Source: Mizuhopecten yessoensis (Eukaryota). From it: a stretch of DNA of 64,000 bases. Every line of letters begins with the position of its first letter. Positions within the stretch are counted from its first letter, which is position 1. Positions 1 to 64,000 of the stretch are shown here, piece by piece. The stretch lies in the NCBI RefSeq assembly GCF_002113885.1, contig NW_018408726.1, positions 3,182,642-3,246,641 on the forward strand, read 5' to 3'. A model generated the notes under the pieces. The model was not told the DNA's origin. It saw nothing but the letters and a program-made list of their open reading frames with translations, and searched no databases. A program made the position numbers and the translations under genes.

Positions 1-186
1 ACGCTTACAGCTAGCATTCAACAATTCTAGCAGTGCCCAACCACGTACTCATTTACAGCTGAGTAGTCTGGAACAAGCGGAGTAAAGTATCTTGCTCAAA
101 GATACAACACATTGCTGTGCCGTGACGCGAACCTGCAACCCTTCGGTCACGAGCCCGGCGTCCTACCACTGGAATACCGTGCCTCC
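1..186 (-). mobile_element. tRNA-derived SINE with CORE-like central region (3' part runs off window)
   Basis: Minus strand begins GGAGGCACGGTATTCCAGTGGTAGGACG (A box) ... GGTTCGCGTC (B-box-like), then TCTTTGAGCAAGATACTTTACTCC...CAGCTGTAAATGAGTAC. A closely similar second copy lies at 31650-31878. Confidence 0.8.
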
Positions 187-188
187 TT

Positions 189-657
189 ATGTTACTATCA
201 GTGACAAATGAAATTGAAGAGGTTACATGTAGATTGTGTGCGATAACTACCATTGATATTGTTTCATATTTACTTATTGAGTGTCCAGTGTTGTACCTTA
301 CACGCGATGCTTTACTTTATAAGGTTGTAAATGTAGTAAATGTCAGAGATTATGTAAAGTTTTCATTTCTTGAGGACAATTACTAAACGGATTTTCTATT
401 GGGAAGTCGTGCGCGCGTATAATTGGCTGATGACGAGTGGGAGAGTTTGATGCTGGTTGCAACTCCCACTCGTCAGGACGGAGTTGAGTTGCTGCTCTTC
501 GACATGAATTCAAGACTTTAAATTGAATGTGACCTGATATGAATTAAACTAAATAATCCGTATCTGAATCGGAAACTGTACTTATCATTTGTATTGTTTG
601 GTATTATTTTGAAATCTCTATCCAGAGGAAATAAATAATCTGTCTGTCTGTCTGTCT
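189..657 (+). mobile_element. 3' fragment of a non-LTR retrotransposon (C-terminal zinc-knuckle region plus tail)
   Basis: ORF 189-386 has CRLC...LIECP, a LINE ORF2 C-terminal zinc-finger-like motif. The segment ends in AATAAA followed by a (TCTG)n tail at 638-657. Confidence 0.6.
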
Positions 658-1404
658 ATGAGTGAAAACCTAACACAACTATGGGTATCAATAGCCTCGA
701 TACGTCAAGTCATTTGAAAGAGAAAATGTATAAAACTGAAAGAAAAAAGCACTACCCTAAGACAGGAGAAATCACCAAAAACTCCTCATATGTGTTGAGG
801 TCATTTCATTACGAACCGACCCCCTAGGAGAACTTACTATAGTCAGAGACGTATACATTACAATAATATATACGTCTCTGCTATGGTTTATACGGGGTTT
901 GTTTTGTCTTCACTATCTCTATACCTGCAAAGAATATATAGTTTCATACTTGGTTGGTAACGATAGCAAATAGAATACGTTTTTTATGGCATGGAACCTC
1001 GGGAATTCCTAAAAATGTCAGAAGTTGTTGAGATGAGAAGCATTGGTCGTGTTACAACAATGGCCATACCTTAAGTTCCTCAAGGAATCAAGGAATCTTG
1101 TTCCTGCCAAACACGTAGCTTAACCCCCGCCCCACCCAAACGCCAAGTTATTTATTTTGCTCATACGGAATTTGTCTTATTCTTAAATTTTATAATATTC
1201 TGCAGTAATCCATGCCATAGCTTGACAACTGAAATTGTAATCTTACTATACAATAATTGAAATAAGCGAGCATTAAAAAGAGTATGTCATTGACTGGCGT
1301 CTTTCTGTGTTCATCGTTCATGACGTCGATTCAAATCAAAGCGTTAAAACTTCAATAAGATATGCATATAATTCGATTTGGCTTCTTTTTATGTCATTTA
1401 AAAT

Positions 1405-1675
1405 GCGTTGTAACGTGTTTATTTCACGTTATTACTACTTTTAATTTCGCGTAATTACGTGTTTATTTCGCGTTATAACATGTTTATTTTACGTTATTAC
1501 GTTTTTATTTCACGTTATTAAGACTTTTAATATCGCGTTATTACGTGTTTATTTTGCGTTTTTACGTGATTTTTCGCGTTAATACATGTTTTGTTCGCGT
1601 CATTACGCGTTTTGTCGTGTTATAACGTGTTTGTTTGCGCAGTTACGTGTTCTTTCGCGTTATTACGACTTTACA
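1405..1675. repeat. degenerate ~21-bp tandem repeat (TTATTACGTGTTTATTTCGCG), probably internal to a non-autonomous element
   Basis: About 12 visibly related units. Confidence 0.65.
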
Positions 1676-3919
1676 GTATATTTATTTCTTATATGTGATC
1701 CTAATAGGCTTTCATAAATATAGATTATAAGCCACAAACAATATATATTTGGGGGTTTAGAAAATTACTGATGGAGTTTCGATTACGTCCAATTTTCGAC
1801 TGAATATTGTCATCATTGTTATATTATATTAAAAAATGACAAATTACCACAACTCTGATTTTTGCCGAATTTTTATATGATATTCTACATGCATTACAAT
1901 AAACACCTAATTAAGTTATGTATTCAACAAACATCCGAATTTTGTAGTTGAAAAACGCGCGCAATATATGCATGTATATATTTCAAAGCTGCACTTATAC
2001 AAAGGTTAAATACTGATTTTACCCTTTTTTCCGGTAAAGTGACTGAACTACTGGAATCGGGGCTGGTGAGGACCGTTAAGATAGGATAACTCGTCCGGAC
2101 TTCGAGCAGGTTTGGAATATTCTTTATTTCACCCCAACGGAATTATACTAGTGTAACGACCCGTAGAATAGTAGTTAGTATTAATTTTTATTTGGAAAGC
2201 GTTAATTTCTGATAAAGTTTAATGTTTTTGCTATTAAATTAACTTGAAACGTTTATTTTGTCATTAATATTTTAATTGCATTTAAAACTGTTCATTTTTA
2301 CAACAATGCATCTTGTCGCAATAATAAGTCTCAAGAGCTAATGTTCGTTGTTTACCTGTATGCGACGTTAAATAAAGTTTCTTGTATCTTGTATCTTGAG
2401 TTACTCTGCTCTGCGCACAACTACAATACTAAGATCGGAGTACTTTGGTTGTGACATTTAAAAAGTCAGCTGATAACACGTAACTGTGTTTGAAGTTACT
2501 TTTCAAATTTTGAACATTGTGTGGCAAATAGAATTTTACGTTGTTGTCCATTTCATATTGAATTTATTTAACTCTTTCAATAATTTGATACGACACTCGT
2601 CAAAAGGATCGTGTCATATAAAATTATTGAACAAGCTTAAGAAATTCAATATGACATGGATACTCACCTAAGATCCTTTATATATGTAAATATGCACCAC
2701 GTTAACCTAGCGTTATGTAAATTAATTATGTTGTAAATCAATGTATGTGTATTTTCATATTATTATTATGTTTGTATGTATTCTCCATTATTGTAGTCAA
2801 TACACGAGATTGATAATATCAATAAATAGTATGTAAGTTTTCAGTTATGAATATATGCGCTACTCTCCGGAAAGGTGATCATATCATGCCCACTAACAGT
2901 ACCACTTCATGTAGTCGATACTTTTGATTGCATGCTAAACATTTAATTTTTGTAGACATTTTTAGTTTTAATATATTGATGATTCATTCCGTTCTTGCAT
3001 TTAAAAGACTGTAGGAATTATTAAGACTCTTGAAAACAATACAAGGTTAATTAAATTGGTATCATCACACTGTTCAGTCCACATGTATCGCAAAATAAAC
3101 TGAACTCTGCATTTGTAATCCCCCCGGGCTTTTAATATAGATGTTATTGTATCAAATCTTTAAATTGATATGATGTAATGTAGCCAGAGCTACCTCTGCC
3201 TCTGGCTCCAACACCAGACACATTTCAGTTCCTTTGAAAAAAGCAAAACAGGTTGCTTATTTCATTCGGAGACACTGATCCCTAAAGGTAACTAATAGGA
3301 TCCCAGTAGAGTGATAACCAGCCCCCCTCCCTATCCTGGATACTCAGCAGATCTGTCCAGTGCCATTACTAAATATTGTCACAGCCAAAGTCAGTTGGTG
3401 ACAATTATAACGTGTGCTTGATAGAAATCTGCCTGACGCCAAGATCCTTTGTTGAAATTGTTGAAAAACCACAATTAGTCATCCCTGCCCTGAATTCACA
3501 TGTGAGGTCTTGATGTGTAATAAAGACGGTAACAAGTTAAAACAATTTGTATTTTTGTTCCCGTCTTATTTATTTTTTGTCTGGTTGAGTTATTGTTTTT
3601 GTAGTTTTGTTTGTTTGTTGCTTGTTTGAGGGGGAGGGGGCACGGATCTGCGCCTAAGTTGGATAATGTGAAAGAATCTTCGCCCTCGACTGAGAAAAAC
3701 CGATCCAGCTAAGTACTAGTAGTCATCCTCGATACTCCAGGGGTTACGATCACGTCCACTCTCTTTAGCCCTGCATTATGTCATGACCAAATCGAAGGCT
3801 CGGTGTACACTCCCTGAAGACAAGACAAGGAGGCTAGTTTGATCTTTGAATGTGAACCAAAAGAAATGTCCGGTAACGGTAAAATTGACTGACGTTTAGG
3901 ATGTTTAGTTTAGTCGATT

Positions 3920-5490
3920 TTATATCGCCGATAACACCACTACCAGATTCCAAGTCGTTTGTCATATCAATTTCAGATTTTATATCACCGATATCACCAC
4001 CACCACTATAGATTATAAATCACTGGCATCACTACTATATATTCTAAATCACTGGCATCACCACTACAGATTCTAAATCAATGGCATCACCACTACAGAT
4101 TATAAATCAATGGCATCACCACTACAGATTCTGAATCACTGGCATCACCACTACAGATTATAAATCACTGGCATCACCACTACAGATTCTAAATCACTGG
4201 TATCACCGCTACAGATTCTATATCGCCGATATCACCAGTACAGATTCTAAATCACTGGCATCACCACTACAGATTCTATATCGCCGATATCACCACTACA
4301 GATTCTAAATCACTTGCATCACCGCTACAGATTCTAAATCACTGGCATCACCAATACAGATTCTATATCGTTTTGCATATCCATTACAAATCTATATATC
4401 ACTGGCATCACCACTACAGATTCTATATCACTGGCATCACCACTACAGATTATAAATCACTGGCATCACCACTACAGATTCTAAATCACCGGCATCACCA
4501 CTACAGATTCTATATCACTGGCATCACCACTACAGATTATAAATCACTGGCATCACCACTACAGATTCTATATCACCGGCATCACCACTACAGATTCTAT
4601 ATCACTGGCATCACCACTACAGATTATAAATCACTGGCATCACCACTACAGATTCTATATCACCGGCATCACCACTACAGATTCTATATCACTGGCATCA
4701 CCACTACAGATTATAAATCACTGGCATCACCACTACAGATTCTATATCACCGGCATCACCACTACAGATTCTATATCACTGGCATCACCACTACAGATTA
4801 TAAATCACTGGCATCACCACTACAGATTCTATATCACCGGCATCACCACTACAGATTCTATATCACTGGCATCACCACTACAGATTATAAATCACTGGCA
4901 TCACCACTACAGATTCTATATCACCGGCATCACCACTACAGATTCTATATCACTGGCATCACCACTACAGATTATAAATCACTGGCATCACCACTACAGA
5001 TTCTAAATCACTGGCATCACCACTACAGATTCTATATCACTGGCATCACCACTACAGATTCTATATCACTGGCATCACCACTACAGATTCTATATCACTG
5101 GCATCACCACAACAGATTCTATATCACTGGCATCACCACAACAGATTCTATATCACTGGCATCACCACTACAGATTCTAAATCACTGGCATCACCACTAC
5201 AGATTCTAAATCACTGGCATCACCACTACAGATTCTATATCACTGGCATCACCACTACAGATTCTATATCACTGGCATCACCACTACAGATTCTATATCA
5301 CTGGCATCACCACTACAGATTCTATATCACTGGCATCACCACAACAGATTCTATATCACTGGCATCACCACAACAGATTCTATATCACTGGCATCACCAC
5401 TACAGATTCTAAATCACTGGCATCACCACTACAGATTCTATATCGTTTTGCATGTCCATTACAAATCTATATATCACTGACATCACCAAA
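3920..5490. repeat. 29-bp minisatellite (ATCACTGGCATCACCACTACAGATTCTAT) with an 87-bp higher-order block
   Basis: 29-bp period read directly. ORF 4373-5209 is a by-product of the array. Confidence 0.97.
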
Positions 5491-5892
5491 ACTGTTTATT
5501 ACACCTTTAAAGCCACTACAGATTTTCGTCAATATAATGATTCTTAAAAGTGTTTTACGGCATTGTCCTTTTATCGTTATTTTTCCGATGATTCAAATTA
5601 ACAAACCGATCAGTGAGCGCTCAATATCCACTGTTTGGATATTTGTGAATACATGCTTGCGATATACATATGCGGTATTTTGATTCGTATTTGCGCATCT
5701 CTGCGATGTAACGTAAAAATGAAATTTTCTTGGAATATCGGTCATTTTCAGTAAACAATACACATTGCTTCGTAGAAGCATGTTTGCACGTTGAGCAAAC
5801 CCCAAAAGACTTGTAAGGAAACAAGACATTCATAAATATACCTTAAATCAACGCAGGTGCCATTGTTTTGTCATACTTTTAATATTTTTCAT

Positions 5893-6051
5893 TTATAATT
5901 GTTGATCCTCCCAGTGAGGCCAGAACTGTTCCTTTATTCTATTGATGTAATCCAGTACATTTGAACATTCCTCTTGTATGACCGTCTTCATTGGAAAATC
6001 CAACGGCACAAATATTATCTGGGCAAGAAAACCAAATAATGTACAGTCAAT
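5893..6051 (-). CDS. FAXC: FAX-like protein exon 5 (IDCTLFGFLAQ...FWPHWEDQQL*)
   Basis: Acceptor TTCACAG, phase 0. Contains GST-C-type DCTLFGFLAQ and YINRIKEQFWPHW motifs. Stop TAA at 5893-5895. Confidence 0.93.
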   Translation of the reverse strand: MDCTLFGFLAQIIFVPLDFPMKTVIQEECSNVLDYINRIKEQFWPHWEDQQL

Positions 6052-6109
6052 CTGTGAATGAAAATAGATGACACAACTTAGACATACAACTTATAGATGC
6101 TTCGCGTTT

Positions 6110-6810
6110 GTAAAAACAGAGGTTGTGACTGGTTCACAATTGTATGAACAGAGGATGTGGCTGGTTCACGATTGTATAGACAGAGGTTGTGTCTGGTTCA
6201 TGTTTGCATAAACAGAGGTTGTGGCTGGGTCATGTTTGTATAAACAGAGGTTGTGGCTGGTTCATGTTTGTATAAACAGAGGTTGTGGCTGGTTCACGTT
6301 TGTATAAACAGAGGTTGTGACTGGTTCACGATTGTATAAACAGAGGTTGTTTCATGTTCACGTTTGTATAAAAAGAAGTTGTGACTGGTTCATGTTTGTA
6401 TAAACAGGGGTTGTGGCTGGTTCATGTTTGTATAAACAGAGGTTGTGGCTGGTTCATGTTTGTATAAACAGAGGTTGTGGCTGGTTCATGTTTGTATAAA
6501 CAGAGGTTGTGGCTGGTTCACGTTTGTATAAACAGAGGTTGTGGCTGGTTCACGATTGTATAAACAGAGGTTGTTTCATGTCCACGTTTGTATAAAAAGA
6601 AGTTGTGACTGGTTCATGTTTGTATAAACAGGGGTTGTGGCTGGTTCATGTTTGTATAAACAGAGGTTGTGGCTGGTTCATGTTTGTATAAACAGAGGTT
6701 GTGGTTGGTTAACGTTTGTATAAACAGAGGTTGTGGCTGGTTCATGTTTGTATAAACAGAGGTTGTGGTTGGTTCACGTTGTATAAACAGAGGTTGTGGC
6801 TGGTTCACGT
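6110..6810. repeat. 32-bp minisatellite (GTATAAACAGAGGTTGTGGCTGGTTCATGTTT) in FAX intron 4
   Basis: About 21 units, period 32. Confidence 0.97.
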
Positions 6811-7291
6811 TGGCTGTCGATATTTAACATTTATACAAACGTGTAGTGAATGTTCTCTGAGAGTCATCTGCTATACATATAGCTAACGGACAACATATGA
6901 GCGACAAGGATAATCAATGCTGATATATCATGCTTAGATGATAGTGCCACCAAATCAATAACATTGAATTCCATATTTAAAACATTTTATACCATCCTTT
7001 TTAGATTGATAATCTTATTTTTTCGCAAATGTGGATAGATAGTATGCATTCCTTCCTTGAGAATATGATAGAAAAACTTTGATAAAAAAGGTTAAGATTT
7101 CGTTGCCGCACAGTTCTCATAGTAAAATTTAGTTTCAGAGAAATAGAACTGTCACCAAGCTATACTAAGAAGTTTGTTAAAACCTAAGGGATCACAGAGA
7201 ATACACTGGCTGCTATAATTGAAATACAATAATTGAAGGTTTCAAGGAATATTCTTCATATGTATATTAAGGTTTATTTCTTCGTAATTAC

Positions 7292-7429
7292 CAATGATGG
7301 CGTATCTCCAAGGAAGTACTTCTTTTCCCCAAGGTAGGTAGATATAGCTCTGATGTCGTCACTTCCTATTTTGTAAATTTCTTCGCTACTATGATGACCA
7401 ATTCCATGCTTCCATGCTCTGTCTTTTAC
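7292..7429 (-). CDS. FAXC: FAX-like protein exon 4 (VKDRAWKHGIGHHSSEEI...LGEKKYFLGDTPSL)
   Basis: TTTTAG acceptor and GTAATT donor; 138 nt, phase 0/0. FAX-family motifs HGIGxHSxEEI and LGxKKYFLGDxP. Confidence 0.95.
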
Positions 7430-7786
7430 CTAAAATGAAAACTATTACCTGTTAATCCCTTCCTCTACAAAAAATCACCCTGCAGGTTTGTGGAAAGAAT
7501 ATGCCTGCTGTGTCCCAATGCGTGTCCTATAATGCTTCCTATTTGGTGCCCTGACAAATCGGGGTTTTTCTTCGGTGTTGTCTGCTAAATGGACATTGAA
7601 GAAGCTCATATGAATCTAATGCCCCCATTCCAACATTTTTTAAAATTAACATAATCTTTCTATTTTCACTTATTTTTCATTTTCTTCTGCCTTGATTCGC
7701 AATACCTCACTTTTTGCCGTATTGTTGAACGTTTATCCAAGTGAGGAAGGCAATGTGTTATCAGTGTATTCAGGCGATCAACTTAC

Positions 7787-7898
7787 GCTGCTGGACAGAC
7801 CGGCCCCGACCTTTTCTTGCATCTCCTCTGGTACTTGGAATTTAAGGTAGTTTCTGTACTCTGTCATATGTTCAACGTACCGGTACCAGAATATCGAC
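7787..7898 (-). CDS. FAXC: FAX-like protein exon 3 (SIFWYRYVEHM...GAGLSSS)
   Basis: AAG acceptor and GTAAGT donor. The 112 nt complete the split TG|G Trp codon from exon 2 and end in phase 0. Confidence 0.9.
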
Positions 7899-8184
7899 CT
7901 TATATAGTGCAATAGAATAAACAGAATAAATATATAAATAAATAAATAATAATAATAATAATAGTTTCAAAGAAATAAGATATTTCTGGAATATTTACAT
8001 TTCGTTATTTTTTACTGTCCTTTAGTGTTTAGAATACAATTTGTATGTCGTCATTTTAACTGTACGTAACTGCTTAGATTACAATATGTCGGGCAATATT
8101 TACAATGTTTGGATTGTTCCTTAGAATTTTAAATGTCCATTCCGTCCGTCTATGTTTCGATTATCCCTTATTGATTTAGACTCT

Positions 8185-11100
8185 CCGTAGTGTTTGTGTA
8201 CTGTTCGTGAGTGTTTGTACTGTCCGTGAGTGTTGGTATTGTCTGTGAGTGTTTGTCCTGTCTGTGAGTGTGTGTACTGTCTGTGAGTGTTTGTAGTGTC
8301 CGTGGGTGTTTGTACCGTCTGTGAGTGTTTGTACTGTCCGTGAGTGTGTGTACTGTCTGTGAGTTTTTGTACTGTCCGTGGGTGTTGTACTGTCAGTGAG
8401 TGTTTGTACTGTCTGTGAGTGTGTGTACTCTCCGTGAGTGTGTGTACTGTCCGTGGTTGTTTGTACCGTCTGTGAGTGTTTGTACTGTCAGTGAGTGTGT
8501 GTACTGTCCGTGAGTGTTTGTACCGTCTGTGAGTGTTTGTACTGTCAGTGAGTGTGTGTACTGTCTGTGAGTGTGTGTACTGTCTGTGAGTGTGTGTACT
8601 GTCTGTGAGTGTTTGTAGTGTCCGTGGGTGTTTGTACCGTCTGTGAGTGTTTGTACTGTCCGTGAGTGTGTGTACTGTCTGTGAGTGTTTGTAGTGTCCG
8701 TGGGTGTTTGTACCGTCTGTGAGTGTTTGTACTGTCAGTGAGTGTTTGTACTGTCCGTGAGGGTGTGTACTGTCCGTGAATTTTGTACTGTCAGTGAGTG
8801 TGTGTACTGTCTGTGAGTGTGTGTACTGTCTGTGAGTGTTTGTACTGTCCCTGAGTGTTTGTACTGTCTGTGAGTGTTTGTAGTGTCCGTGGGTGTTTGT
8901 ACCGTCTGTGAGTGTTTGTACTGTCAGTGAGTGTTTGTACTGCCAGTGAGTGTGTGTACTGTCTGTGAGTGTTTGTAGTGTCCGTGGGTGTTTGTACCGT
9001 CTGTGAGTGTTTGTACTGTCAGTGAGTGTGTGTACTGTCTGTGAGTGTGTGTACTGTCTGTGAGTGTGTGTACTGTCTGTGAGTGTGTGTACTGTCTGTG
9101 AGTGTGTGTACTGTCTGTGAGTGTGTGTACTGTCTGTGAGTGTTTGTATTGTCCGTGGGTGTTTGTACTGTCCGTGAGTGTGTGTACTGTCTGTGAGTGT
9201 TTGTATTGTCCGTGGGTGTTTGTACTGTCCGTGAGTGTGTGTACTGTCCATGAATGTGTGTACTGTCTGTGAGTGTGTGTACTGTCTGTGAGTGTGTGTA
9301 CTGTCTGTGAGTGTGTGTACTGTCTGTGAGTGTTTGTATTGTCCGTGGGTGTTTGTACTGTCCGTGAGTGTGTGTACTGTCCGTGAATTTTGTACTGTCA
9401 GTGAGTGTGTGTACTGTCCGTGAATAAGTGTACTGTCCGTGAGTGTTTGTACTGTCAGTGAGTGTTTGTACTGTCCGTGAGTGTGTGTACTGTCCGTGAA
9501 TTTTGTACTGTCAGTGAGTGTGTGTACTGTCCGTGAATGTGTGTACTGTCCGTGAGTGTTTGTACTGTCCGTGAGTGTTTGTACTGTCTGTGAGTGTTTG
9601 TACTGTCTGTGAGTGTGTGTACTCTCCGTGAGTGTGTGTACTGTCCGTGGGTGTTTGTACCGTCTGTGAGTGTTTGTACTGTCAGTGAGTGTTTGTACTG
9701 CCTGTGAGTGTGTGTACTGTCTGTGAGTGTTTGTACTGTCCGTGAGTGTTTCTGTCCGTGAGTGTTTGTACTGTCCCTGAGTGTTTGTACTGTCCGTGAG
9801 TGTTTGTACTGTCTGTGAGTGTGTGTACTGTCTGTGAGTGTTTGTACTGTCTGTGAGTGTTTCTACTGTCTGTGAGTGTCCGTGAGTGTTTGTACTGTCC
9901 GTGAGTGTTTGTACTGTCCGTGAGTGTTTCTGTCCGTGAGTGTTTGTACTGTCCCTGAGTGTTTGTACTGTCCGTGAGTGTTTGTACTGTCCGTGAGTGT
10001 TTGTACTGTCCGTGAGTGTGTGTACTGTCCGTGAGTGTTGGTACTGTCTGTCAGTGTTTGTACTGTCCGTGAGTGTTTCTACCGTCCGTGAGTGTTTGTA
10101 CTGTCAGTGAGTGTTTGTACTGTTCGTGAGTGTTTGTACTGTCAGTGAGTGTTTGTACTGTCAGTGAGTGTGTGTACTGTCCGTGAGTGTGCGTACTGTC
10201 CGTGAGTGTTTGTACTGTCAGTGAGTGTGTGTACTGTCCGTGAGTGTTTGTATTGTCTGTGAGTGTTTGTACTGTTTGTGAGTGTTTGTACTGTCCGTGA
10301 GTGTTTGCACTGTCCGTGAGTGTTTGTACTGTCCGGGAGTGTTTGTACTGTCCGTGAGTGTTTGTACTGTTTGTGACTGTTTGTACTGTCTGTGACTGTT
10401 TGTACTGTCCGTGAGTGTTGGTACTGGCTGCGAGTGTGTGTACTGTCCGTGAGGGTGTGTACTGTCCGTGAGTGTTTGTACTGTTCGTGGGTGTTTGTAC
10501 TGTCAGTGAGTGTTTGTTCTGTTCGTGAGTGTTTGTACTGTCTGTGAGTGTTTGTCCTGTCCGTGAGTGTTTGTACTGTCCGTGGGTGTTTGTACTGTCA
10601 GTGAGTGTTTGTTCTGTTCGTGAGTGTTTGTACTGTCTGTGAGTGTTTGTACTGTCGGTGAGTGTTGGTACTGTCTGTGAGTGTGTGTACTGTGAGTGTT
10701 TGTACTGTCTGTGAGTGTGTGTACTGTCCGTGAGTGTTTGTACTGTCGGTGAGTGTTGGTACTGTCTGTGAGTGTGCGTACTGTCCGTGAGTGTGTGTAC
10801 TGTCTGTGAGTGTTTGTACTGTCTGTGAGTTTGTATACTGTCTGTGAGTGTTTGTACTGTTTGTGAGTGTTTGTACTGTCCGTGAGTGTGGGTACTGTCC
10901 GTGAGTGTTTGTACTGTCGGTGAGTGTTGGTACTGTCTGTGAGTGTGTGTACTGACCGTGAGTGTGTGTACTGTCCGTGAGTGTTTGTACTGTCTGTGAG
11001 TGTGTGTACTGTCCGTGAGTGTTGGTACTGTTTGTGACTGTTTGTACTGTCTGTGAGTGTTTGTACTGTCCGTGAGTGTTGGTACTGTCTGTGAGTGTGT

Positions 11101-11345
11101 GTACTGTCCGTGATTGTTTGCACTGTCTGTGAGTGTGTGTACTGTGAGTGTTTGTACTGTTTGTGACTGTTTGTACTGTCCGTGAGTTTTTGTACTGTCT
11201 GTGAGTGTTTGTACTGTCCGTGAGTGTTTGTACTGTCCGTGAGTGTTGGTACTGTTCGTGGGTGTTTGTACTGTCTGTGAGTGTAGGTACTCTCCGTGAG
11301 TGTTTTTAATGTCCGTGATTGTTTGTACTGTCCGTGAGTGTTTGG
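8185..11345. repeat. 19-bp minisatellite (GTGAGTGTTTGTACTGTCC), ~3.1 kb, in FAX intron 2
   Basis: Period 19. It explains ORFs 8121-9251, 10051-11352 and 10503-11123. Confidence 0.98.
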
Positions 11346-11491
11346 ACTGCATGTAATTTTGTTTTGTTTTGCAATATTCCCTCGTTTGATAGTGTTTTTT
11401 CTACATTTTCAAAAAAAGCCAGTGCATTACACACAGCGTAACATGTACATGTAAGGATTGGTTCATTCAGCTTAAATAAATTTGATAATAC

Positions 11492-11688
11492 CATGTTGTG
11501 TTTTCCTCCACCATCTTTAGAAATGATCGACCCACCGCCTTTTGTTCAGGATTCATTCCTGGGTATGTATCCTTTTTGAAATATTTTGATAAATATTCAA
11601 TGATGAAGTTGGAGTCTGGCATTTCCTCTTCGTTAAACATTATAAAGGGAGATTGTTTTTTGCTTGAAAACCCCATGTGATCAATAAT
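11492..11688 (-). CDS. FAXC: FAX-like protein exon 2 (IIDHMGFSSKKQSPFIMFNEEEMPDSNFIIEYL...MVEENTTW)
   Basis: TTTTATAG acceptor and GTATTA donor; 197 nt. GST-N motif PFIxxNxEExPDSxFIIEYL. Confidence 0.95.
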
Positions 11689-12608
11689 CTATAAAATAAA
11701 AAAACGTAAAACATATAATTGTTAGTTATTTTTATCTCTTGTAAATTCATATAACGTAAATATACAATGATGGACTTGTGTAGGTTAAAACGAGGATTTG
11801 TCGACCTTAAAAACGTGGTAAGTGTTTCCCCTGGACCTTGGGCTCAACGAATATAACATTTCTCGAGTCGATTAATCCTCGTGTAAGACTATATAATGTT
11901 ACATAAACAGACGGGGCCACACTTTATCATCTATATACTACTTTATACCACCTACCGGTACCATGATAAATTCATTATTATTGGTTGTCGGTATGAGAAG
12001 AAGTTGAGAACGATTTGAGAACAACTTGAGAAGAACTTGAGAACGGCTTTTCCCATTCCACAGCACTTGGGAACGCATTTCGCAAAAAAGAACGTATGCT
12101 TGCGCCAGATGACGCATGAAACCGGAATTAGTGTCCTTACAAAAGTGATCCGCGTAAGAAAATAGGGTGTCATAAACATATGAAAACAAAGTTACGGAAA
12201 AATATTGTGAGAATAACAACACCATTTTAGGTGAAAATGTGCATATGGAAAAGCCAATGACGATAGGATTATTTTAAAAATATTTTTTTCCATGTAATTT
12301 AAAGGTTCATTGTATTCCTCCGCGCAAAACTTCTATTTGTTTACGTTTGTCACAGGCGATCGTTGACCATTGAACTTAGAAGTCATTTGGAAAACATGTA
12401 CAAATGTATAAGGTAGTAGTATATAGATGATAAATAGTTTATCATACAGTATTTGCAGTATTTGTCGTTTGAACAATTTTCTCATCGCTCGCACGTAGAT
12501 AAAATCGAGAGGCCACCGCAGGTGGACTCGAGTGTTTGTACTGCATCAATGAGGCAGAGCAGACAAGAGAAAAAGAGAAAATACAATGGGTACATAGCAC
12601 TGTATTAC

Positions 12609-12773
12609 CTCATAGGATATATCGTTCATCCTCAGCCACGTCTCTAACTTCATGGCGAATGGTGATATGTTTGGAACACATTTCGCCATTGCTCTTGGAA
12701 ACACATGAAGATACACGACATCTGTCTTCCACTCCGACTTCCACTGCACTTTGGCCCCATCAGTCTCTGCCAT
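12609..12773 (-). CDS. FAXC: FAX-like (failed axon connections homolog, metaxin/GST superfamily) exon 1; spliced product 256 aa
   Basis: MAETD...WKTDVVYLHVFPR...PNISPFAMKLETWLRMNDISYE matches the FAX N-terminal signature (DxVYLxQFPR, SPFxxKLETWLR). Donor GTAATA. Confidence 0.95.
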
Positions 12774-12852
12774 TCTACTGCAATGGAACATTGGTGTACA
12801 TATCAACATTTATTTGACAAAGAGCTATGGCGGGTCCCCAAAGGTGAGACTG

Positions 12853-12895
12853 CTATATAGTGCGCGCGTGCAACCGTGTACTGTTATGACGCGTC
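12853..12895 (-). promoter_or_regulatory. putative FAX core promoter: TATA-like box, two overlapping MRE-consensus sites and a TGACG half-site
   Basis: CTATATAG at 12853-12860, ~80 nt upstream of the ATG. TGCGCGC (+, 12861-12867) and TGCACGC (-, 12866-12872) fit TGCRCNC. Confidence 0.5.
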
Positions 12896-13669
12896 CTCGG
12901 GTATTTTTTATACAGATAGCTCTATCTGAATCCTGTGTCTTAGAATAGATTAATGTAAACAGACGAATTCAAGGCTACGGCTATTGATGCATGCGTTTCA
13001 CGATAAAGACTCAGCAAAATGCTTATTTCGCGCAATTTCTATGAATTTAAAACAAATAATATGCTGTACGTAACACTCGTAAAATAATTACCAACAACTT
13101 TTGAAAGGATTTAATTTCCATTACTACTGCCTGCGTCATGCCGTTACCTCCTTTCTTACAAAACACACATCTTGATTTTGTTTTTCCTGCACCTATGAAT
13201 GGCAAAATGATAAATACAATTTTTAAATAGCATGTCTTACGTGTGTGTTGCGATCCTTACTTTGTGTTGCAATCATCCTGCATTTCAGACAAATGAAACT
13301 ATCCACAACGACGATTATTCCCTTATTCACTTCATATTGTTTGTTTGGCCTTCTTTTGTTCTCACGTAACAGTCCCACATTTTTTTTTTTTTGTATTTCA
13401 GCATAATTTGCTTGTGTTTAAATAATAGATAAAATTACTTATGCCAATTCGAGAGTAAAACAATTCTTAAATATCTTTTAAGGTGATGTCTTATCTACAA
13501 AGCGTAGCTGTACTGTACACGTGCACAGTGATTTGTTGACATGATTCCATAGAAGATAAATCAATAGGTATGTAATTAAAATATCAATAAAATGTACCAT
13601 TGATTTGAAAAATATTTTATTAATAAATTAAGGAAAAAGATTACATGCCTAAATATTAAAACAAAATGA

Positions 13670-13745
13670 ACGTGGATTCGAACTTGCACAGTTCACTCCG
13701 TCTGGTCACAAGTCAACTGCGTTACACATTCGGCTACATGAGACA
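13670..13745 (-). other. tRNA-like relic (SINE head or tRNA pseudogene)
   Basis: Minus strand reads GTAGCCGAATGTGTAACGCAG (A-box-like) ... AGTTCGAATCC (B box). No complete cloverleaf is evident. Confidence 0.35.
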
Positions 13746-14334
13746 TAGACGAAGAGAGGATTACAAACTGTTTTAACCAAAGAAACACACCTGTCGAAGT
13801 TTAAGAAACTCGCTCATCCCTGTTTTTCATCATTTTGAGCACTTTCCCAAAGGAGGACCACTTTTCCGGAATACGATTTGTTTTTTGTATATTATATCAT
13901 GGAATAAAAAAAGTTGGTTCTCGGATGGGAAAGTGTTGAAAGTATTTTGTTAAGTCTGGGAAACCCCATCATTTTCATAGATATAGTGAATATGGCTATA
14001 TTTGCAGTATCATATTAACAATACCTAATATCTCAGCAGTTCAAAAAATCATATTCAATTGGTTTTATATCTATTCTATGCATTTGCGCTGCTAGAACTT
14101 ATTTATTGATTAATATTTTTTCCGCTTTTCATAAATGCCGACTTAGGGAAATATGGGCAGTTTCCCGCCATAGCTCTTTTTGCTTTTGTGTTTATGGAAG
14201 TGGGTATTGCCCTACATGACCGTGATAGGTGACACTAGCGGTGAATGATTAGTGTTCAAGTCATAATTGATTGAACATAAACAGTAACTTATTGGAGTTC
14301 TACAATACGGATGTATACAATAAAATACATATGT

Positions 14335-17300
14335 AAAAACCATCAAAACTTATAGGGAGTGTACGATTAGGTTAAATCAGTACAATAGGGGGATTACAAT
14401 GGGGGTCTCCTATAGGGAGGTCTACCATAACATAAATACATAACAAGGATAAAAACGTGTAGGGAGTGTACGATACGATTTGATCAATACAATAGGGGGA
14501 TTACGTTGGGTTCTCCTATAGGGAGGTCTACCATTATTATTCTCTTTATTTCCTCCAATTTGAAGATTACGTTTAAACAGAATAATGCGCACATATTTAC
14601 ATTACAAAAAAATCATATTGAATACACATAAGCACCAAATAACATACATGACATATACAGACTTAATTACATTGAAGTCATACATTCAATAAATATCATT
14701 AATGAGTGTATATATGATGAGGTAATACATACATCTTTTATCGATTATTTGATTTATATTAATCTTTATCAGGATGTGAGATTATATCTACACACTACCT
14801 GTAGTATAGTTTGTGCATCTTTTCGACAGCTGCTACTGATTTCAATCTAAATTCATTCATGTCTAATACATTTAATTCGTAAGTCAGTTGTCCCCCAATT
14901 AGAATATGAATTAATTTGTGATCTGTCAGAGAGTGTATGTACGCACTCAGCAGAATACCAGTATCACTAATGTTTTGCGATAGAGCACCACAACTTGTCC
15001 CTTAGGTGTTCAGTATAGCTACACTTTAATATAATATGAGTTAATATATCTTGGTAAATAATACCATATCTATGACATATCTCTATGGCTTTACCAGTAC
15101 GAATATTTATTATTAATTTCGTAACATATAATATCGAATCTTTAAACTCCGGGAATTTCATTGCCAGTTTTCATAGTATATGTGGTTGCAATATATTATG
15201 AACCATTACAAATCTGTTAAAATCACTATCATTTGACATTCGCTCTTTCCAATCATGTTCCTCTTTCAACAACACAGATTTATTCACAATTATTTTCCAT
15301 TGCCGTTTTAATGGGAATACACTCATTCGAATATACTTGTTCAACATATTATAAAGATTGAACTTTTTGAAAATTCTCAAAATATCATTTAAAAGTCCAA
15401 AATGGTCACCAGATCTGTTCAGCATTGATGCGTATAGTCTTCTTAAAAATCTACGTGATGACAATGTATTTTTATCTAAATAACACAACCTTCCAAAAAA
15501 CAGCAATTTTCTTATATCTATATAACTTTCTATGGATGTCCATCCTATCAATCCATAGCACATATCAGTACGTGTTTTGTTGCTAAAACATTGAATTGAT
15601 TTTAAAATAAATCTTTGCGCTCTTTCCAACAAAAGTAACTCTTTCTTTGATAAAATCCATAGTTCACAACCATATAGTGCTGACGTATATACAACTTGTT
15701 TGATAAGTTTTCAGGCAGTAACTGGATTTAACGCACAAGGATGTGCACCACTCTTAATTAAACTCATTGTACCACTTTTTAATTTGCTACAAGTACGCAT
15801 TGTACGTTCATATATTTGGAATTTATTATTTAACATTATACCAACGTGAACAATATCTTCCACTTCCGGTATAATATTATCACATAAATAAAAACTAGTA
15901 GCATATTTCACTTTTTTCTTTCTTATTAAAATACATAATCTTACTTTTGGTGTTAGAAAACAAAAATCTCCATTTTTTTACTATAATCTTCACACATCCG
16001 TAGCATATATTGCAAATCAGTATATTTATTGCTTACGAGGCATATATCATCAGCTTGAGTGGGTATATTAACTCTAATGTCGATGATCATTGATCCCTTG
16101 CCACTCTGTTCAATATTTTTCAGCAACATATTAATAAAAACTAAGTACATTTTCGCAGATAATGCGCTCCCTTGTAAAATACCTCTCTCCATGGGTACCC
16201 ATCTTGATTGTAATACATTAAAAATAATGCAACTTTTGACACCAGTATATGTTCCTTTCAGTAATTTCCATACTTTCGAGTTCAAGCCAATTTCATAAAG
16301 TTTGTATAGCAGGCCTGCGTGCCATACCGTAACAAAAGCGTTATTGCTATCTAAAAATCCAACATACACATTATCATCATTTTCTAAGTTATATCTTATA
16401 CATTCCTGTACATTAAATGATGTACATAAACTACATAAACCTTTCTGATAGGCTGCTTGTTGCCTACATGGAAATGTATCTGATTCAAGAATTGAACTTA
16501 TTCTTTCTGATATTAACATTTCAAAAACTTTAAAAATAACTGGTAATAAAGTGATACCTCTGTAATTATTGGGATCATCTTTTGGTTTATTGTTCCCTTT
16601 ATATAACGTAACAATATTTCCTTTCTTCCAATCAGAAGGTATATATTCATTATCTATTACAAGGTTAAATAACCTCGTTAAGTATCTAAATAACTGTTCG
16701 TTCCCATTAATAAGATGCTCGTACACTACTCCATCAAATCTTTACAAATTTTCTCGACTTCTGTAGCAGTGACTTGATTATTTAAAAAAACGTCGCGCTC
16801 GTTGTGTATATTCTTTTCAATATCTCTTACACTTTTTAAAATGGTATCGTAAAACTGTTTGTCGAAAAGATTACACTGAACATCTTTAAAAAGGTTTTCG
16901 GAATGTGTAGCCCAAAACTTCCACTATATCATTAAGTTTGCTGAATGTTTTACCGCCATGTTTTATTTTAGTCTGCGTATAAATAAATCCCATAACAATA
17001 CATAACAAGGATAAAAACGTGTAGGGAGTGTACGATACGATTTGATCAATACAATAGGGGGATTACAATGGGTTCTCCTATAAGGAGGTCTACCATAACA
17101 TAAATACATAACAAGGATAAAAACGTGTAGGGAGTGTACGATACGATTTGAGCAATACAATAGGGGGTTTTCAATGGGGGTCTACTATAGAGAGGTCTTT
17201 CATAAAATACATACATAACAAACATCCCAAATGTAGGGACTGTGCGATAACGTTAAATCAATTCAATATGGGGATTACACTGGGGGTCTCCTATATGGAG

Positions 17301-17340
17301 GTCTACCATATATAATACATAATAAAGTTAAAATTGAGGG
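14335..17340. repeat. ~106-bp tandem repeat split into two blocks (14335-14534 and 16989-17340) by a LINE
   Basis: The same unit (ACATAACAAGGATAAAAACGTGTAGGGAGTGTACGATACG...GGGAGGTCTACCAT) lies on both sides of the LINE. Confidence 0.85.
14535..16988 (-). mobile_element. 5'-truncated, frameshifted non-LTR retrotransposon (RT plus C-terminal region)
   Basis: ORF pieces with IPSDWKKG, PNNYRGITLL, GILQGSALS, QADDICL. AATAAA and an (AAT)n tail lie at the 14535 end. Confidence 0.92.
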
Positions 17341-17343
17341 AAG

Positions 17344-17830
17344 TACTGTATAGCAGTAAACTTTCACGGGGGTTTTAATTTCGCTATATTCGCGCTTTGA
17401 CTAATATCCGCGAATTCTAAACACCAGCGAAATAATCGAAAATGTTAACCACTTTTACGGACCTTACCACAACACGTTGAAAATACTTATAACCTAACGC
17501 TGTAATGCAAGCTTAAATTAACCCAAATCAGATTATCATCGGACAACTGGACAGTCCATGTAAAAACAACATTTACATATAAGTGGCCTAACAGGTACAT
17601 ACACATTTGATTTTCTTTCGAGTGAAGTCACTGGCGGATGACGACGCTCGGGATCAGTGTTTTTCAAACGATTTACATGTATTTCGAGGTTTAACCCTTA
17701 CATGATGACACTCAAACTGCTTTGCTCGACACATGGGTTCGGGTGCACAGCGAAATTTAGACCCCGCGAATATGTACTGAATACGAAACCGCGAAATATT
17801 AACCCCGCGAATTTAAAGCGCTATACAGTA
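17344..17830. mobile_element. MITE / non-autonomous DNA transposon with terminal inverted repeats
   Basis: TACTGTATAGC...CACGGGGGTTTTAATTTCGC at the left end; GCGAAATATTAACCCCGCG...GCTATACAGTA at the right end. TA target. Confidence 0.85.
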
Positions 17831-17899
17831 TACGATAAGGTTGAATCAAAACCGAGGGATAACATATATGATCTAAATTAGCAGGGTATGCAGTAAGAA

Positions 17900-18850
17900 G
17901 TACACAACAAGAGGTCTACAATCGAATGCACGTGATAAGGGTCTACAATGGGAAGTTCATAATAGGGGTCTACAATGGGAGGTACATACTAGGGGAGTCT
18001 TCAATGGGAGACACATATTAGGGGGTCTAAAACGGGAGGTACATAATAGGGGTCTAATATGGGAGGTACATAATAGGGGGTCTTAAATGGGAGGCACATA
18101 ATAGGGGTCTAATATGGGAGGTACATAATAGGGGGTCTACAATGGGAGGTATATTATAGGGGGTCTACAGTGGGAGGTCCACAATAAGAGGTCTACGATA
18201 GACGGTACACCATAGGGGGTCTACATAAGGAGGTCTGCATTAAGGGATCAACGGTAGGAATTAAACATTAGGGTCTACAATAGACGGTACACCATAGGGG
18301 GTCTACATAAGGAGGTACCCCATAGGGGTCTACATTCGGAGGTACACCATAGGGGGTCTACATAAGGAGGTCTGCATAAAGGGATCAACGGTAGGAAGTA
18401 AACATTAGGGTCTACAATAGACGGTACACCATAGGGGGTCTACATAAGGAGGTACACCATAGGAGGTCTACATTCGGAGGTACCCCATAGGGGTCTACAT
18501 TCGGAGGTACACCATAGGGGGTTTACATTCGGAGGTACACCATAGAGGGTCTACATTCGGAGGTACACCATAGGGGGTCTACATTCGGAGGTACACCATA
18601 GAGGGTCTAGATTCGGAGGTACACCATAGGGGGTCTACATTCGGAGGTACACCATAGGGGGTCTACATAAGGAGGTACACCATAGGAGGTCTACATTCGG
18701 AGGTACACCATAGGGGTCTACATTCGGAGGTACACCATATGGGGTCTATATTAGGAGGTACACCATAGGGGGTCTACATTCGGAGGTACACCATAGGGGG
18801 TCTACATTCGGAGGTACACAACAGTATTGTCTTCAATATGGAGTCTACAA
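17900..18850. repeat. G-rich 28-bp minisatellite (GGAGGTACACCATAGGGGGTCTACATTC), degenerate toward the left
   Basis: Period 28 in 18430-18820. Confidence 0.93.
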
Positions 18851-19006
18851 GGGTCGACAATGGAGTTGGCTACAGTAGAGGTGTACACACAGTAATATGT
18901 GTACATCATCGTGCACTCCATGATTTACATATGTCGACTTTGATAAATTATGATGCATTATTGTTAGTTTGTCATCATTTTTGTTTTCTCCTTTTCTCCA
19001 CAACGA

Positions 19007-19152
19007 AAATAACATACAGCATTACAAGTATATAACACATATCAAACGTAAGATTAATAACATACAGCATTACAAGTATATACCACACATCAAACGTAAG
19101 ATTAATAACATACAGCATTACAAGTATATAACACACATCAAACGTAAGATTC
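19007..19152. repeat. 3 x 48-bp tandem repeat
   Basis: AATAACATACAGCATTACAAGTATA...CAAACGTAAGATT repeated three times. Confidence 0.9.
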
Positions 19153-21024
19153 ATCACCAACTGAAAGCAGCAAAGCACACATGTAAGTATGTCAACTAGA
19201 GTGACCTCGGATAAATGCCTGTATAAATATACACTTTATTGGTGCAATGTAAATTAATGATGATGCGTCTTAAAACAGAGCTGTACAATTAACACATCAA
19301 TCAAACGATGTTATGTACACATTTTCCGTTCGAGTTTTATTGCTCATATCTAGGTCTCACAAACGTGAAATATCTGCTTTATCTCTTTTACTGGTTTCGA
19401 ATGGTAATGTATCTTTTGCAATTTCGATACTTTATTATACTTATGAGTCTACGTCATTTACATAATATCAAGAATGCACAGATGTCTCGTCTAAACATGC
19501 GATGATTGAATGTTATGTGAGTCTCGATCCATGAAAACGTATGACATTTACGAGCTTTTGCAATCATACTTTTTACATGATGTTTACTAATATAAGTTTG
19601 CCGTTTGATTTGTAATTGTATTCTATCATTAATAAATTGTAATTATGTAAATGCAACAACATAAACAACAGTACCACAAACCATATAAGACATATGAACT
19701 GTTTCTGTCAGCGACATACATGTATCTATGGAAACTCAATTGTTTGATAAAAATAACCTTCCCATCCTTTTAGACGTTCAAACATTACACTTCATTTTAC
19801 ATTTAGGGCATTCAGACTAAGGCCCTTTACCAAGGAAATAGTCTTTTATCACGAAGCTGTACTATAGTATATTGAATATTATTTTGTAAATTTATTTGAG
19901 TTTGGTACTTCTAATCAAATAAATAGAATAATATCAGTAAGAAAATTTAATTAGTTTGAATATTGAATCACCAATATTTCAATTATTTGCTTTGTTTACT
20001 TTACTAATGGATTCAGGTATGTGTCTAGACGGCTCGACATTACATTTCGAGTGCTCAACATAATATCGCGAGCATCGACATAGAATAAAGTTTACTGCTT
20101 TACTTAAACTATCTCGAGAGCTAGATTAATTGTCAAGCGCTTTACATCTTAAAATAAGGAAATATTTACACTACAATCCGACATAATGAAGAAAAGTTAA
20201 TGAAGAAAGAGCAAAGATGCTGTAGTATATCTCCGTTTATTTGTCCAATATTCTCTAATCAGTTGTAGGATCGATATATACTAGAACTTATATTGCTGTT
20301 TCTTTCTGATTTAACTGACCATGGCGACGTGATGAAAATAAAGAAAAAACAATATCAACTGTATAAGTCAATAAGACGGGATTAGACTTTTACAAAGTTT
20401 GTCAATTTGCTAAATGCTGCCGACCTAAGTATTTTTTTCATGAATAAAAAGTGCATGTTAATTTGAAAAAAAAAATATATATTGTTCTTTAGAATGACAG
20501 AAAGATACTTTTTCACCTTATGAGAGTTGGATAGGAAAATCTTACTGTCGGGACTTTCAAAATTTGGCAAATCCATCGGCAAGTCTTGGATTTTACCAAT
20601 ATGGGAAACCCTTGGTTGCAGTATTCCTATCTTACAACACTGGGCATGACGAAATCTTTTAATTATATTTATTTGTCAACCATTTACGAAGAAAAATAAC
20701 ACCTCTTAAGCTAAATTACCTAATAATAAAGGTAGGTAAATACGGAATCTACTTTTGACATTAAACTCAATCGTGACTGTTCACAATATACTTTAGATTG
20801 ACTATCGAATCAATAACACAACAATGATTCGAACGAGTAATCCAAATACTGTTCACCTCATCCGTCCTATGTGAGTACTAACTCGAAAAGTTTCTGTTTA
20901 ATACTCTTAGTTAAAATATCAGTTTCACCTCACGTCATTACTCACGTGTGTTGGATTTATGCATCCCATTTCAATATGTTATATAAGCGTAAACCATAAC
21001 TATACATCATTAATACAATGTATA

Positions 21025-21236
21025 TAAACTTTATTTATTTTACAACAATTATGAAACAAGTTATGTCAACTTATATTAATCACTCTTGTTGGCCCGGATG
21101 TTAGCGCGCGGGAGGTCTTAGTGTGGGTTTTAACAGGAGTACGAGGAGAAAACCTCATACCTTTTCACATCCGATTGGGGAATCGAACCCCGCCGCCTTG
21201 GTGAAAGGCAAGTGCGCTATCCACTGTACCACCCAA
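21025..21236 (-). mobile_element. tRNA-derived SINE (V/Meta-type core, degenerate)
   Basis: Minus strand: GGTGGTACAGTGGATAGCGC (A box), GGTTCGATTCCC (B box), GGTTTTCTCCTCGTACTCC core, AAATAAATAAAGTTT tail. Confidence 0.75.
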
Positions 21237-21527
21237 ATCTGTCTTCGAAGTTCTCAGAAAGGATCGTTCCAATCGTACACGAAAAAGAGTGTAAAATCAG
21301 CTTTGGATACTAATTGACTGGACACGCAGGTACATGTACGTAAGTGACCTAATTAGGTAAACTGCACCATCAAGGGAAACAGTCGGGGTTATAAATTACA
21401 AACTCTTCACACATTACTTCAACGAAATGAATTCAGAGCAAATGATATATTGTTGTATTATATTAAAAAAAACATACCAAGACGATTGCGCATGGGAACG
21501 AAAGAAGACAGATGTTAGCTAGCGCTG

Positions 21528-21626
21528 CATATTTAAAAGCTCATTAATCACAAATGCATCATTTAAAAGTAGTTATCGTTCAGGAAACAACGAATGAAAC
21601 AAGGCCTCATTGTCTTAGTAACAACG
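21528..21626 (+). other. P1 peptide gene: putative TATA-like box and non-coding exon 1
   Basis: Donor AACG|GTAAGTAC mirrors P3 AACG|GTGAGTAC. ATGCATCAT..CAGGAAA is shared with the P2/P3/P4 5' regions. Confidence 0.5.
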
Positions 21627-22429
21627 GTAAGTACTTTAATTCAAAACTGATTTTTTTTATCTTTAATTCAATCAAGTACGGTTAATTTATTTTTTAAAAG
21701 ATGAATTTTGTTATTTCTTCAATTTCCACTTTTTGTTTAGGTTTTAAATTCCGATTCTGTTTTAATGTGCTTTGACTATAGTAATTTGTGAGTTCCGGTG
21801 TTTAGCTTGTGTACTGACTTCTAGGTACATGCTGCCATCGATTGCTTACGCTAACGACAGTGTATTCAAAACGGGACACTTTTCCTTCGCTTAAATATTG
21901 ATGTACATAAATGTATTTTATACCATAGCATCAATTCCGAAAATGCTTGTTCATTCTCCATAAAAATATATCATCCACTTCTCTTGCTTATTAAAAGTTG
22001 ATATATCCAGAAAATGGTTCTATAAAACAAACGCAAATAGCCATAAGGTTATGTTTACATGTAAATATATCAGAGTAAAATGGGGTTCTGATTTAACTTC
22101 TCCAAATTAACACTTGTAGTGAACAAAATAAGCCTCCTAAAATTATATCTGAATAGATTGCGTCGCATGGCACGTAACTAAATAACGTTCTGTTTTCATT
22201 ATTTTTTCTTATCTTAAACTGTCTGTGTCACCATGATGAACAGTCAATTAAGCCGATAGACAATTAAATTAAAGTAAAATATCATGCAGTAGAACAAATC
22301 ATACATACAAATCCTCTTTGAGTTGCATGCCAATTTCGTTGGCTGCAGGTTTTGATATTGTTTCGTTTCGGGTAAACTGACGTTATGGTACACTGTAGTT
22401 CATAATTCCAGTCTTGTTTTTGAACGTTG

Positions 22430-24085
22430 ACGTTAGTTTCAGTTCTATTTTTAAACGCTGAAATTAGTTTCATTCCTGTGCCTAAGTGCTAACGCTAGTT
22501 CCAGTTCTGTGCCTGAGTGCTAACGCTAGTTCCAGTTCTGTGTCTGATTGCTAACATTAGTTCCAGTTCTGTGTCTGAGTGCTAACGCTAGTTCCAGTTC
22601 TGTACCTGAGTGCTAACTCTAGTTCCAGTTCTGTGTCTGATTGCTAACATTAGTTCCAGTTCTGTGTCTGAGTGCTAGCATTAGTTCCAGTTCTGTGTCT
22701 GAGTGCTAGCATTAGTTCCAGTTCTGTGTCTGAGTGCTAACGCTAGTTCCAGTTCTGTGCCTAAGTGCTAACGCTAGTTCCAGTTCTGTGTCTGAGTGCT
22801 AGCATTAGTTCCAGTTCTGTGTCTGAGTGCTAACGTTAGTTCCAGTTCTGTACCTGAGTTCTAACGCTAGTTCCAGTTATGTACCTAAGTGCTAACGCTA
22901 GTTCCAGTTCTGTGTCTGAGTGCTAATGCTAGTTCCAGTTATGTACCTGAGTGCTAACGCTAGTTCCAGTTCTGTGCCTAAGTGCTAACGCTAGTTCCAG
23001 TTCTGTGTCTGAGTGCTAATGCTAGTTCCAGTTCTGTGTCTGAGTGCTAACGCTAGTTCCAGTTCTGTACCTGAGTTCTAACGCTAGTTCCAGTTCTGTA
23101 CCTGAGTTCTAACGCTAGTTCCAGTTCTGTACCTGAGTTCTAACGCTAGTTCCAGTTATGTACCTAAGTGCTAACGCTAGTTCCAGTTCTGTGTCTGAGT
23201 GCTAATGCTAGTTCCAGTTATGTACCTGAGTGCTAACGCTAGTTCCAGTTCTGTGCCTAAGTGCTAACGCTAGTTCCAGTTCTGTGTCTGAGTGCTAATG
23301 CTAGTTCCAGTTCTGTGTCTGAGTGCTAACGCTAGTTCCAGTTCTGTATCTGAGTTCTAACGCTAGTTCCAGTTCTGTACCTGGGTTCTAACGCTAGTTC
23401 CAGTTCTGTACCTGAGTTCTAACGCTAGTTCCAGTTCTGTACCTGGGTTCTAACGCTAGTACCAGTTCTGTACCTGAGTGCTAACGCTAGTTCCATTTCT
23501 GTACCTGAGTGCTAACGCTAGTTCTAGTTATGTACCTAAGTGCTAACGCTAGTTCCAGTTCTGTTCCTGAGTTCTAACGCTAGTTCCAGTTCTGTGTCTG
23601 AGTGCTAATGCTAGTTCCAGTTCTGTACCTGAGTGCTAACGCTAGTTCCAGTTCTGTGTCTGAGTGCTAACGCTAGTTCCAGTTCTGTGCCTAAGTGCTA
23701 ATGCTAGTTCCAGTTCTGTACATAAGTGCTAACGCTAGTTCCATTTCTGTACCTGAGTTCTAACGCTAGTTCCAGTTATGTACCTAAGTGCTAACGCTAG
23801 TTCCAGTTCTGTACCTGAGTTCTAACGCTAGATCCAGTTATGTACCTAAGTGCTAACGCTAGCTCCAGTTCTGTGCCTAAGTGCAAACGCTAGTTCCAGT
23901 TCTGTACCTGAGTGCTAACGCTAGTTCCAGTTCTGTGCCTGAGTGCTAACGCTAGCTCCAGTTCTAAACCTAAGTGCTAACGCTAGCTCCAGTTCTAAAC
24001 CTAAGTGCTAACGCTAGTTCCAGTTCTGTGCCTAAGTGCAAACGCTAGTTCCAGTTCTGTGCCTGAGCTCTAACGCTAATTCTAG
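22430..24085. repeat. 31-bp minisatellite (GAGTGCTAACGCTAGTTCCAGTTCTGTGTCT) in P1 intron 1
   Basis: Period 31, about 52 units. Confidence 0.97.
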
Positions 24086-24227
24086 CTGTGTGGTTGTGTA
24101 TTGACGGTTAAGTATTTTAAATTTAGGTTGAGTTTTCTATTTGTCTGCTTAGGATTCGGTGTTAAAAAGTTTCACTTCCGTCTTTTAGTGTTGACGCTCA
24201 CATATATTTCCTACTTCACAGAGTAAA

Positions 24228-24310
24228 ATGCTAAAGGTGGAAGTTGTGTTGTTGATAGTAGCAGTGGCGCTCGTATCAGCACATGCCTACTGGTGCAGGC
24301 GTCCCTTTCG
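24228..24310 (+). CDS. P1 secreted peptide exon 2: MLKVEVVLLIVAVALVSAHA-YWCRRPF
   Basis: Acceptor CTTCACAG (24221) and donor GTAAGT. Hydrophobic signal ending AHA, homologous to P2/P3 exon 2. Confidence 0.8.
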
Positions 24311-25324
24311 GTAAGTAGGTACCTCTCAAAAGAATAACCCTTTAATTGATTCTCTTTTAATTGGTGGGTCTCATTGAGTTTCGGCGAATCAAGCAAATTT
24401 ACAGTTGTTTCTTAAAGGGGACTTTCAGATATTCAAAAATTACGATATTACATTTTTTATCGGTTTGAATATGCATTAAGGTAATAATCACTTTACCGGT
24501 TTTTTGGGCATAGGTAGATGTGCACACATATATATTTCATTCAGGCAATTAGCACTTACTGTTGTTTTTTAACATTAATTCTTTTCGGACAGAATTTTAC
24601 AAATGACTAGGAAAAAGAATGTTTCCTGCTAAGTCCTACATATAAAATTTAATAAATATATGCATCTATATATTTTTTTAAATTTATTTATAAGTTTTAA
24701 ACAAGCAATATGATACGTTCCATTTTCACAGAACCTTGTTTACCATTTAGCTGTCGTATGTACAGCTTCCAGTGAAAAGTGAAACACATAATACCTACAT
24801 TATAATTATTGTACATGTATATGCAAATAAAATGTGAATTGATTTAAACGTGCTTTGTGTATATAATCTTGTAAGATAATTAATAAAGATAAGGTAGTGC
24901 ACTCATTTATTGGTACTTTTTGTTCCGCTTGTTATAATAACGGAGATGCTGAGTACCGAAAGGTTCATGTAACACAACCATTATTGTGTTTGTGTGTGAC
25001 GTTTCTATAACTGGTATGCTACGTACTCTGTCTCCATCATCAGACGAAGGACCAGTGAGGCAGCGTATGTACACTAATGTGTTAAATATGAACGAGTTAA
25101 AAATAAATGATTTAGACGCCGATTCGGCAACGCTTTAAAGCATGTGAACACTATACTTGTTTTACATGTACGAATTGACGATTTAATGCGACACACAAAT
25201 TTAGTCAAGCTTTGTTTAAGATAGTAGTTTATGGAAAAAAAGATTTATATGGATAATTGTTGAACTTCGAATATCACCTTCGTTTGCACCTTTTACCAAA
25301 CGTTACATATTTTTCCCACTTGCG

Positions 25325-25505
25325 TACATACGCTTCACTGATCTTTTGTCTGATGGAGGTGACAGTACATACGCTTCACTGATCATTTGTCTGATGGAGG
25401 CGACAGTACATACGCTTCACTGATCATACGCTTCATTGACCATTTGTCTGATGGAGGTGACAGTACATACGCTTCACTGATCATTTGTCTGATGGAGGCG
25501 ACAAT
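25325..25505. repeat. ~41-bp repeat, about 4 copies
   Basis: TACATACGCTTCACTGATCATTTGTCTGATGGAGG(T/C)GACAG. Confidence 0.85.
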
Positions 25506-26156
25506 ACATACCATAACGGTCTTCGAAATGTCACACATAGGTTCTTCACTGGTTGCCCTACATGAACCTTTCTACAATTTATACTCACCGACTTGAAGAA
25601 AATGTTTAGAAAAATGGAGACTCTAAATTTAATTGATTTCGGTTGATTAGTCGATCCAAATATTATTGTTTTTATTGTTGTATGATTTCCCCCACATTTG
25701 GTAAATACGTATATTTTGGCACTGCGCTCCTAACAGCGACATTCATTTATCACAATGAAGATGTAATGGTGCGATCGATTTAAATTATGCTCAAACTTTG
25801 TATATATGCATATTGTGACACATACTGCAGTTTCGGTTAACCTTTTCGACAATGTTCTAGTAGGGCCTTTTTGTTTATTATAGCTAAGACTATGCTGGTG
25901 TAATTTTGCAATGCAAACTTTAGTTAGTTCACTTCATCTATGAGGGGTTGGTTGGATGATTTATGTCATGACAATCCCCCTCCTCCATTACAGTTGTATG
26001 TGGTACCCTTTGTCATTACTTTTTCTTTCTCGGTTAAACGTTTGTACCGGTATATTTGCTACTTTAAGAAGTTTCTGACCGGGTGTTATTACTACTCTAC
26101 AAGACTTTTGATTGCCATGTGTAGATATGCAATAGTTATTTAAAATAATTACCGGA

Positions 26157-26328
26157 CATCTATCTAGGCCGTGTGACACATATGTAAATGATTCTATGAG
26201 ACGAACAGTTTATAAAACTAGTTGAAACTTTATAGACACCTTTATTATCTATCTAGGCCGTGTGACACATATGTAAATGATTCTATGAGACAAGCAGTTT
26301 ATAAAACTAGTTGAAACTGTATAGACAC
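26157..26328. repeat. ~90-bp tandem duplication
   Basis: ATCTATCTAGGCCGTGTGACACATATG...TATAGACAC occurs twice. Confidence 0.85.
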
Positions 26329-27069
26329 GTTTGGTCAATGTGCATGAACAATCATGTACTGAACAATCATGTATTTATGAATAATGTCATATATATAATG
26401 CCTTTTCTAGTATTTTTTTTTTTTAATAAGACGAATGGGCAATATATTTTGTTTTGTGTTGGTGACTGGGATAAAAGTTAATGAGAAAGATGCTTACGCT
26501 AGTTTATCTTGGTTTGAGGAAGGAAATCAACCTTTTTGCAAGATGGCCGACATCGATTAACTTATTATTGGATGAGACAATTACAGTTCTTGCTCGAGTC
26601 CTACTTGTCTTGTTATGTTTATACTTCGTGGATGGGATATATAATCGTCATAGGGGAGATTAGGATATCTGTCTTAAGGTCCTTATTCAATGGTGCTTGT
26701 GTTTTATTATTTGTTTCCCTTTCCTTGAGAGTAATATTAGTAGGGTACTTATATTTGTAATTATGAAAATAGAAGCAATGGCACGGGTTTACAAACTTTA
26801 TGTAGACTATACACTATAACCTTTCATAGAAAAAAAATCTAAAATATTCGTTTTTATTTCAAATGAAATGTACTTTTTCAGTGAAAAGAGTATTACAGTT
26901 TTTTTATCGAAGCTGTGTCGTCGAGCCGTTTAGGACAACTCCTGAACTTATTTCATCACTCATTTCTCGTTTCATCAATCTGAACTAAGTGGAAAATAGT
27001 TTAAAATTTTAATATAGTATTGTAAGAAAACAGTCAACAGTAGTGTTAACTCGTGTATATCTTTTCTAG

Positions 27070-27161
27070 CTCCTTGGGTTGGTGTCCCTCCCCACCACCA
27101 TCGTCCATATCGGAGGGGCCCCATACAAGTGAATGATCCTGTAGGATATCTCAACTTCTAA
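27070..27161 (+). CDS. P1 exon 3 (mature peptide; reading frame uncertain)
   Basis: Acceptor TTTTCTAG, donor at 27180. Phase-1 reading is PWVGVPPHHHRPYRRGPIQVNDPVGYLNF*; phase-2 reading is SLGWCPSPPPSSISEGPHTSE*. Confidence 0.65.
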
Positions 27162-27531
27162 AGGAGTAGGATCCAACCTGTATGGTTGTGAGAAAAAGAC
27201 GTAAATCCAAAACCTAAAATTCAATCAATTATTTCGTAAAAGATAATTATTTGAGAGGGCCATGCTGTTCAGTTGTGTGTAGGGCAACCACAGAGTGTCT
27301 GTAGATAGGAGGAAATGTTGCCTTTGTAGGTAGGTGTAACATGGATGGCCATCTAATGCAATGATATTTTGTCAATGCATGTGAAGACTACAAAAATTGT
27401 CAAGATGTATACAAGTATCAATCAGTACATTTAGCTTTTGTATTTTGGATAAATATTACATAATATTATTCCACCTTAATTTTTTCTTTTATGTACGTTC
27501 TATTTGTTTCATACTTTTTTCTGCGTTTCAG

Positions 27532-27640
27532 GTACTGGTTCTAACAGATTCTCCTGATGACCATAACTAACCTGCAGATTCCGTAAAAAATAGAATTCAT
27601 TCAATGTAAACTATTTTCTCTTGTTTTGTAGATAAAGATT
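27532..27640 (+). other. P1 3'UTR exon 4
   Basis: Pyrimidine tract plus TTTCAG acceptor. The sequence aligns by eye with P3 exon 4 (GTACTGGTTCTAACAGA.. vs ATCCTGTTTCTTACAAA..; CAGATTCCGTAAA vs CAGGTTCTGTAAA). Confidence 0.6.
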
Positions 27641-28694
27641 TGAAATTTTATGAACTTCATTTGTTTGTGTCCTGTCCGCTACTTAAACTCCCATTTATTA
27701 CACATACCTTTACACTTTCATTACGATGAGATTGGTTTTGATGAAAAAATCTCTATTAGAAATAAAATGCTGGATTGACGGTTTTGTTATTATTATTATT
27801 TCTGGAAATGGAAAAATACCCATGACTTGAAATTTGCACAAAACAGAGCATATATCTCAGAACACACCTACAATCCAAACTTCATGACGAACGTTATGAG
27901 TTGTGGTCATAAAATACAGGAATATTGCTAAAAAAACCACCTGCAAATGCATATTAAGCTCTAAATTATCTCATGTTATTTGGTCTCCTTTCCCTTTGCA
28001 CTATCTATGAAATGTATTACTAGAGTGATACCACTTTCCATTCAAATGTGTTTAGTATTGATGCTTTTGGTATTACGTTCATTATCAACTACACTTGCCG
28101 ATCTGAGTAGGAACCAGAATTTCTTAACCTGAATAATAAAGACACGACATTACCTTTACATGGAATTTGGATCATGTAGCTTATTGTACATCATTTGTAA
28201 ATTTATCTTGAAATCAGAAGGCGACATAACATAATTTAAGTACAAGAAAATGCACGAAATAGAATTAATGAAATGAATAGAAAGGTTTTTTTTCTTCTTC
28301 TAGATTTCCGTCGATTGAATTCAATATCCTTTTAATATATTCTTAATGTGAACTGATAGTACTGCAGTATAACTGTTTAGGTTATAATATACAGACGATA
28401 TTAACTACATGTTCAGTATGTTTCAGTATAATATTTCTTATCAGGAAAATTGCCTATCAACCTGCACTCTTTATGTTTAATACAGTGTCATTTTATTCCT
28501 TTTCAAAATGCTGCACGATTGATATTTTATTTCGCCCTACATGAACATGACATTTCTAGGGTATGACATCTACAGATGTATGACATAAACTGGAGTTTGA
28601 CATTTACAGAGGAGGTATACAATCATAGATGTATAACATCAACAGGATATGACATGTACAGGAATACGACATTTACATAAGTATTACTATTACA

Positions 28695-30262
28695 TCTACA
28701 GTAATATCACATAGATAGGGGCATGGTGCCTACAGTAATAGGACATAGATAGGGGCAGGGTGCCTACAGTAATAGGACATAGATAGGGGCATGGTGCCTA
28801 CAGTAATAGGACATAGATAGGGGCATGGTGCCTACAGTAATAGGACATAGATAGGGGCATGGTGCCTACAGTAATAGGACATAGATAGGGGCATGGTGCC
28901 TACAGTAATAGGACATAGATAGGGGCATGGTGCCTACAGTAATAGGACATAGATAGGGGCATGGTGCCTACAGTAATAGGACATAGATAGGGGCATGGTG
29001 CCTACAGTAATAGGACATAGATAGGGGCATGGTGCCTACAGTAATAGGACATAGATAGGGGCATGGTGCCTACAGTAATAGGACATAGATAGGGGCATGG
29101 TGCCTACAGTAATAGGACATAGATAGGGGCATGGTGCCTACAGTAATAGGACATAGATAGGGGCATGGTGCCTACAGTAATATGACATAGATAGGGGCAT
29201 GGTGCCTACAGTAATATGACATAGATAGGGGCATGGTGCCTACAGTAATATGACATAGATAGGGGCATGGTGCCTACAGTAATATGACATAGATAGGGGC
29301 ATGGTGCCTACAGTAATATGACATAGATAGGGGCATGGTGCCTACAGTAATATGACATAGATAGGGGCATGGTGCCTATAGTTATATGACATAGATAGGG
29401 TCATGGTGCCTACAGTAATATGACATAGATAGGTGCATGGTGTCTATAGTAATATGACATAGATAGAGGCATGGTGCCTACAGTAATATGACATAGATAA
29501 GGGCATGGTGCCTACAGTAATATGACAAAGATAGGGGCATGGTGTCTATAGTAATATGACATAGATAGGAGTAATATGACATAGATAGGGGCATGGGGTC
29601 TATTGTTATATGACATAGATAGGGGCATGGTGCCTATAGTTATAATATGACATAGATAGGGACATGGTGTCTATAGTAATATGACATAGATAGGGGCATG
29701 GTGTCTACAGTAATATGACATAGATAGGGACATGGTGCCTATAGTAATATAACATAGATAGGGGCATGGTGCCTACAGTAATATGACATAGATAGTGGCA
29801 TGGTGTCTACAGTAATATGACATAGATAGTGACATGGTGCCTATAGTAATATAACATAGATAGGGGCATGGTGCCTACATTAATATGACATAGATAGTGG
29901 CATGGTGTCTACAGTAATATGACATAGATAGGGGCATGGGGCCTACAGTAATATGACAAAGATAGGGGCATGGAGTCTATAGTAATATGACATAGATAGG
30001 GGCATGGTGTCTACATTAATATGACATAGATAGGGACATGGTGCCTATAGTGACATAGATAGGGGCATGGTGCCTACAGTTATATGACATAGATAGGGGC
30101 ATGGTGCCTACAGCAATAGGACATAGATAGGGGCATGGTGCCTACAGCAATAGGACATAGATAGGGGCATGGTGCCTACAGTAATAGGACATAGATAGGG
30201 GCATGGCGCCTACAGTAATATGACATAGATAGGGGCATGGTGCCTACAGTAATATGACATTT
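28695..30262. repeat. 34-bp minisatellite (CCTACAGTAATA(G/T)GACATAGATAGGGGCATGGTG)
   Basis: Period 34, about 46 units. Confidence 0.97.
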
Positions 30263-30587
30263 CTCAGGTCGTTCTGCGTTGACCATGGAGAACACGTCAC
30301 CGTAATGCTTGCGAGATATTACACAGATGAAAGACAGAATGACAGAGCAAAAGACACTGGTGTCATCAGTTAATTGACATATGTTAACCCATGTAATATG
30401 ACCTGTCCGCTTTGATATTGGTTGTAAGTTTCAATTGCTTCAATTGTGACGTCACGCCTAGGACAAGCACCGAACGTCATAGACTTACTCACTGATGTCA
30501 TAATGGCGGCTTTTTAAATTTCAAGATTGCATGAAAAATTGTCGTTTAACATGAATAAATACCACAAATCTTGATTATGCGATCAAA

Positions 30588-30720
30588 AAGATCTTACACT
30601 CGTTTTCATTTCATATGAAATTGATGAAACTCGCCAGAGGCTCGTTAAATTGAAAAATTCTTAGACTCGTTTCATACAGTTCATATGAAATCGAAATAGA
30701 AACTCATGTAAGATCCTATA
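30588..30720. mobile_element. short palindromic MITE-like element
   Basis: GATCTTACA...TTTCATATGAAA...GAAAC at the left is inverted relative to GTTTC...TTCATATGAAA...TGTAAGATC at the right. Confidence 0.5.
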
Positions 30721-31649
30721 TTTCTTTTCTCTCTTATAAGTGCACCTTTACTCTGTCTCTTATCTTTTCTCGATTTTCTCTTTAAAACAGCTTGACTAAA
30801 ATGTAGTTATCGAGACTAATATACGTACGGTATGCTTACAATCTGAGAAAGCTTTCGATAGCTATAGGGTTCAAATAATGTTATGTCCAATAAACCATCA
30901 CATGTCACCGCGGGTCACATGACTGGTCAGTCAAGACACCACGTATTTACTTTACTCCAGTAGGTCAGACTTAAAACCACACGAGGCAGTAGCTAGGACG
31001 CGAGGAATTTGTAGGCTAATAAAGGAGTGTGGTCTGACATTATGAAATGTAAGGCGATTTATCAGGGGTTACTATTGGTGGGGGAAGAGTGGAGAAACGG
31101 AATAACCTCAGGCTACAATAAACAGAATGTGCGAACCCAAAAATCAATTTAAACTTCTATAAACAATCATGGTCTTAATGAGTTTGAAAACAAAACCAGA
31201 AATACTAAACTCAGCAGAGTGTGGAACCGTTGTGTATCAAGATATAACAAAACCCAACTCCTACAAACGACCAGTGTCTTGTACAGTTTTCCTTTCTGTT
31301 TATATCTCTTCTCCTATTGGATATCTCTTTAGGCAACCCTGTTTAGTGTTGTAAGAATAATACCGGAGATGATGCCATGTAATACTTTATGCAGTTATAT
31401 ATACATATCAGAGAAACAACGTTAAATATGGCCGCTGAGTAGCCCCGTCGTCCACGGATGTCGTTTTCATATTACCTTAGCTTTTGTGAAGGATTTTAAA
31501 TGAAATATTAGAGGAGCAACGACACAAATACAAAGAACGAAGTATGATGTATGAAAACAGAGAAAAGTGCTTAAATTACCAGCGCTTCAGCATAGTAGAC
31601 TCCAAGGAACTACGTCTCAAATCGGTTCACAAATTATTATCCGTGGTTC

Positions 31650-31878
31650 CTTTTAACACCCTGGAGAGCATACAGCCGGATCTGCCATTTCGGCACTAAC
31701 AGCTAGCATTCAACAATTCTAGCACCGCCCAACCACGTACTAATTTACAGCTAAGTAGACTGGAACAAGCGGAGTGAAGTATCTTGCTCAAAGATACAAC
31801 ACAGTGCCGTGCCGTAACTCGAACCCGTCACCCTTCGAACACGAGCCCGACGTCCTACCACTAGACTACCGTGCCTCC
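31650..31878 (-). mobile_element. tRNA-derived SINE, same family as 1-186
   Basis: A/B boxes (GGTAGTCTAGTGGTAGG; GGTTCGAGT) and direct similarity to 1-186. Confidence 0.85.
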
Positions 31879-34480
31879 ATATTGCGTCTGATCCGCATGA
31901 AACGAATTAATCACATTGCAAATCGAACTTGTTGTCCGAGCATTACTTCCCACCTACCTGTTAAACGAGAGCTGGGTGTTATTCAACAGTCACTGGGTCG
32001 TCAATCTATTTCCAATGTTATTATTGTAGGTATATATCTATAAAATAACAGTCCATGTCTGTAACCTTTGAGTCTTGCTATCATGCATTACATACCAGGT
32101 GACCTTCACACGTTATCTGTGAATGTAAACAGAGGGGCACTACACCGTATCATATACGTATAGTACTAGTGTATACCCGTAGGAGAACAGTGCTTATGTA
32201 AGAAAGCTGAACACCTGTGGACGGATCTGGGTCATATTAAGTGTTAAAGGTGACACAGGAAGTGGTCTAAGTAAGCAGTCCTATGCTTATACACTGTTAC
32301 CACACACATAAAACATGGGCATGCATACTGCAGTAGTATTATATAAAGGGACTGGACATAGGCGAGATAGGAAATAAACATAGAATAAAGGGAACCAACG
32401 ACTCGACGGCATAGCTGTGACAAATCTCACTTAAGTCCCATTAGGTCTCTGACCTGCCGAAACCTTAACTGTTGGTAGAAATTTTGCACAAAGAGTTTAC
32501 TAGTTTGTTAAAAGTTGATTAAAATCCAGGTTTTAGTTGTTGAATTTTTGAAGGGTGGTAGATTTTTTTTATATATAATATAAATCTCCTGATAAAACAA
32601 TTCACATCTCATTTAAGATAGACATAGACATTTTGAAGGTCTAGATTTTCGCATAATTTACACCAAGGTAGAAATATTTATCGCGTTCTGCCCCTGGGTA
32701 ATGCTGTAACCACCTGTGTTTCGTCTACAAGTGATTTAGTTTACCTACATTGCTTCGGCTTTTTGCGGCAACGTTCGGTGCTCCAGCCTAAAAATTCTGC
32801 TATCTGTTTAGCGTTTCATGCTTTTTGCAAATTTAAAAAATCCAAACTTTGATATTATATATACAGTACATACAGCACACTGCATGCAGATTCACGTTAT
32901 CATGCGCTAAGATATCCACAGCCTGTCGTGACATTTATTACTACACACATCGACGATGTTGAACATACTTGTATGTCTATGCGACCTGATAATAAGAAAA
33001 ACATCCACTATTTATTTTCTCATAGTAGAAAATGTATTTTCATCCATCCAAAATGATTGATTTATGGGTCAGGTATCAGATTTTACATAAGTGTAATCTT
33101 GTATTCAATTTAAGACGCACCTGCCCATATAAATACCAATATATAGAATGAATGAGTATCATCTTTTCACTGATGGACTCTTTTTGAAATCAGAGAAACC
33201 GACCATGGTCGTAACATTAATTTTTAAAGTGTGTTTGTTCTTTATATAATTATCCCCAACAAATGATCATATCCTGGAAATAATCATATATAAGACGTAC
33301 TTGGCGAGAAACTTTCTGTTCATTAAAATATCTCAGGGTACTGATTAGTGTTTTGTGACATTTGTTAATGGTTTATTTAAAAACTGTTTGAAGCAATTGG
33401 TGAAAAGATATTTTTGTTAACATAGCTGTTTCTATTTTTGATGAAATAAATCTTGTTTCTATATTTGAACTATGATAAGGATCATATTCCATTAACACAG
33501 TTAAAATGTATGAATATGAATAAGGTAGAAAATGTGTGTTTTGAGAGGCTGTTACAAAATCCTCCGAAACAACAATGAGCTATTGTTTCCGCAAATGAAA
33601 TGGCAGAAAGATATCATTCGAATTGGCTTTATATAATTCAATCTATGGACGTAAGTAAGTATATCATCCAATCAAAGTCGTTTGCATTATCTTCTGCTTA
33701 CCACTCCTACCAGGTTTAAGAAAATCGGGCCGAATTAAACCCTTATTATAGCCAAAATTGTCTTTTAGCTTTTATATTCGTCTCATAGATGTTGCTTGTC
33801 ATCCGGAGAAAATGCAAGACAAAAATACCAAACCATTCAGGATTATCTTGCAAAAAACGAATGCCTGATCGGTATGAAATCCCAAAATACCACAAAATGA
33901 CATTGAAAATACTTTTTCAATAGTCTACGATTCAGTAAATATTCCTGCCATAATAGAAGATAACTTCTCAAAAAAGGTGTTAGCGGAATTCTGTGGCTAT
34001 CGAATCGCGGGTGTTCATGTGGACCAATCAGGTTTCTTTTTATTACAAAATTTCAAGGATAAATCCTGACGGGCCTGCATACACAAATGTATGCCATTGC
34101 AGGCCTAGAAGTGTTTTCCGATGCATGCCAGAAAAACAACACCCGTCCCTATTTTATAAACAAACAATTCCGGTCAAACTGGTACAAACGGTCCAACCGT
34201 CCGAAGCACGATAAAACGAAAACGGCGCTGATATAAACAGTCAGGTTTTAATGGTATTTTTTTTGTGGCCATCCATAGTATAAAACAAGATGATAACCAC
34301 AGTCCCAAATTCTATTTTCTTCCTCGTGGAGGGTCTTGAAGATACTAAGGACGCTAAAGTTAAACTTTCCATCTGGATTGCCTTTTTGGTTCTTTGTCGA
34401 TGGTTATCCGAACGTCCTTGGTCTACTGAACAGCTTGGATACTTCGGAAGTGTATTGCTCTTCTTAGACGCTTTAACTGT

Positions 34481-37400
34481 TATATACTAGAGGAAAAAGT
34501 GACTGTGTAGGGCGATCATGCTGATAAAAACATAAGTTCAAGACATAAAACGATAAAAAATGCAGGTAACATTCTTTATTAGGCAGTTTGCAAAACTTCA
34601 ATACATTAAAAATGCCACAGCATCCGTCATTTTATTAGTATTGGGGAAGAAAGACACGAGGGGTCAAAAACCTAAAAACGCTAAAAGCGTGTGTGTCCAC
34701 CATTTATGTCGATGCGGGCCTGACACCGTCGCCTTATAAAGCGTACCGAATTGCTGAAGAATACCTGGGGAATGCCGTTTCAGATCTGGACAAACGTGTG
34801 ACCCAACGCTGCCAACGTCACCGGCTATGTAGGCAGCTCACGTAAACGACGTTTCATCTCATCCCAGACGTGCTCGATCGGTGAAAGATCGTGTGTGACT
34901 GCAGGCCAAGGCAACAGGGATGTTATGCTGCTCTAGAAAATTACCACCGTAAGGTCTAGCGTAGTCTTGCTAAAGCGTGACGTGACGTTGCTGTACACAA
35001 ATGGGATGACGTAAGCCTGGATAATATAGCCACGGTAGCGTACGGCGTTCAAATTGCCATCGATTGCCACAAGAGGTGTACGTCAGCTCCACAACACAGG
35101 CGTCATTGAAACGTTCTCAAATACGACGATAGACTATTGAACGGCCGTCGCTGCTGTCTAAGTGAAACCTGGACTCCACCGTACGCAGAATACCCGTCCA
35201 GTCTCGGCAAATAAAGCGCAACGTCTTGGCTACACCAAGCCAAACGTGCTACACAATGGCGTCTTAGCAGAATTGGAAGGACAGCTGGACGTCGAGGTAT
35301 GATACGCCGTTTACGAATTCGATTCCGTACAGTTCTGGGGCTGATGGCACGCAAATCAGGAATGGTCCGCGCTGTCAGACTTGCCCTTTGTAAGCGATTC
35401 TGGAGGTGCACCAGTCGGATATGATTTTCCTGTTTTCTTGACGTCACGCTTGGACGACCTGTACGTGGTCGGTCACTCTCATTACCAAATTGATCAAATT
35501 TTCTCCACAAAGCTTGAATAGTGTTTATGTGAACACCAAAAGCGTAGCAACAGCGCGATGGTGCATACCAGCCTGGATGGTTTTAATTGCGCGAAGGCGG
35601 TCACTTTCATTTAGCCTGGGCATTGCTCTACTACCACTTTCAACAGAAACGAACTACTTTCTTGTTTACCAGCTTTCCAAACAATGACAGTTGCAAAGTC
35701 GATAATAACTGGCACAATAAATATAAAATGCTTTCTCTTCTTCTAATACACATCTTGCAAGAATTTTAACTAAATATCAGGTACACAATATCATTCAATG
35801 TCCTACAAGAATAACTAATACATCAGAAACTGGTATTAACATATTCTATGTTAACAATCTAAACATAGTGCAGAGTTCAGACAGAAGTTTTATCACCACT
35901 ATGTAGTGACCACAGTCCTATTGTTATGAATTTATGTTTCAAAGTATTAAGAGTAAAATCATTTGTAAAAGAAATTTTAAATTTAGTGAAGCTAACTGGA
36001 ATGAAATAAATAGATGTCTTTTAGAATTGATTGGAATACATTAATTGGACATAATGATAATGTAAATGAGATAAATAGTATACTTGTAAATCAAATAAAC
36101 TTGCTTACTGAAAAGTATATTCAATGCAAAGTAATAAGAATAAAGCCAATTGATAAACCATGGATAACTAATGAAATAAGAACACAGTTAAGGAAAAAAA
36201 ATAGATTTCATAAAATAGCAAAAAATACTAATAAAGAAAATGCCTGACAGAAATTTAGAATTTTGAGAAATAGTGTATTTGACCTTATTAGAAAAGCTAA
36301 AGATACATATCTTAGGAAACTTCAAAAAGCTCTTGTAGATAAGACCATACCACCTAATAAGTGGTGGCGTATTGCCCATAAGTGGTCTTTCCAATAAAAA
36401 AGAAACTTCTCATCCTCTTAAAGCTGGTAATGATATTTTGATTCATCCGTTGGATAAAGCAGAAGCTATTAATAATGTATTTACTTCTATTTCCAGCTCT
36501 GTTGATGGTACTGTTAATATTAACAATCCTGATATGGATTTACCTCCCCTTAGTCAAATCAAACTTGGTGAAATTGTAATATCAGATCAAGACATAATTG
36601 ATCAAGTCCAGCTAATTAAGGATAATAAACCTCCTGGGCCTGACAATGTTTCCCCTTAAAATAATAAAAAAAATCCTTCTACCTTCTATAATTATACCAC
36701 TTGATATTCTCTTTAATAAAACAATTACTTCTGGTACTATTCCTCTAGCCTGGAAGTCTGTTAATGTTTATGCTCTATATAAAGGTAAAGGAGCTATTGA
36801 TGATCCAAATAATTATAGACCAATTGCCATCACATCCATTTTAAGTAAAATATTAGAGAAAATATTTTTTAAGTATGTTTTTAATTATGTAATCAAACAT
36901 CATATTATTAGTGAGCACCAATCTGGATTTCAACATAGAGACTCTACAGTCAACCAACTAATATCAATACATAATTTGATTATGGATAACATTGATAAAG
37001 GTAGGGATGTACGATTAGTGTTTTGTGATATAAGTAAAGCTTTGAAAAAAATATTGCATACCTGGAAATTTGTATAAATGGTTTCTTTCTGATAGAAAAC
37101 AAAGAGTTATCTTTGATGGTTATAATTCTACATTTAAACATATAACTACTGGTGTTCCACAAGGCTCTGTACTTGGACCTTTTTTATTCTTACTTTTTAT
37201 TAATGATATAACTCATGAAATTAATACTAATATGAAATTATTTGCTGATGATACCTCTCTCTATGTTATTGTTGATGATAATATTGTAACACCAACTGCT
37301 GAGTTAAATGACGACCTTAAAACTATTAATACTTGGCCTAAAATATGGAAAATGAATTTTTATCATAATAAAAAAGGTTGCACTAACTGTAAGTAAGAAA

Positions 37401-38989
37401 CATAGGGTTCACCCTCCGTTGATATTTGATAATCTAGTAATTCAAGAAAATGTATTCCATAAACACTTGGAACTCATCTTAAATTCAAAAGGCACATGGG
37501 GTGGGGTGGGGGGGGGGGGGATATTTGTAATGATATATACAATAAAGCATGTAATTGTTACGTATGTTGAAACATAAAATGGATAGGAAAACTCTTGAAA
37601 CATTATACTATTCATTTATTAGACCAGTTTTGGAATATTCAGATTCCATTTGGGACAATTGCACTATTGGTAAATCACATTTATTAGAATCTGTACAGAT
37701 TGATGCAATGAAGATTATAACTGGTTTAAGAAGTGGAACTTCACATTATAAACTATATCAAGAAACTGGCATGGAGTAGTTAGAATCTAGGCGTCATACG
37801 CACAAATTATTTTTAATGTATAACATTATACATCATTTAACCCCTGATTATTTGTTTAATATCATTGAACCATTCATTAATCAACAGCAAAATATTCATT
37901 ACCTGCGTCACCCCAGATTTTTCAATATCCCAAGGTCAAGAACTAATATTTATAAGACAAGCTTCTTTCCTAGTACCATGCAGGCATGGAATAGTCTTGA
38001 TCCTTCGCTGACCAGGTCAGGTAGCCTAAGTTCCTTCAAAAGGAATCTTAAAAATTCTATAACTAATCCTATTGAAGCTATTTCTGATACTTTTAAAAAC
38101 TGTAGTCTACGAAAATTAAATATTATTTTGTGCCAATTAATAAATGATGCAAGTGACTTGAATCATCAAAAATGTATAGATCATCTTATCCCAGATCCAG
38201 TTGGTGCCTGTGGTTCACCTGCTGAAAATACTGATAATTATTTTTTTACTTGTCCTAATTACTCTACTTCTAGGTATTTAATTCATAAAATTAATGAACC
38301 TATTTTAACTTATGTCCAATACTATATAAATGGTACTGAACGATTTAAGAGTTTATAATATAATAATTGAATGATTGAAATTTACTGAAGACATCTATTA
38401 TTGTACAGTCTGGATATTATATATATCACTATGACATATATATGTAGTAATTTTGTAATAATGTAGACTACTTACTTTCTTAGGCTGAGTACACATCTTT
38501 TATAGATGTGTTGTATGTGTGAGGGTGTGTGAGGGTGTGTGTGACATGTAGGCATGTGGGTATGCAAGTATGTATAAGCTTGAGTAGATGTTTACATATC
38601 TAATTATTATACATTACCCGAAGTAATCATTCTACTCTCTGAATATTGTGTAATACTACCATCAATGCTTTCATGTTAAAATCTATTTCTCTTTTTATAT
38701 ATACATTACTATCTAATATCTATTATTTACTTTATTCACTTTGACTTGTATATATGTGGTACCTATTGGAGAGGACTTATGTTGAAAGGAAATAAAATGC
38801 TAGGCGACAAAAGCGTGCAAAGCGACTCTTCTCCAAGAAGCAAAACGGCATGTTCAAATATGGCATAGACTCACCGATAGTGTGACGGTGCGTTCACTGG
38901 TTAGCTGTGCAAAACATCAAGCTAAAAATTGAGCGGTGTTCATTTTATCCATTTTTAGGTTACACCGTTATTTTTTCCGTTAGTATATA
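34481..38989 (-). mobile_element. Tc1/mariner element, decayed (transposase ~34680-35625), interrupted by a LINE
   Basis: Imperfect TIRs TATACTAGAGGAAAAAGTGACTGTGTA and TACACCGTTATTTTTTCCGTTAGTATA. Motifs DRPRTGRP, ISPRTVRNR, ESRFHL, PWPAVTHDLSPIEHVWD, NGGHTRF. Confidence 0.9.
35695..38780 (+). mobile_element. CR1-group LINE, 5'-truncated and frameshifted
   Basis: APE-end SDHSPI (~35905), PGPD, NYRPIAITS, QSGF, GVPQGSVLGPFLFLLFIND, LFADD and a C-terminal CG...YFFTCP. Confidence 0.93.
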
Positions 38990-39384
38990 CTTACTCAATA
39001 CGTACATCGTGGTATTAGTTTGATATTAAACGAATAATCGCATTTTGTTTTTGAACAGTTTACCGATTTAACACAAGAAAATCATTATAAACGTAACAAT
39101 TGAATGTCCAATTTTACAAACATATATCAGCCGAAATTTCCTCATTAAATGTGGTATCTCATTTTAAACAAAATTCTTTCAATACGGTTATTATTATGTA
39201 CACTATTTTTATGATATTGCTTTTGTTATATTTACTATGCTTTGTATTCATGCTATAATTGCTTAAGACTGAACGACTGTGCTTCTTTTTCCAATTTTTG
39301 TCATAAACATTGTTTAATTTCATATGTGAATACTAATGCAAAGTGGTCGTAAACAAAGTGTGGCAGTGTGGTCTATAAAAGAGA

Positions 39385-39850
39385 TGTGGGGTCTACTATA
39401 GAGGGGATACAACAGACGCGACTACAATAAGGTGGTCTACATCAGGGGGTACAATGTACAATATAGAAGGTGTATTATAGGTGGTCTACAACAGGGGGTA
39501 CAAAATAGAAGGTCTATTAAAGGCCGTCTACAACAGGGGGTACACAAAAGAAGGTGTATTATAGGGGGTCTTCAACAGGGGGTACACAATAGAAGGTGTA
39601 TTATAGGGGGTCTACAACAGGGGTACAAAATAGAAGGTCTAGTATAGGGGGTCTACAACAGAGGGTACACATATGTCTACAATAGGGGGTCTTCAACAGG
39701 GGTACACAATAGAAGGTGTATTATAGGGGGTCTACAACAGGGGTACAAAATAGAAGGTCTAGTATAGGGGGTCTACAACAGAGGGTACACATATGTATAC
39801 AATAGGGGGTCTTCAATAGGAGGTATATTGAAAGGGATCTACAATAGATG
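39385..39850. repeat. G-rich compound repeat (GGGGGTCTACAACAGGGGTACACAATAGAAGG...), related to the 17.9-18.8 kb array
   Basis: Shared GGGGTCTACA/GGTACAC motifs and an internal ~120-bp duplication. Confidence 0.8.
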
Positions 39851-42800
39851 CATAATAATAATAATAATAATAATAATATAGTTAAATCAATGCATTCCAC
39901 GACATACACATATCGCCTTCAATCCATAGTTATTTATAGGTACTCAAACGTCAGATTAATCATTGTCTTTGTTCCTTTCAAAATGAAGTTTTAACCAACA
40001 GAATATGTTCATGTAATACTTAAATAACACTTAATATACACATGCACAATAATCGAATAAAACTAAATGTGTAAACCACTTTCTCAATTTTTACCCCCGG
40101 AAAGTAAAGTTAGAAAGCTATTCGTTATTATGATTAACGAATAAGTTTCCAACATTACTTTGCTGAACACGGCACAAAACTCTTGTTCTTGGATTCAAAG
40201 TTTTTGTTTTACGTTTTTTTTTATTGTGTAGAGCGCTTTCTTTAAGGTTCTGCTTTACCAAAGTGCGAATCAATATGTAAAATATACATAAACTCTACAA
40301 AGGATGTCGAATTGAGTGTAATTACAATGAAGTCAAGTTAAGGTAGAGATATCTTACCTGCATTATAGAATTTGAATCTGTAATGAATGTTGCTTTACTT
40401 GACTTTAAGGTATGTTATGGCATATTTAATTAGGACATCACACCTGTGAAATCCAAATAAATGAATATGCAAATTAAGTGTATACTGTATCATGAATAAG
40501 TTGACACGAATCAGGTGATGTGAGATTCAAGGTTGGCTTTCCGGTTTATAGCTCGATATAACAGATTATCCTTATGACCGACATCCACAAGCAGGTTTTG
40601 TGAGAATTAGGAATTCATTTAAGGAAATTATTCTTTCCTGTATAACCTCAAAATAAATGAATTGCAATGTCATTTGTTTCTTTGTTTTGTTTCTTTGTTT
40701 TGTTTCTTTGTTTGATCTTGAAACTCCATTGCACGGAATGTCCCATTTCTGATTTGTGCTACTATCATGAAAAAGACGACACTTAAAGAAGGTTTATATT
40801 ACAATAAAGTGTCTGGTGACCAACTAGGCAAATATTGCACGATAAAGACTTGCATTTGCATCTAACATTGGTGCATTTTTACATTTATACTATTACGACT
40901 GTTTAAGTACTTTTGATTGGTTTAGAAGAATCCAATATTAATTGGGGTTTTTATGACACTTAGAATGTATTCGGGAAACTTTAACTTAAACCACAATTAA
41001 TTTTTCAGTTTAAAAAAATTATTAAATTCCTAACTGATGAGCATAACGCCAGAATTGTCAATACATCAATTTGAAAGAAACATATATCATCGCAACCTAT
41101 CGAACAAACAATGATTGTGCAACGGTATTTGTGAATATTGATAAAAGCTTATTCAAACTGAATTCGCACCATCAATTACAAGATTTTCAAAGCACACATG
41201 GTGCCGTGTACACCAACGTGGGTTCATTGTTGCCTGTACCCGATTCGTAACAAAACGAACCACTACGTATAAATCGTTATTTAAGTAATAGTATCTGGTA
41301 CGACAGTTATGATAATAAGCTGAATTTATCTATTTTGATTACCTCCCTTCTGCAACAAGGGATGACTCGAAATTCCGTTCGACCTTCTCCGTATTCTCAC
41401 GAAAATAGTAGAGGTTAACTAATTTATCACTTCCTTATATAGATTATAACTTCAATACAAGTGTTGTCTACCGAAGATAATTTATTTCATTTTCGTCAGT
41501 AATTGTTTTTATCATATTGATGAAACGGATATCAAACGTGTTATTTGAAAAACTGTGAAAATGTCCTTTACTGTACTGTTCCAGAACGGCACTTTCTATT
41601 TGCTTTATTCAAAGTCCCTTATTTTCTGTTCAGATGATGCAATAATAAGAACAAGTGTTTTCTTTGGTATTTCTTTATTTACACAATTACATGTTTTCCA
41701 TTGTTCTACGCAGATCTTACAAAGTTGAAACATAAAACGATAGAAACATGTTGAGTATTTCATTCAAAATGGCGCATATTTTGTTTAATTGTCAAGCGTG
41801 ACCTCACTAGAATATTGCGACAAATGATGGTACATAGCCTTTAAGATAGCCATACATGCCTAAGCTAATCTCAAATTATGAATTCAGGATGTACAATGAC
41901 CATTTAAATTACGTGTTAATAGACCATGTTGACCAGTTAGACAAAACACTTACATTCAGTCTTGCACTGGGTTTTTATAACCGATACAATTATAAGGTTA
42001 AGTGTTACAATATTATAGTCTGGTACGAGGGCATTTCACTAAACTCTGTATCTAGTGTCAGGAATTACATGTATGGTGTAAATAGTTTGACTTTTCTATT
42101 ACAATCTTCCAAGTATCCTCCCTTAGCAGAAACGCACTTTGACAATCGGGCTATCCGTGACGTAAACGCTGCATGGTCGCCACCCTTTAATATACTGACG
42201 AGACACTGGAAAATTACAATAACCCAGATCACTCCTAGAGGTATACCGTTTCCGAGAGAAGATTTGCTTAAGCAAAGGAAACATGAAGAAGTCATAGGGA
42301 ATTAGATCTGGTGTAAAGGGGGCGGGGTGTCAATCTGTGCTACTTTCGTTTGATTCAAAAATGCCTATTGCTTTTGTAGGATGAAGCATAGTCGTAAATT
42401 ATATTGATGCCATTCAACCGTTTACTTGGACGTTTTTTTTATGTAGAATCTGTTAACAAACATCAGTACTTTGGGTCTGTAAATTTTACAGTGATACTTC
42501 CCCCGTCCTTACATGGTATCTGAACCACAGGCCCACTAGAATTAAAAAAGAAGATATACAAACTGTTCATGGTGCTTTGTATACGCCTTGGGATTCCTGA
42601 ACTTTCTTGATTTGTTAACGTTTAATTGGTTTAATATTAAGGCCTAGCTAAATCGGTTTGTAAACCTTGAATTGGTTTAATATTTAGCCCTTGTTAAATC
42701 GATTTTGCGTTTGAATTGTGGTTTTGTTGACACTCTAGTATTCCATTGGTTTAGTTTGTCCTCATTATACCGTTTTGTGTGTTCTCTTGCTGTTGTTTTT

Positions 42801-43539
42801 TCTTCGTTAGCCCTGATGGCACTCAAAATGCTATTACATTGTACATAAATTATAAAGAAATTAGTATGTATAATTGTGACATATTTGACAAGTCCTAATG
42901 GCATTTATCAAACGCGACATTATTCGTTAGCAAGGGAATTCATGTACTGAAAGGAAGCTTCGATCATTTCTTCATCCGAGAGAAAATTAAATCCAATTTT
43001 GTGTTATAAAAATCGAATTTGAAGATCAAACAAAGAACCAAATCTATAAATATAGGAAAACACAAAATAGAACAGTGTTTTTCGATTTTATTCCTTTTCT
43101 TTTACAACCTGCATGTAGAAAAAAGAAAAAAAGACCAAAGTATAAATAAAACGACCAATGTTTATTAGCATTTTGTAGTAGTTTATCAACAAATAATCAC
43201 AAAGAAACTTGAAAAAACATTGACTATTTGTGTAAGTCGAAATTAAAGAAAAAAAAAGTTCCTTTAATTACTTACTTTTATATTTCCTAACTTGATGTAG
43301 ACTGAAACATTACAACGTGAAATATTGCTATATGATTAGAGTCGATTGACAAATCCGATAAGTGACATTTAAGAGGGGTTTGTTAGGCGACATCTAAAAG
43401 GGGTTTGTTTAATGATACACAAAAGGGTCTTCTTTAATGACATCTAAAGAGGATGTGCGACGTTACTGTCTGAAGCAGTTTTCTCAAGAGTAGAAATACT
43501 AATTAATCTAATTGATAACCGTGCATCTGATGCTTGCTC

Positions 43540-46110
43540 GTTACCATATGTCTGTTGTTTGCTCAGTACCGTTTGTATGTTGTTTGCTCTGTACCGTATG
43601 TCTGTTGTTAGCTTGCTACCGTATGTCTGTTGCATACTCACTATACCGTATGTCTGTTTTTTACTCACTATACCGTATGTCTGTTGTTTGCTTACTTCCG
43701 TATGTCTGTTGTTAACTTACTACCTTATGTCTGTTGTTAGCTTACTACCGTTTGTCTGTTGTCAACTTACTACCGTTTGTCTGTTGTCAACTTACTACCG
43801 TATGTCTGTTGTTAGCTTGCTACCGTATGTCTGTTGCATACTCACTATACCGTATGTCTGTTGTTTGCTTACTACCGTAGTATGTCTGTTGATAGCTTAC
43901 TACCGTATGTCTGTTGTATACTCACTATACCGTATGTCTGTTGTTTGCTTACTACCGTATGCCAGTTATTTGCTTACTTCCGTATGTCTGTTGTAACCTT
44001 ACTACCGTATGTCTGTTGTAAGCTTACTACCGTATGTCTGTTGTTTGATCACTACCGTATGTCTGTTGTTAGCTTACTACCGTATGTCTGTTGCATACTC
44101 ACTATACCGTATGTCTGTTGTATACTCACTATACCGTATGTCTGTTGTTTGCTTACTTCCGTATGTCTGTTGTTTGCTTACTTCCGTATGTCTGTTGTTA
44201 GCTTACTTCCGTATGTCTGTTGTTAACTTACTACCTTATGTCTGTTGTTAGCTTACTACCGTATGTCTGTTGTATACTCACTATACCGTATGTCTGTTGT
44301 TTACTCACTATGCCGTATGTCAGTTGTTTGCTTATTTCCGTATGTCTGTTGTTAGCTTAGTACCGTATGTCTGTTGTAAGCTTACTACCGTATGTCTGTT
44401 GTTTGATCACTACCGTATGTCTGTTGTTATCTTACTACCGTATGTCTGTTGCATACTCACTATACCGTATGTCTGTTGTATACTCACTATACCGTATGTC
44501 TGTTGTTTACTCACTATACCGTATGTCTGTTGTTTACTCACTATGCCGTATGTCTGTTGTTTGCTTATTTCCGTATGTCTGTTGACAGCTTAGTACCGTA
44601 TGTCTGTTGACAGCTTACTACCGTATGTCTGTTGTATACTCACTATACTGTATGTCTGTTGTTTACTCACTATGCCGTATGTCTGTTGTTTGCTTATTTC
44701 CGTATGTCTGTTGACAGCTTAGTACCGTATGTCTGTTGATAGCTTACTACCGTATGTCTGTTGTATACTCACTATACTGTATGTCTGTTGTTAGCTTACT
44801 ACCGTTTGTCTGTTGTCAACTTACTTCTGTATGTCTGTTGTTTGCTTACTTCCGTATGTCTGTTGTTAGCTTATTACCGTATGTCTGTTGTAAGCTTACT
44901 ACCGTATGCCTGTTGTTAGCTTACTTCCGTATGTCTGTTGTATACTCACTATACCGTATGTCTGTTGTTTGATCACTACCGTATGCCAGTTGTTAGCTTA
45001 CTACCGTATGTCTGTTGTATACTCACTATACCGTATGTCTGTTGTTTGCTTACTACCGTATGTCAGTTGTTTGCTTACTTCCGTATGTCTGTTGTTAACT
45101 TACTACCGTATGTCAGTTGTTTGCTTACTACCGTATGTCTGTTGTTAACTTACTACCGTTTGTCTGTTGTTTGCTTATTTCCGTATGTCTGTTGTTGGCT
45201 TACTACCGTATGTCTGTTGTTAACTTACTACCGTATGTCTGTTGTTTGCTTACTTCCGTATGTCTGTTGTTAACTTACTTTCGTATGTCTGTTGTATACT
45301 CACTATACCGTATGTCTGTTGTTAGCTTACTACCGTATGTCTGTTGTTTGCTTACTTCCGTATGTCTGTTGTATACTCAATATACCGTATGTCTGTTGTT
45401 AGCTTACTACCGTTTGTCAGTTGTTTGCTTACTTCCGTATGTCTGTTGTTAGCTTACTACCGTATGTCTGTTGTTCGCTTACTACCGTATGTCTGTTGTC
45501 AGCTTACTACCGTTTGTCTGTTGTTAGCTTACTACCGTTTGTTGTATGCTCACTACCGTATGTCTGTTGTTAGCTTACTATCGTTTGCTGTTGCATGCTC
45601 GCTATCGTACGTCTGTTGTTAGCTTACTACCGTATGTCTGTTGCATCCTCCGTACCGTATGTCTGTTGTTAGCTTACAAATCGTTTGTCTGTTGTTAACC
45701 TACTACTGTATGTCTGTTGTTTGCTTACTACCGTTTGTCTGTTGTTAGCTTACTATCGTTTGTCTGTTGTTAACCTACTACCGTATGTCTGTTGTTAACT
45801 TACTACCGTATGTCTGTTGTTAACCTACTACCGTATGTCTGTTGTTTGCTTACTACCGTTGGTCTGTTGTTTGCTTACTACCGTATGTCTGTTGTTTGCT
45901 TACTACCGTATGTCTGTTGGTTGCTTACTACCGTATGTCTGTTGTTTGCTTACTATCGTAGGTCTGTTGTTTGCTTACTATCGTTTGTCTGTTGTTAGCT
46001 TGCTACCGTTTGTTGTTGCTTGCTCACTACCTTTTCTGTTGTTAGCTGACAACCGTATGTCTGTTATTAGCTTACTACCGTTTGTCTCTTGTATGCTGAT
46101 TATTTTATGT
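43540..46110. repeat. 25/27-bp minisatellite (CTTACTACCGTATGTCTGTTGTTAG / CTCACTATACCGTATGTCTGTTGTATA) in P2 intron 3
   Basis: About 100 units; source of the many Cys/Val/Leu ORFs at 43.5-46.1 kb. Confidence 0.97.
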
Positions 46111-46529
46111 CTGTTTTGTAACATTTGTTAATGTCCGCTGTGTTTTGTTATGTCATGTGTTTTAGGTGCTCCGTACTGTATGCCTGTTTTATTTTGCTTA
46201 GTAACGTGAGTGTGATATGCTCATGTTTATATGGCTGTTTTGTGCTTATAACTATAAACAGCTGCAAGCATGCCCTCTTTTTCTTAGTACATTAGTTATG
46301 TTGTATGCTAAATAAAGTTGTAAAATATAACTATGGTATGCTCATTTCCATAGTTCTTGCATAAGCTGGGTGATTATTGCCTAATGCACACATTACATTT
46401 TTACAATGTGTGATCCGTATGTCTGATAAAGTGCCTTAGAGTAGATTTGCGAATTATAAAGGGCGTTATACAAATGTTGTAAAAACATTTTTTTATTATT
46501 ATTTACGAAAAAGAAATGGTATATTCTTC

Positions 46530-47730
46530 TTCTTCCCTGATTTTTTGGCCACCTTATCTTTTGATTGGTAGCAGATGTGTTAACAGTCTTATAAGTATAT
46601 TGTAGGCCAAGGTCAAAAGGTAGCATTGCAACATTTTCAAGTAGGTCAAAAATCCAATATGGCCGCCATGACGTCATAGGTCAAAATCTTAAAATGGCCA
46701 CAACTCAAACTGTTGTTTGTACAGCAGTCATGCAATTATATTATTTGTAGATATTTGTCAGGGCTAACTTGTTTTCATTACATGTTATTACAAGAATGGT
46801 GAAGCAAAAATCCTCGCTGTTGGGTCAAAGGTCACCAATTTTTCAACTTCTTTATTTTTCAATATTTTTGAAAAATTCTTTTAGAAATCGATGCAATATG
46901 TCATTCCAATAAATTTGGTATCTTTAGTTTTTCTATAAAATATATTTCGTTTGCACTGTACGCCATTTTTGAAATGCCGAAAATATGTTAAAATCATTTT
47001 GTCCTAATCTCAAGGTTATAGGGGTCAAATGTCTTAAAATCTTAATACGGCCTCTTCTCAATAACCAAGAGACCCAGGGCGATGATATTTGGTAAGTAGC
47101 ATACTGATTTCAATTGTTATTAATTGCAATAAAATAATTGTATCAAAATTCAATTTCCGGTTTTCGGTAGGAGTCAAATTTCAAAAGTGCTATATTAGGT
47201 AACACATTTAAACAATCTTCTGCTTACGTTCTACAAGGTCTTGGGTCTTGACATTTCATATAAAAGGTTCTCAGGTGATTGGCTATTAAGTTTGTGAAAT
47301 TAATTGACCTTGACTTACTTTCAAGGTCGAAGGGGTCAAATGTCTAAAAATCTTTATACGGCCTCTTCTCAATAATCAAGAGGCCTAGGGCGATGATATT
47401 TCGACTGTAGCATATTGCTATCAATTGCTATTTATTGCAATAAAAAAAATCGTGTCAAAAGCCAACTTCCAGTTTTCGGTTTTTGTCAAAATTCAAATGC
47501 ATTCTTTTGGGGTAATAAACTTTGAAAAGCTTGTCCTGAGGTTGTTTAAGGTCTAGAGTCTTAATATTTGATATGAAGGATGCTGGATGTTTTGCTATAA
47601 GGCCAAACCAGTCCAAATAGTGAAAACCCCTCAAATTGTTAGCCAACAATTTCTAGTTTTGTATGATATTGTGAAAAAAAAAATGAATTTCTCATAACTT
47701 TTTATTAGTGTGGCCAACAAAAACATTTTC
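46530..47730. mobile_element. non-autonomous repeat fragment with an internal ~300-bp-period duplication, occupying the P2 exon-3 position
   Basis: GGGGTCAAATGTCT..TACGGCCTCTTCTCAATAA..GGGCGATGATATTT occurs at ~47020 and ~47332. AATATGGCCGCC and GGTCAAAGGTCA motifs are present. Homology to P3 breaks at both edges. Confidence 0.6.
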
Positions 47731-48223
47731 GAATTACAGACGCAATTCAAATTTAAAGAAATTAAGAAATGCATGGTACGGGTCTGTTATGTTAGGTATG
47801 TAATACACCTAAGAGTCACGTCGTCACAATGTCTTTGATCCAATGTGGCTTTACCAAAGAAATAATGTTTGAACATTTTTGAGCATTTATGTCTTAATAT
47901 ATTCTGACCGATTTCCTATAAAAGTTGTTAACCGATACAGTATGCCAAATAAATAGTACTGCACAGTACAGTTGTTTCACCCTACTAGGACTAAACGACG
48001 ATGTTAGCGGCCAAATAGTTGGACACTTACATTGGTCTCAAACTTCTGTCGAAACAGCATAAGAGCGAAAATATCCTTGATATATAAATTTCATAATAAA
48101 AAGGGTACTGATTAACATCAACACGCGAACATCACTAAAAGTCCAGGAGACCTAATACTTTGATTCACAAAAGAAAGCGATATTGATAAGAGTTTTGTTT
48201 CTGTTGAAAACGTATCTAGTTAC

Positions 48224-48335
48224 TCAAAGTTGCCGCCTGCATAAACGGGTCGTGTGACTCAAAGTACCAGTCTGCGTGAACTGTGACGAAAGCCAATGCC
48301 AGTGCCAACAACACTACTACCACTCTCAGCATCAT
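48224..48335 (-). CDS. P2 secreted peptide exon 2: MMLRVVVVLLALALAFVTVHA-DWYFESHDPFMQAATL (gene probably truncated)
   Basis: Acceptor TTGTATAG and donor GTAACT; 112 nt, phase 1, same length as P3 exon 2. Signal peptide is 19/21 identical to P3. Confidence 0.85.
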
Positions 48336-48859
48336 TCTCCTCCTATACAAGTAGAAATGTATTAATCAGCGTCAGCAAATCAGAGTATGATTTTAATGTA
48401 GAACAAACATAGAACCATCAATATTGTCAAGCTATCAGGACTGGATCGAAAATCAAAATCGATGAAGAAAATAATAATCACAATTACGAAAAAGATATAC
48501 GTAAACATAATATCTCACTAGGAAAGAAACAAATAGACAAAAAGAGACCGCAGCATCAGGCAACCAATGACAAAATCTGAACTGATATTTCGCTTTCTTT
48601 CTTACACAGTTTAAAACAATTTCGAACATGTCGTTAAACAGTAGACCTGTGTAGTTTAATTTGATTTTTAGTATCAATCGATAGTTCTCAATTCTAGTGC
48701 AGTACATACATGCATGTCATATTTATGATAGCACAGCTATGTATTTCGTATTTCTAATTAAAGAATTGTACTACTTGAAATGTAATATATAGTTCTTAAT
48801 CAAAACTATAGTAGGCTACATATAACATGTGCTTCATAATTCTCAATGATAGAACTTAC

Positions 48860-48926
48860 CCTTACTGTAACCAGTGCGTCTTAGACAACGACTCTAAATG
48901 AACGCAAGGGGATGTCCTACTTATAA
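48860..48926 (-). promoter_or_regulatory. P2 TATA box (48921-48926) and non-coding exon 1
   Basis: Minus strand CACCTTATAAGTAGG..GTTCATTTAGAGTCG..AAGG|GTAAGT aligns with P3 CACCTTATAAATACG..GTTCATTTAGTATCG..AACG|GTGAGT. Confidence 0.7.
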
Positions 48927-50451
48927 GGTGTTGTCTGATCCTTATTTCCTGAAAATGATGAATGTGAGATCGTAAAATGCTAGAAAAATGATATCTGTCT
49001 GAATTTCCTTGATGATGACTCATTTAATACTATGATTAAGCTGTTATCTTTCTTTTCCGAGAGTTTTTAAACGTGAATGTATATAGACGTACGGTCGCCT
49101 GCTAGCTTTGCACTAGAGACTAATTCCTTTAATTCCATTGGTAGAGCGGAGGACGTCTGAGCCGGGGTCGATAATTCGATCACCAGACGGAACACACTAC
49201 TCTTTTACTGTTTCAAATGGTGCCCGTTGCCCTCCCTGTTATGGCAGGTTCAACACGTATGAAATAAGGGATAGAATGGTGTCGCAGGTTTAATTCTACT
49301 TATGAGCATGGTCGCCGTCTAGCTTTTCTTTGAAAAGAATATACCTTTAACATATTCTGTAAAACAGCGGACTGGAAAGCTGTCAATGATCCTTGGTCAA
49401 AGCACACTACTCTCTTTCATGTATCATTCAAATAACTTCGGTAGCCTTTTGTGTTGACCTTGTAATGTTTACACTCTTATTGCCATTGATTATGTTTTAC
49501 AATTTATCTACAGAATAGTCTGCATGTATTTGTTATGGCGTTATCTGTAAATCACAATGTGCTTTAATATAGTAGGGTATTTTAAATTTAGTCTTAAACT
49601 GCGTTTTATAATTGAAAGTAGCGACTAGTCTCGAGTGCATACGACTCAGAAATGAATAACAAACAATGAAATAAAATAAAAATAAGTCTGTTCAGACCTT
49701 TAAGTATTCCCTTGTTCGTTCGTACGGGAGCTGTTTAGCGGCAGAATGGATTGAATGACCCTCGTTAAATGTTTCACCTCTTGAGTATTTGCATAGTAAT
49801 ATGTCATTACATTTTACGTTTGCATACCATACTGATGCAATGCAAATAACTGAATATGCAAATAATATATTATGTATCAAAAACATAACATATCTGTATG
49901 TGATTAACACATCTATCACGTGATGCTTTATTTACAATTATCGTTTACGTTATACGGCTCATGTCTATTTCTTATATGCGTCAATCATCGACTTTAATTT
50001 TCTAGGTGTCTAAAATTTAAAACCTCTAATCGTGAAAACAGAGGACATTTTTTTTTTATAATCACACTAAATACACTTAGAAGCGTCTTAGATGTGCTGT
50101 GTCCTTCAAATATGTTCTTTATGAATATGATGAACTAAAACTGAATATACATACGATCGTTCAAGTGCCTGTAAGATACACGGAATATTTATACTTTGAT
50201 TAAAGGCTACGGCGCTGCCATAGCGTCTCGTTGTCCGCTTGTGGAGATATCAATGAGATTGACCGATGAGTCAAGATGGTGATTTGTGTTTTAATAGAGA
50301 AAATACAATTTCACGGGGAAAACATTCTGAACACATTTTCGTTCAATTAAATATGGCAAAATGAAAACAAAATTGTCAAGGAATACCCTTTTTCGTGTTC
50401 GTTTAGTGACTATAACGGTTTCCTCTTTTTTGCTCTGTATAATTTATGAAA

Positions 50452-50690
50452 CTATCACGTGTCCATTACATACCTCAGAAGATATCCTGACAACGGCAGG
50501 ATTCGCTTTTGATATTGAAATCAATCGTCTACATTAAAATATGGCTTTGTTATTGGTTTATGGCCCAATATATCATGTGTCTTTTACTTACCTCAGAAGA
50601 TATCCTGACACGGCAGGATTCGCTTTGGATATCAAAACCAATCGCCTACATTGAAATATGGTTTTGTTATTGGTTTGTGACCCAATATAC
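50452..50690. repeat. ~118-bp tandem duplication; a related single copy lies near 60030
   Basis: TACCTCAGAAGATATCCTGACA..GGCAGGATTCGCTTT occurs twice; CATCCTGACAATAGCAGGATTCACTTT lies at ~60035. Confidence 0.8.
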
Positions 50691-51109
50691 AAAAAGATTT
50701 AAAAATAACCGTGAAATGCAAAAAGATAAGGCTTTTCGCGTAATATATGAATATACATTCGTAGACGTTTTATAAGTGAAATGCATTAATGTGAAATAGT
50801 TTTACTTCAGAGCAGGTTAAAATAAGAATACTCAGATGCGGTTTAGATTTTGTAAAGAATTAGTCCTTCATTGGATAGAAACAATCTTAATAAAACCCAA
50901 TAGCAATGAAACTTAAACTTTTACTTTACAAATTATTAAAGCTCATGAGATATGATGACGTCTTCCACTAAGGACGGATCATTTTAACGTCATATTGAAT
51001 TACAACGAATTTCAACTTTGCAAAAAGTAAGTAGCATATTCTAACAAAGTCATTATTTTTGACACAGTATTACGTATGCATGGTATTTCTGGATAGCTGA
51101 CAAATTATA

Positions 51110-54100
51110 TAGTCCAGCAGATTATGCCAATATATAAAAAATATTTCAATTAATGATGCAAGCACCAACTTTGGGAATGGCACCATTGAAGTATTCTTCA
51201 TTTAATTTAATTCGTTAGCCACACGAAATTTTCAAAATGACGGCCATTTTCCAAGATGGCAGCCATGGGGTTGCTATAATTATGTTTTTTGTACTGAATA
51301 ATTGTTTTTTTTGGCTCTACTGGTTGGAATTTGTTTTGTTTGCATCTTGAATCACGGTAAAACTATACTTACATGCTTTTTAAACTGTTTAGAAACTTGA
51401 AATACGGTTTTGTCAAAACAATAGAGTGAATGTCAAAGCACAACCAGGGCACACTGGTGACATCACTGCTGTGAAACTCGGCATGGGGTTCAGTGACATC
51501 TCAACTAATTAAGCATAGCTAAGTGACCCAAATGCTACCGTACTAGCCCCTGACACATTATTATAGTATTAAACATAATGTTATATGAAACCTGAAGCCG
51601 CGCCTGAATCGACAGGATGTGACAGCGCGGGAGAACCGAGACAAGGGTAACGGGGCATATGTTACCCGGAGGGTGTACATATCGCACGGGACTTAATAAT
51701 TGTCACTAGATGAACGATCGGACTAGGTGTAGGATAGTATTATAGATCGAACCTAGTTGTATCCCATACTACAAAGCGCTTTTTGACAATTTTAGGTGAT
51801 AAACCCTCGACCTTAAATTTTGTCGGTTATTTTAATCATGCAGTAGTTTACTAAATTAGTAGGATGAGTACAATTACATCAACACCTTTGGCGTCTACTT
51901 TGGTGACTGACTGGAATAGATGTTGTCTCTGTCAAACAGAGAAAGATGAAGAATTGAAATGTCAACCATCTCGCTACGACAGAAACAAGGATGGCGATGG
52001 GTATGCTATGATAGCTAGAAATGTCCCTTTCTTTAAAATCATCAATCAAATGTCAATCATTATGGACCCTGCTATATTGGCATAGAGGAAACACGCAGAG
52101 AAAACAAAGCAAAACACCATCAAGGTTGCCGGCTTTTGTTTAATATCAGTGAACTTGAGAAACGAGGAGCAGATCTGCCAATTCAAAGGATTTAAACGAG
52201 GGTCCAGTACCAGCTAAAAGTAGACGAACAAGCCTTGATAATCGTGTGTGTTTCCTTTGCGAACAAGAGGCACCCCGATCTGAGCTAAGGAATGCCATGA
52301 CAATGGATCTTGATAAAAGATTAAACGAATGTGCTAGAAACCTGAATGACGGGAAACGATTAGCAATACTAAGTGGTGGTGATATTGTTGCACAAGAACT
52401 GGGGTATCACCGCTCTTGCTTGACGACACTTTCTTCGAAAGAATAAGAAGTCAACCCAATAGTGTTTTCTGAGCTTCTTGTATACGTAGACGATTGGCCT
52501 GTAGTATTCCGACTTGCAGATCTTGTCGTTCTTTACAACCAACGACTACAACAATTATGAGTAGAAACACCAAATGCTAATTCTACAAGATTAAAGGACA
52601 AGTTACTGCAGAAATTCCTGATTTGGGGGCCCATTAGAAGAGATATTCTGTTTGCACTTAAGCAGGATATTGGTGAAGCCCTGTCACAGGCAGTTGACTA
52701 TTCGGAAGCTCTCATGGTTACCAAAGCAGCTGGAATCTTATGAAGGCATATGCCCAAGCACAAGGCTGCATTCAATGGAATGTTCCATGATAATTGCATA
52801 GAAGATGCCGTACCATCTATTCTTCTTCAAATTGTTTGTATGATTGAGCACGGGGCTGACATAAAATCACAATAACGGTTTGGTGCGTCTAAGACTGATT
52901 TGGCCATGGCGCAGTTGCTCCAGTACAATTGCTATGCAAAACACAAGGAGGGAGCTAAAACCTTTAGACATTCCAAAGATCGAGAAACCCCATTTCCAGT
53001 CTTCATTTCCACATATGCAAAAACAAGGAAAAGGCTCTGGTAAAAATGCTGCACGGACATGGTCTAAGTATTTCTTATGACAGGGTTCTTGACGTGTCTG
53101 CTCAATTTGGGAATGCAGCTGTGAATAGATACAAGAACGAGGGTGTTGTGTGTCCATCTGATCTGAGGAAAGACCTTTTTCCTACTGCTGCAATGGACAA
53201 CATTGACCATAATCCAACTGCAACTACCGCAACAACATCCTTTCATGGCACCAGTATTTCAGTGTTTCAACACCCAACATCATTAAATCAAGGCCAAATA
53301 CGAGAGAGGAATCTAATTGACAGCAAATCTAAAAAGGTACCAGAGCTACCAAACTCTTATACGAACATACATCCCTCTTTCTTTACACAAAAATAGCCAT
53401 GTCCTACAACTATCGAAACACCTTTTGTTCTTCCCGCATTGCAATTAATGCCCGAATTTGACTGGTTGCAAAAGGTGAGTGTAACTGAAACAGGTGACGA
53501 TGAGGAAGTCAATATATCGTGGTCCTCCTATCATGCGTCCATGAAAAGAAGCCCTGCCTTTCAAATAAGCATTACGGCGCTATAACCTTTACTGCGAGAA
53601 AAAGCACACTCTGTCGCCACCATTAGACATGTCAAGGATAGAGTGGAAATAGTTTCCCATTTAAATCCTGGTCAGTCGCCAGTCATAGCTGCTGATCAGC
53701 CACTCTATGCAACCGCAAACCAAATACAGTGGCACTGGCCAGATCGATGTGGTGAAGATAATTTTGTTATGATGTTTGTTGGATTGCATATTGGGATGGC
53801 AGCATTCACGTCCATTGGCACCCTGCTTCAAGAGAGTGGGTGGACTAGTTCTCTTGTAGAGTCAGGAATAGCGTCATCTAGCACAGCATAATCTTTTCTG
53901 TCGGCTTTAAGTGTCACAAGAACACGCCAGATGCACCAGATTGCAGCGTGTACTCTGTATAAGCTCCAGATTGAAGTTTATAACCGCAAGACCTCAGAGG
54001 TAAATGATAATGATGATCCCAATCCGACTTTTGAAGAACGGATTGCCCGAGGAAGCAGATACCAGGATCTTTGTACATGCCAAACATGCTGTTGCAGAGG

Positions 54101-55310
54101 GATTTCGATCTATAATGATAAAGGCAAATGACACAGATATTCTTGTTATAAGTGTCAGTGTGTTGTCATCTTTTCAAAAGTAAGGCCTACAGACACTTTG
54201 GATTGATTTTGGTCAAGACAAAAATCAAAGATGGATTCCTATCCTTGATATCAATAGCCCGATTGGCTATGGTAAATCTGAGGGAACATCACTTTTTCAT
54301 GCCTTTACCGGTTGTGATATTGTATCAGATTCTCGGGGTAAAGGGAAGAAGACTGCATGGCAAACTTGGAATGTGTGTCCTGAAGTTACGTCCGTCTTTG
54401 CAAAACTCAGTAAGTATCCCCCTGTAGTTAGTGAATCAAATCAAGATATTTTGGAAATGTATGTCATTGCTATGTATGACAAATCAAGCCCTACTGCAAA
54501 TATCAACAATGCAAGACTTGATCTCTTCGCTCGAAAGAAAAGATCCTATGAGTCAATCCCTCCAACACATGGAGCTCTAATCGAGCATACTAGGCGAGCT
54601 GATTACCAAGCAGGTTGCATCTGGGGTCAGTCTATCATATCCAACATGGAAACTGAATGTCCTGGGGAATGGGGCTGGAATAAAAAGGGGGATATTTGAC
54701 AAATCGTGTGGACAAAACTTGCTTCAATTGCCCAGAGTTGTCAACAACTGACAAAATGTGGATGCAAGACGGAATGTTGTGGTCGACGCAAATGTTTCAG
54801 ATTAAGTCTACCTTGCACGGCATTGTGTGGTTGTAACTGTGAAACATAGATATACAGCTGTGTTGCAGTTATGACATTTAGATACCATGTTAAAATTAGA
54901 TTAGTGACAGGAGCTCACAATTTAAAATGAGGGGAAAAAACGTGTAAATATTTTTGTTTATTTTTTTCGCTTTATTTGTAGATATTATGATTTTAATTTT
55001 GCAAAAGGAAGGCTTAATAAAACCTTATGTGGTCTTTTCTTTTTGTTTTATTGTTAAATGTCATGAGATAGCTTTTAAAACTATTTTGAGATGAATCAGT
55101 ACGGTTAGTTTCATTTCTTTACCAAAAAAGGTAAGGAGATTTTATCAAAAAAATCCATTATGGCGTCCATCTTGGAAAAAGTGGCCGCCATTTTGGAATT
55201 TCAAATGGCTAACGTGCTTTTTGAGTTAAGTAGTGTTTAAAGAGTGTATGTACCAAATCCTATGCTTGCATTATTTTTTTTTATTTTTTTTTTACTATTC
55301 GGCTCAACTA
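51110..55310 (+). mobile_element. Academ (AcademX-type) DNA transposon, decayed
   Basis: 5'-TAG...CTA-3' termini, 3-bp TSD ATA (51107-51109 and 55311-55313) and long imperfect TIRs. Protein motifs MDNIDHNPTATTATTSFHGT, ADQPLYA, GLHI, XPG-like FHAFTGCD and IPPTxxALxEH..YQA, plus a C-terminal Cys cluster KCGCK..C..PCTALCGCNC. Confidence 0.88.
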
Positions 55311-55479
55311 ATAAGGAATTATAAGGCGACCGTAGTCCTACATACATTTAAAAACGTAGAAAACAGACTCATCATGATATTCATTGATTTACCGCCAAAA
55401 GAATAGACGTATACTGTTTTTCTAGCATTTTATTATCGCACATGCATCATCGTCAGGAAAAACGGATCAGATAGCACCT

Positions 55480-55540
55480 TATAAATACGAAATCCCATTG
55501 TGTTCATTTAGTATCGGTGTCACAGACGGACTCTTTAACG
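55480..55540 (+). promoter_or_regulatory. P3 TATA box (TATAAAT) and non-coding exon 1
   Basis: TATAAAT at 55480-55486 and donor GTGAGT at 55541; conserved with P2 and P4. Confidence 0.72.
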
Positions 55541-56148
55541 GTGAGTACTATCATTGAGATTTACGAAGTAAATGCTAACATACTTTAGCTGAATTGAGAA
55601 CTATATATTACATTTCAATAATAATGGTCATTCATATTTTGGTATAAAGTAGAACATGTATATTAAAAAAACCAATGAGTAATACGTAGCTATGCACCGA
55701 CATATTGTACAAAGTTTTAAACATCTTTATTTTGTTGATTTCCGAGAGAGAAACATGTTACTGTTTCAATGATTTTCTGCAGAATGAATATAATGCTAAT
55801 ATGCAGCAAAAGAGCAAAACCTAGAAGTGTAAATTGGAGATACGATAGCTATCACGCTCCACAGATTGTATACAGCATTATATGTGCGGTTTATATATTT
55901 TGTTTACGTATTTCACTTTTCCAAAAGTGCTTATTATTTACTTTATCGTTTTGACAATAGTAAGATATTATGTTTATGTATATATCTTTTTCCTATTTGT
56001 GATTATTATTTTCTTTACTGATTTTGATTTTAAATCCAGTACGGATAGCTTGACAATAGTGATGGTTCTATGTTTGTTCTACATTAAAATCCTACTCTGA
56101 TTTGCTGACGCTGATTAATACATTTCTACTTTGTTGTATAGAAGGAGA

Positions 56149-56260
56149 ATGATGCTGAGAGTGGTAGTTGTGTTGTTAGCCATAACCTTGGCTTTCGTCA
56201 CAGTTCACGCAACCTGGAACTATGATACACACGGCCCGATTCATTCAGGCGGCACTTTGA
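56149..56260 (+). CDS. P3 secreted peptide exon 2: MMLRVVVVLLAITLAFVTVHA-TWNYDTHGPIHSGGTL
   Basis: Acceptor TTGTATAG and donor GTAAGT; classic signal peptide; phase 1. Confidence 0.88.
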
Positions 56261-57178
56261 GTAAGTAGATACGTTTTCAACAGAAACAAAAATCGTCAAA
56301 TATTGTTTTCTTTTGTACATCGAAGTACCAGGTCTCCACGACATTTTAGTGATGTTCGTGATTTGATGTTAACCAGTTCCCCTCTTAATTTTGTTTACAT
56401 ATCAAAGAGATTTACACATATCAAATTCTCTTTAATCAGTACTTTAGACCAATTTGAATGTGCACCTATTTGGCCACTAGTACCACAGGTGATTCTCAGA
56501 AGGATTAAACAGCTCTATGGTGCAATGTAGTTCGTTTTTGGCATACCCTTTTAGAACAAATGTTATTGGACATTGGTCAAACTGTAAGACATTAATGCTC
56601 AAATATGTTTCGAAGATGACTTGGGTAAAGCCGCATTAAATCACGGGCATTGTGACGTAACGATTACGATCTGTTGCCTAACACAGAGGTGTGGTACATA
56701 CGTCACATCACAGAATCGTCCCCATCTATTTATGTATTTCTTCATGCGTTTCGCATTATTTTAATGTGGACTGCGTCTGTTATGTACGACGTACTACTAC
56801 GATGTTATGGAAAAGTAAGTTGTTTCTACTTTCGCATTATGATACCAGACCACCAACACGAATACAAAAAAAGGTCAACATTTGACTAAGGGGTAAAGGT
56901 TATAACAAAACCTTCAACAGTACATGATCCTACATACTGAAAGTTTGGCAATTACACAGTCCAGTGTGTTGCTGTATGCCAAGATACCGCCTAAATCACG
57001 ATTGACATGTTGACGGGAAGAGGTTGGGAATGCTTCACTACCAACGTTTCAGACAGTACATCACATATCATGTCAGAGGGGATAAGAAAGAAACACATAA
57101 AACATATTATCTGTGTACTGTTATATTATAGCTTTGAAATAAAAAAAAATATTACTGAATCCTATGTAATCAATACAG

Positions 57179-57285
57179 ATCATTGGCCCGGAAGGCACTA
57201 CTACCGTCGTGGATATTACGGACACAGAATACGTCTTCATTACAGAAATCGGTATAGGAGAAGGAGGTTCCCACGTGGTGGATAA
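57179..57285 (+). CDS. P3 exon 3: (N)HWPGRHYYRRGYYGHRIRLHYRNRYRRRRFPRGG*; precursor 72 aa
   Basis: Acceptor AATACAG in phase with exon 2. Donor GG|GTAAGT lies 20 nt after the stop. Confidence 0.85.
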
Positions 57286-58568
57286 TCACACAGCACACTC
57301 TCCGGGTAAGTTCCTCTCTGCGTCATAAAGAATCAAAACATGAATCCATATCATATCCCTTTTGTAAATAGTAGTAATAATATATCACATTTGTAAAGTG
57401 CCTTTTATTATTTGCAAGGCGCATTATCAGATATACGGTACTGAGCACATCACAGTCATGTTGTAATGTGTTCATTAGGCAATAACCGCACAACAGACAT
57501 ATGCTACAGACCACACCATGGCATGTACTACTGAACACGCATTAGACATAAGTAGCTAATATACAACAAACATACTGTAAGAACACAGAGTGGGCATAAT
57601 TACAGTTGTTTGTAATACAACATAAACATAGTACTGAACATACAACATACACACTGTACTGAGGTTACAACAGACATACGTTAATGAGCATACGCCATAT
57701 AAGAGATAGTGAGCATATAACAGACAAACGGTACTGAGCACATTTGGCAATTATCTTACACGTCTAACTTATCACTTAACTAGTATATCTACTCTTTTGA
57801 TTGTAACGTCACATATCCATTTTAATTATCATTCAAGAAGATCCTTCTGTATACCATTAAACAAAGCCCTCCTTAATGTCACCTATTAGGTTTTTTATAC
57901 TACACTAATCATTTATTAATATTTCAAGTTGTAATCTTACAGTCTTCGTCAAGTAAGGAAATCAAATGGCTTGCATTTCATAATCTGTTTTTTTTCTATT
58001 TCCTCCTTTGGTTTAAAACTAAAACAGTTGTGATATCGCACAACGTATCAAAATAACCGCACGAAGTGTGCGCTACAGATTAATCAATCAGTCGCCTCGT
58101 TGTGCGATAAAACGTGCACGTATGTGTGATATGGTAAGATCGGTTGTTTGATGTTACGGAATGAAAAAAACCCAAAAAGATCGAGAGAAATAAGATACAT
58201 CGTATACGTATTAAACACAACAGATATTCGGTAAGAAATATTTAGTAATGTGAAGACAGCAAGCATATAGTAATGCGAAGACAGCAAACATATAGTAATG
58301 TGAAGACAGCAAGCATATAGTAATGTGCACACAGCAATGATATGGTAATGAGCACACAACAGAGAAGTAGTAATGTGCACACAGCCGACATACGTTAACA
58401 CGTTATCTTCAATATACTTCTGGGATTACACAAATTGTCAACGCACTGGAGCTAACACAAGTAGTCCATATTTACTGTGAGTTTTGCGACTTAATGTCGA
58501 TTAACTAGTACAGAATGCTACTGAACATTGAGGGTTTTATTCATACTCACTTTGTGTTATATTTTCAG

Positions 58569-58690
58569 ATCCTGTTTCTTACAAAATATTTGGATAACCA
58601 ACCACTGACAGGTTCTGTAAAGATTAGGAAAGTCATCGAAGAACATTGTTCTTTTTTGTGTTTTATATAAATAAAAACACAGTCAACTGC
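58569..58690 (+). other. P3 3'UTR exon 4 with AATAAA (58670-58675)
   Basis: TTTTCAG acceptor; homologous to P1 exon 4. Confidence 0.65.
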
Positions 58691-60965
58691 TATTTAGTTT
58701 TCTTTCTTTGTCTGGCCTTCAAACCCAATTTGTTTAAAAAAAATATGAGACATTACTAACTCTTTTAATTGAAATTAAAATAGAATAGAAATTATCTAAA
58801 CTTTATTTTTTAACATGCATTTCTCCGCGAATCCAATAAATAATCAAAAGTGTGATGAAAAAATATCAGGGATAACATGCCAAATAAGTTACAATTGTAT
58901 ACATTAACGCCGTTATTGTACATTGTACCAAGACATTGAGCGTCACCAGGGGTAATGCAGGAAGAAGTACGTTAACGGCTTATTTCAGACGTGGCATTAG
59001 GATTCACAGGCAAAAAAAGTTTAAATTATCATACCTAAAAACGTCTTAAGAATCAATGTATCAACATAGTATCGCTGTACGTAATAATTCAACAATTTAC
59101 ACGCCAATGGCAAAGGTTAGGGAACACGTTTGAGTTTGAAATTATCCCGCCGATTTACGACCGTATAAAAAAAACCCACATAAATCCTTGTAAAGTTTAC
59201 CGTCTATGCTTTCATTATCAGACGATCGTTCAGGTACTTCAGGAAAATATACATGTATATTGAAACAAATGATACAGAAATTAGAATAAGAAGTTATCTA
59301 CAACCCTATACTAATTACATATTTGTACCATTAATTACAATGAGGGATGTTTCCAAACGTACATACAGTATGTCATATAAATAGAGACAGGATATTTAAT
59401 GGTTTCTTGCTATCCCGTTGTTAAAGACGTCCTTCTGTCTGCTTGTAAATATATCACAGGGATTAATCGGTAAGTCAAGATGACGATTTCTACTGTTATT
59501 AAGGTAATACAAATTCATAAGGAAAGTTTTTAATCATATTTTTAATACAAATGCTCATGTATTTGTGGAAGTCATTTAAATTGTTCTCTCACAGCATAGT
59601 CTAGATACTTATCGAAAATGTATGTTACCCCACTATAGGTAACTAGAGTTTAGACGAATGTTGCCGTACAACATATTAACATATATACACGTATATACAA
59701 TGAATGGAGAATTAAACCTAGCTTTACATATAACTGTAAAGATTACGAAATATTAATGGAATAGTTAATGGCTACGTCACCGCCAAAGCTTATCGCTGTC
59801 TACTTGATAACATATCACTGAGCTTCGCCAATAATTCAAGGCGACGATTGGTGTTTTTATAGAGAAACAAACATTTCATGAGAAAAACTCCGACCTATTT
59901 TTGTCACATTTAAAATATCACAAAACGAATACACAAAATACTCATCATCGATTCTTTTTTCTCGTAAATCCTAGAATATCTTTGCTTTGTACAATGTATT
60001 AAAAGGTCACGTGTCCTACTCTAAGCTGATCATACATCCTGACAATAGCAGGATTCACTTTAGTTATTAAGCCCCATTAATGAGTTATTCAATATTATTT
60101 ATATCATATATCTACACACAACTGAGGGTTTTACGTATTTATTTCTAACCCTCTCTGATACGATTTGTGATATTCTTTCTAAATGTTTGCAAATTTACAA
60201 GAAAAGCATACAAGTCCTGTATATATTACCTCTGCAGATATATTACATAATGAATGGAAACGAACTATGGTGTACAGGTTACAAGTTCCACACGCATAGG
60301 TCAATCGAAGTTAACTAAATGAAATAGGAAAGAGAGTTGTGTACCTTAACCATGGATCAAGGCCAGCTTTCCGGTCCGTTGCTTTGCAGATAGTGTTTAA
60401 GGGAAATTCTTGCAAACGTGAAGCTAGAAGGCGACCATCTTTCTTTCTTTCGTTTTAGTCTACATCGTTGTAAGCGTTTTAGCTTTTGAAGATGTCTTGA
60501 TTGAATTTCGTTTACTATTTCATAATGTTCATCCGGTTACGCATATAGCATACATTGATAAAAAGTCATAATCATATAAGCAATTCAAACCTATCACACT
60601 TCCCCCTCCCCCCTCTTGTTATAAATTTAAAATGTGTTCATCCCGAACACCACACATTCCTAGTCATCACAAGGAGGGCCACGAACACCATTTGAAACAG
60701 GAAAAAGCGTAGTGTGCTCCGTTGGTGATCAAATAAGCGACCCCAAGCTCCCAAGTCGGTCGCTCCACCAATGGGATTAAAGGGAATATTTCTAGTGCAA
60801 AGCTAGAATGCGACCGTCATCCTACATACATCTAATAAACTTTTTAAGAACAATAAAAAAAAGATTCATTATTTTATATTTAATATTTTTTCACTAAAAA
60901 TGTAGGCGTATATTGTTTTTACTAGCATTTTATTATCACATGCATCATCTGAAGGAAAGACGGAT

Positions 60966-63141
60966 TGATTGATTGATTGATTGATTGATGGATAGGTTTT
61001 ACGTCCGCTTCACTACCGAGTATTTCGGTTATCCAGCAGACGGAGAACAGAAAGGAAAATGAGTAGAAGGGATGAAGTATGGAGTAAAAGAGTAGAGGAG
61101 TGGGATAGGTTAGAGAAGGGGCCTTCTATCCTATATATATTAACTGTATAAGTTTAGTTTTTGTAAGACGGCTCCTAATGCCTAATAATGCCTTAACCTA
61201 ACACTCATCGTACAGCATCACCAAGTCAGTGCCGGAAGTGAGGTACTGTGCCGCCTCCAGCCACACCAGCCCCTGCCTATTCTATGAATTTGGCTTGTAT
61301 ATAAGATTTGGAAGTCCATCTAAATGTCTTAATAAAGAGACCCTAGTTCTAACGGCCTAAAATTTTGGATAAAGTTTTCACTATCCTCTGTGTCGGCGTT
61401 TACGCGCCTACTCTTTTTCGAAAAAACAAGAGGGATTTTGTTCGTGCGAGATTGGACAGTTCTCACACGGGTCTCCATTTATAGTCCCATCCGACGGACT
61501 GTATATTAGTGGTAAGTGTCATGCATGTGCTGTTTTTTTGTTGTCCGTTCCATGTACTCCTCTCCTCATTCATCACTGAGAATAAACCTGACTATACTTG
61601 TACCAATGACATCTTTCTTATAAACCTCGACTTGCCTTTCATTTATTTCTGCTCATCGTTCGTATGGGTTGGTTTGTTAGTTGTGTGAAGATATTTAGTG
61701 GTTGTTGTGTTTACTTTTACGTGTAATTAATCATGTATACACATATATATATATAGTATTTTACTCGATTAGACATAAGATTGCTGTGGGGTGGGAGACT
61801 CGTCCATTTCTTAAAAACGGAACATCCCGCACGTGGTCAGAACACATACGTTGCAGCTTTCTTACATCAACCGAAAGTGAAATGTTTTTAGGTTTTGAAT
61901 AATTAATTAGAGTTTTTTGATTTGAATATTAATTAAGTTTGTTTATTAGTTTGAGTGATTGGATATTGTTGTTATTACACTATTCGCTGTGTCAGATACA
62001 CAGATATTGATTATTAGTTCATTATTCGATTATCCCGTTATTCCTACCTAACTAATAGGTCCATATAGCACCGTTGGCCTCGAAGCTCCCTCCTTTACCA
62101 CCGCTAACCTTGTAGGGTTTTACGCCGAATGAGCAAGAGGGCCTATTTTATGGGTCGTATTATACAGTTTATAGTGGTAATACAGTTCTATCCTAATGTA
62201 TATCCACCGTTTAAGCTTTGTACAGTCGAAAAACGGTTGCACATCGCTCTCCAGCGGTACATATATATTTATTCATGTGTATGTGTACATGTATACACAC
62301 ATATATATATATAATATTATACTCGATTAGACATAAGATTGCTGTGGGGTGGAAGACTCGTCCATTTTTTAAAAACGGAACATCCCGCACGTGGTCAGAA
62401 CACATACGTTGCAGCTTTCTTACATCAACCGAGTGTGTAATCATAGTTTTTTTGTTGTTATTAACTTTAATGATTTCATTTTTGTGTTTTTTGCTTGTGT
62501 TTGCTTTTGATTTTTCCTTAGTATCGGGTGCTGGTCGTTTCATCTTGATTTTGTGCCAGGTGGTGTTTATTTTATAGTACGTTTGATTATTTCTTTCCTT
62601 GTGAGGCTTCTATTTGTTTATTTTAGAATCGGGTGCCGGTGGTTTTTTTTATTATTAATTTTTTTAAATGGCTTTGTTGTCCAGGTGGTGGTGTTTTTAT
62701 TGTGATTTATAGATTTTGTTATTTTGTTATTTTAATACTTATTAGTTGATTTCTGTAATTTGCCGCTGGTTTTATTCTGATGGATATGTATATGTTTTGT
62801 TTACTTGGACATTATTTTCCTGTCTGTATAGGTTTGCTTATACACAAGTTTGGTCTATATAATGGTTGATATGTTTTAAGTACTTACATTCTATCTTAGT
62901 CATCATGATGAAGAAGACCTTATACTTTGGGAGCAGTTTTATACAGCGTCTGGGGAGATATGTCGGAGACAGGGATGGAAGTGCGAGTTATCATGGACGG
63001 GGAGGCCCTAGACTTTGTCAGGTTACGGCAGAGATGCGTCGGCGTGTGATCCAGGAGAGGGCTGACGTCGTCATCATGCAGCTAGGGGCAAATGACATCG
63101 CACCTGATCGGCTCCCCGGGGATATTGTTGATGACATGGAC
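60966..63141 (-). mobile_element. composite retroposon with 8-bp TSD, (AATC)n tail, Nin-like SINE domain, internal direct repeats and an antisense SGNH fragment
   Basis: TSD AGACGGAT at 60958-60965 and 63142-63149; (GATT)n at 60963-60989. Minus strand 61390-61500 reads CCGTCGGATGGGACTATAAATGGAGACCCGTGT..GCACG..CGAAAAAGAGTAGG. Confidence 0.75.
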
Positions 63142-63156
63142 AGACGGATCAGATAA
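62905..63156 (+). CDS. truncated SGNH/GDSL-type esterase domain (retroelement-associated)
   Basis: FGSSFIQRL (block I), GRGG (block II), VVIMQLGANDI (block III). Cut off at the TSD before block V. Confidence 0.7.
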   Translation: MMKKTLYFGSSFIQRLGRYVGDRDGSASYHGRGGPRLCQVTAEMRRRVIQERADVVIMQLGANDIAPDRLPGDIVDDMDRRIR

Positions 63157-64000
63157 CACCATATTAATACGAAATCCCATCGTTCTAATTTAGTATCGTT
63201 GAGTACTATCATCCGATTTATATTTAAGTAAAATACACGTGTGCTTTTCACCGACATATTGTACAAAGTTTTAAACTGTGTAAGACAGAAAGCAGACTTT
63301 CATTTCAGATTTTGTCCTTGTTTATTAATACTGCGGTCGATTTTCATTTTATTTTTGTTACCTAACGAGTGAGAAACATGCTGCTGTTTCAAAGATTTTC
63401 TACAGAATAAATATAATGCTAACATGTAACAAAAGAGCAAAACTCAGAAGTGTAAATTAAAGATACGATAGATATCACGCTCCAGAGATTGTATACAGCA
63501 TTTTATGGGTGATTTATATATCATGTTTACGTATCTCTCTTTTTTCCAAATTGTGATTATTCAATTAAATCCTGATAGCTAAACAATAGTGATGACTGTG
63601 ACGAAAGCCAAGGCTTTGGCTATGGAAATGTATTGATCTGTTATCTTTCTTTTCCGGGAGTTTTTAAACGTGAATGTATATAGGATTACGGTCGCCTGCT
63701 AGCTTTGAACTAGGGACCAATTCCTATAATTCCATTGCAGGTCGGTGGGATAGGTCGAACCTGGGAAAAAAAGTTACTATGTTATCAAACTCTTCTGATT
63801 TCAACTCATCAATGTCTCTAGTATGCTAGAAAAAAAGACCCGAAAGATTCCCTTTGGGGAAAACAATGAGGCCATTTTAAACTTTGACCTATTTTTCACC
63901 TTTTTTCGCCAAAAATGAAGAACGAGAACATATCGGTTAGATGAAAAAAAATTCAGATTTTTGATATTTTCTTTGTTACAAGAGTGCTGCAAATATGTTA

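Follow-up and report, generated by a model that had tools for sequence, protein, structure and literature searches.

Small secreted peptides have been described from several animal systems. The mytilins and myticins of mussels are cysteine-rich antimicrobial peptides, stabilised by disulfides and made with an anionic C-terminal propeptide. The histatins are short, disordered, vertebrate salivary peptides that are rich in His, Tyr and basic residues, dominated by Lys and His, and encoded by a small tandem gene family. Mussel foot protein 3 (mfp-3), which lacks Cys and is rich in Arg, Tyr, Gly and Trp, is a secreted protein of about 5-7 kDa that occurs in many variants. The myticalins of mussels have a pI above 11, contain more than 10% Arg, frequently undergo Gly-directed amidation and share the signal consensus MKGxxLLLLTIxxALCMIxECEG, and no myticalin-like sequence was found when scallop genomes were searched for one (PMC5577615).

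The locus described here lies in a window of 64,000 nucleotides from the Yesso scallop, Mizuhopecten yessoensis. A six-frame motif scan of the window returned exactly three exons that run from Met to HA-x-W, P1 (24228-24293, +), P2 (48335-48267, -) and P3 (56149-56217, +), and all three have an AG acceptor immediately 5' and a GT donor 3'. The signal peptides of P1 and P3 are 55% identical over 22 aa (BLASTP, E 5e-7). P2 and P3, which together form one large inverted repeat, are 79% identical over 714 nt and 73% identical over another 275 nt, and P3 matches the relic P4 at 84% identity over 214 nt and in another 64 nt. The first-pass annotation had reported extensive intron homology among P2, P3 and P4, and these alignments bear it out; promoter and intron homology are common to the three. 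It had also counted four paralogous genes. The paralogy stands and the count does not, since two further copies (P5 and P6) lie past the end of the window and an additional relic lies at 60804-60975. The features are as follows.

21528..21626 (+): P1 TATA-like boxes (21530, 21561) and putative non-coding exon 1, which ends at 21626 and is followed by a GTAAGTAC donor
22465..24082 (unstranded): 31-nt minisatellite, 52 copies, within P1 intron 1
24222..24310 (+): P1 exon 2, with ATG at 24228, a 22-aa signal peptide ending HA-Y-W, 5 further codons and a phase-2 donor
27070..27136 (+): candidate for the mature exon of P1, read in phase over 22 codons to a TGA stop
27386..27636 (+): P1 stretch matching the last part of P3 intron 3 and the putative 3'UTR exon, whose start the aligned acceptor puts near 27532
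43282..46522 (-): P2 3' remains, with intron-3 homology at 46374-46522 and 43282-43643
43542-46115: 25-nt satellite, about 102 copies, between the P2 intron-3 homology blocks
47822..48223 (-): P2 intron 2, homologous to P3, the homology ending at 47822
48224..48342 (-): P2 exon 2, with an intact 37-codon frame, a signal peptide ending HA-D-W and a donor weakened to GTAACT
48860..49049 (-): P2 promoter module with a TATAAGTA box and exon 1, which ends at 48860 and is followed by GTAAGT
55480..55540 (+): P3 TATAAATA box (55480-55487) and putative non-coding exon 1, which ends at 55540 and is followed by GTGAGT
56142..56260 (+): P3 exon 2, with ATG at 56149, a signal peptide, a spacer of ~16-17 aa and a phase-1 donor (56260/56261, RNA-confirmed)
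57179..57305 (+): P3 exon 3, with an RNA-confirmed acceptor at 57179, encoding a 34-aa Cys-free Arg/Tyr/His/Gly peptide that ends Gly-Gly-stop (TAA 57283-57285)
58569..58695 (+): P3 putative 3'UTR exon 4, with AATAAA at 58670-58675, homologous in P1 and P5
60804-60975 (+): promoter-flank relic matching P3 55320-55467, in which a TGAT microsatellite ends the homology just before the TATA position
63138..63625 (+): P4, with the TATA box degraded to TATTAATA, exon 1 truncated, the donor deleted and intron-1 homology to 63600
65.5-67.8 kb (window-equivalent), about 2 kb past the window end: P5, an intact copy
about 72.4-75.2 kb (window-equivalent), ~9.5 kb past the window end: P6, a divergent copy

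The copies are paralogs and are restricted to this cluster. Each module has just 4-7 matches in the 988-Mb genome, all of them within the cluster or on short unplaced, haplotig-like contigs that are 92-99% identical to it and on which mosaic alleles are seen. No homologue was found among 1.84 billion protein representatives, in word-indexed searches, in Pfam or in the ESM Atlas, and a profile of the signal exon recovered no myticalin among the 1.84 billion representatives. No named family fits these genes, which are absent from the existing annotation, in keeping with the first-pass proposal of a lineage-specific family that could not be assigned. Taken together, the data support a tandemly duplicated, clustered, scallop-restricted family of short secreted-peptide genes that includes relic copies.

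The 5' module is the part that the copies share. P1, P2, P3 and P6 can be aligned over a TATA box, the short exon 1 and its GTRAGTA donor, which is deleted in P4. The P1 module aligns with those of P2, P3, P4 and P6, the P2 module is 77% identical to that of P3, and the P3 box and exon 1 are conserved in P2, P4, P1 and P6. This conservation among paralogs suggests that exon 1 is a genuine non-coding exon. No NF-kB-like sites occur within 600 nt 5' of any copy. By eye, the signal peptides of the family have a basic n-region and end in V-H-A or S-A-H-A ahead of a conserved Trp; that of P3 has the n-region MMLR, a 13-residue hydrophobic core and V-H-A at -3 to -1.

At least one copy of the family is spliced and expressed. 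A 440-nt RNA contig of depth about 5 from run X1, which was taken as RNA by guess (the read runs carry codes, not tissues), joins 56260 to 57179 with GT..AG ends and proves the P3-type splice from exon 2 to exon 3. The contig comes from that run only; runs X2 and X4 yielded nothing and X24 (polyA RNA) yielded 2 reads. It starts 32 nt 5' of the exon-2 acceptor and runs on past the exon-3 donor, a consensus GGTAAGT that follows the stop codon after 20 nt of 3'UTR. Since a second contig (58384-58589) continues across the exon-4 acceptor, splicing of exon 4 is unsupported, and it is conservation among paralogs that points to a separate 3'UTR exon. Thus, of the complete four-exon plan proposed at first pass for P1 and P3, the exon 2-3 joint of P3 is now documented in RNA, while exons 1 and 4 remain putative on the strength of their conservation. 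The P3-type precursor is ~72 aa long and comprises the signal peptide, the spacer and the 34-aa cationic segment.

P1 and P6 are older paralogs with the same 5' module as the rest of the cluster. The P1 signal exon is supported by its match to P3, and it has no second copy in the genome. Left unspliced, its frame closes after 28 codons. The mature exon that the first-pass annotation had assigned to P1 is reduced to the candidate at 27070-27136, picked by an acceptor and frame scan, which would add a second Cys to the one in exon 2. Further downstream, sensitive blastn aligned 27386-27636 with P3 at 61% identity over 269 nt (E 4e-8). P2 retains exons 1 and 2 and intron homology, as had been claimed, along with the promoter module; its intron 2 matches that of P3. 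A mature exon could not be identified in the interval 47822-46522, and the satellite in its 3' remains has grown out of the short arrays in P3 intron 3. Between P2 and P3, pN/pS is 0.2 for the signal part, which argues for selection on the signal peptide, and 1.18 for the spacer. The promoter, intron 1 and exon-2 fragment previously attributed to P4 are all present, the fragment being 25 nt long (63601-63625) and inverted. The body of intact P5 lies ~2.3 kb downstream of P4, outside the window, and what remains of P4 may have been displaced from that copy, as its 5' module, rather than being a free-standing relic.

The mature segment of 34-35 aa contains 12 Arg, 6 Tyr, 4-5 His, no Cys and no acidic residue, which gives a pI of 11.87. 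Hydrophobic residues are scarce, so the peptide is not a classical amphipathic helix. Exon 3 is known in four versions (P3, P5, C58601 and the variant in the expressed contig), and in all of them the frame is open and indels are in multiples of three. All 4/4 versions also have an RRRR run, and in each the last codon ahead of the stop is Gly, despite three different tails. The mature regions had been described as hypervariable. This is not borne out by the copies whose mature exon is known: P3, P5 and C58601 are about 74-90% identical with pN/pS of about 0.3-0.5, and only the tail after RRRR, of which the four versions each have their own length and sequence, is hypervariable. P3 and P5 diverge by only 4-12%; they differ chiefly in their C-terminal tails, and their pN/pS of about 0.5 gives no sign of diversifying selection.

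These features suggest a pathway for the gene product. The genes share a module of TATA promoter, short putative non-coding exon 1 and signal-peptide exon ending HA-x-W, and in the P3/P5 type the signal exon is joined in phase 1 to a single exon for a Cys-free cationic peptide. Cleavage after V-H-A is predicted to release a peptide of about 50 aa with a net charge of about +11 and a pI of about 11.6. The C-terminal Gly, a potential amide donor of the kind found in secreted amidated precursors, is predicted to be spent on C-terminal amidation in the secretory pathway, and the conserved RRRR run may also be cut. The peptide may then act as a linear cationic host-defence peptide in the mode of the mussel myticalins and the vertebrate histatins. 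A scallop-restricted tandem cluster that encodes a processed, amidated, cationic peptide with a host-defence (antimicrobial-type) role is the explanation we consider most likely, at about even odds. Against it count the absence of NF-kB-like sites, the scarcity of hydrophobic residues, the lack of a sign of diversifying selection and a composition that would suit mfp-3 as well. A more ambitious version is tentative: scallops would here have their first antimicrobial peptide family of the linear, Cys-free and cationic kind, one that resembles myticalins and histatins by convergence. Its promoter, exon 1 and signal exon would form a conserved cassette that is combined with unrelated mature exons (Arg/Tyr/His in P3 and P5, possibly a Cys-loop in P1, another in P6), and haplotypes would vary through gene conversion and copy gain and loss.

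It is conceivable, though rather unlikely, that the product is instead an adhesive or structural peptide of the mfp-3 type, its Tyr converted to DOPA and engaged in cation-pi or metal cross-linking. It would be made either by the foot glands of juveniles that form byssus or by the mantle, there as shell or ligament matrix. Its composition (18% Tyr, 35% Arg, with Gly, His and Trp, no Cys and a pI above 11) suits such a role, as do its numerous allelic and paralogous variants, a property of mfp-3 as well. The strictly kept terminal Gly, however, points to amidation, a feature of peptide hormones and antimicrobial peptides, and we know of no amidated foot protein. Repeat structure is absent, and adult Yesso scallops are free-living. 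That Tyr-rich proteins are main components of scallop byssus speaks for such a role, but those reported are of 20-29 kDa against about 6 kDa here (PMC9168380). The same terminal Gly and the RRRR run, found in all versions of a small precursor with a signal peptide and a TATA promoter, would also suit a precursor of a neuropeptide, hormone or pheromone that is cut by convertases at RR and RRRR to yield a short amidated C-terminal ligand for a receptor. We regard this as distinctly unlikely, as variation is greatest in the piece that follows RRRR whereas the ligand is normally the conserved part, recent tandem duplication, relics and mosaic alleles are unusual for neuropeptide genes, and no homologue from other animals was found in the protein libraries.

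That the locus is young or decaying and functionless, weakly transcribed and with frames open only through recent duplication, is unlikely. The one spliced contig is matched in depth by unspliced and intergenic contigs; P2, P4 and the 60.8-kb piece are decayed copies and clearly dead; and the low P3-P5 divergence makes frame retention a weak test. Yet the much older P1 and P6 have lost neither the signal peptide with its HA-x-W end nor their splice sites and promoter module, and the in-frame exon-3 indels, the Gly kept over different tails and the constrained signal peptide speak against mere decay. An exon carried by a transposon or derived from a repeat, rather than a host gene family, is largely refuted and scarcely credible. 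Reverse-transcriptase and Tc3-like transposase fragments do lie between the copies, minisatellites occupy several introns and P2 and P3 form their inverted repeat, but the repeat unit lacks a transposon protein domain, is equipped with promoter, splice sites and polyadenylation signal, and shows none of the dispersed high copy number of such elements. Its confinement to the cluster and to small haplotig-like contigs indicates that it is not a transposon.

Scallops are important in aquaculture and suffer from Vibrio and herpesvirus disease, yet only a few of their antimicrobial peptides are known to be gene-encoded products. If the host-defence reading is true, small and easily synthesised amidated Arg/Tyr/His peptides would be candidates for mucosal or haemocyte defence, and the relics and mosaic alleles of the cluster would make it a compact model of the birth and death of such families; should the peptides prove to be adhesive primers, wet-adhesion research would have an interest in them. 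Annotation based on ORFs does not see these genes, nor, apparently, does annotation from protein databases, and the case therefore shows what standard pipelines miss.

With the histatins the scallop family has no sequence relationship, and it is dominated by Arg. The likeness to mfp-3, for which amidation is not known to us, is drawn from composition, size and variants and not from sequence alignment. The first-pass annotation had likened the genes to those of the mytilins and myticins. Both kinds have small secreted precursors whose signal peptide is conserved, and in both the paralogs are clustered and divided into several short exons. The analogy fails because those peptides are Cys-rich and P3 and P5 are Cys-free and have no C-terminal extension; membership is rejected, as the mature exons of P3, P5 and C58601 contain no Cys and so no cysteine array. 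The Cys-free myticalins are the closer analogue. With 0 Cys, 35% Arg and a pI of 11.87, the scallop peptide has the composition used to recognise myticalins (Cys-free, pI above 11, >10% Arg). Membership of that family is nevertheless rejected on the signal consensus, the exon layout and the restriction of myticalins to Mytiloida. The signals are unrelated (MKG..LLLLT in myticalins, MMLRVVVVLL...HA-x-W here); myticalins have signal and mature peptide in one exon (exon 2 of 3), whereas the scallop cationic peptide has its own; and in myticalins a Lys-Arg site precedes an anionic extension of 35-75 aa with a phase-1 intron, whereas in P3 the stop comes right after Gly and acidic residues are absent. 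Like the myticalins and modiocalins (PMC5577615, PMC12294457), the scallop products are predicted to be secreted, with a Cys-free, Arg/Tyr-rich mature region of pI above 11 and Gly-directed C-terminal amidation (predicted only, in the scallop family). The genes resemble them in having an exon 1 of 5'UTR only (putative here), an ATG that opens exon 2 and a phase-1 coding intron, and in forming a taxonomically restricted multigene cluster that includes pseudogenes and varies strongly between individuals. The relics, mosaic alleles and TATA promoters of the scallop cluster would likewise fit the birth-and-death pattern of the myticalins (PMC5577615, PMC12294457).

The peptide genes on this stretch of Mizuhopecten yessoensis DNA represent a family of small, predicted-secreted cationic peptides that is real, unannotated and at least partly expressed, and that is apparently scallop-specific. 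The first-pass annotation of the locus was largely right, although it was incomplete and overstated the exon plan and the hypervariability of the genes. The window has a GC content of about 35% and contains numerous minisatellites and retroelement fragments. A six-frame motif scan of the 64 kb for a methionine followed by the HA-x-W ending of the signal-peptide exon (exon 2) returned exactly three matches, confirming the three related signal exons that had been proposed:

24228-24293, + strand: signal exon of P1
48335-48267, - strand: signal exon of P2
56149-56217, + strand: signal exon of P3

A looser pattern (a hydrophobic run, then [HQ][AS]-x-W), applied to 197 kb of the contig, recovered the same three, two more just past the window and no unrelated sequence, so the motif is far from a chance occurrence. 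Each of the three exons has an AG acceptor 6-7 nt 5' of the ATG and a GT donor, and the signal peptides of P1 and P3 are 55% identical (E = 5e-7). Comparison of the window with itself also bore out the intron and promoter homology described among P2, P3 and the relic P4. P2 and P3 are 79% identical across the 714 nt that cover exon 2 and its adjoining introns and 73% identical across 275 nt of promoter, P3 and P4 share 84% over 214 nt plus a further 64 nt, and colinear remnants of P3 intron 3 were found downstream of P2.

The gene model for P3 is as follows:

TATAAATA box at 55480, a short stretch about 30 nt later and a GTGAGT donor after 55540, + strand: putative exon 1, from sequence
56142-56260, + strand: exon 2, signal peptide and 16-aa spacer, ending in phase 1
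57179 (start), with Gly-Gly-stop at 57285, + strand: exon 3, joint codon and 34 residues
58569 (start), with AATAAA at 58670, + strand: putative 3'UTR exon 4, from sequence and paralog homology

A check for spliced RNA recovered the joint from 56260 to 57179, with GT..AG ends, in a single 440-nt contig of X1, a public run labelled RNA by guess. The exon 2-3 splice is thereby demonstrated, and with it a reading frame of about 72 aa. Cys and acidic residues are absent from the 34 residues of exon 3, which include 12 Arg, 6 Tyr, 4 His and 5 Gly. The four-exon plan is thus borne out in RNA at its centre, but exons 1 and 4 rest on conservation. In the 440-nt contig the first 32 nt precede the exon-2 acceptor and the last 159 nt lie beyond the consensus donor after 57305, and a second contig (58384-58589) passes through the acceptor of putative exon 4; because these contigs extend through their splice sites, the outer exons are without support in the RNA examined. 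The exon-1 module, including its donor, can be aligned in P1, P2, P3 and P6, the donor region of exon 3 is nearly invariant between copies, and the acceptor and body of exon 4 align among P3, P5 and the distant P1 (P5 and P6 are copies past the end of the window). This paralog conservation makes exons 1 and 4 of P3 probable but unproven. Since X1 contigs of like depth also occur on intergenic DNA, unspliced background in this run is a real possibility. X1 contigs of depth 2-5 at 59351-59614 and 60277-60400 lie outside every gene model; their source may be a transposon, a further transcript or background from genomic DNA, which weakens inference from unspliced X1 contigs. At P3, runs X2 and X4 placed no reads, and the polyA RNA run X24 placed two, one of which lies only partly on exon 2, continues into unlike sequence and is not countable; it may be a hint of an upstream exon.

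The cluster extends further than the four members first described, since P5 and P6 lie beyond the window and an extra promoter-flank relic lies within it. The less complete features of the window are:

27070-27136, + strand: candidate mature exon of P1, the best of the scan candidates and a guess
60804-60975: promoter-flank relic, identified by homology
63138-63625, + strand: P4, with a degraded TATA, exon 1 with its donor deleted, intron-1 homology and an inverted 25-nt exon-2 fragment

P1 had been credited with the full exon plan. Its 5' module is in place, 52 copies of a 31-nt minisatellite unit lie in intron 1, exon 2 ends in phase 2 and there is homology to exon 4, but an acceptor and frame scan for its mature exon gave several candidates and nothing firmer. 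In P2 the promoter and exon 1 survive, and exon 2 is still open, with a weakened donor; the interval in which a mature exon would be expected yielded none, and what was once intron 3 is now an expanded array of 25-nt units, 2.6 kb long. P2 is most likely a pseudogene. The parts ascribed to P4 are present, but P4 may not be a relic in its own right: the 2 kb assembled upstream of P5 lacks a promoter module, and the P5 homology starts at a single-N gap (contig position 3248075), so that P4 may instead belong to P5 as its displaced 5' end. An element of about 106 nt, 90% identical between copies, adjoins the P2 promoter (49035-49140) and P4 (63632-63737), recurs at L009:357-474 (L009 is C5247:1-10000, part of an unplaced contig) and may mark duplication breakpoints. 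Between P4 and P5, at L007:2780-2900 (window-equivalent about 64.8 kb), an ATG-started open stretch ends at a GTATGT donor and resembles an exon that belongs to a transposon or to some unrelated gene.

The assembly searched comprises 988 Mb in 82,659 contigs, in which the window is C5399:3182642-3246641. P5, at window-equivalent 65.5-67.8 kb, is a full P3-like gene with 87% identity to P3 over 2.4 kb; its exons 2 and 3 are intact, about nine positions and a 3-nt insertion distinguish its peptide from that of P3, and the end is again Gly-stop. P6, at about 72.4-75.2 kb, is a divergent copy whose signal peptide ends SAHA-N-W and whose promoter/exon-1 region and intron 3 are colinear with those of P3; a search of its region for a mature exon gave nothing convincing. 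The haplotig-like contigs, namely the small unplaced C63331, C58601 and C56880 and the 16-kb C5247, match parts of the cluster at 92-99% identity and combine P3-like with P5-like segments as mosaics, and the spliced RNA contig is a further mosaic. Such mosaics fit a picture of alternative haplotypes in which gene conversion or unequal exchange has occurred. C5247 is reverse-colinear with 57775-64105 at 92-96%. The copy of the peptide gene on it resembles P5 on the 5' side and P3 further downstream, with exon 3 inside an assembly gap; C5247 probably represents an alternative haplotype that carries a recombinant gene.

Divergence between P3 and P5 is 3% in the signal peptide, 4-11% in the introns and 12% in the coding part of exon 3. 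The pN/pS ratio is 0.2 for the P2-P3 signal peptide and 0.52 for P3-P5 across codons 1-30 of exon 3. Judged from these sequence comparisons, the signal peptide is under constraint. Positive selection on the peptide exon is not demonstrable: selection tests are underpowered at about 30 codons, and a pN/pS of 0.3-0.5 gives no evidence of diversifying selection. The mature exon, earlier called hypervariable, is truly variable only in the 5-7 residues after an invariant RRRR run, where indels come in multiples of three and the final residue is always Gly.

Protein queries were single-exon translations, each extended in frame into the intron for the word-indexed library, and the joined exon 2 and 3 translation was used for length, composition and pI computation alone. 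Exon 2 of P3, exon 2 of P6 and exon 3 of P3 gave no candidates in that library of 5.8 billion clusters. A profile of five signal exons found no relative among 1.84 billion representatives; its only two matches, both unrelated repeat proteins, were rejected as homologues. A single-exon query of the ESM Atlas gave no usable match, Pfam gave nothing exceeding noise, and no scallop family of this kind was found in the literature. The earlier statement that the genes cannot be assigned to a named family therefore stands across these searches. Each module has only 4-7 matches genome-wide, all in the cluster or on haplotig-like contigs, which excludes the transposon origin that had been raised as an alternative. 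In the promoters of P1, P2 and P3, a CAGGAAA (ETS-like) element precedes the TATA and is the sole conserved motif besides it, which is weak evidence; a promoter scan found no NF-kB-like site.

Other repeats surround the genes. A large satellite at 8062-12000, built of 19-nt units that form higher-order blocks and strongly skewed in both GC and AT, yields spurious minus-strand open frames of 376 and 433 aa. A 29-nt tandem array at 3871-5600 holds a 278-aa open frame whose sub-domain Pfam matches, GH97_C and DUF7476, look like low-complexity artefacts. Between P1 and P2 lie a 46-copy 34-nt minisatellite (28696-30260) and a 42/120-nt array (39456-39825), to which a diffuse array at 17941-18864 is related. 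Transposon debris also lies between the peptide genes, at 15953-16726(-), 36646-37077(+) and 35103-35510(-), in the form of reverse-transcriptase fragments and a helix-turn-helix fragment of a Tc3-type transposase.

What, then, might the peptides do? For the P3 type, the mRNA is spliced and encodes a signal-peptide-like N-terminus and a highly cationic, Cys-free product. The signal peptide would be cleaved after V-H-A, the peptide would be secreted via the regulated pathway, the conserved terminal Gly would direct amidation, and the product would act as a linear cationic host-defence peptide. We give this reading an even chance and prefer it because the peptide's composition and amidation signal, together with the TATA promoters and a cluster of birth-and-death type, match it best. 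An adhesive or matrix peptide resembling mussel foot protein 3 (mfp-3) is unlikely, as the known scallop Tyr-rich byssal proteins are much larger (PMC9168380). The locus may instead be young, transcribed and functionless, yet the old paralogs P1 and P6 retain all 5' features, and we consider this improbable. Least probable among these alternatives is a convertase-processed signalling precursor, in which the presumed ligand would be the least conserved part.

If host defence is the role, an analogy had been drawn with mytilin/myticin-type genes. Mytilins and myticins are cysteine-rich, and for that reason they fit the P3-type peptide less well than the myticalins, the Cys-free linear cationic antimicrobial peptides of mussels. 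The family should be useful for mollusc immunity and peptide discovery, even though the kind of system is already well known and not conceptually surprising. Membership of the myticalins was rejected: the scallop signal peptide is unlike theirs, the mature peptide is on its own exon, and it has neither a dibasic site nor an anionic C-terminal extension. The authors describing myticalins found none in scallops (PMC5577615). The mussel myticalin family is nevertheless the closest described system (PMC5577615, PMC12294457). Its members are secreted, Cys-free, Arg/Tyr-rich and often Gly-amidated, with a pI above 11, as are the scallop peptides, for which secretion and amidation are predicted; both families share a 5'UTR-only exon 1 (putative here) and a coding intron in phase 1, along with pseudogenes and presence/absence variation.

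What the first reader, a model, noticed from the sequence alone, without database searches (positions are those of the whole stretch)
56149..57285. P3 encodes a Cys-free, highly cationic Arg/Tyr/His/Gly peptide with a C-terminal Gly
The predicted 51-aa mature peptide TWNYDTHGPIHSGGTLNHWPGRHYYRRGYYGHRIRLHYRNRYRRRRFPRGG has 12 Arg, 8 Gly, 7 Tyr, 6 His, 2 Trp, 1 Asp and no Cys or Lys (counted). The terminal Gly is a possible amidation donor, and RR/RRRR could be convertase sites. The composition fits linear cationic AMPs (histatin- or myticalin-like). It equally fits Tyr(DOPA)/Arg wet adhesives like mussel Mfp-3, and His may bind metal. Function is inference.
Basis: partly seen in the sequence, partly recalled or inferred. 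Interest (0 to 1): 0.78.

Follow-up and report, generated by a model that had tools for sequence, protein, structure and literature searches.

The report
Secreted arginine-tyrosine-rich peptide gene, scallop
This is a real, spliced and expressed small gene, probably from a scallop, that encodes a secreted, cysteine-free, very basic 51-residue peptide with no detectable relatives; it is most likely a fast-evolving defence-type peptide, but its function is untested.

Summary
ATG 56149, coding exon 56149-56260 (donor GT), phase-1 intron of 918 nt and coding exon 57179-57285 give a 72-aa precursor. That is a 21-aa signal peptide plus a 51-aa peptide with R12 G8 Y7 H6 W2 D1 and no Cys or Lys (6.4 kDa, pI 11.6, about +11).

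The exact 56260>57179 GT..AG joint stands in transcript-like contigs of two independent studies. A 3'UTR exon (58569 on, AATAAA 58670) was also found. The expressed variants are 93-97% identical to the window. Their listed differences lie in the peptide-coding part, are mostly non-synonymous, and include in-frame indels. The tail FPRGG becomes SRGWVG or SRGWPFG, so the final Gly is always kept.

An inverted paralogue, P2, keeps the signal peptide (3 synonymous, 2 non-synonymous codon changes). In the mature part 11 of 16 codons changed, all non-synonymous. Pfam, two word searches and a profile search of 1.84 billion proteins found no relative.

Best reading, about 0.5: a lineage-restricted, hypervariable, linear cationic host-defence-type peptide. 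It is analogous to myticalins but not a member: it has no anionic propeptide and a different signal peptide. A Mfp-3-like adhesive role (about 0.2) is not excluded. The tissue of expression is unknown.

The parts
56110..56148 (+). 5' untranslated part of the first coding exon. One transcript-like contig (X2) is colinear with the genome back to 56110. Contigs of X1 and X3 are instead joined at 56140 (acceptor ...tgtatag) to an upstream exon not found in the window.
   Evidence: table 8 records 1, 9, 16; loose ends at 56140; the upstream letters are absent from the window
56149..56211 (+). Signal peptide, 21 codons: n-region MMLR, a 15-residue hydrophobic core, and a c-region ending V-H-A.
   Evidence: conserved in paralogues P2 (19/21 aa) and P1
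56212..56260 (+). First 16 residues of the mature peptide, near neutral and His-bearing, plus the first base of codon 38. The donor GTAAGT follows.
   Evidence: joint
56261..57178 (+). Phase-1 intron, 918 nt, GT..AG.
   Evidence: table 5: joint 56260>57179 in X2 (side 151) and X3 (side 121)
57179..57285 (+). Coding exon 2: the last 35 residues, holding all 12 Arg, 6 of the 7 Tyr and the terminal Gly-Gly, then stop TAA.
   Evidence: variants tables 3 and 4
57286..57305 (+). Start of the 3'UTR, up to a donor (ccgg|gtaagt) that is used in X3. X2 reads through it to 57464.
   Evidence: loose end at 57305; record 9
58569..58690 (+). Probable terminal 3'UTR exon. The acceptor ttttcag| is followed by 13 letters identical to the X3 loose end. 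AATAAA lies at 58670-58675. The exon's end is approximate.
48224..48335 (-). Paralogue P2, first coding exon: 112 nt, same phase, part of an inverted duplication (55358-56657 matches 49049-47822).
46499..46557 (-). Candidate second coding exon of P2. It would encode a short Lys-rich tail of 19 residues in phase. It is unverified and may instead be a deletion derivative.
   Evidence: no RNA evidence
24228..24310 (+). Distant paralogue P1, first coding exon: a related signal peptide, then YWCRRPFR. Its donor is in phase 2. No second exon was found.
63594..63629 (-). Decayed fragment of a fourth signal-peptide exon, with no ATG and a stop soon after.

Best explanation
P3 is an expressed gene with two coding exons and a further 3'UTR exon. 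It belongs to a small, lineage-restricted cluster of secreted-peptide genes. The product enters the secretory pathway and loses a 21-residue signal peptide. What is released is a Cys-free, unstructured or extended peptide of about 6.4 kDa: a near-neutral His-bearing head (exon 1) and an extremely basic Arg/Tyr/His/Gly tail (exon 2). I infer that it acts as a host-defence-type peptide. The Arg guanidinium groups and the Tyr/Trp rings would bind anionic microbial surfaces or polyanions, the C-terminal Gly probably serves as an amide donor, and the His residues add charge at low pH. The gene family evolves in the way defence peptides do, with a conserved signal peptide and a rapidly diversifying mature part. 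What is shown: the gene model, the splicing, expression in some samples, the composition, the paralogy, the variability and the absence of relatives. What is inferred: the signal-peptide cleavage site, amidation, any convertase cut and the antimicrobial role.
For: The splice joint 56260>57179 stands in contigs of two studies, and exon 1 contigs stand in three. The peptide is 6.4 kDa, pI 11.6 and about +11, with all Arg in the exon 2 part. P3 against P2, exon 1: codons 1-21 have 3 synonymous and 2 conservative changes, while codons 22-37 have 11 changed codons, all non-synonymous and none synonymous. The flanking non-coding DNA is 83-89% identical against 78% for the mature part. In the expressed variants all 5 listed exon 2 substitutions are non-synonymous (L>P, N>Y, F>S, P>R, R>G). 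Insertions of 3 nt in total (X2) and 6 nt (X3) keep the frame, the stop and the final Gly (tables 3 and 4, read). In X2, neighbouring non-coding contigs are 99-100% identical while the peptide-coding part carries most of the differences (table 8). There are three paralogues plus a remnant within 40 kb. Mussel myticalins are a precedent: Cys-free, Arg/Tyr-rich, hypervariable, often amidated through a terminal Gly, and expressed at low, tissue-specific levels (PMC5577615).
Against: There is no functional or tissue information. The one poly-A raw run laid shows almost no expression. The peptide is not helically amphipathic: its hydrophobic moment is below the shuffle mean, and the strand-type moment is only borderline (p about 0.05). 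Unlike myticalins and most invertebrate antimicrobial peptides, it has no anionic propeptide to neutralise it during export. The contrast in substitution types rests on one paralogue pair and two or three variant contigs. Those contigs could come from a paralogous locus rather than from alleles. Hypervariability with a conserved signal peptide is also seen in Mfp-3 adhesives and in toxins.
Confidence: 0.5

Rival explanations
1. It is a structural or adhesive material protein, working like mussel Mfp-3 or basic Gly/Tyr shell-matrix proteins. On this reading it is secreted by foot or mantle glands, its Tyr is converted to DOPA, and Arg-aromatic cation-pi contacts drive coacervation and surface priming or cross-linking.
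For: Mfp-3 is 5-7 kDa, Cys-free, the most polymorphic plaque protein (30-35 variants), and rich in Gly, Tyr/DOPA, Arg and Trp (PMC5132118). P3 is 6.4 kDa, Cys-free, variable, and 20% aromatic with 23.5% Arg. Tyr-rich proteins are main components of scallop byssus (PMC9168380).
Against: The composition differs from Mfp-3f. Gly is 15.7% against 25%, Asx 7.8% against 10-18%, Tyr 13.7% against about 20%, His 11.8% against 1%, Lys 0 against 15%, and Arg 23.5% against 10%. The small Tyr-rich byssal proteins reported for scallop are 20-29 kDa, not 6 kDa. No sequence relative was found. Tissue is unknown.
Confidence: 0.2
2. It is a neuropeptide or hormone-like precursor. Convertases would cut at RR and RRRR, carboxypeptidase would trim the ends, and a short C-terminal amidated peptide (from ...FPRGG) would be the active signal.
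For: It has a signal peptide. RRRR fits the furin-type R-X-K/R-R consensus (established knowledge). The terminal Gly is conserved in three variants.
Against: The putative released C-terminal peptide is not conserved: FPRGG, SRGWVG and SRGWPFG. There is no repeated or conserved peptide unit, no orthologue in any search and no Pfam family. Neuropeptides are normally under purifying selection, not diversifying.
Confidence: 0.07
3. It is a young, lineage-specific transcribed ORF with no settled function, or one member of a decaying duplicated cluster. It is spliced and weakly expressed, but the peptide is not made in useful amounts.
For: Expression in the poly-A raw run is very low. Cluster members look degraded: the P4 remnant, the P2 second exon largely deleted, and no second exon found for P1. 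The gene is unannotated and has no relatives.
Against: The frame, the stop and the terminal Gly are kept across variants despite two indels. The signal peptide is conserved with synonymous changes. Contig depths of 24-27 in X1 and X3 indicate real expression in some samples.
Confidence: 0.15

Closest known systems
Myticalins and modiocalins (linear cationic antimicrobial peptides of Mytilida; PMC5577615)
   Same: Both are Cys-free, with pI above 11, more than 10% Arg, and Arg/Tyr-rich members. Both have a conserved signal peptide beside a hypervariable mature part, belong to a multigene family, and vary between individuals. In both, a 5'UTR intron ends just before the ATG, there is a phase-1 intron, and a terminal Gly is used as an amide donor.
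   Different: The signal peptide is unrelated to the consensus MKGxxLLLLTIxxALCMIxECEG. P3 has no KR site and no anionic C-terminal propeptide. The P3 intron splits the mature peptide rather than the propeptide. The published survey found no myticalin-like sequence in scallop genomes. P3 is an analogue, not a member.
Mussel foot protein 3 (Mfp-3f/3s)
   Same: Both are 5-7 kDa, Cys-free, non-repetitive, highly polymorphic, secreted, and rich in Arg, Tyr, Gly and Trp.
   Different: P3 has twice the Arg, 12% His, no Lys, and less Gly, Asn and Tyr. There is no sequence similarity. Gland expression and DOPA are unknown.
Histatins (from my own knowledge, not tested here)
   Same: Both are short, Cys-free and rich in His, Tyr, Gly and basic residues. 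Histatins bind metals and kill fungi.
   Different: Histatins are a primate salivary family that is basic mainly through Lys and His. P3 is Arg-dominated and has no N-terminal X-X-His copper site. There is no homology.
Molluscidins (dibasic-repeat antimicrobial peptides from oyster and abalone gill; cited in PMC5577615)
   Same: Both are short, probably unstructured, and rich in dibasic residues, from molluscs.
   Different: No sequences were at hand for comparison. Molluscidins were purified from tissue, whereas P3 is only predicted.

Membership tests
Myticalin/modiocalin | Conserved signal peptide (50% consensus MKGxxLLLLTIxxALCMIxECEG) | tested here: not met
   The P3 signal peptide (window:56149-56211) shows no match to the consensus quoted in PMC5577615. 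The comparison was by eye only.
Myticalin/modiocalin | Cationic Cys-free mature region with pI above 11 and more than 10% Arg | tested here: met
   pI 11.56, Arg 23.5%, no Cys
Myticalin/modiocalin | Lys-Arg cleavage site followed by an anionic C-terminal propeptide of 35-75 aa | tested here: not met
   The stop codon directly follows Gly-Gly at 57283. The RNA variants also stop there.
Myticalin/modiocalin | Gene of three exons: a 5'UTR exon, an exon with the signal peptide plus the whole mature peptide, and a phase-1 intron inside the propeptide | tested here: not met
   The phase-1 intron and the intron just before the ATG are present. However, the intron splits the mature peptide after residue 16, and there is an extra 3'UTR intron.
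Mfp-3 | 5-7 kDa, Cys-free, non-repetitive, polymorphic | tested here: met
   6.4 kDa, no Cys; variant C-termini
Mfp-3 | Gly 25-29 mol%, Asn/Asp 10-18 mol%, Tyr+DOPA about 20 mol% or more | tested here: not met
   Gly 15.7, Asx 7.8, Tyr 13.7 mol%, against Table 1 of PMC5132118
Mfp-3 | Made in the foot gland, located at the plaque interface, and carrying DOPA and hydroxyarginine | not testable with these tools
   Run tissues are coded and no proteomic data were at hand.
Linear cationic antimicrobial peptide (functional class) | Secreted, net cationic, short, no disulfides | tested here: met
Linear cationic antimicrobial peptide (functional class) | Amphipathic arrangement of charge and hydrophobic side chains | tested here: inconclusive
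   The helical moment is 0.36, below the shuffle mean of 0.48. The strand moment is 0.69 against 0.48, reached by 5% of shuffles. AlphaFold on exon 2 alone gave a weak helix at 12-29, pLDDT 65.
Linear cationic antimicrobial peptide (functional class) | Measured antimicrobial activity, or induction by infection | not testable with these tools
Neuropeptide precursor | Conserved bioactive peptide flanked by basic sites, with orthologues across taxa | tested here: not met
   The C-terminal peptide differs among the three variants. No relatives were found.

The most novel reading that the evidence does not exclude
P3 and its neighbours are the first family of linear, Cys-free, hypervariable cationic defence peptides in scallops. 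On this reading they arose independently of mussel myticalins and are built differently: there is no anionic propeptide, a neutral His-rich head sits on one exon, and an Arg/Tyr warhead that ends in an amidated residue sits on another. This would be convergent evolution of the same defence strategy in two bivalve orders.
Probability: 0.4. Interest if true: 0.6.

Novelty: new variant of a known kind. Interest (0 to 1): 0.5.

Why it matters
Almost all known bivalve antimicrobial peptides are disulfide-rich. Myticalins were reported as the first linear ones in mussels and as restricted to Mytilida. An unrelated, unannotated family in a scallop, with the same evolutionary signature, would show that such genes are systematically missed by annotation and by homology searches. 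It would also give a short, easily synthesised Arg/Tyr/His peptide to test. If the peptide instead turns out to be a byssal or shell component, it would be a very small cation-pi adhesive module from outside the mussels. In both cases the gene model and the variant C-termini given here make the question directly testable.

Tried and rejected
Pfam on both exon peptides and on P2 exon 1 gave only a sub-threshold SPAR hit on the signal peptide (E 0.046, 13.9 bits against a cut-off of 27), which I dismissed.

The word-index searches with the exon 1 ORF (45 aa) and the exon 2 ORF (92 aa) found no candidate.

The profile search of exon 1 peptides against 1.84 billion representatives gave one hit, P0001 (E 5.6e-4). 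This is the translation of a 57-bp tandem repeat on an unrelated eukaryote-like ENA contig, with no nucleotide similarity around it. I rejected it as spurious.

The PDB sequence search of exon 2 found only chance TPR matches at E about 2. Rfam on 55000-62500 found nothing. A literature search for exact peptide fragments found nothing.

The upstream 5' exon seen in X1 and X3 could not be placed in the window. No second exon could be found for P1 by acceptor and phase scanning.

AlphaFold on exon 2 alone is too weak to use.

Database searches and a fold with the joined 72-aa precursor were left out. All searches were made exon by exon, by reference. The exons were joined only inside local scripts, for translation and composition.

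The organism is coded in the run tables. 'Scallop' comes from other agents' notes, and I did not verify it.

Full report
**Observation.** On the + strand an ATG at 56149 opens a 112-nt coding exon (56149-56260) that ends at a canonical donor (TTGA|GTAAGT). After 918 nt an acceptor (ATACAG|AT) opens a second coding exon (57179-57285) that ends in TAA. The intron is in phase 1 and the join is in frame.

The product has 72 residues. The first 21 form a textbook signal peptide: a short basic n-region, 15 hydrophobic residues, and V-H-A at -3 to -1. This leaves a 51-residue peptide. In a six-frame scan of the whole window, no other open stretch comes near this Arg-plus-aromatic content.

**Expression and gene model.** Contigs of three 'RNA?' runs from three studies (X1, X2, X3) cover exon 1. 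The contigs of X2 and X3 carry the exact joint 56260>57179 (GT..AG, 918 skipped), with 121-151 letters on the shorter side. The predicted splice is therefore real.

The X3 contig leaves the genome again at 57305, a donor 20 nt after the stop. The first 13 letters of its loose end match 58569-58581 perfectly. That site lies directly behind the acceptor ttttcag, about 100 nt before an AATAAA at 58670. The gene therefore has a 3'UTR intron and a terminal exon near 58569-58690. X2 instead reads through to 57464.

At the 5' side, X2 is colinear with the genome back to 56110. X1 and X3 are joined at 56140 to about 238 nt that I could not find anywhere in the window. If the 30 letters shown are the ones next to the joint, they add two in-frame ATGs. 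This would lengthen the n-region of the signal peptide but would not change the mature peptide.

A poly-A raw-read run (X24) has only about 0.3-0.5x on exon 1. Expression is therefore low or tissue-restricted in that sample. Contig depths of 24-27 in X1 and X3 indicate real expression elsewhere. Run tissues are not disclosed. Intron-covering contigs at lower depth (5-7) look like pre-mRNA or some DNA carry-over.

**Variation.** The transcript-like contigs are not identical to the window.
- All five listed exon 2 substitutions are non-synonymous when read: 57236 L>P, 57247 N>Y, 57269 F>S, 57272 P>R, 57274 R>G.
- Two insertions add 3 nt in total in X2 and 6 nt in X3. The frame, the stop and the last Gly are kept.
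- The tail FPRGG of the window becomes SRGWVG in X2 and SRGWPFG in X3 (tables 3 and 4). One further substitution in X3 is not listed, so these readings are near-complete, not complete.
- In X2, neighbouring non-coding contigs are 99-100% identical to the window (records 11 and 12). Most differences of the exon 2 contig fall in the last 50 coding bases.

I cannot say whether these contigs are alleles or a close paralogue elsewhere in the genome.

**Family.** The P3 locus is one arm of an inverted duplication: 55358-56657 matches 49049-47822, and the 25-bp minisatellite downstream of P3 is expanded to about 100 copies downstream of P2.

Exon 1 of P2 (48335-48224, - strand) has the same length and phase. 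In codons 1-21 (signal peptide) there are three synonymous and two conservative changes. In codons 22-37 (mature part) 11 codons differ, all non-synonymous and none synonymous, partly through a compensated frameshift. The flanking non-coding DNA is more alike than the mature-coding part (83-89% against 78%).

The second exon of P2 is largely deleted. A homologous acceptor would give a 19-residue Lys-rich tail (46557-46499), which is unverified. A more distant copy, P1 (24228-24310), shares the signal peptide and the invariant Trp at mature position 2, but its donor is in another phase and I found no second exon. A fourth copy near 63600 is a remnant.

This pattern, a conserved signal peptide beside a fast-changing secreted part in a local cluster, is the pattern described for defence peptides and toxins, and also for Mfp-3.

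**Relatives.** None were found. Pfam gave nothing. The word-index search found no candidate for either exon ORF, which also means that the gene itself is not among the annotated proteins of that collection. A profile of the three exon 1 peptides against 1.84 billion representatives gave a single hit at E 5.6e-4, which is the translation of a 57-bp tandem repeat on an unrelated contig. PDB sequences gave nothing. No paper in the library prints fragments of the peptide. Small intron-split genes are often unannotated, so absence from protein libraries does not prove that the family is restricted to this lineage.

**Properties.** The mature peptide is 6.4 kDa with pI 11.6 and about +11 at pH 7 (about +15 at pH 5.5, because of six His). 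All 12 Arg lie in the exon 2 part. The exon 1 part is near neutral. There is no helical amphipathicity, and a strand-like alternation (as in RIRLHYRNRYR) is borderline (5% of shuffles reach it). AlphaFold on exon 2 alone gives a low-confidence helix that I do not rely on. RRRR fits the furin-type consensus. Whether it is cut is unknown, and cutting there would remove the variable tail and the Gly.

**Comparison with the known.** Myticalins (PMC5577615) work the way I propose for P3 and evolve the same way. P3 nevertheless fails their defining features: the signal-peptide consensus, the KR site plus anionic propeptide, and the exon layout. The authors also found no myticalin-like sequence in scallop genomes.

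Mfp-3 (PMC5132118) shares size, lack of Cys, polymorphism and an Arg/Tyr/Gly/Trp flavour. Its composition differs strongly, as set out under the rival explanation. The small Tyr-rich byssal proteins reported for scallop are 20-29 kDa (PMC9168380).

**Verdict.** The most likely function is a hypervariable secreted cationic defence-type peptide (about 0.5). A material or adhesive role (about 0.2), a neuropeptide-like role (about 0.07) and a weakly expressed gene with no settled function (about 0.15) remain open. That the genome is a scallop comes from other agents' notes and was not verified here. Searches and folds with the joined precursor were left out by rule; everything was done exon by exon, by reference.

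Noticed in passing
window 4001-5488, 6101-6811, 8180-11349, 22465-24082, 28696-30260, 43542-46115: There are six long minisatellite arrays (periods 19-34 bp, 22-168 copies, 82-91% matches). Two flank the peptide genes: the 31-bp array ends 146 bp upstream of the P1 start codon, and the 25-bp array lies downstream of P2. A short copy of the same 25-bp repeat family lies downstream of P3 (57615-57740).
   Followed up: partly
window 60919-61500: This stretch has very high depth in all four runs, with word depth up to about 4200 and both strands equal in raw RNA reads. Hundreds of loose ends with many different continuations sit at 61041/61042. It looks like the end of an abundant, transcribed interspersed repeat. 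There is no Rfam match.
   Followed up: partly
window 15953-16723 (-), 36646-37074 (+), 35103-35507 (-): Two reverse-transcriptase fragments (RVT_1, E 1.6e-19 and 2.3e-07) and a weak Tc3-type transposase HTH lie here. These are decayed mobile elements between the peptide genes.
   Followed up: no
window 46499-46557 (-): The homologous acceptor of P2 is followed by an open frame for a 19-residue Lys-rich tail in place of the Arg/Tyr tail of P3. It is either a second kind of cationic warhead on the same signal peptide or a deletion pseudogene.
   Followed up: partly
window 56140 (joint to sequence outside the window): In two studies exon 1 is spliced to the same upstream sequence of about 238 nt, which is absent from the 56 kb upstream in this window. 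That sequence may be a distant or haplotype-specific 5' exon, or the expressed copy may sit at another locus.
   Followed up: partly
L001:5001-5261: On a 904-kb eukaryote-like contig of an ENA assembly, a 57-bp tandem repeat translates to a thrice-repeated motif (...HSTWNSDINRPF...). The motif resembles the junction of signal peptide and mature peptide in P3. I judged this chance.
   Followed up: yes
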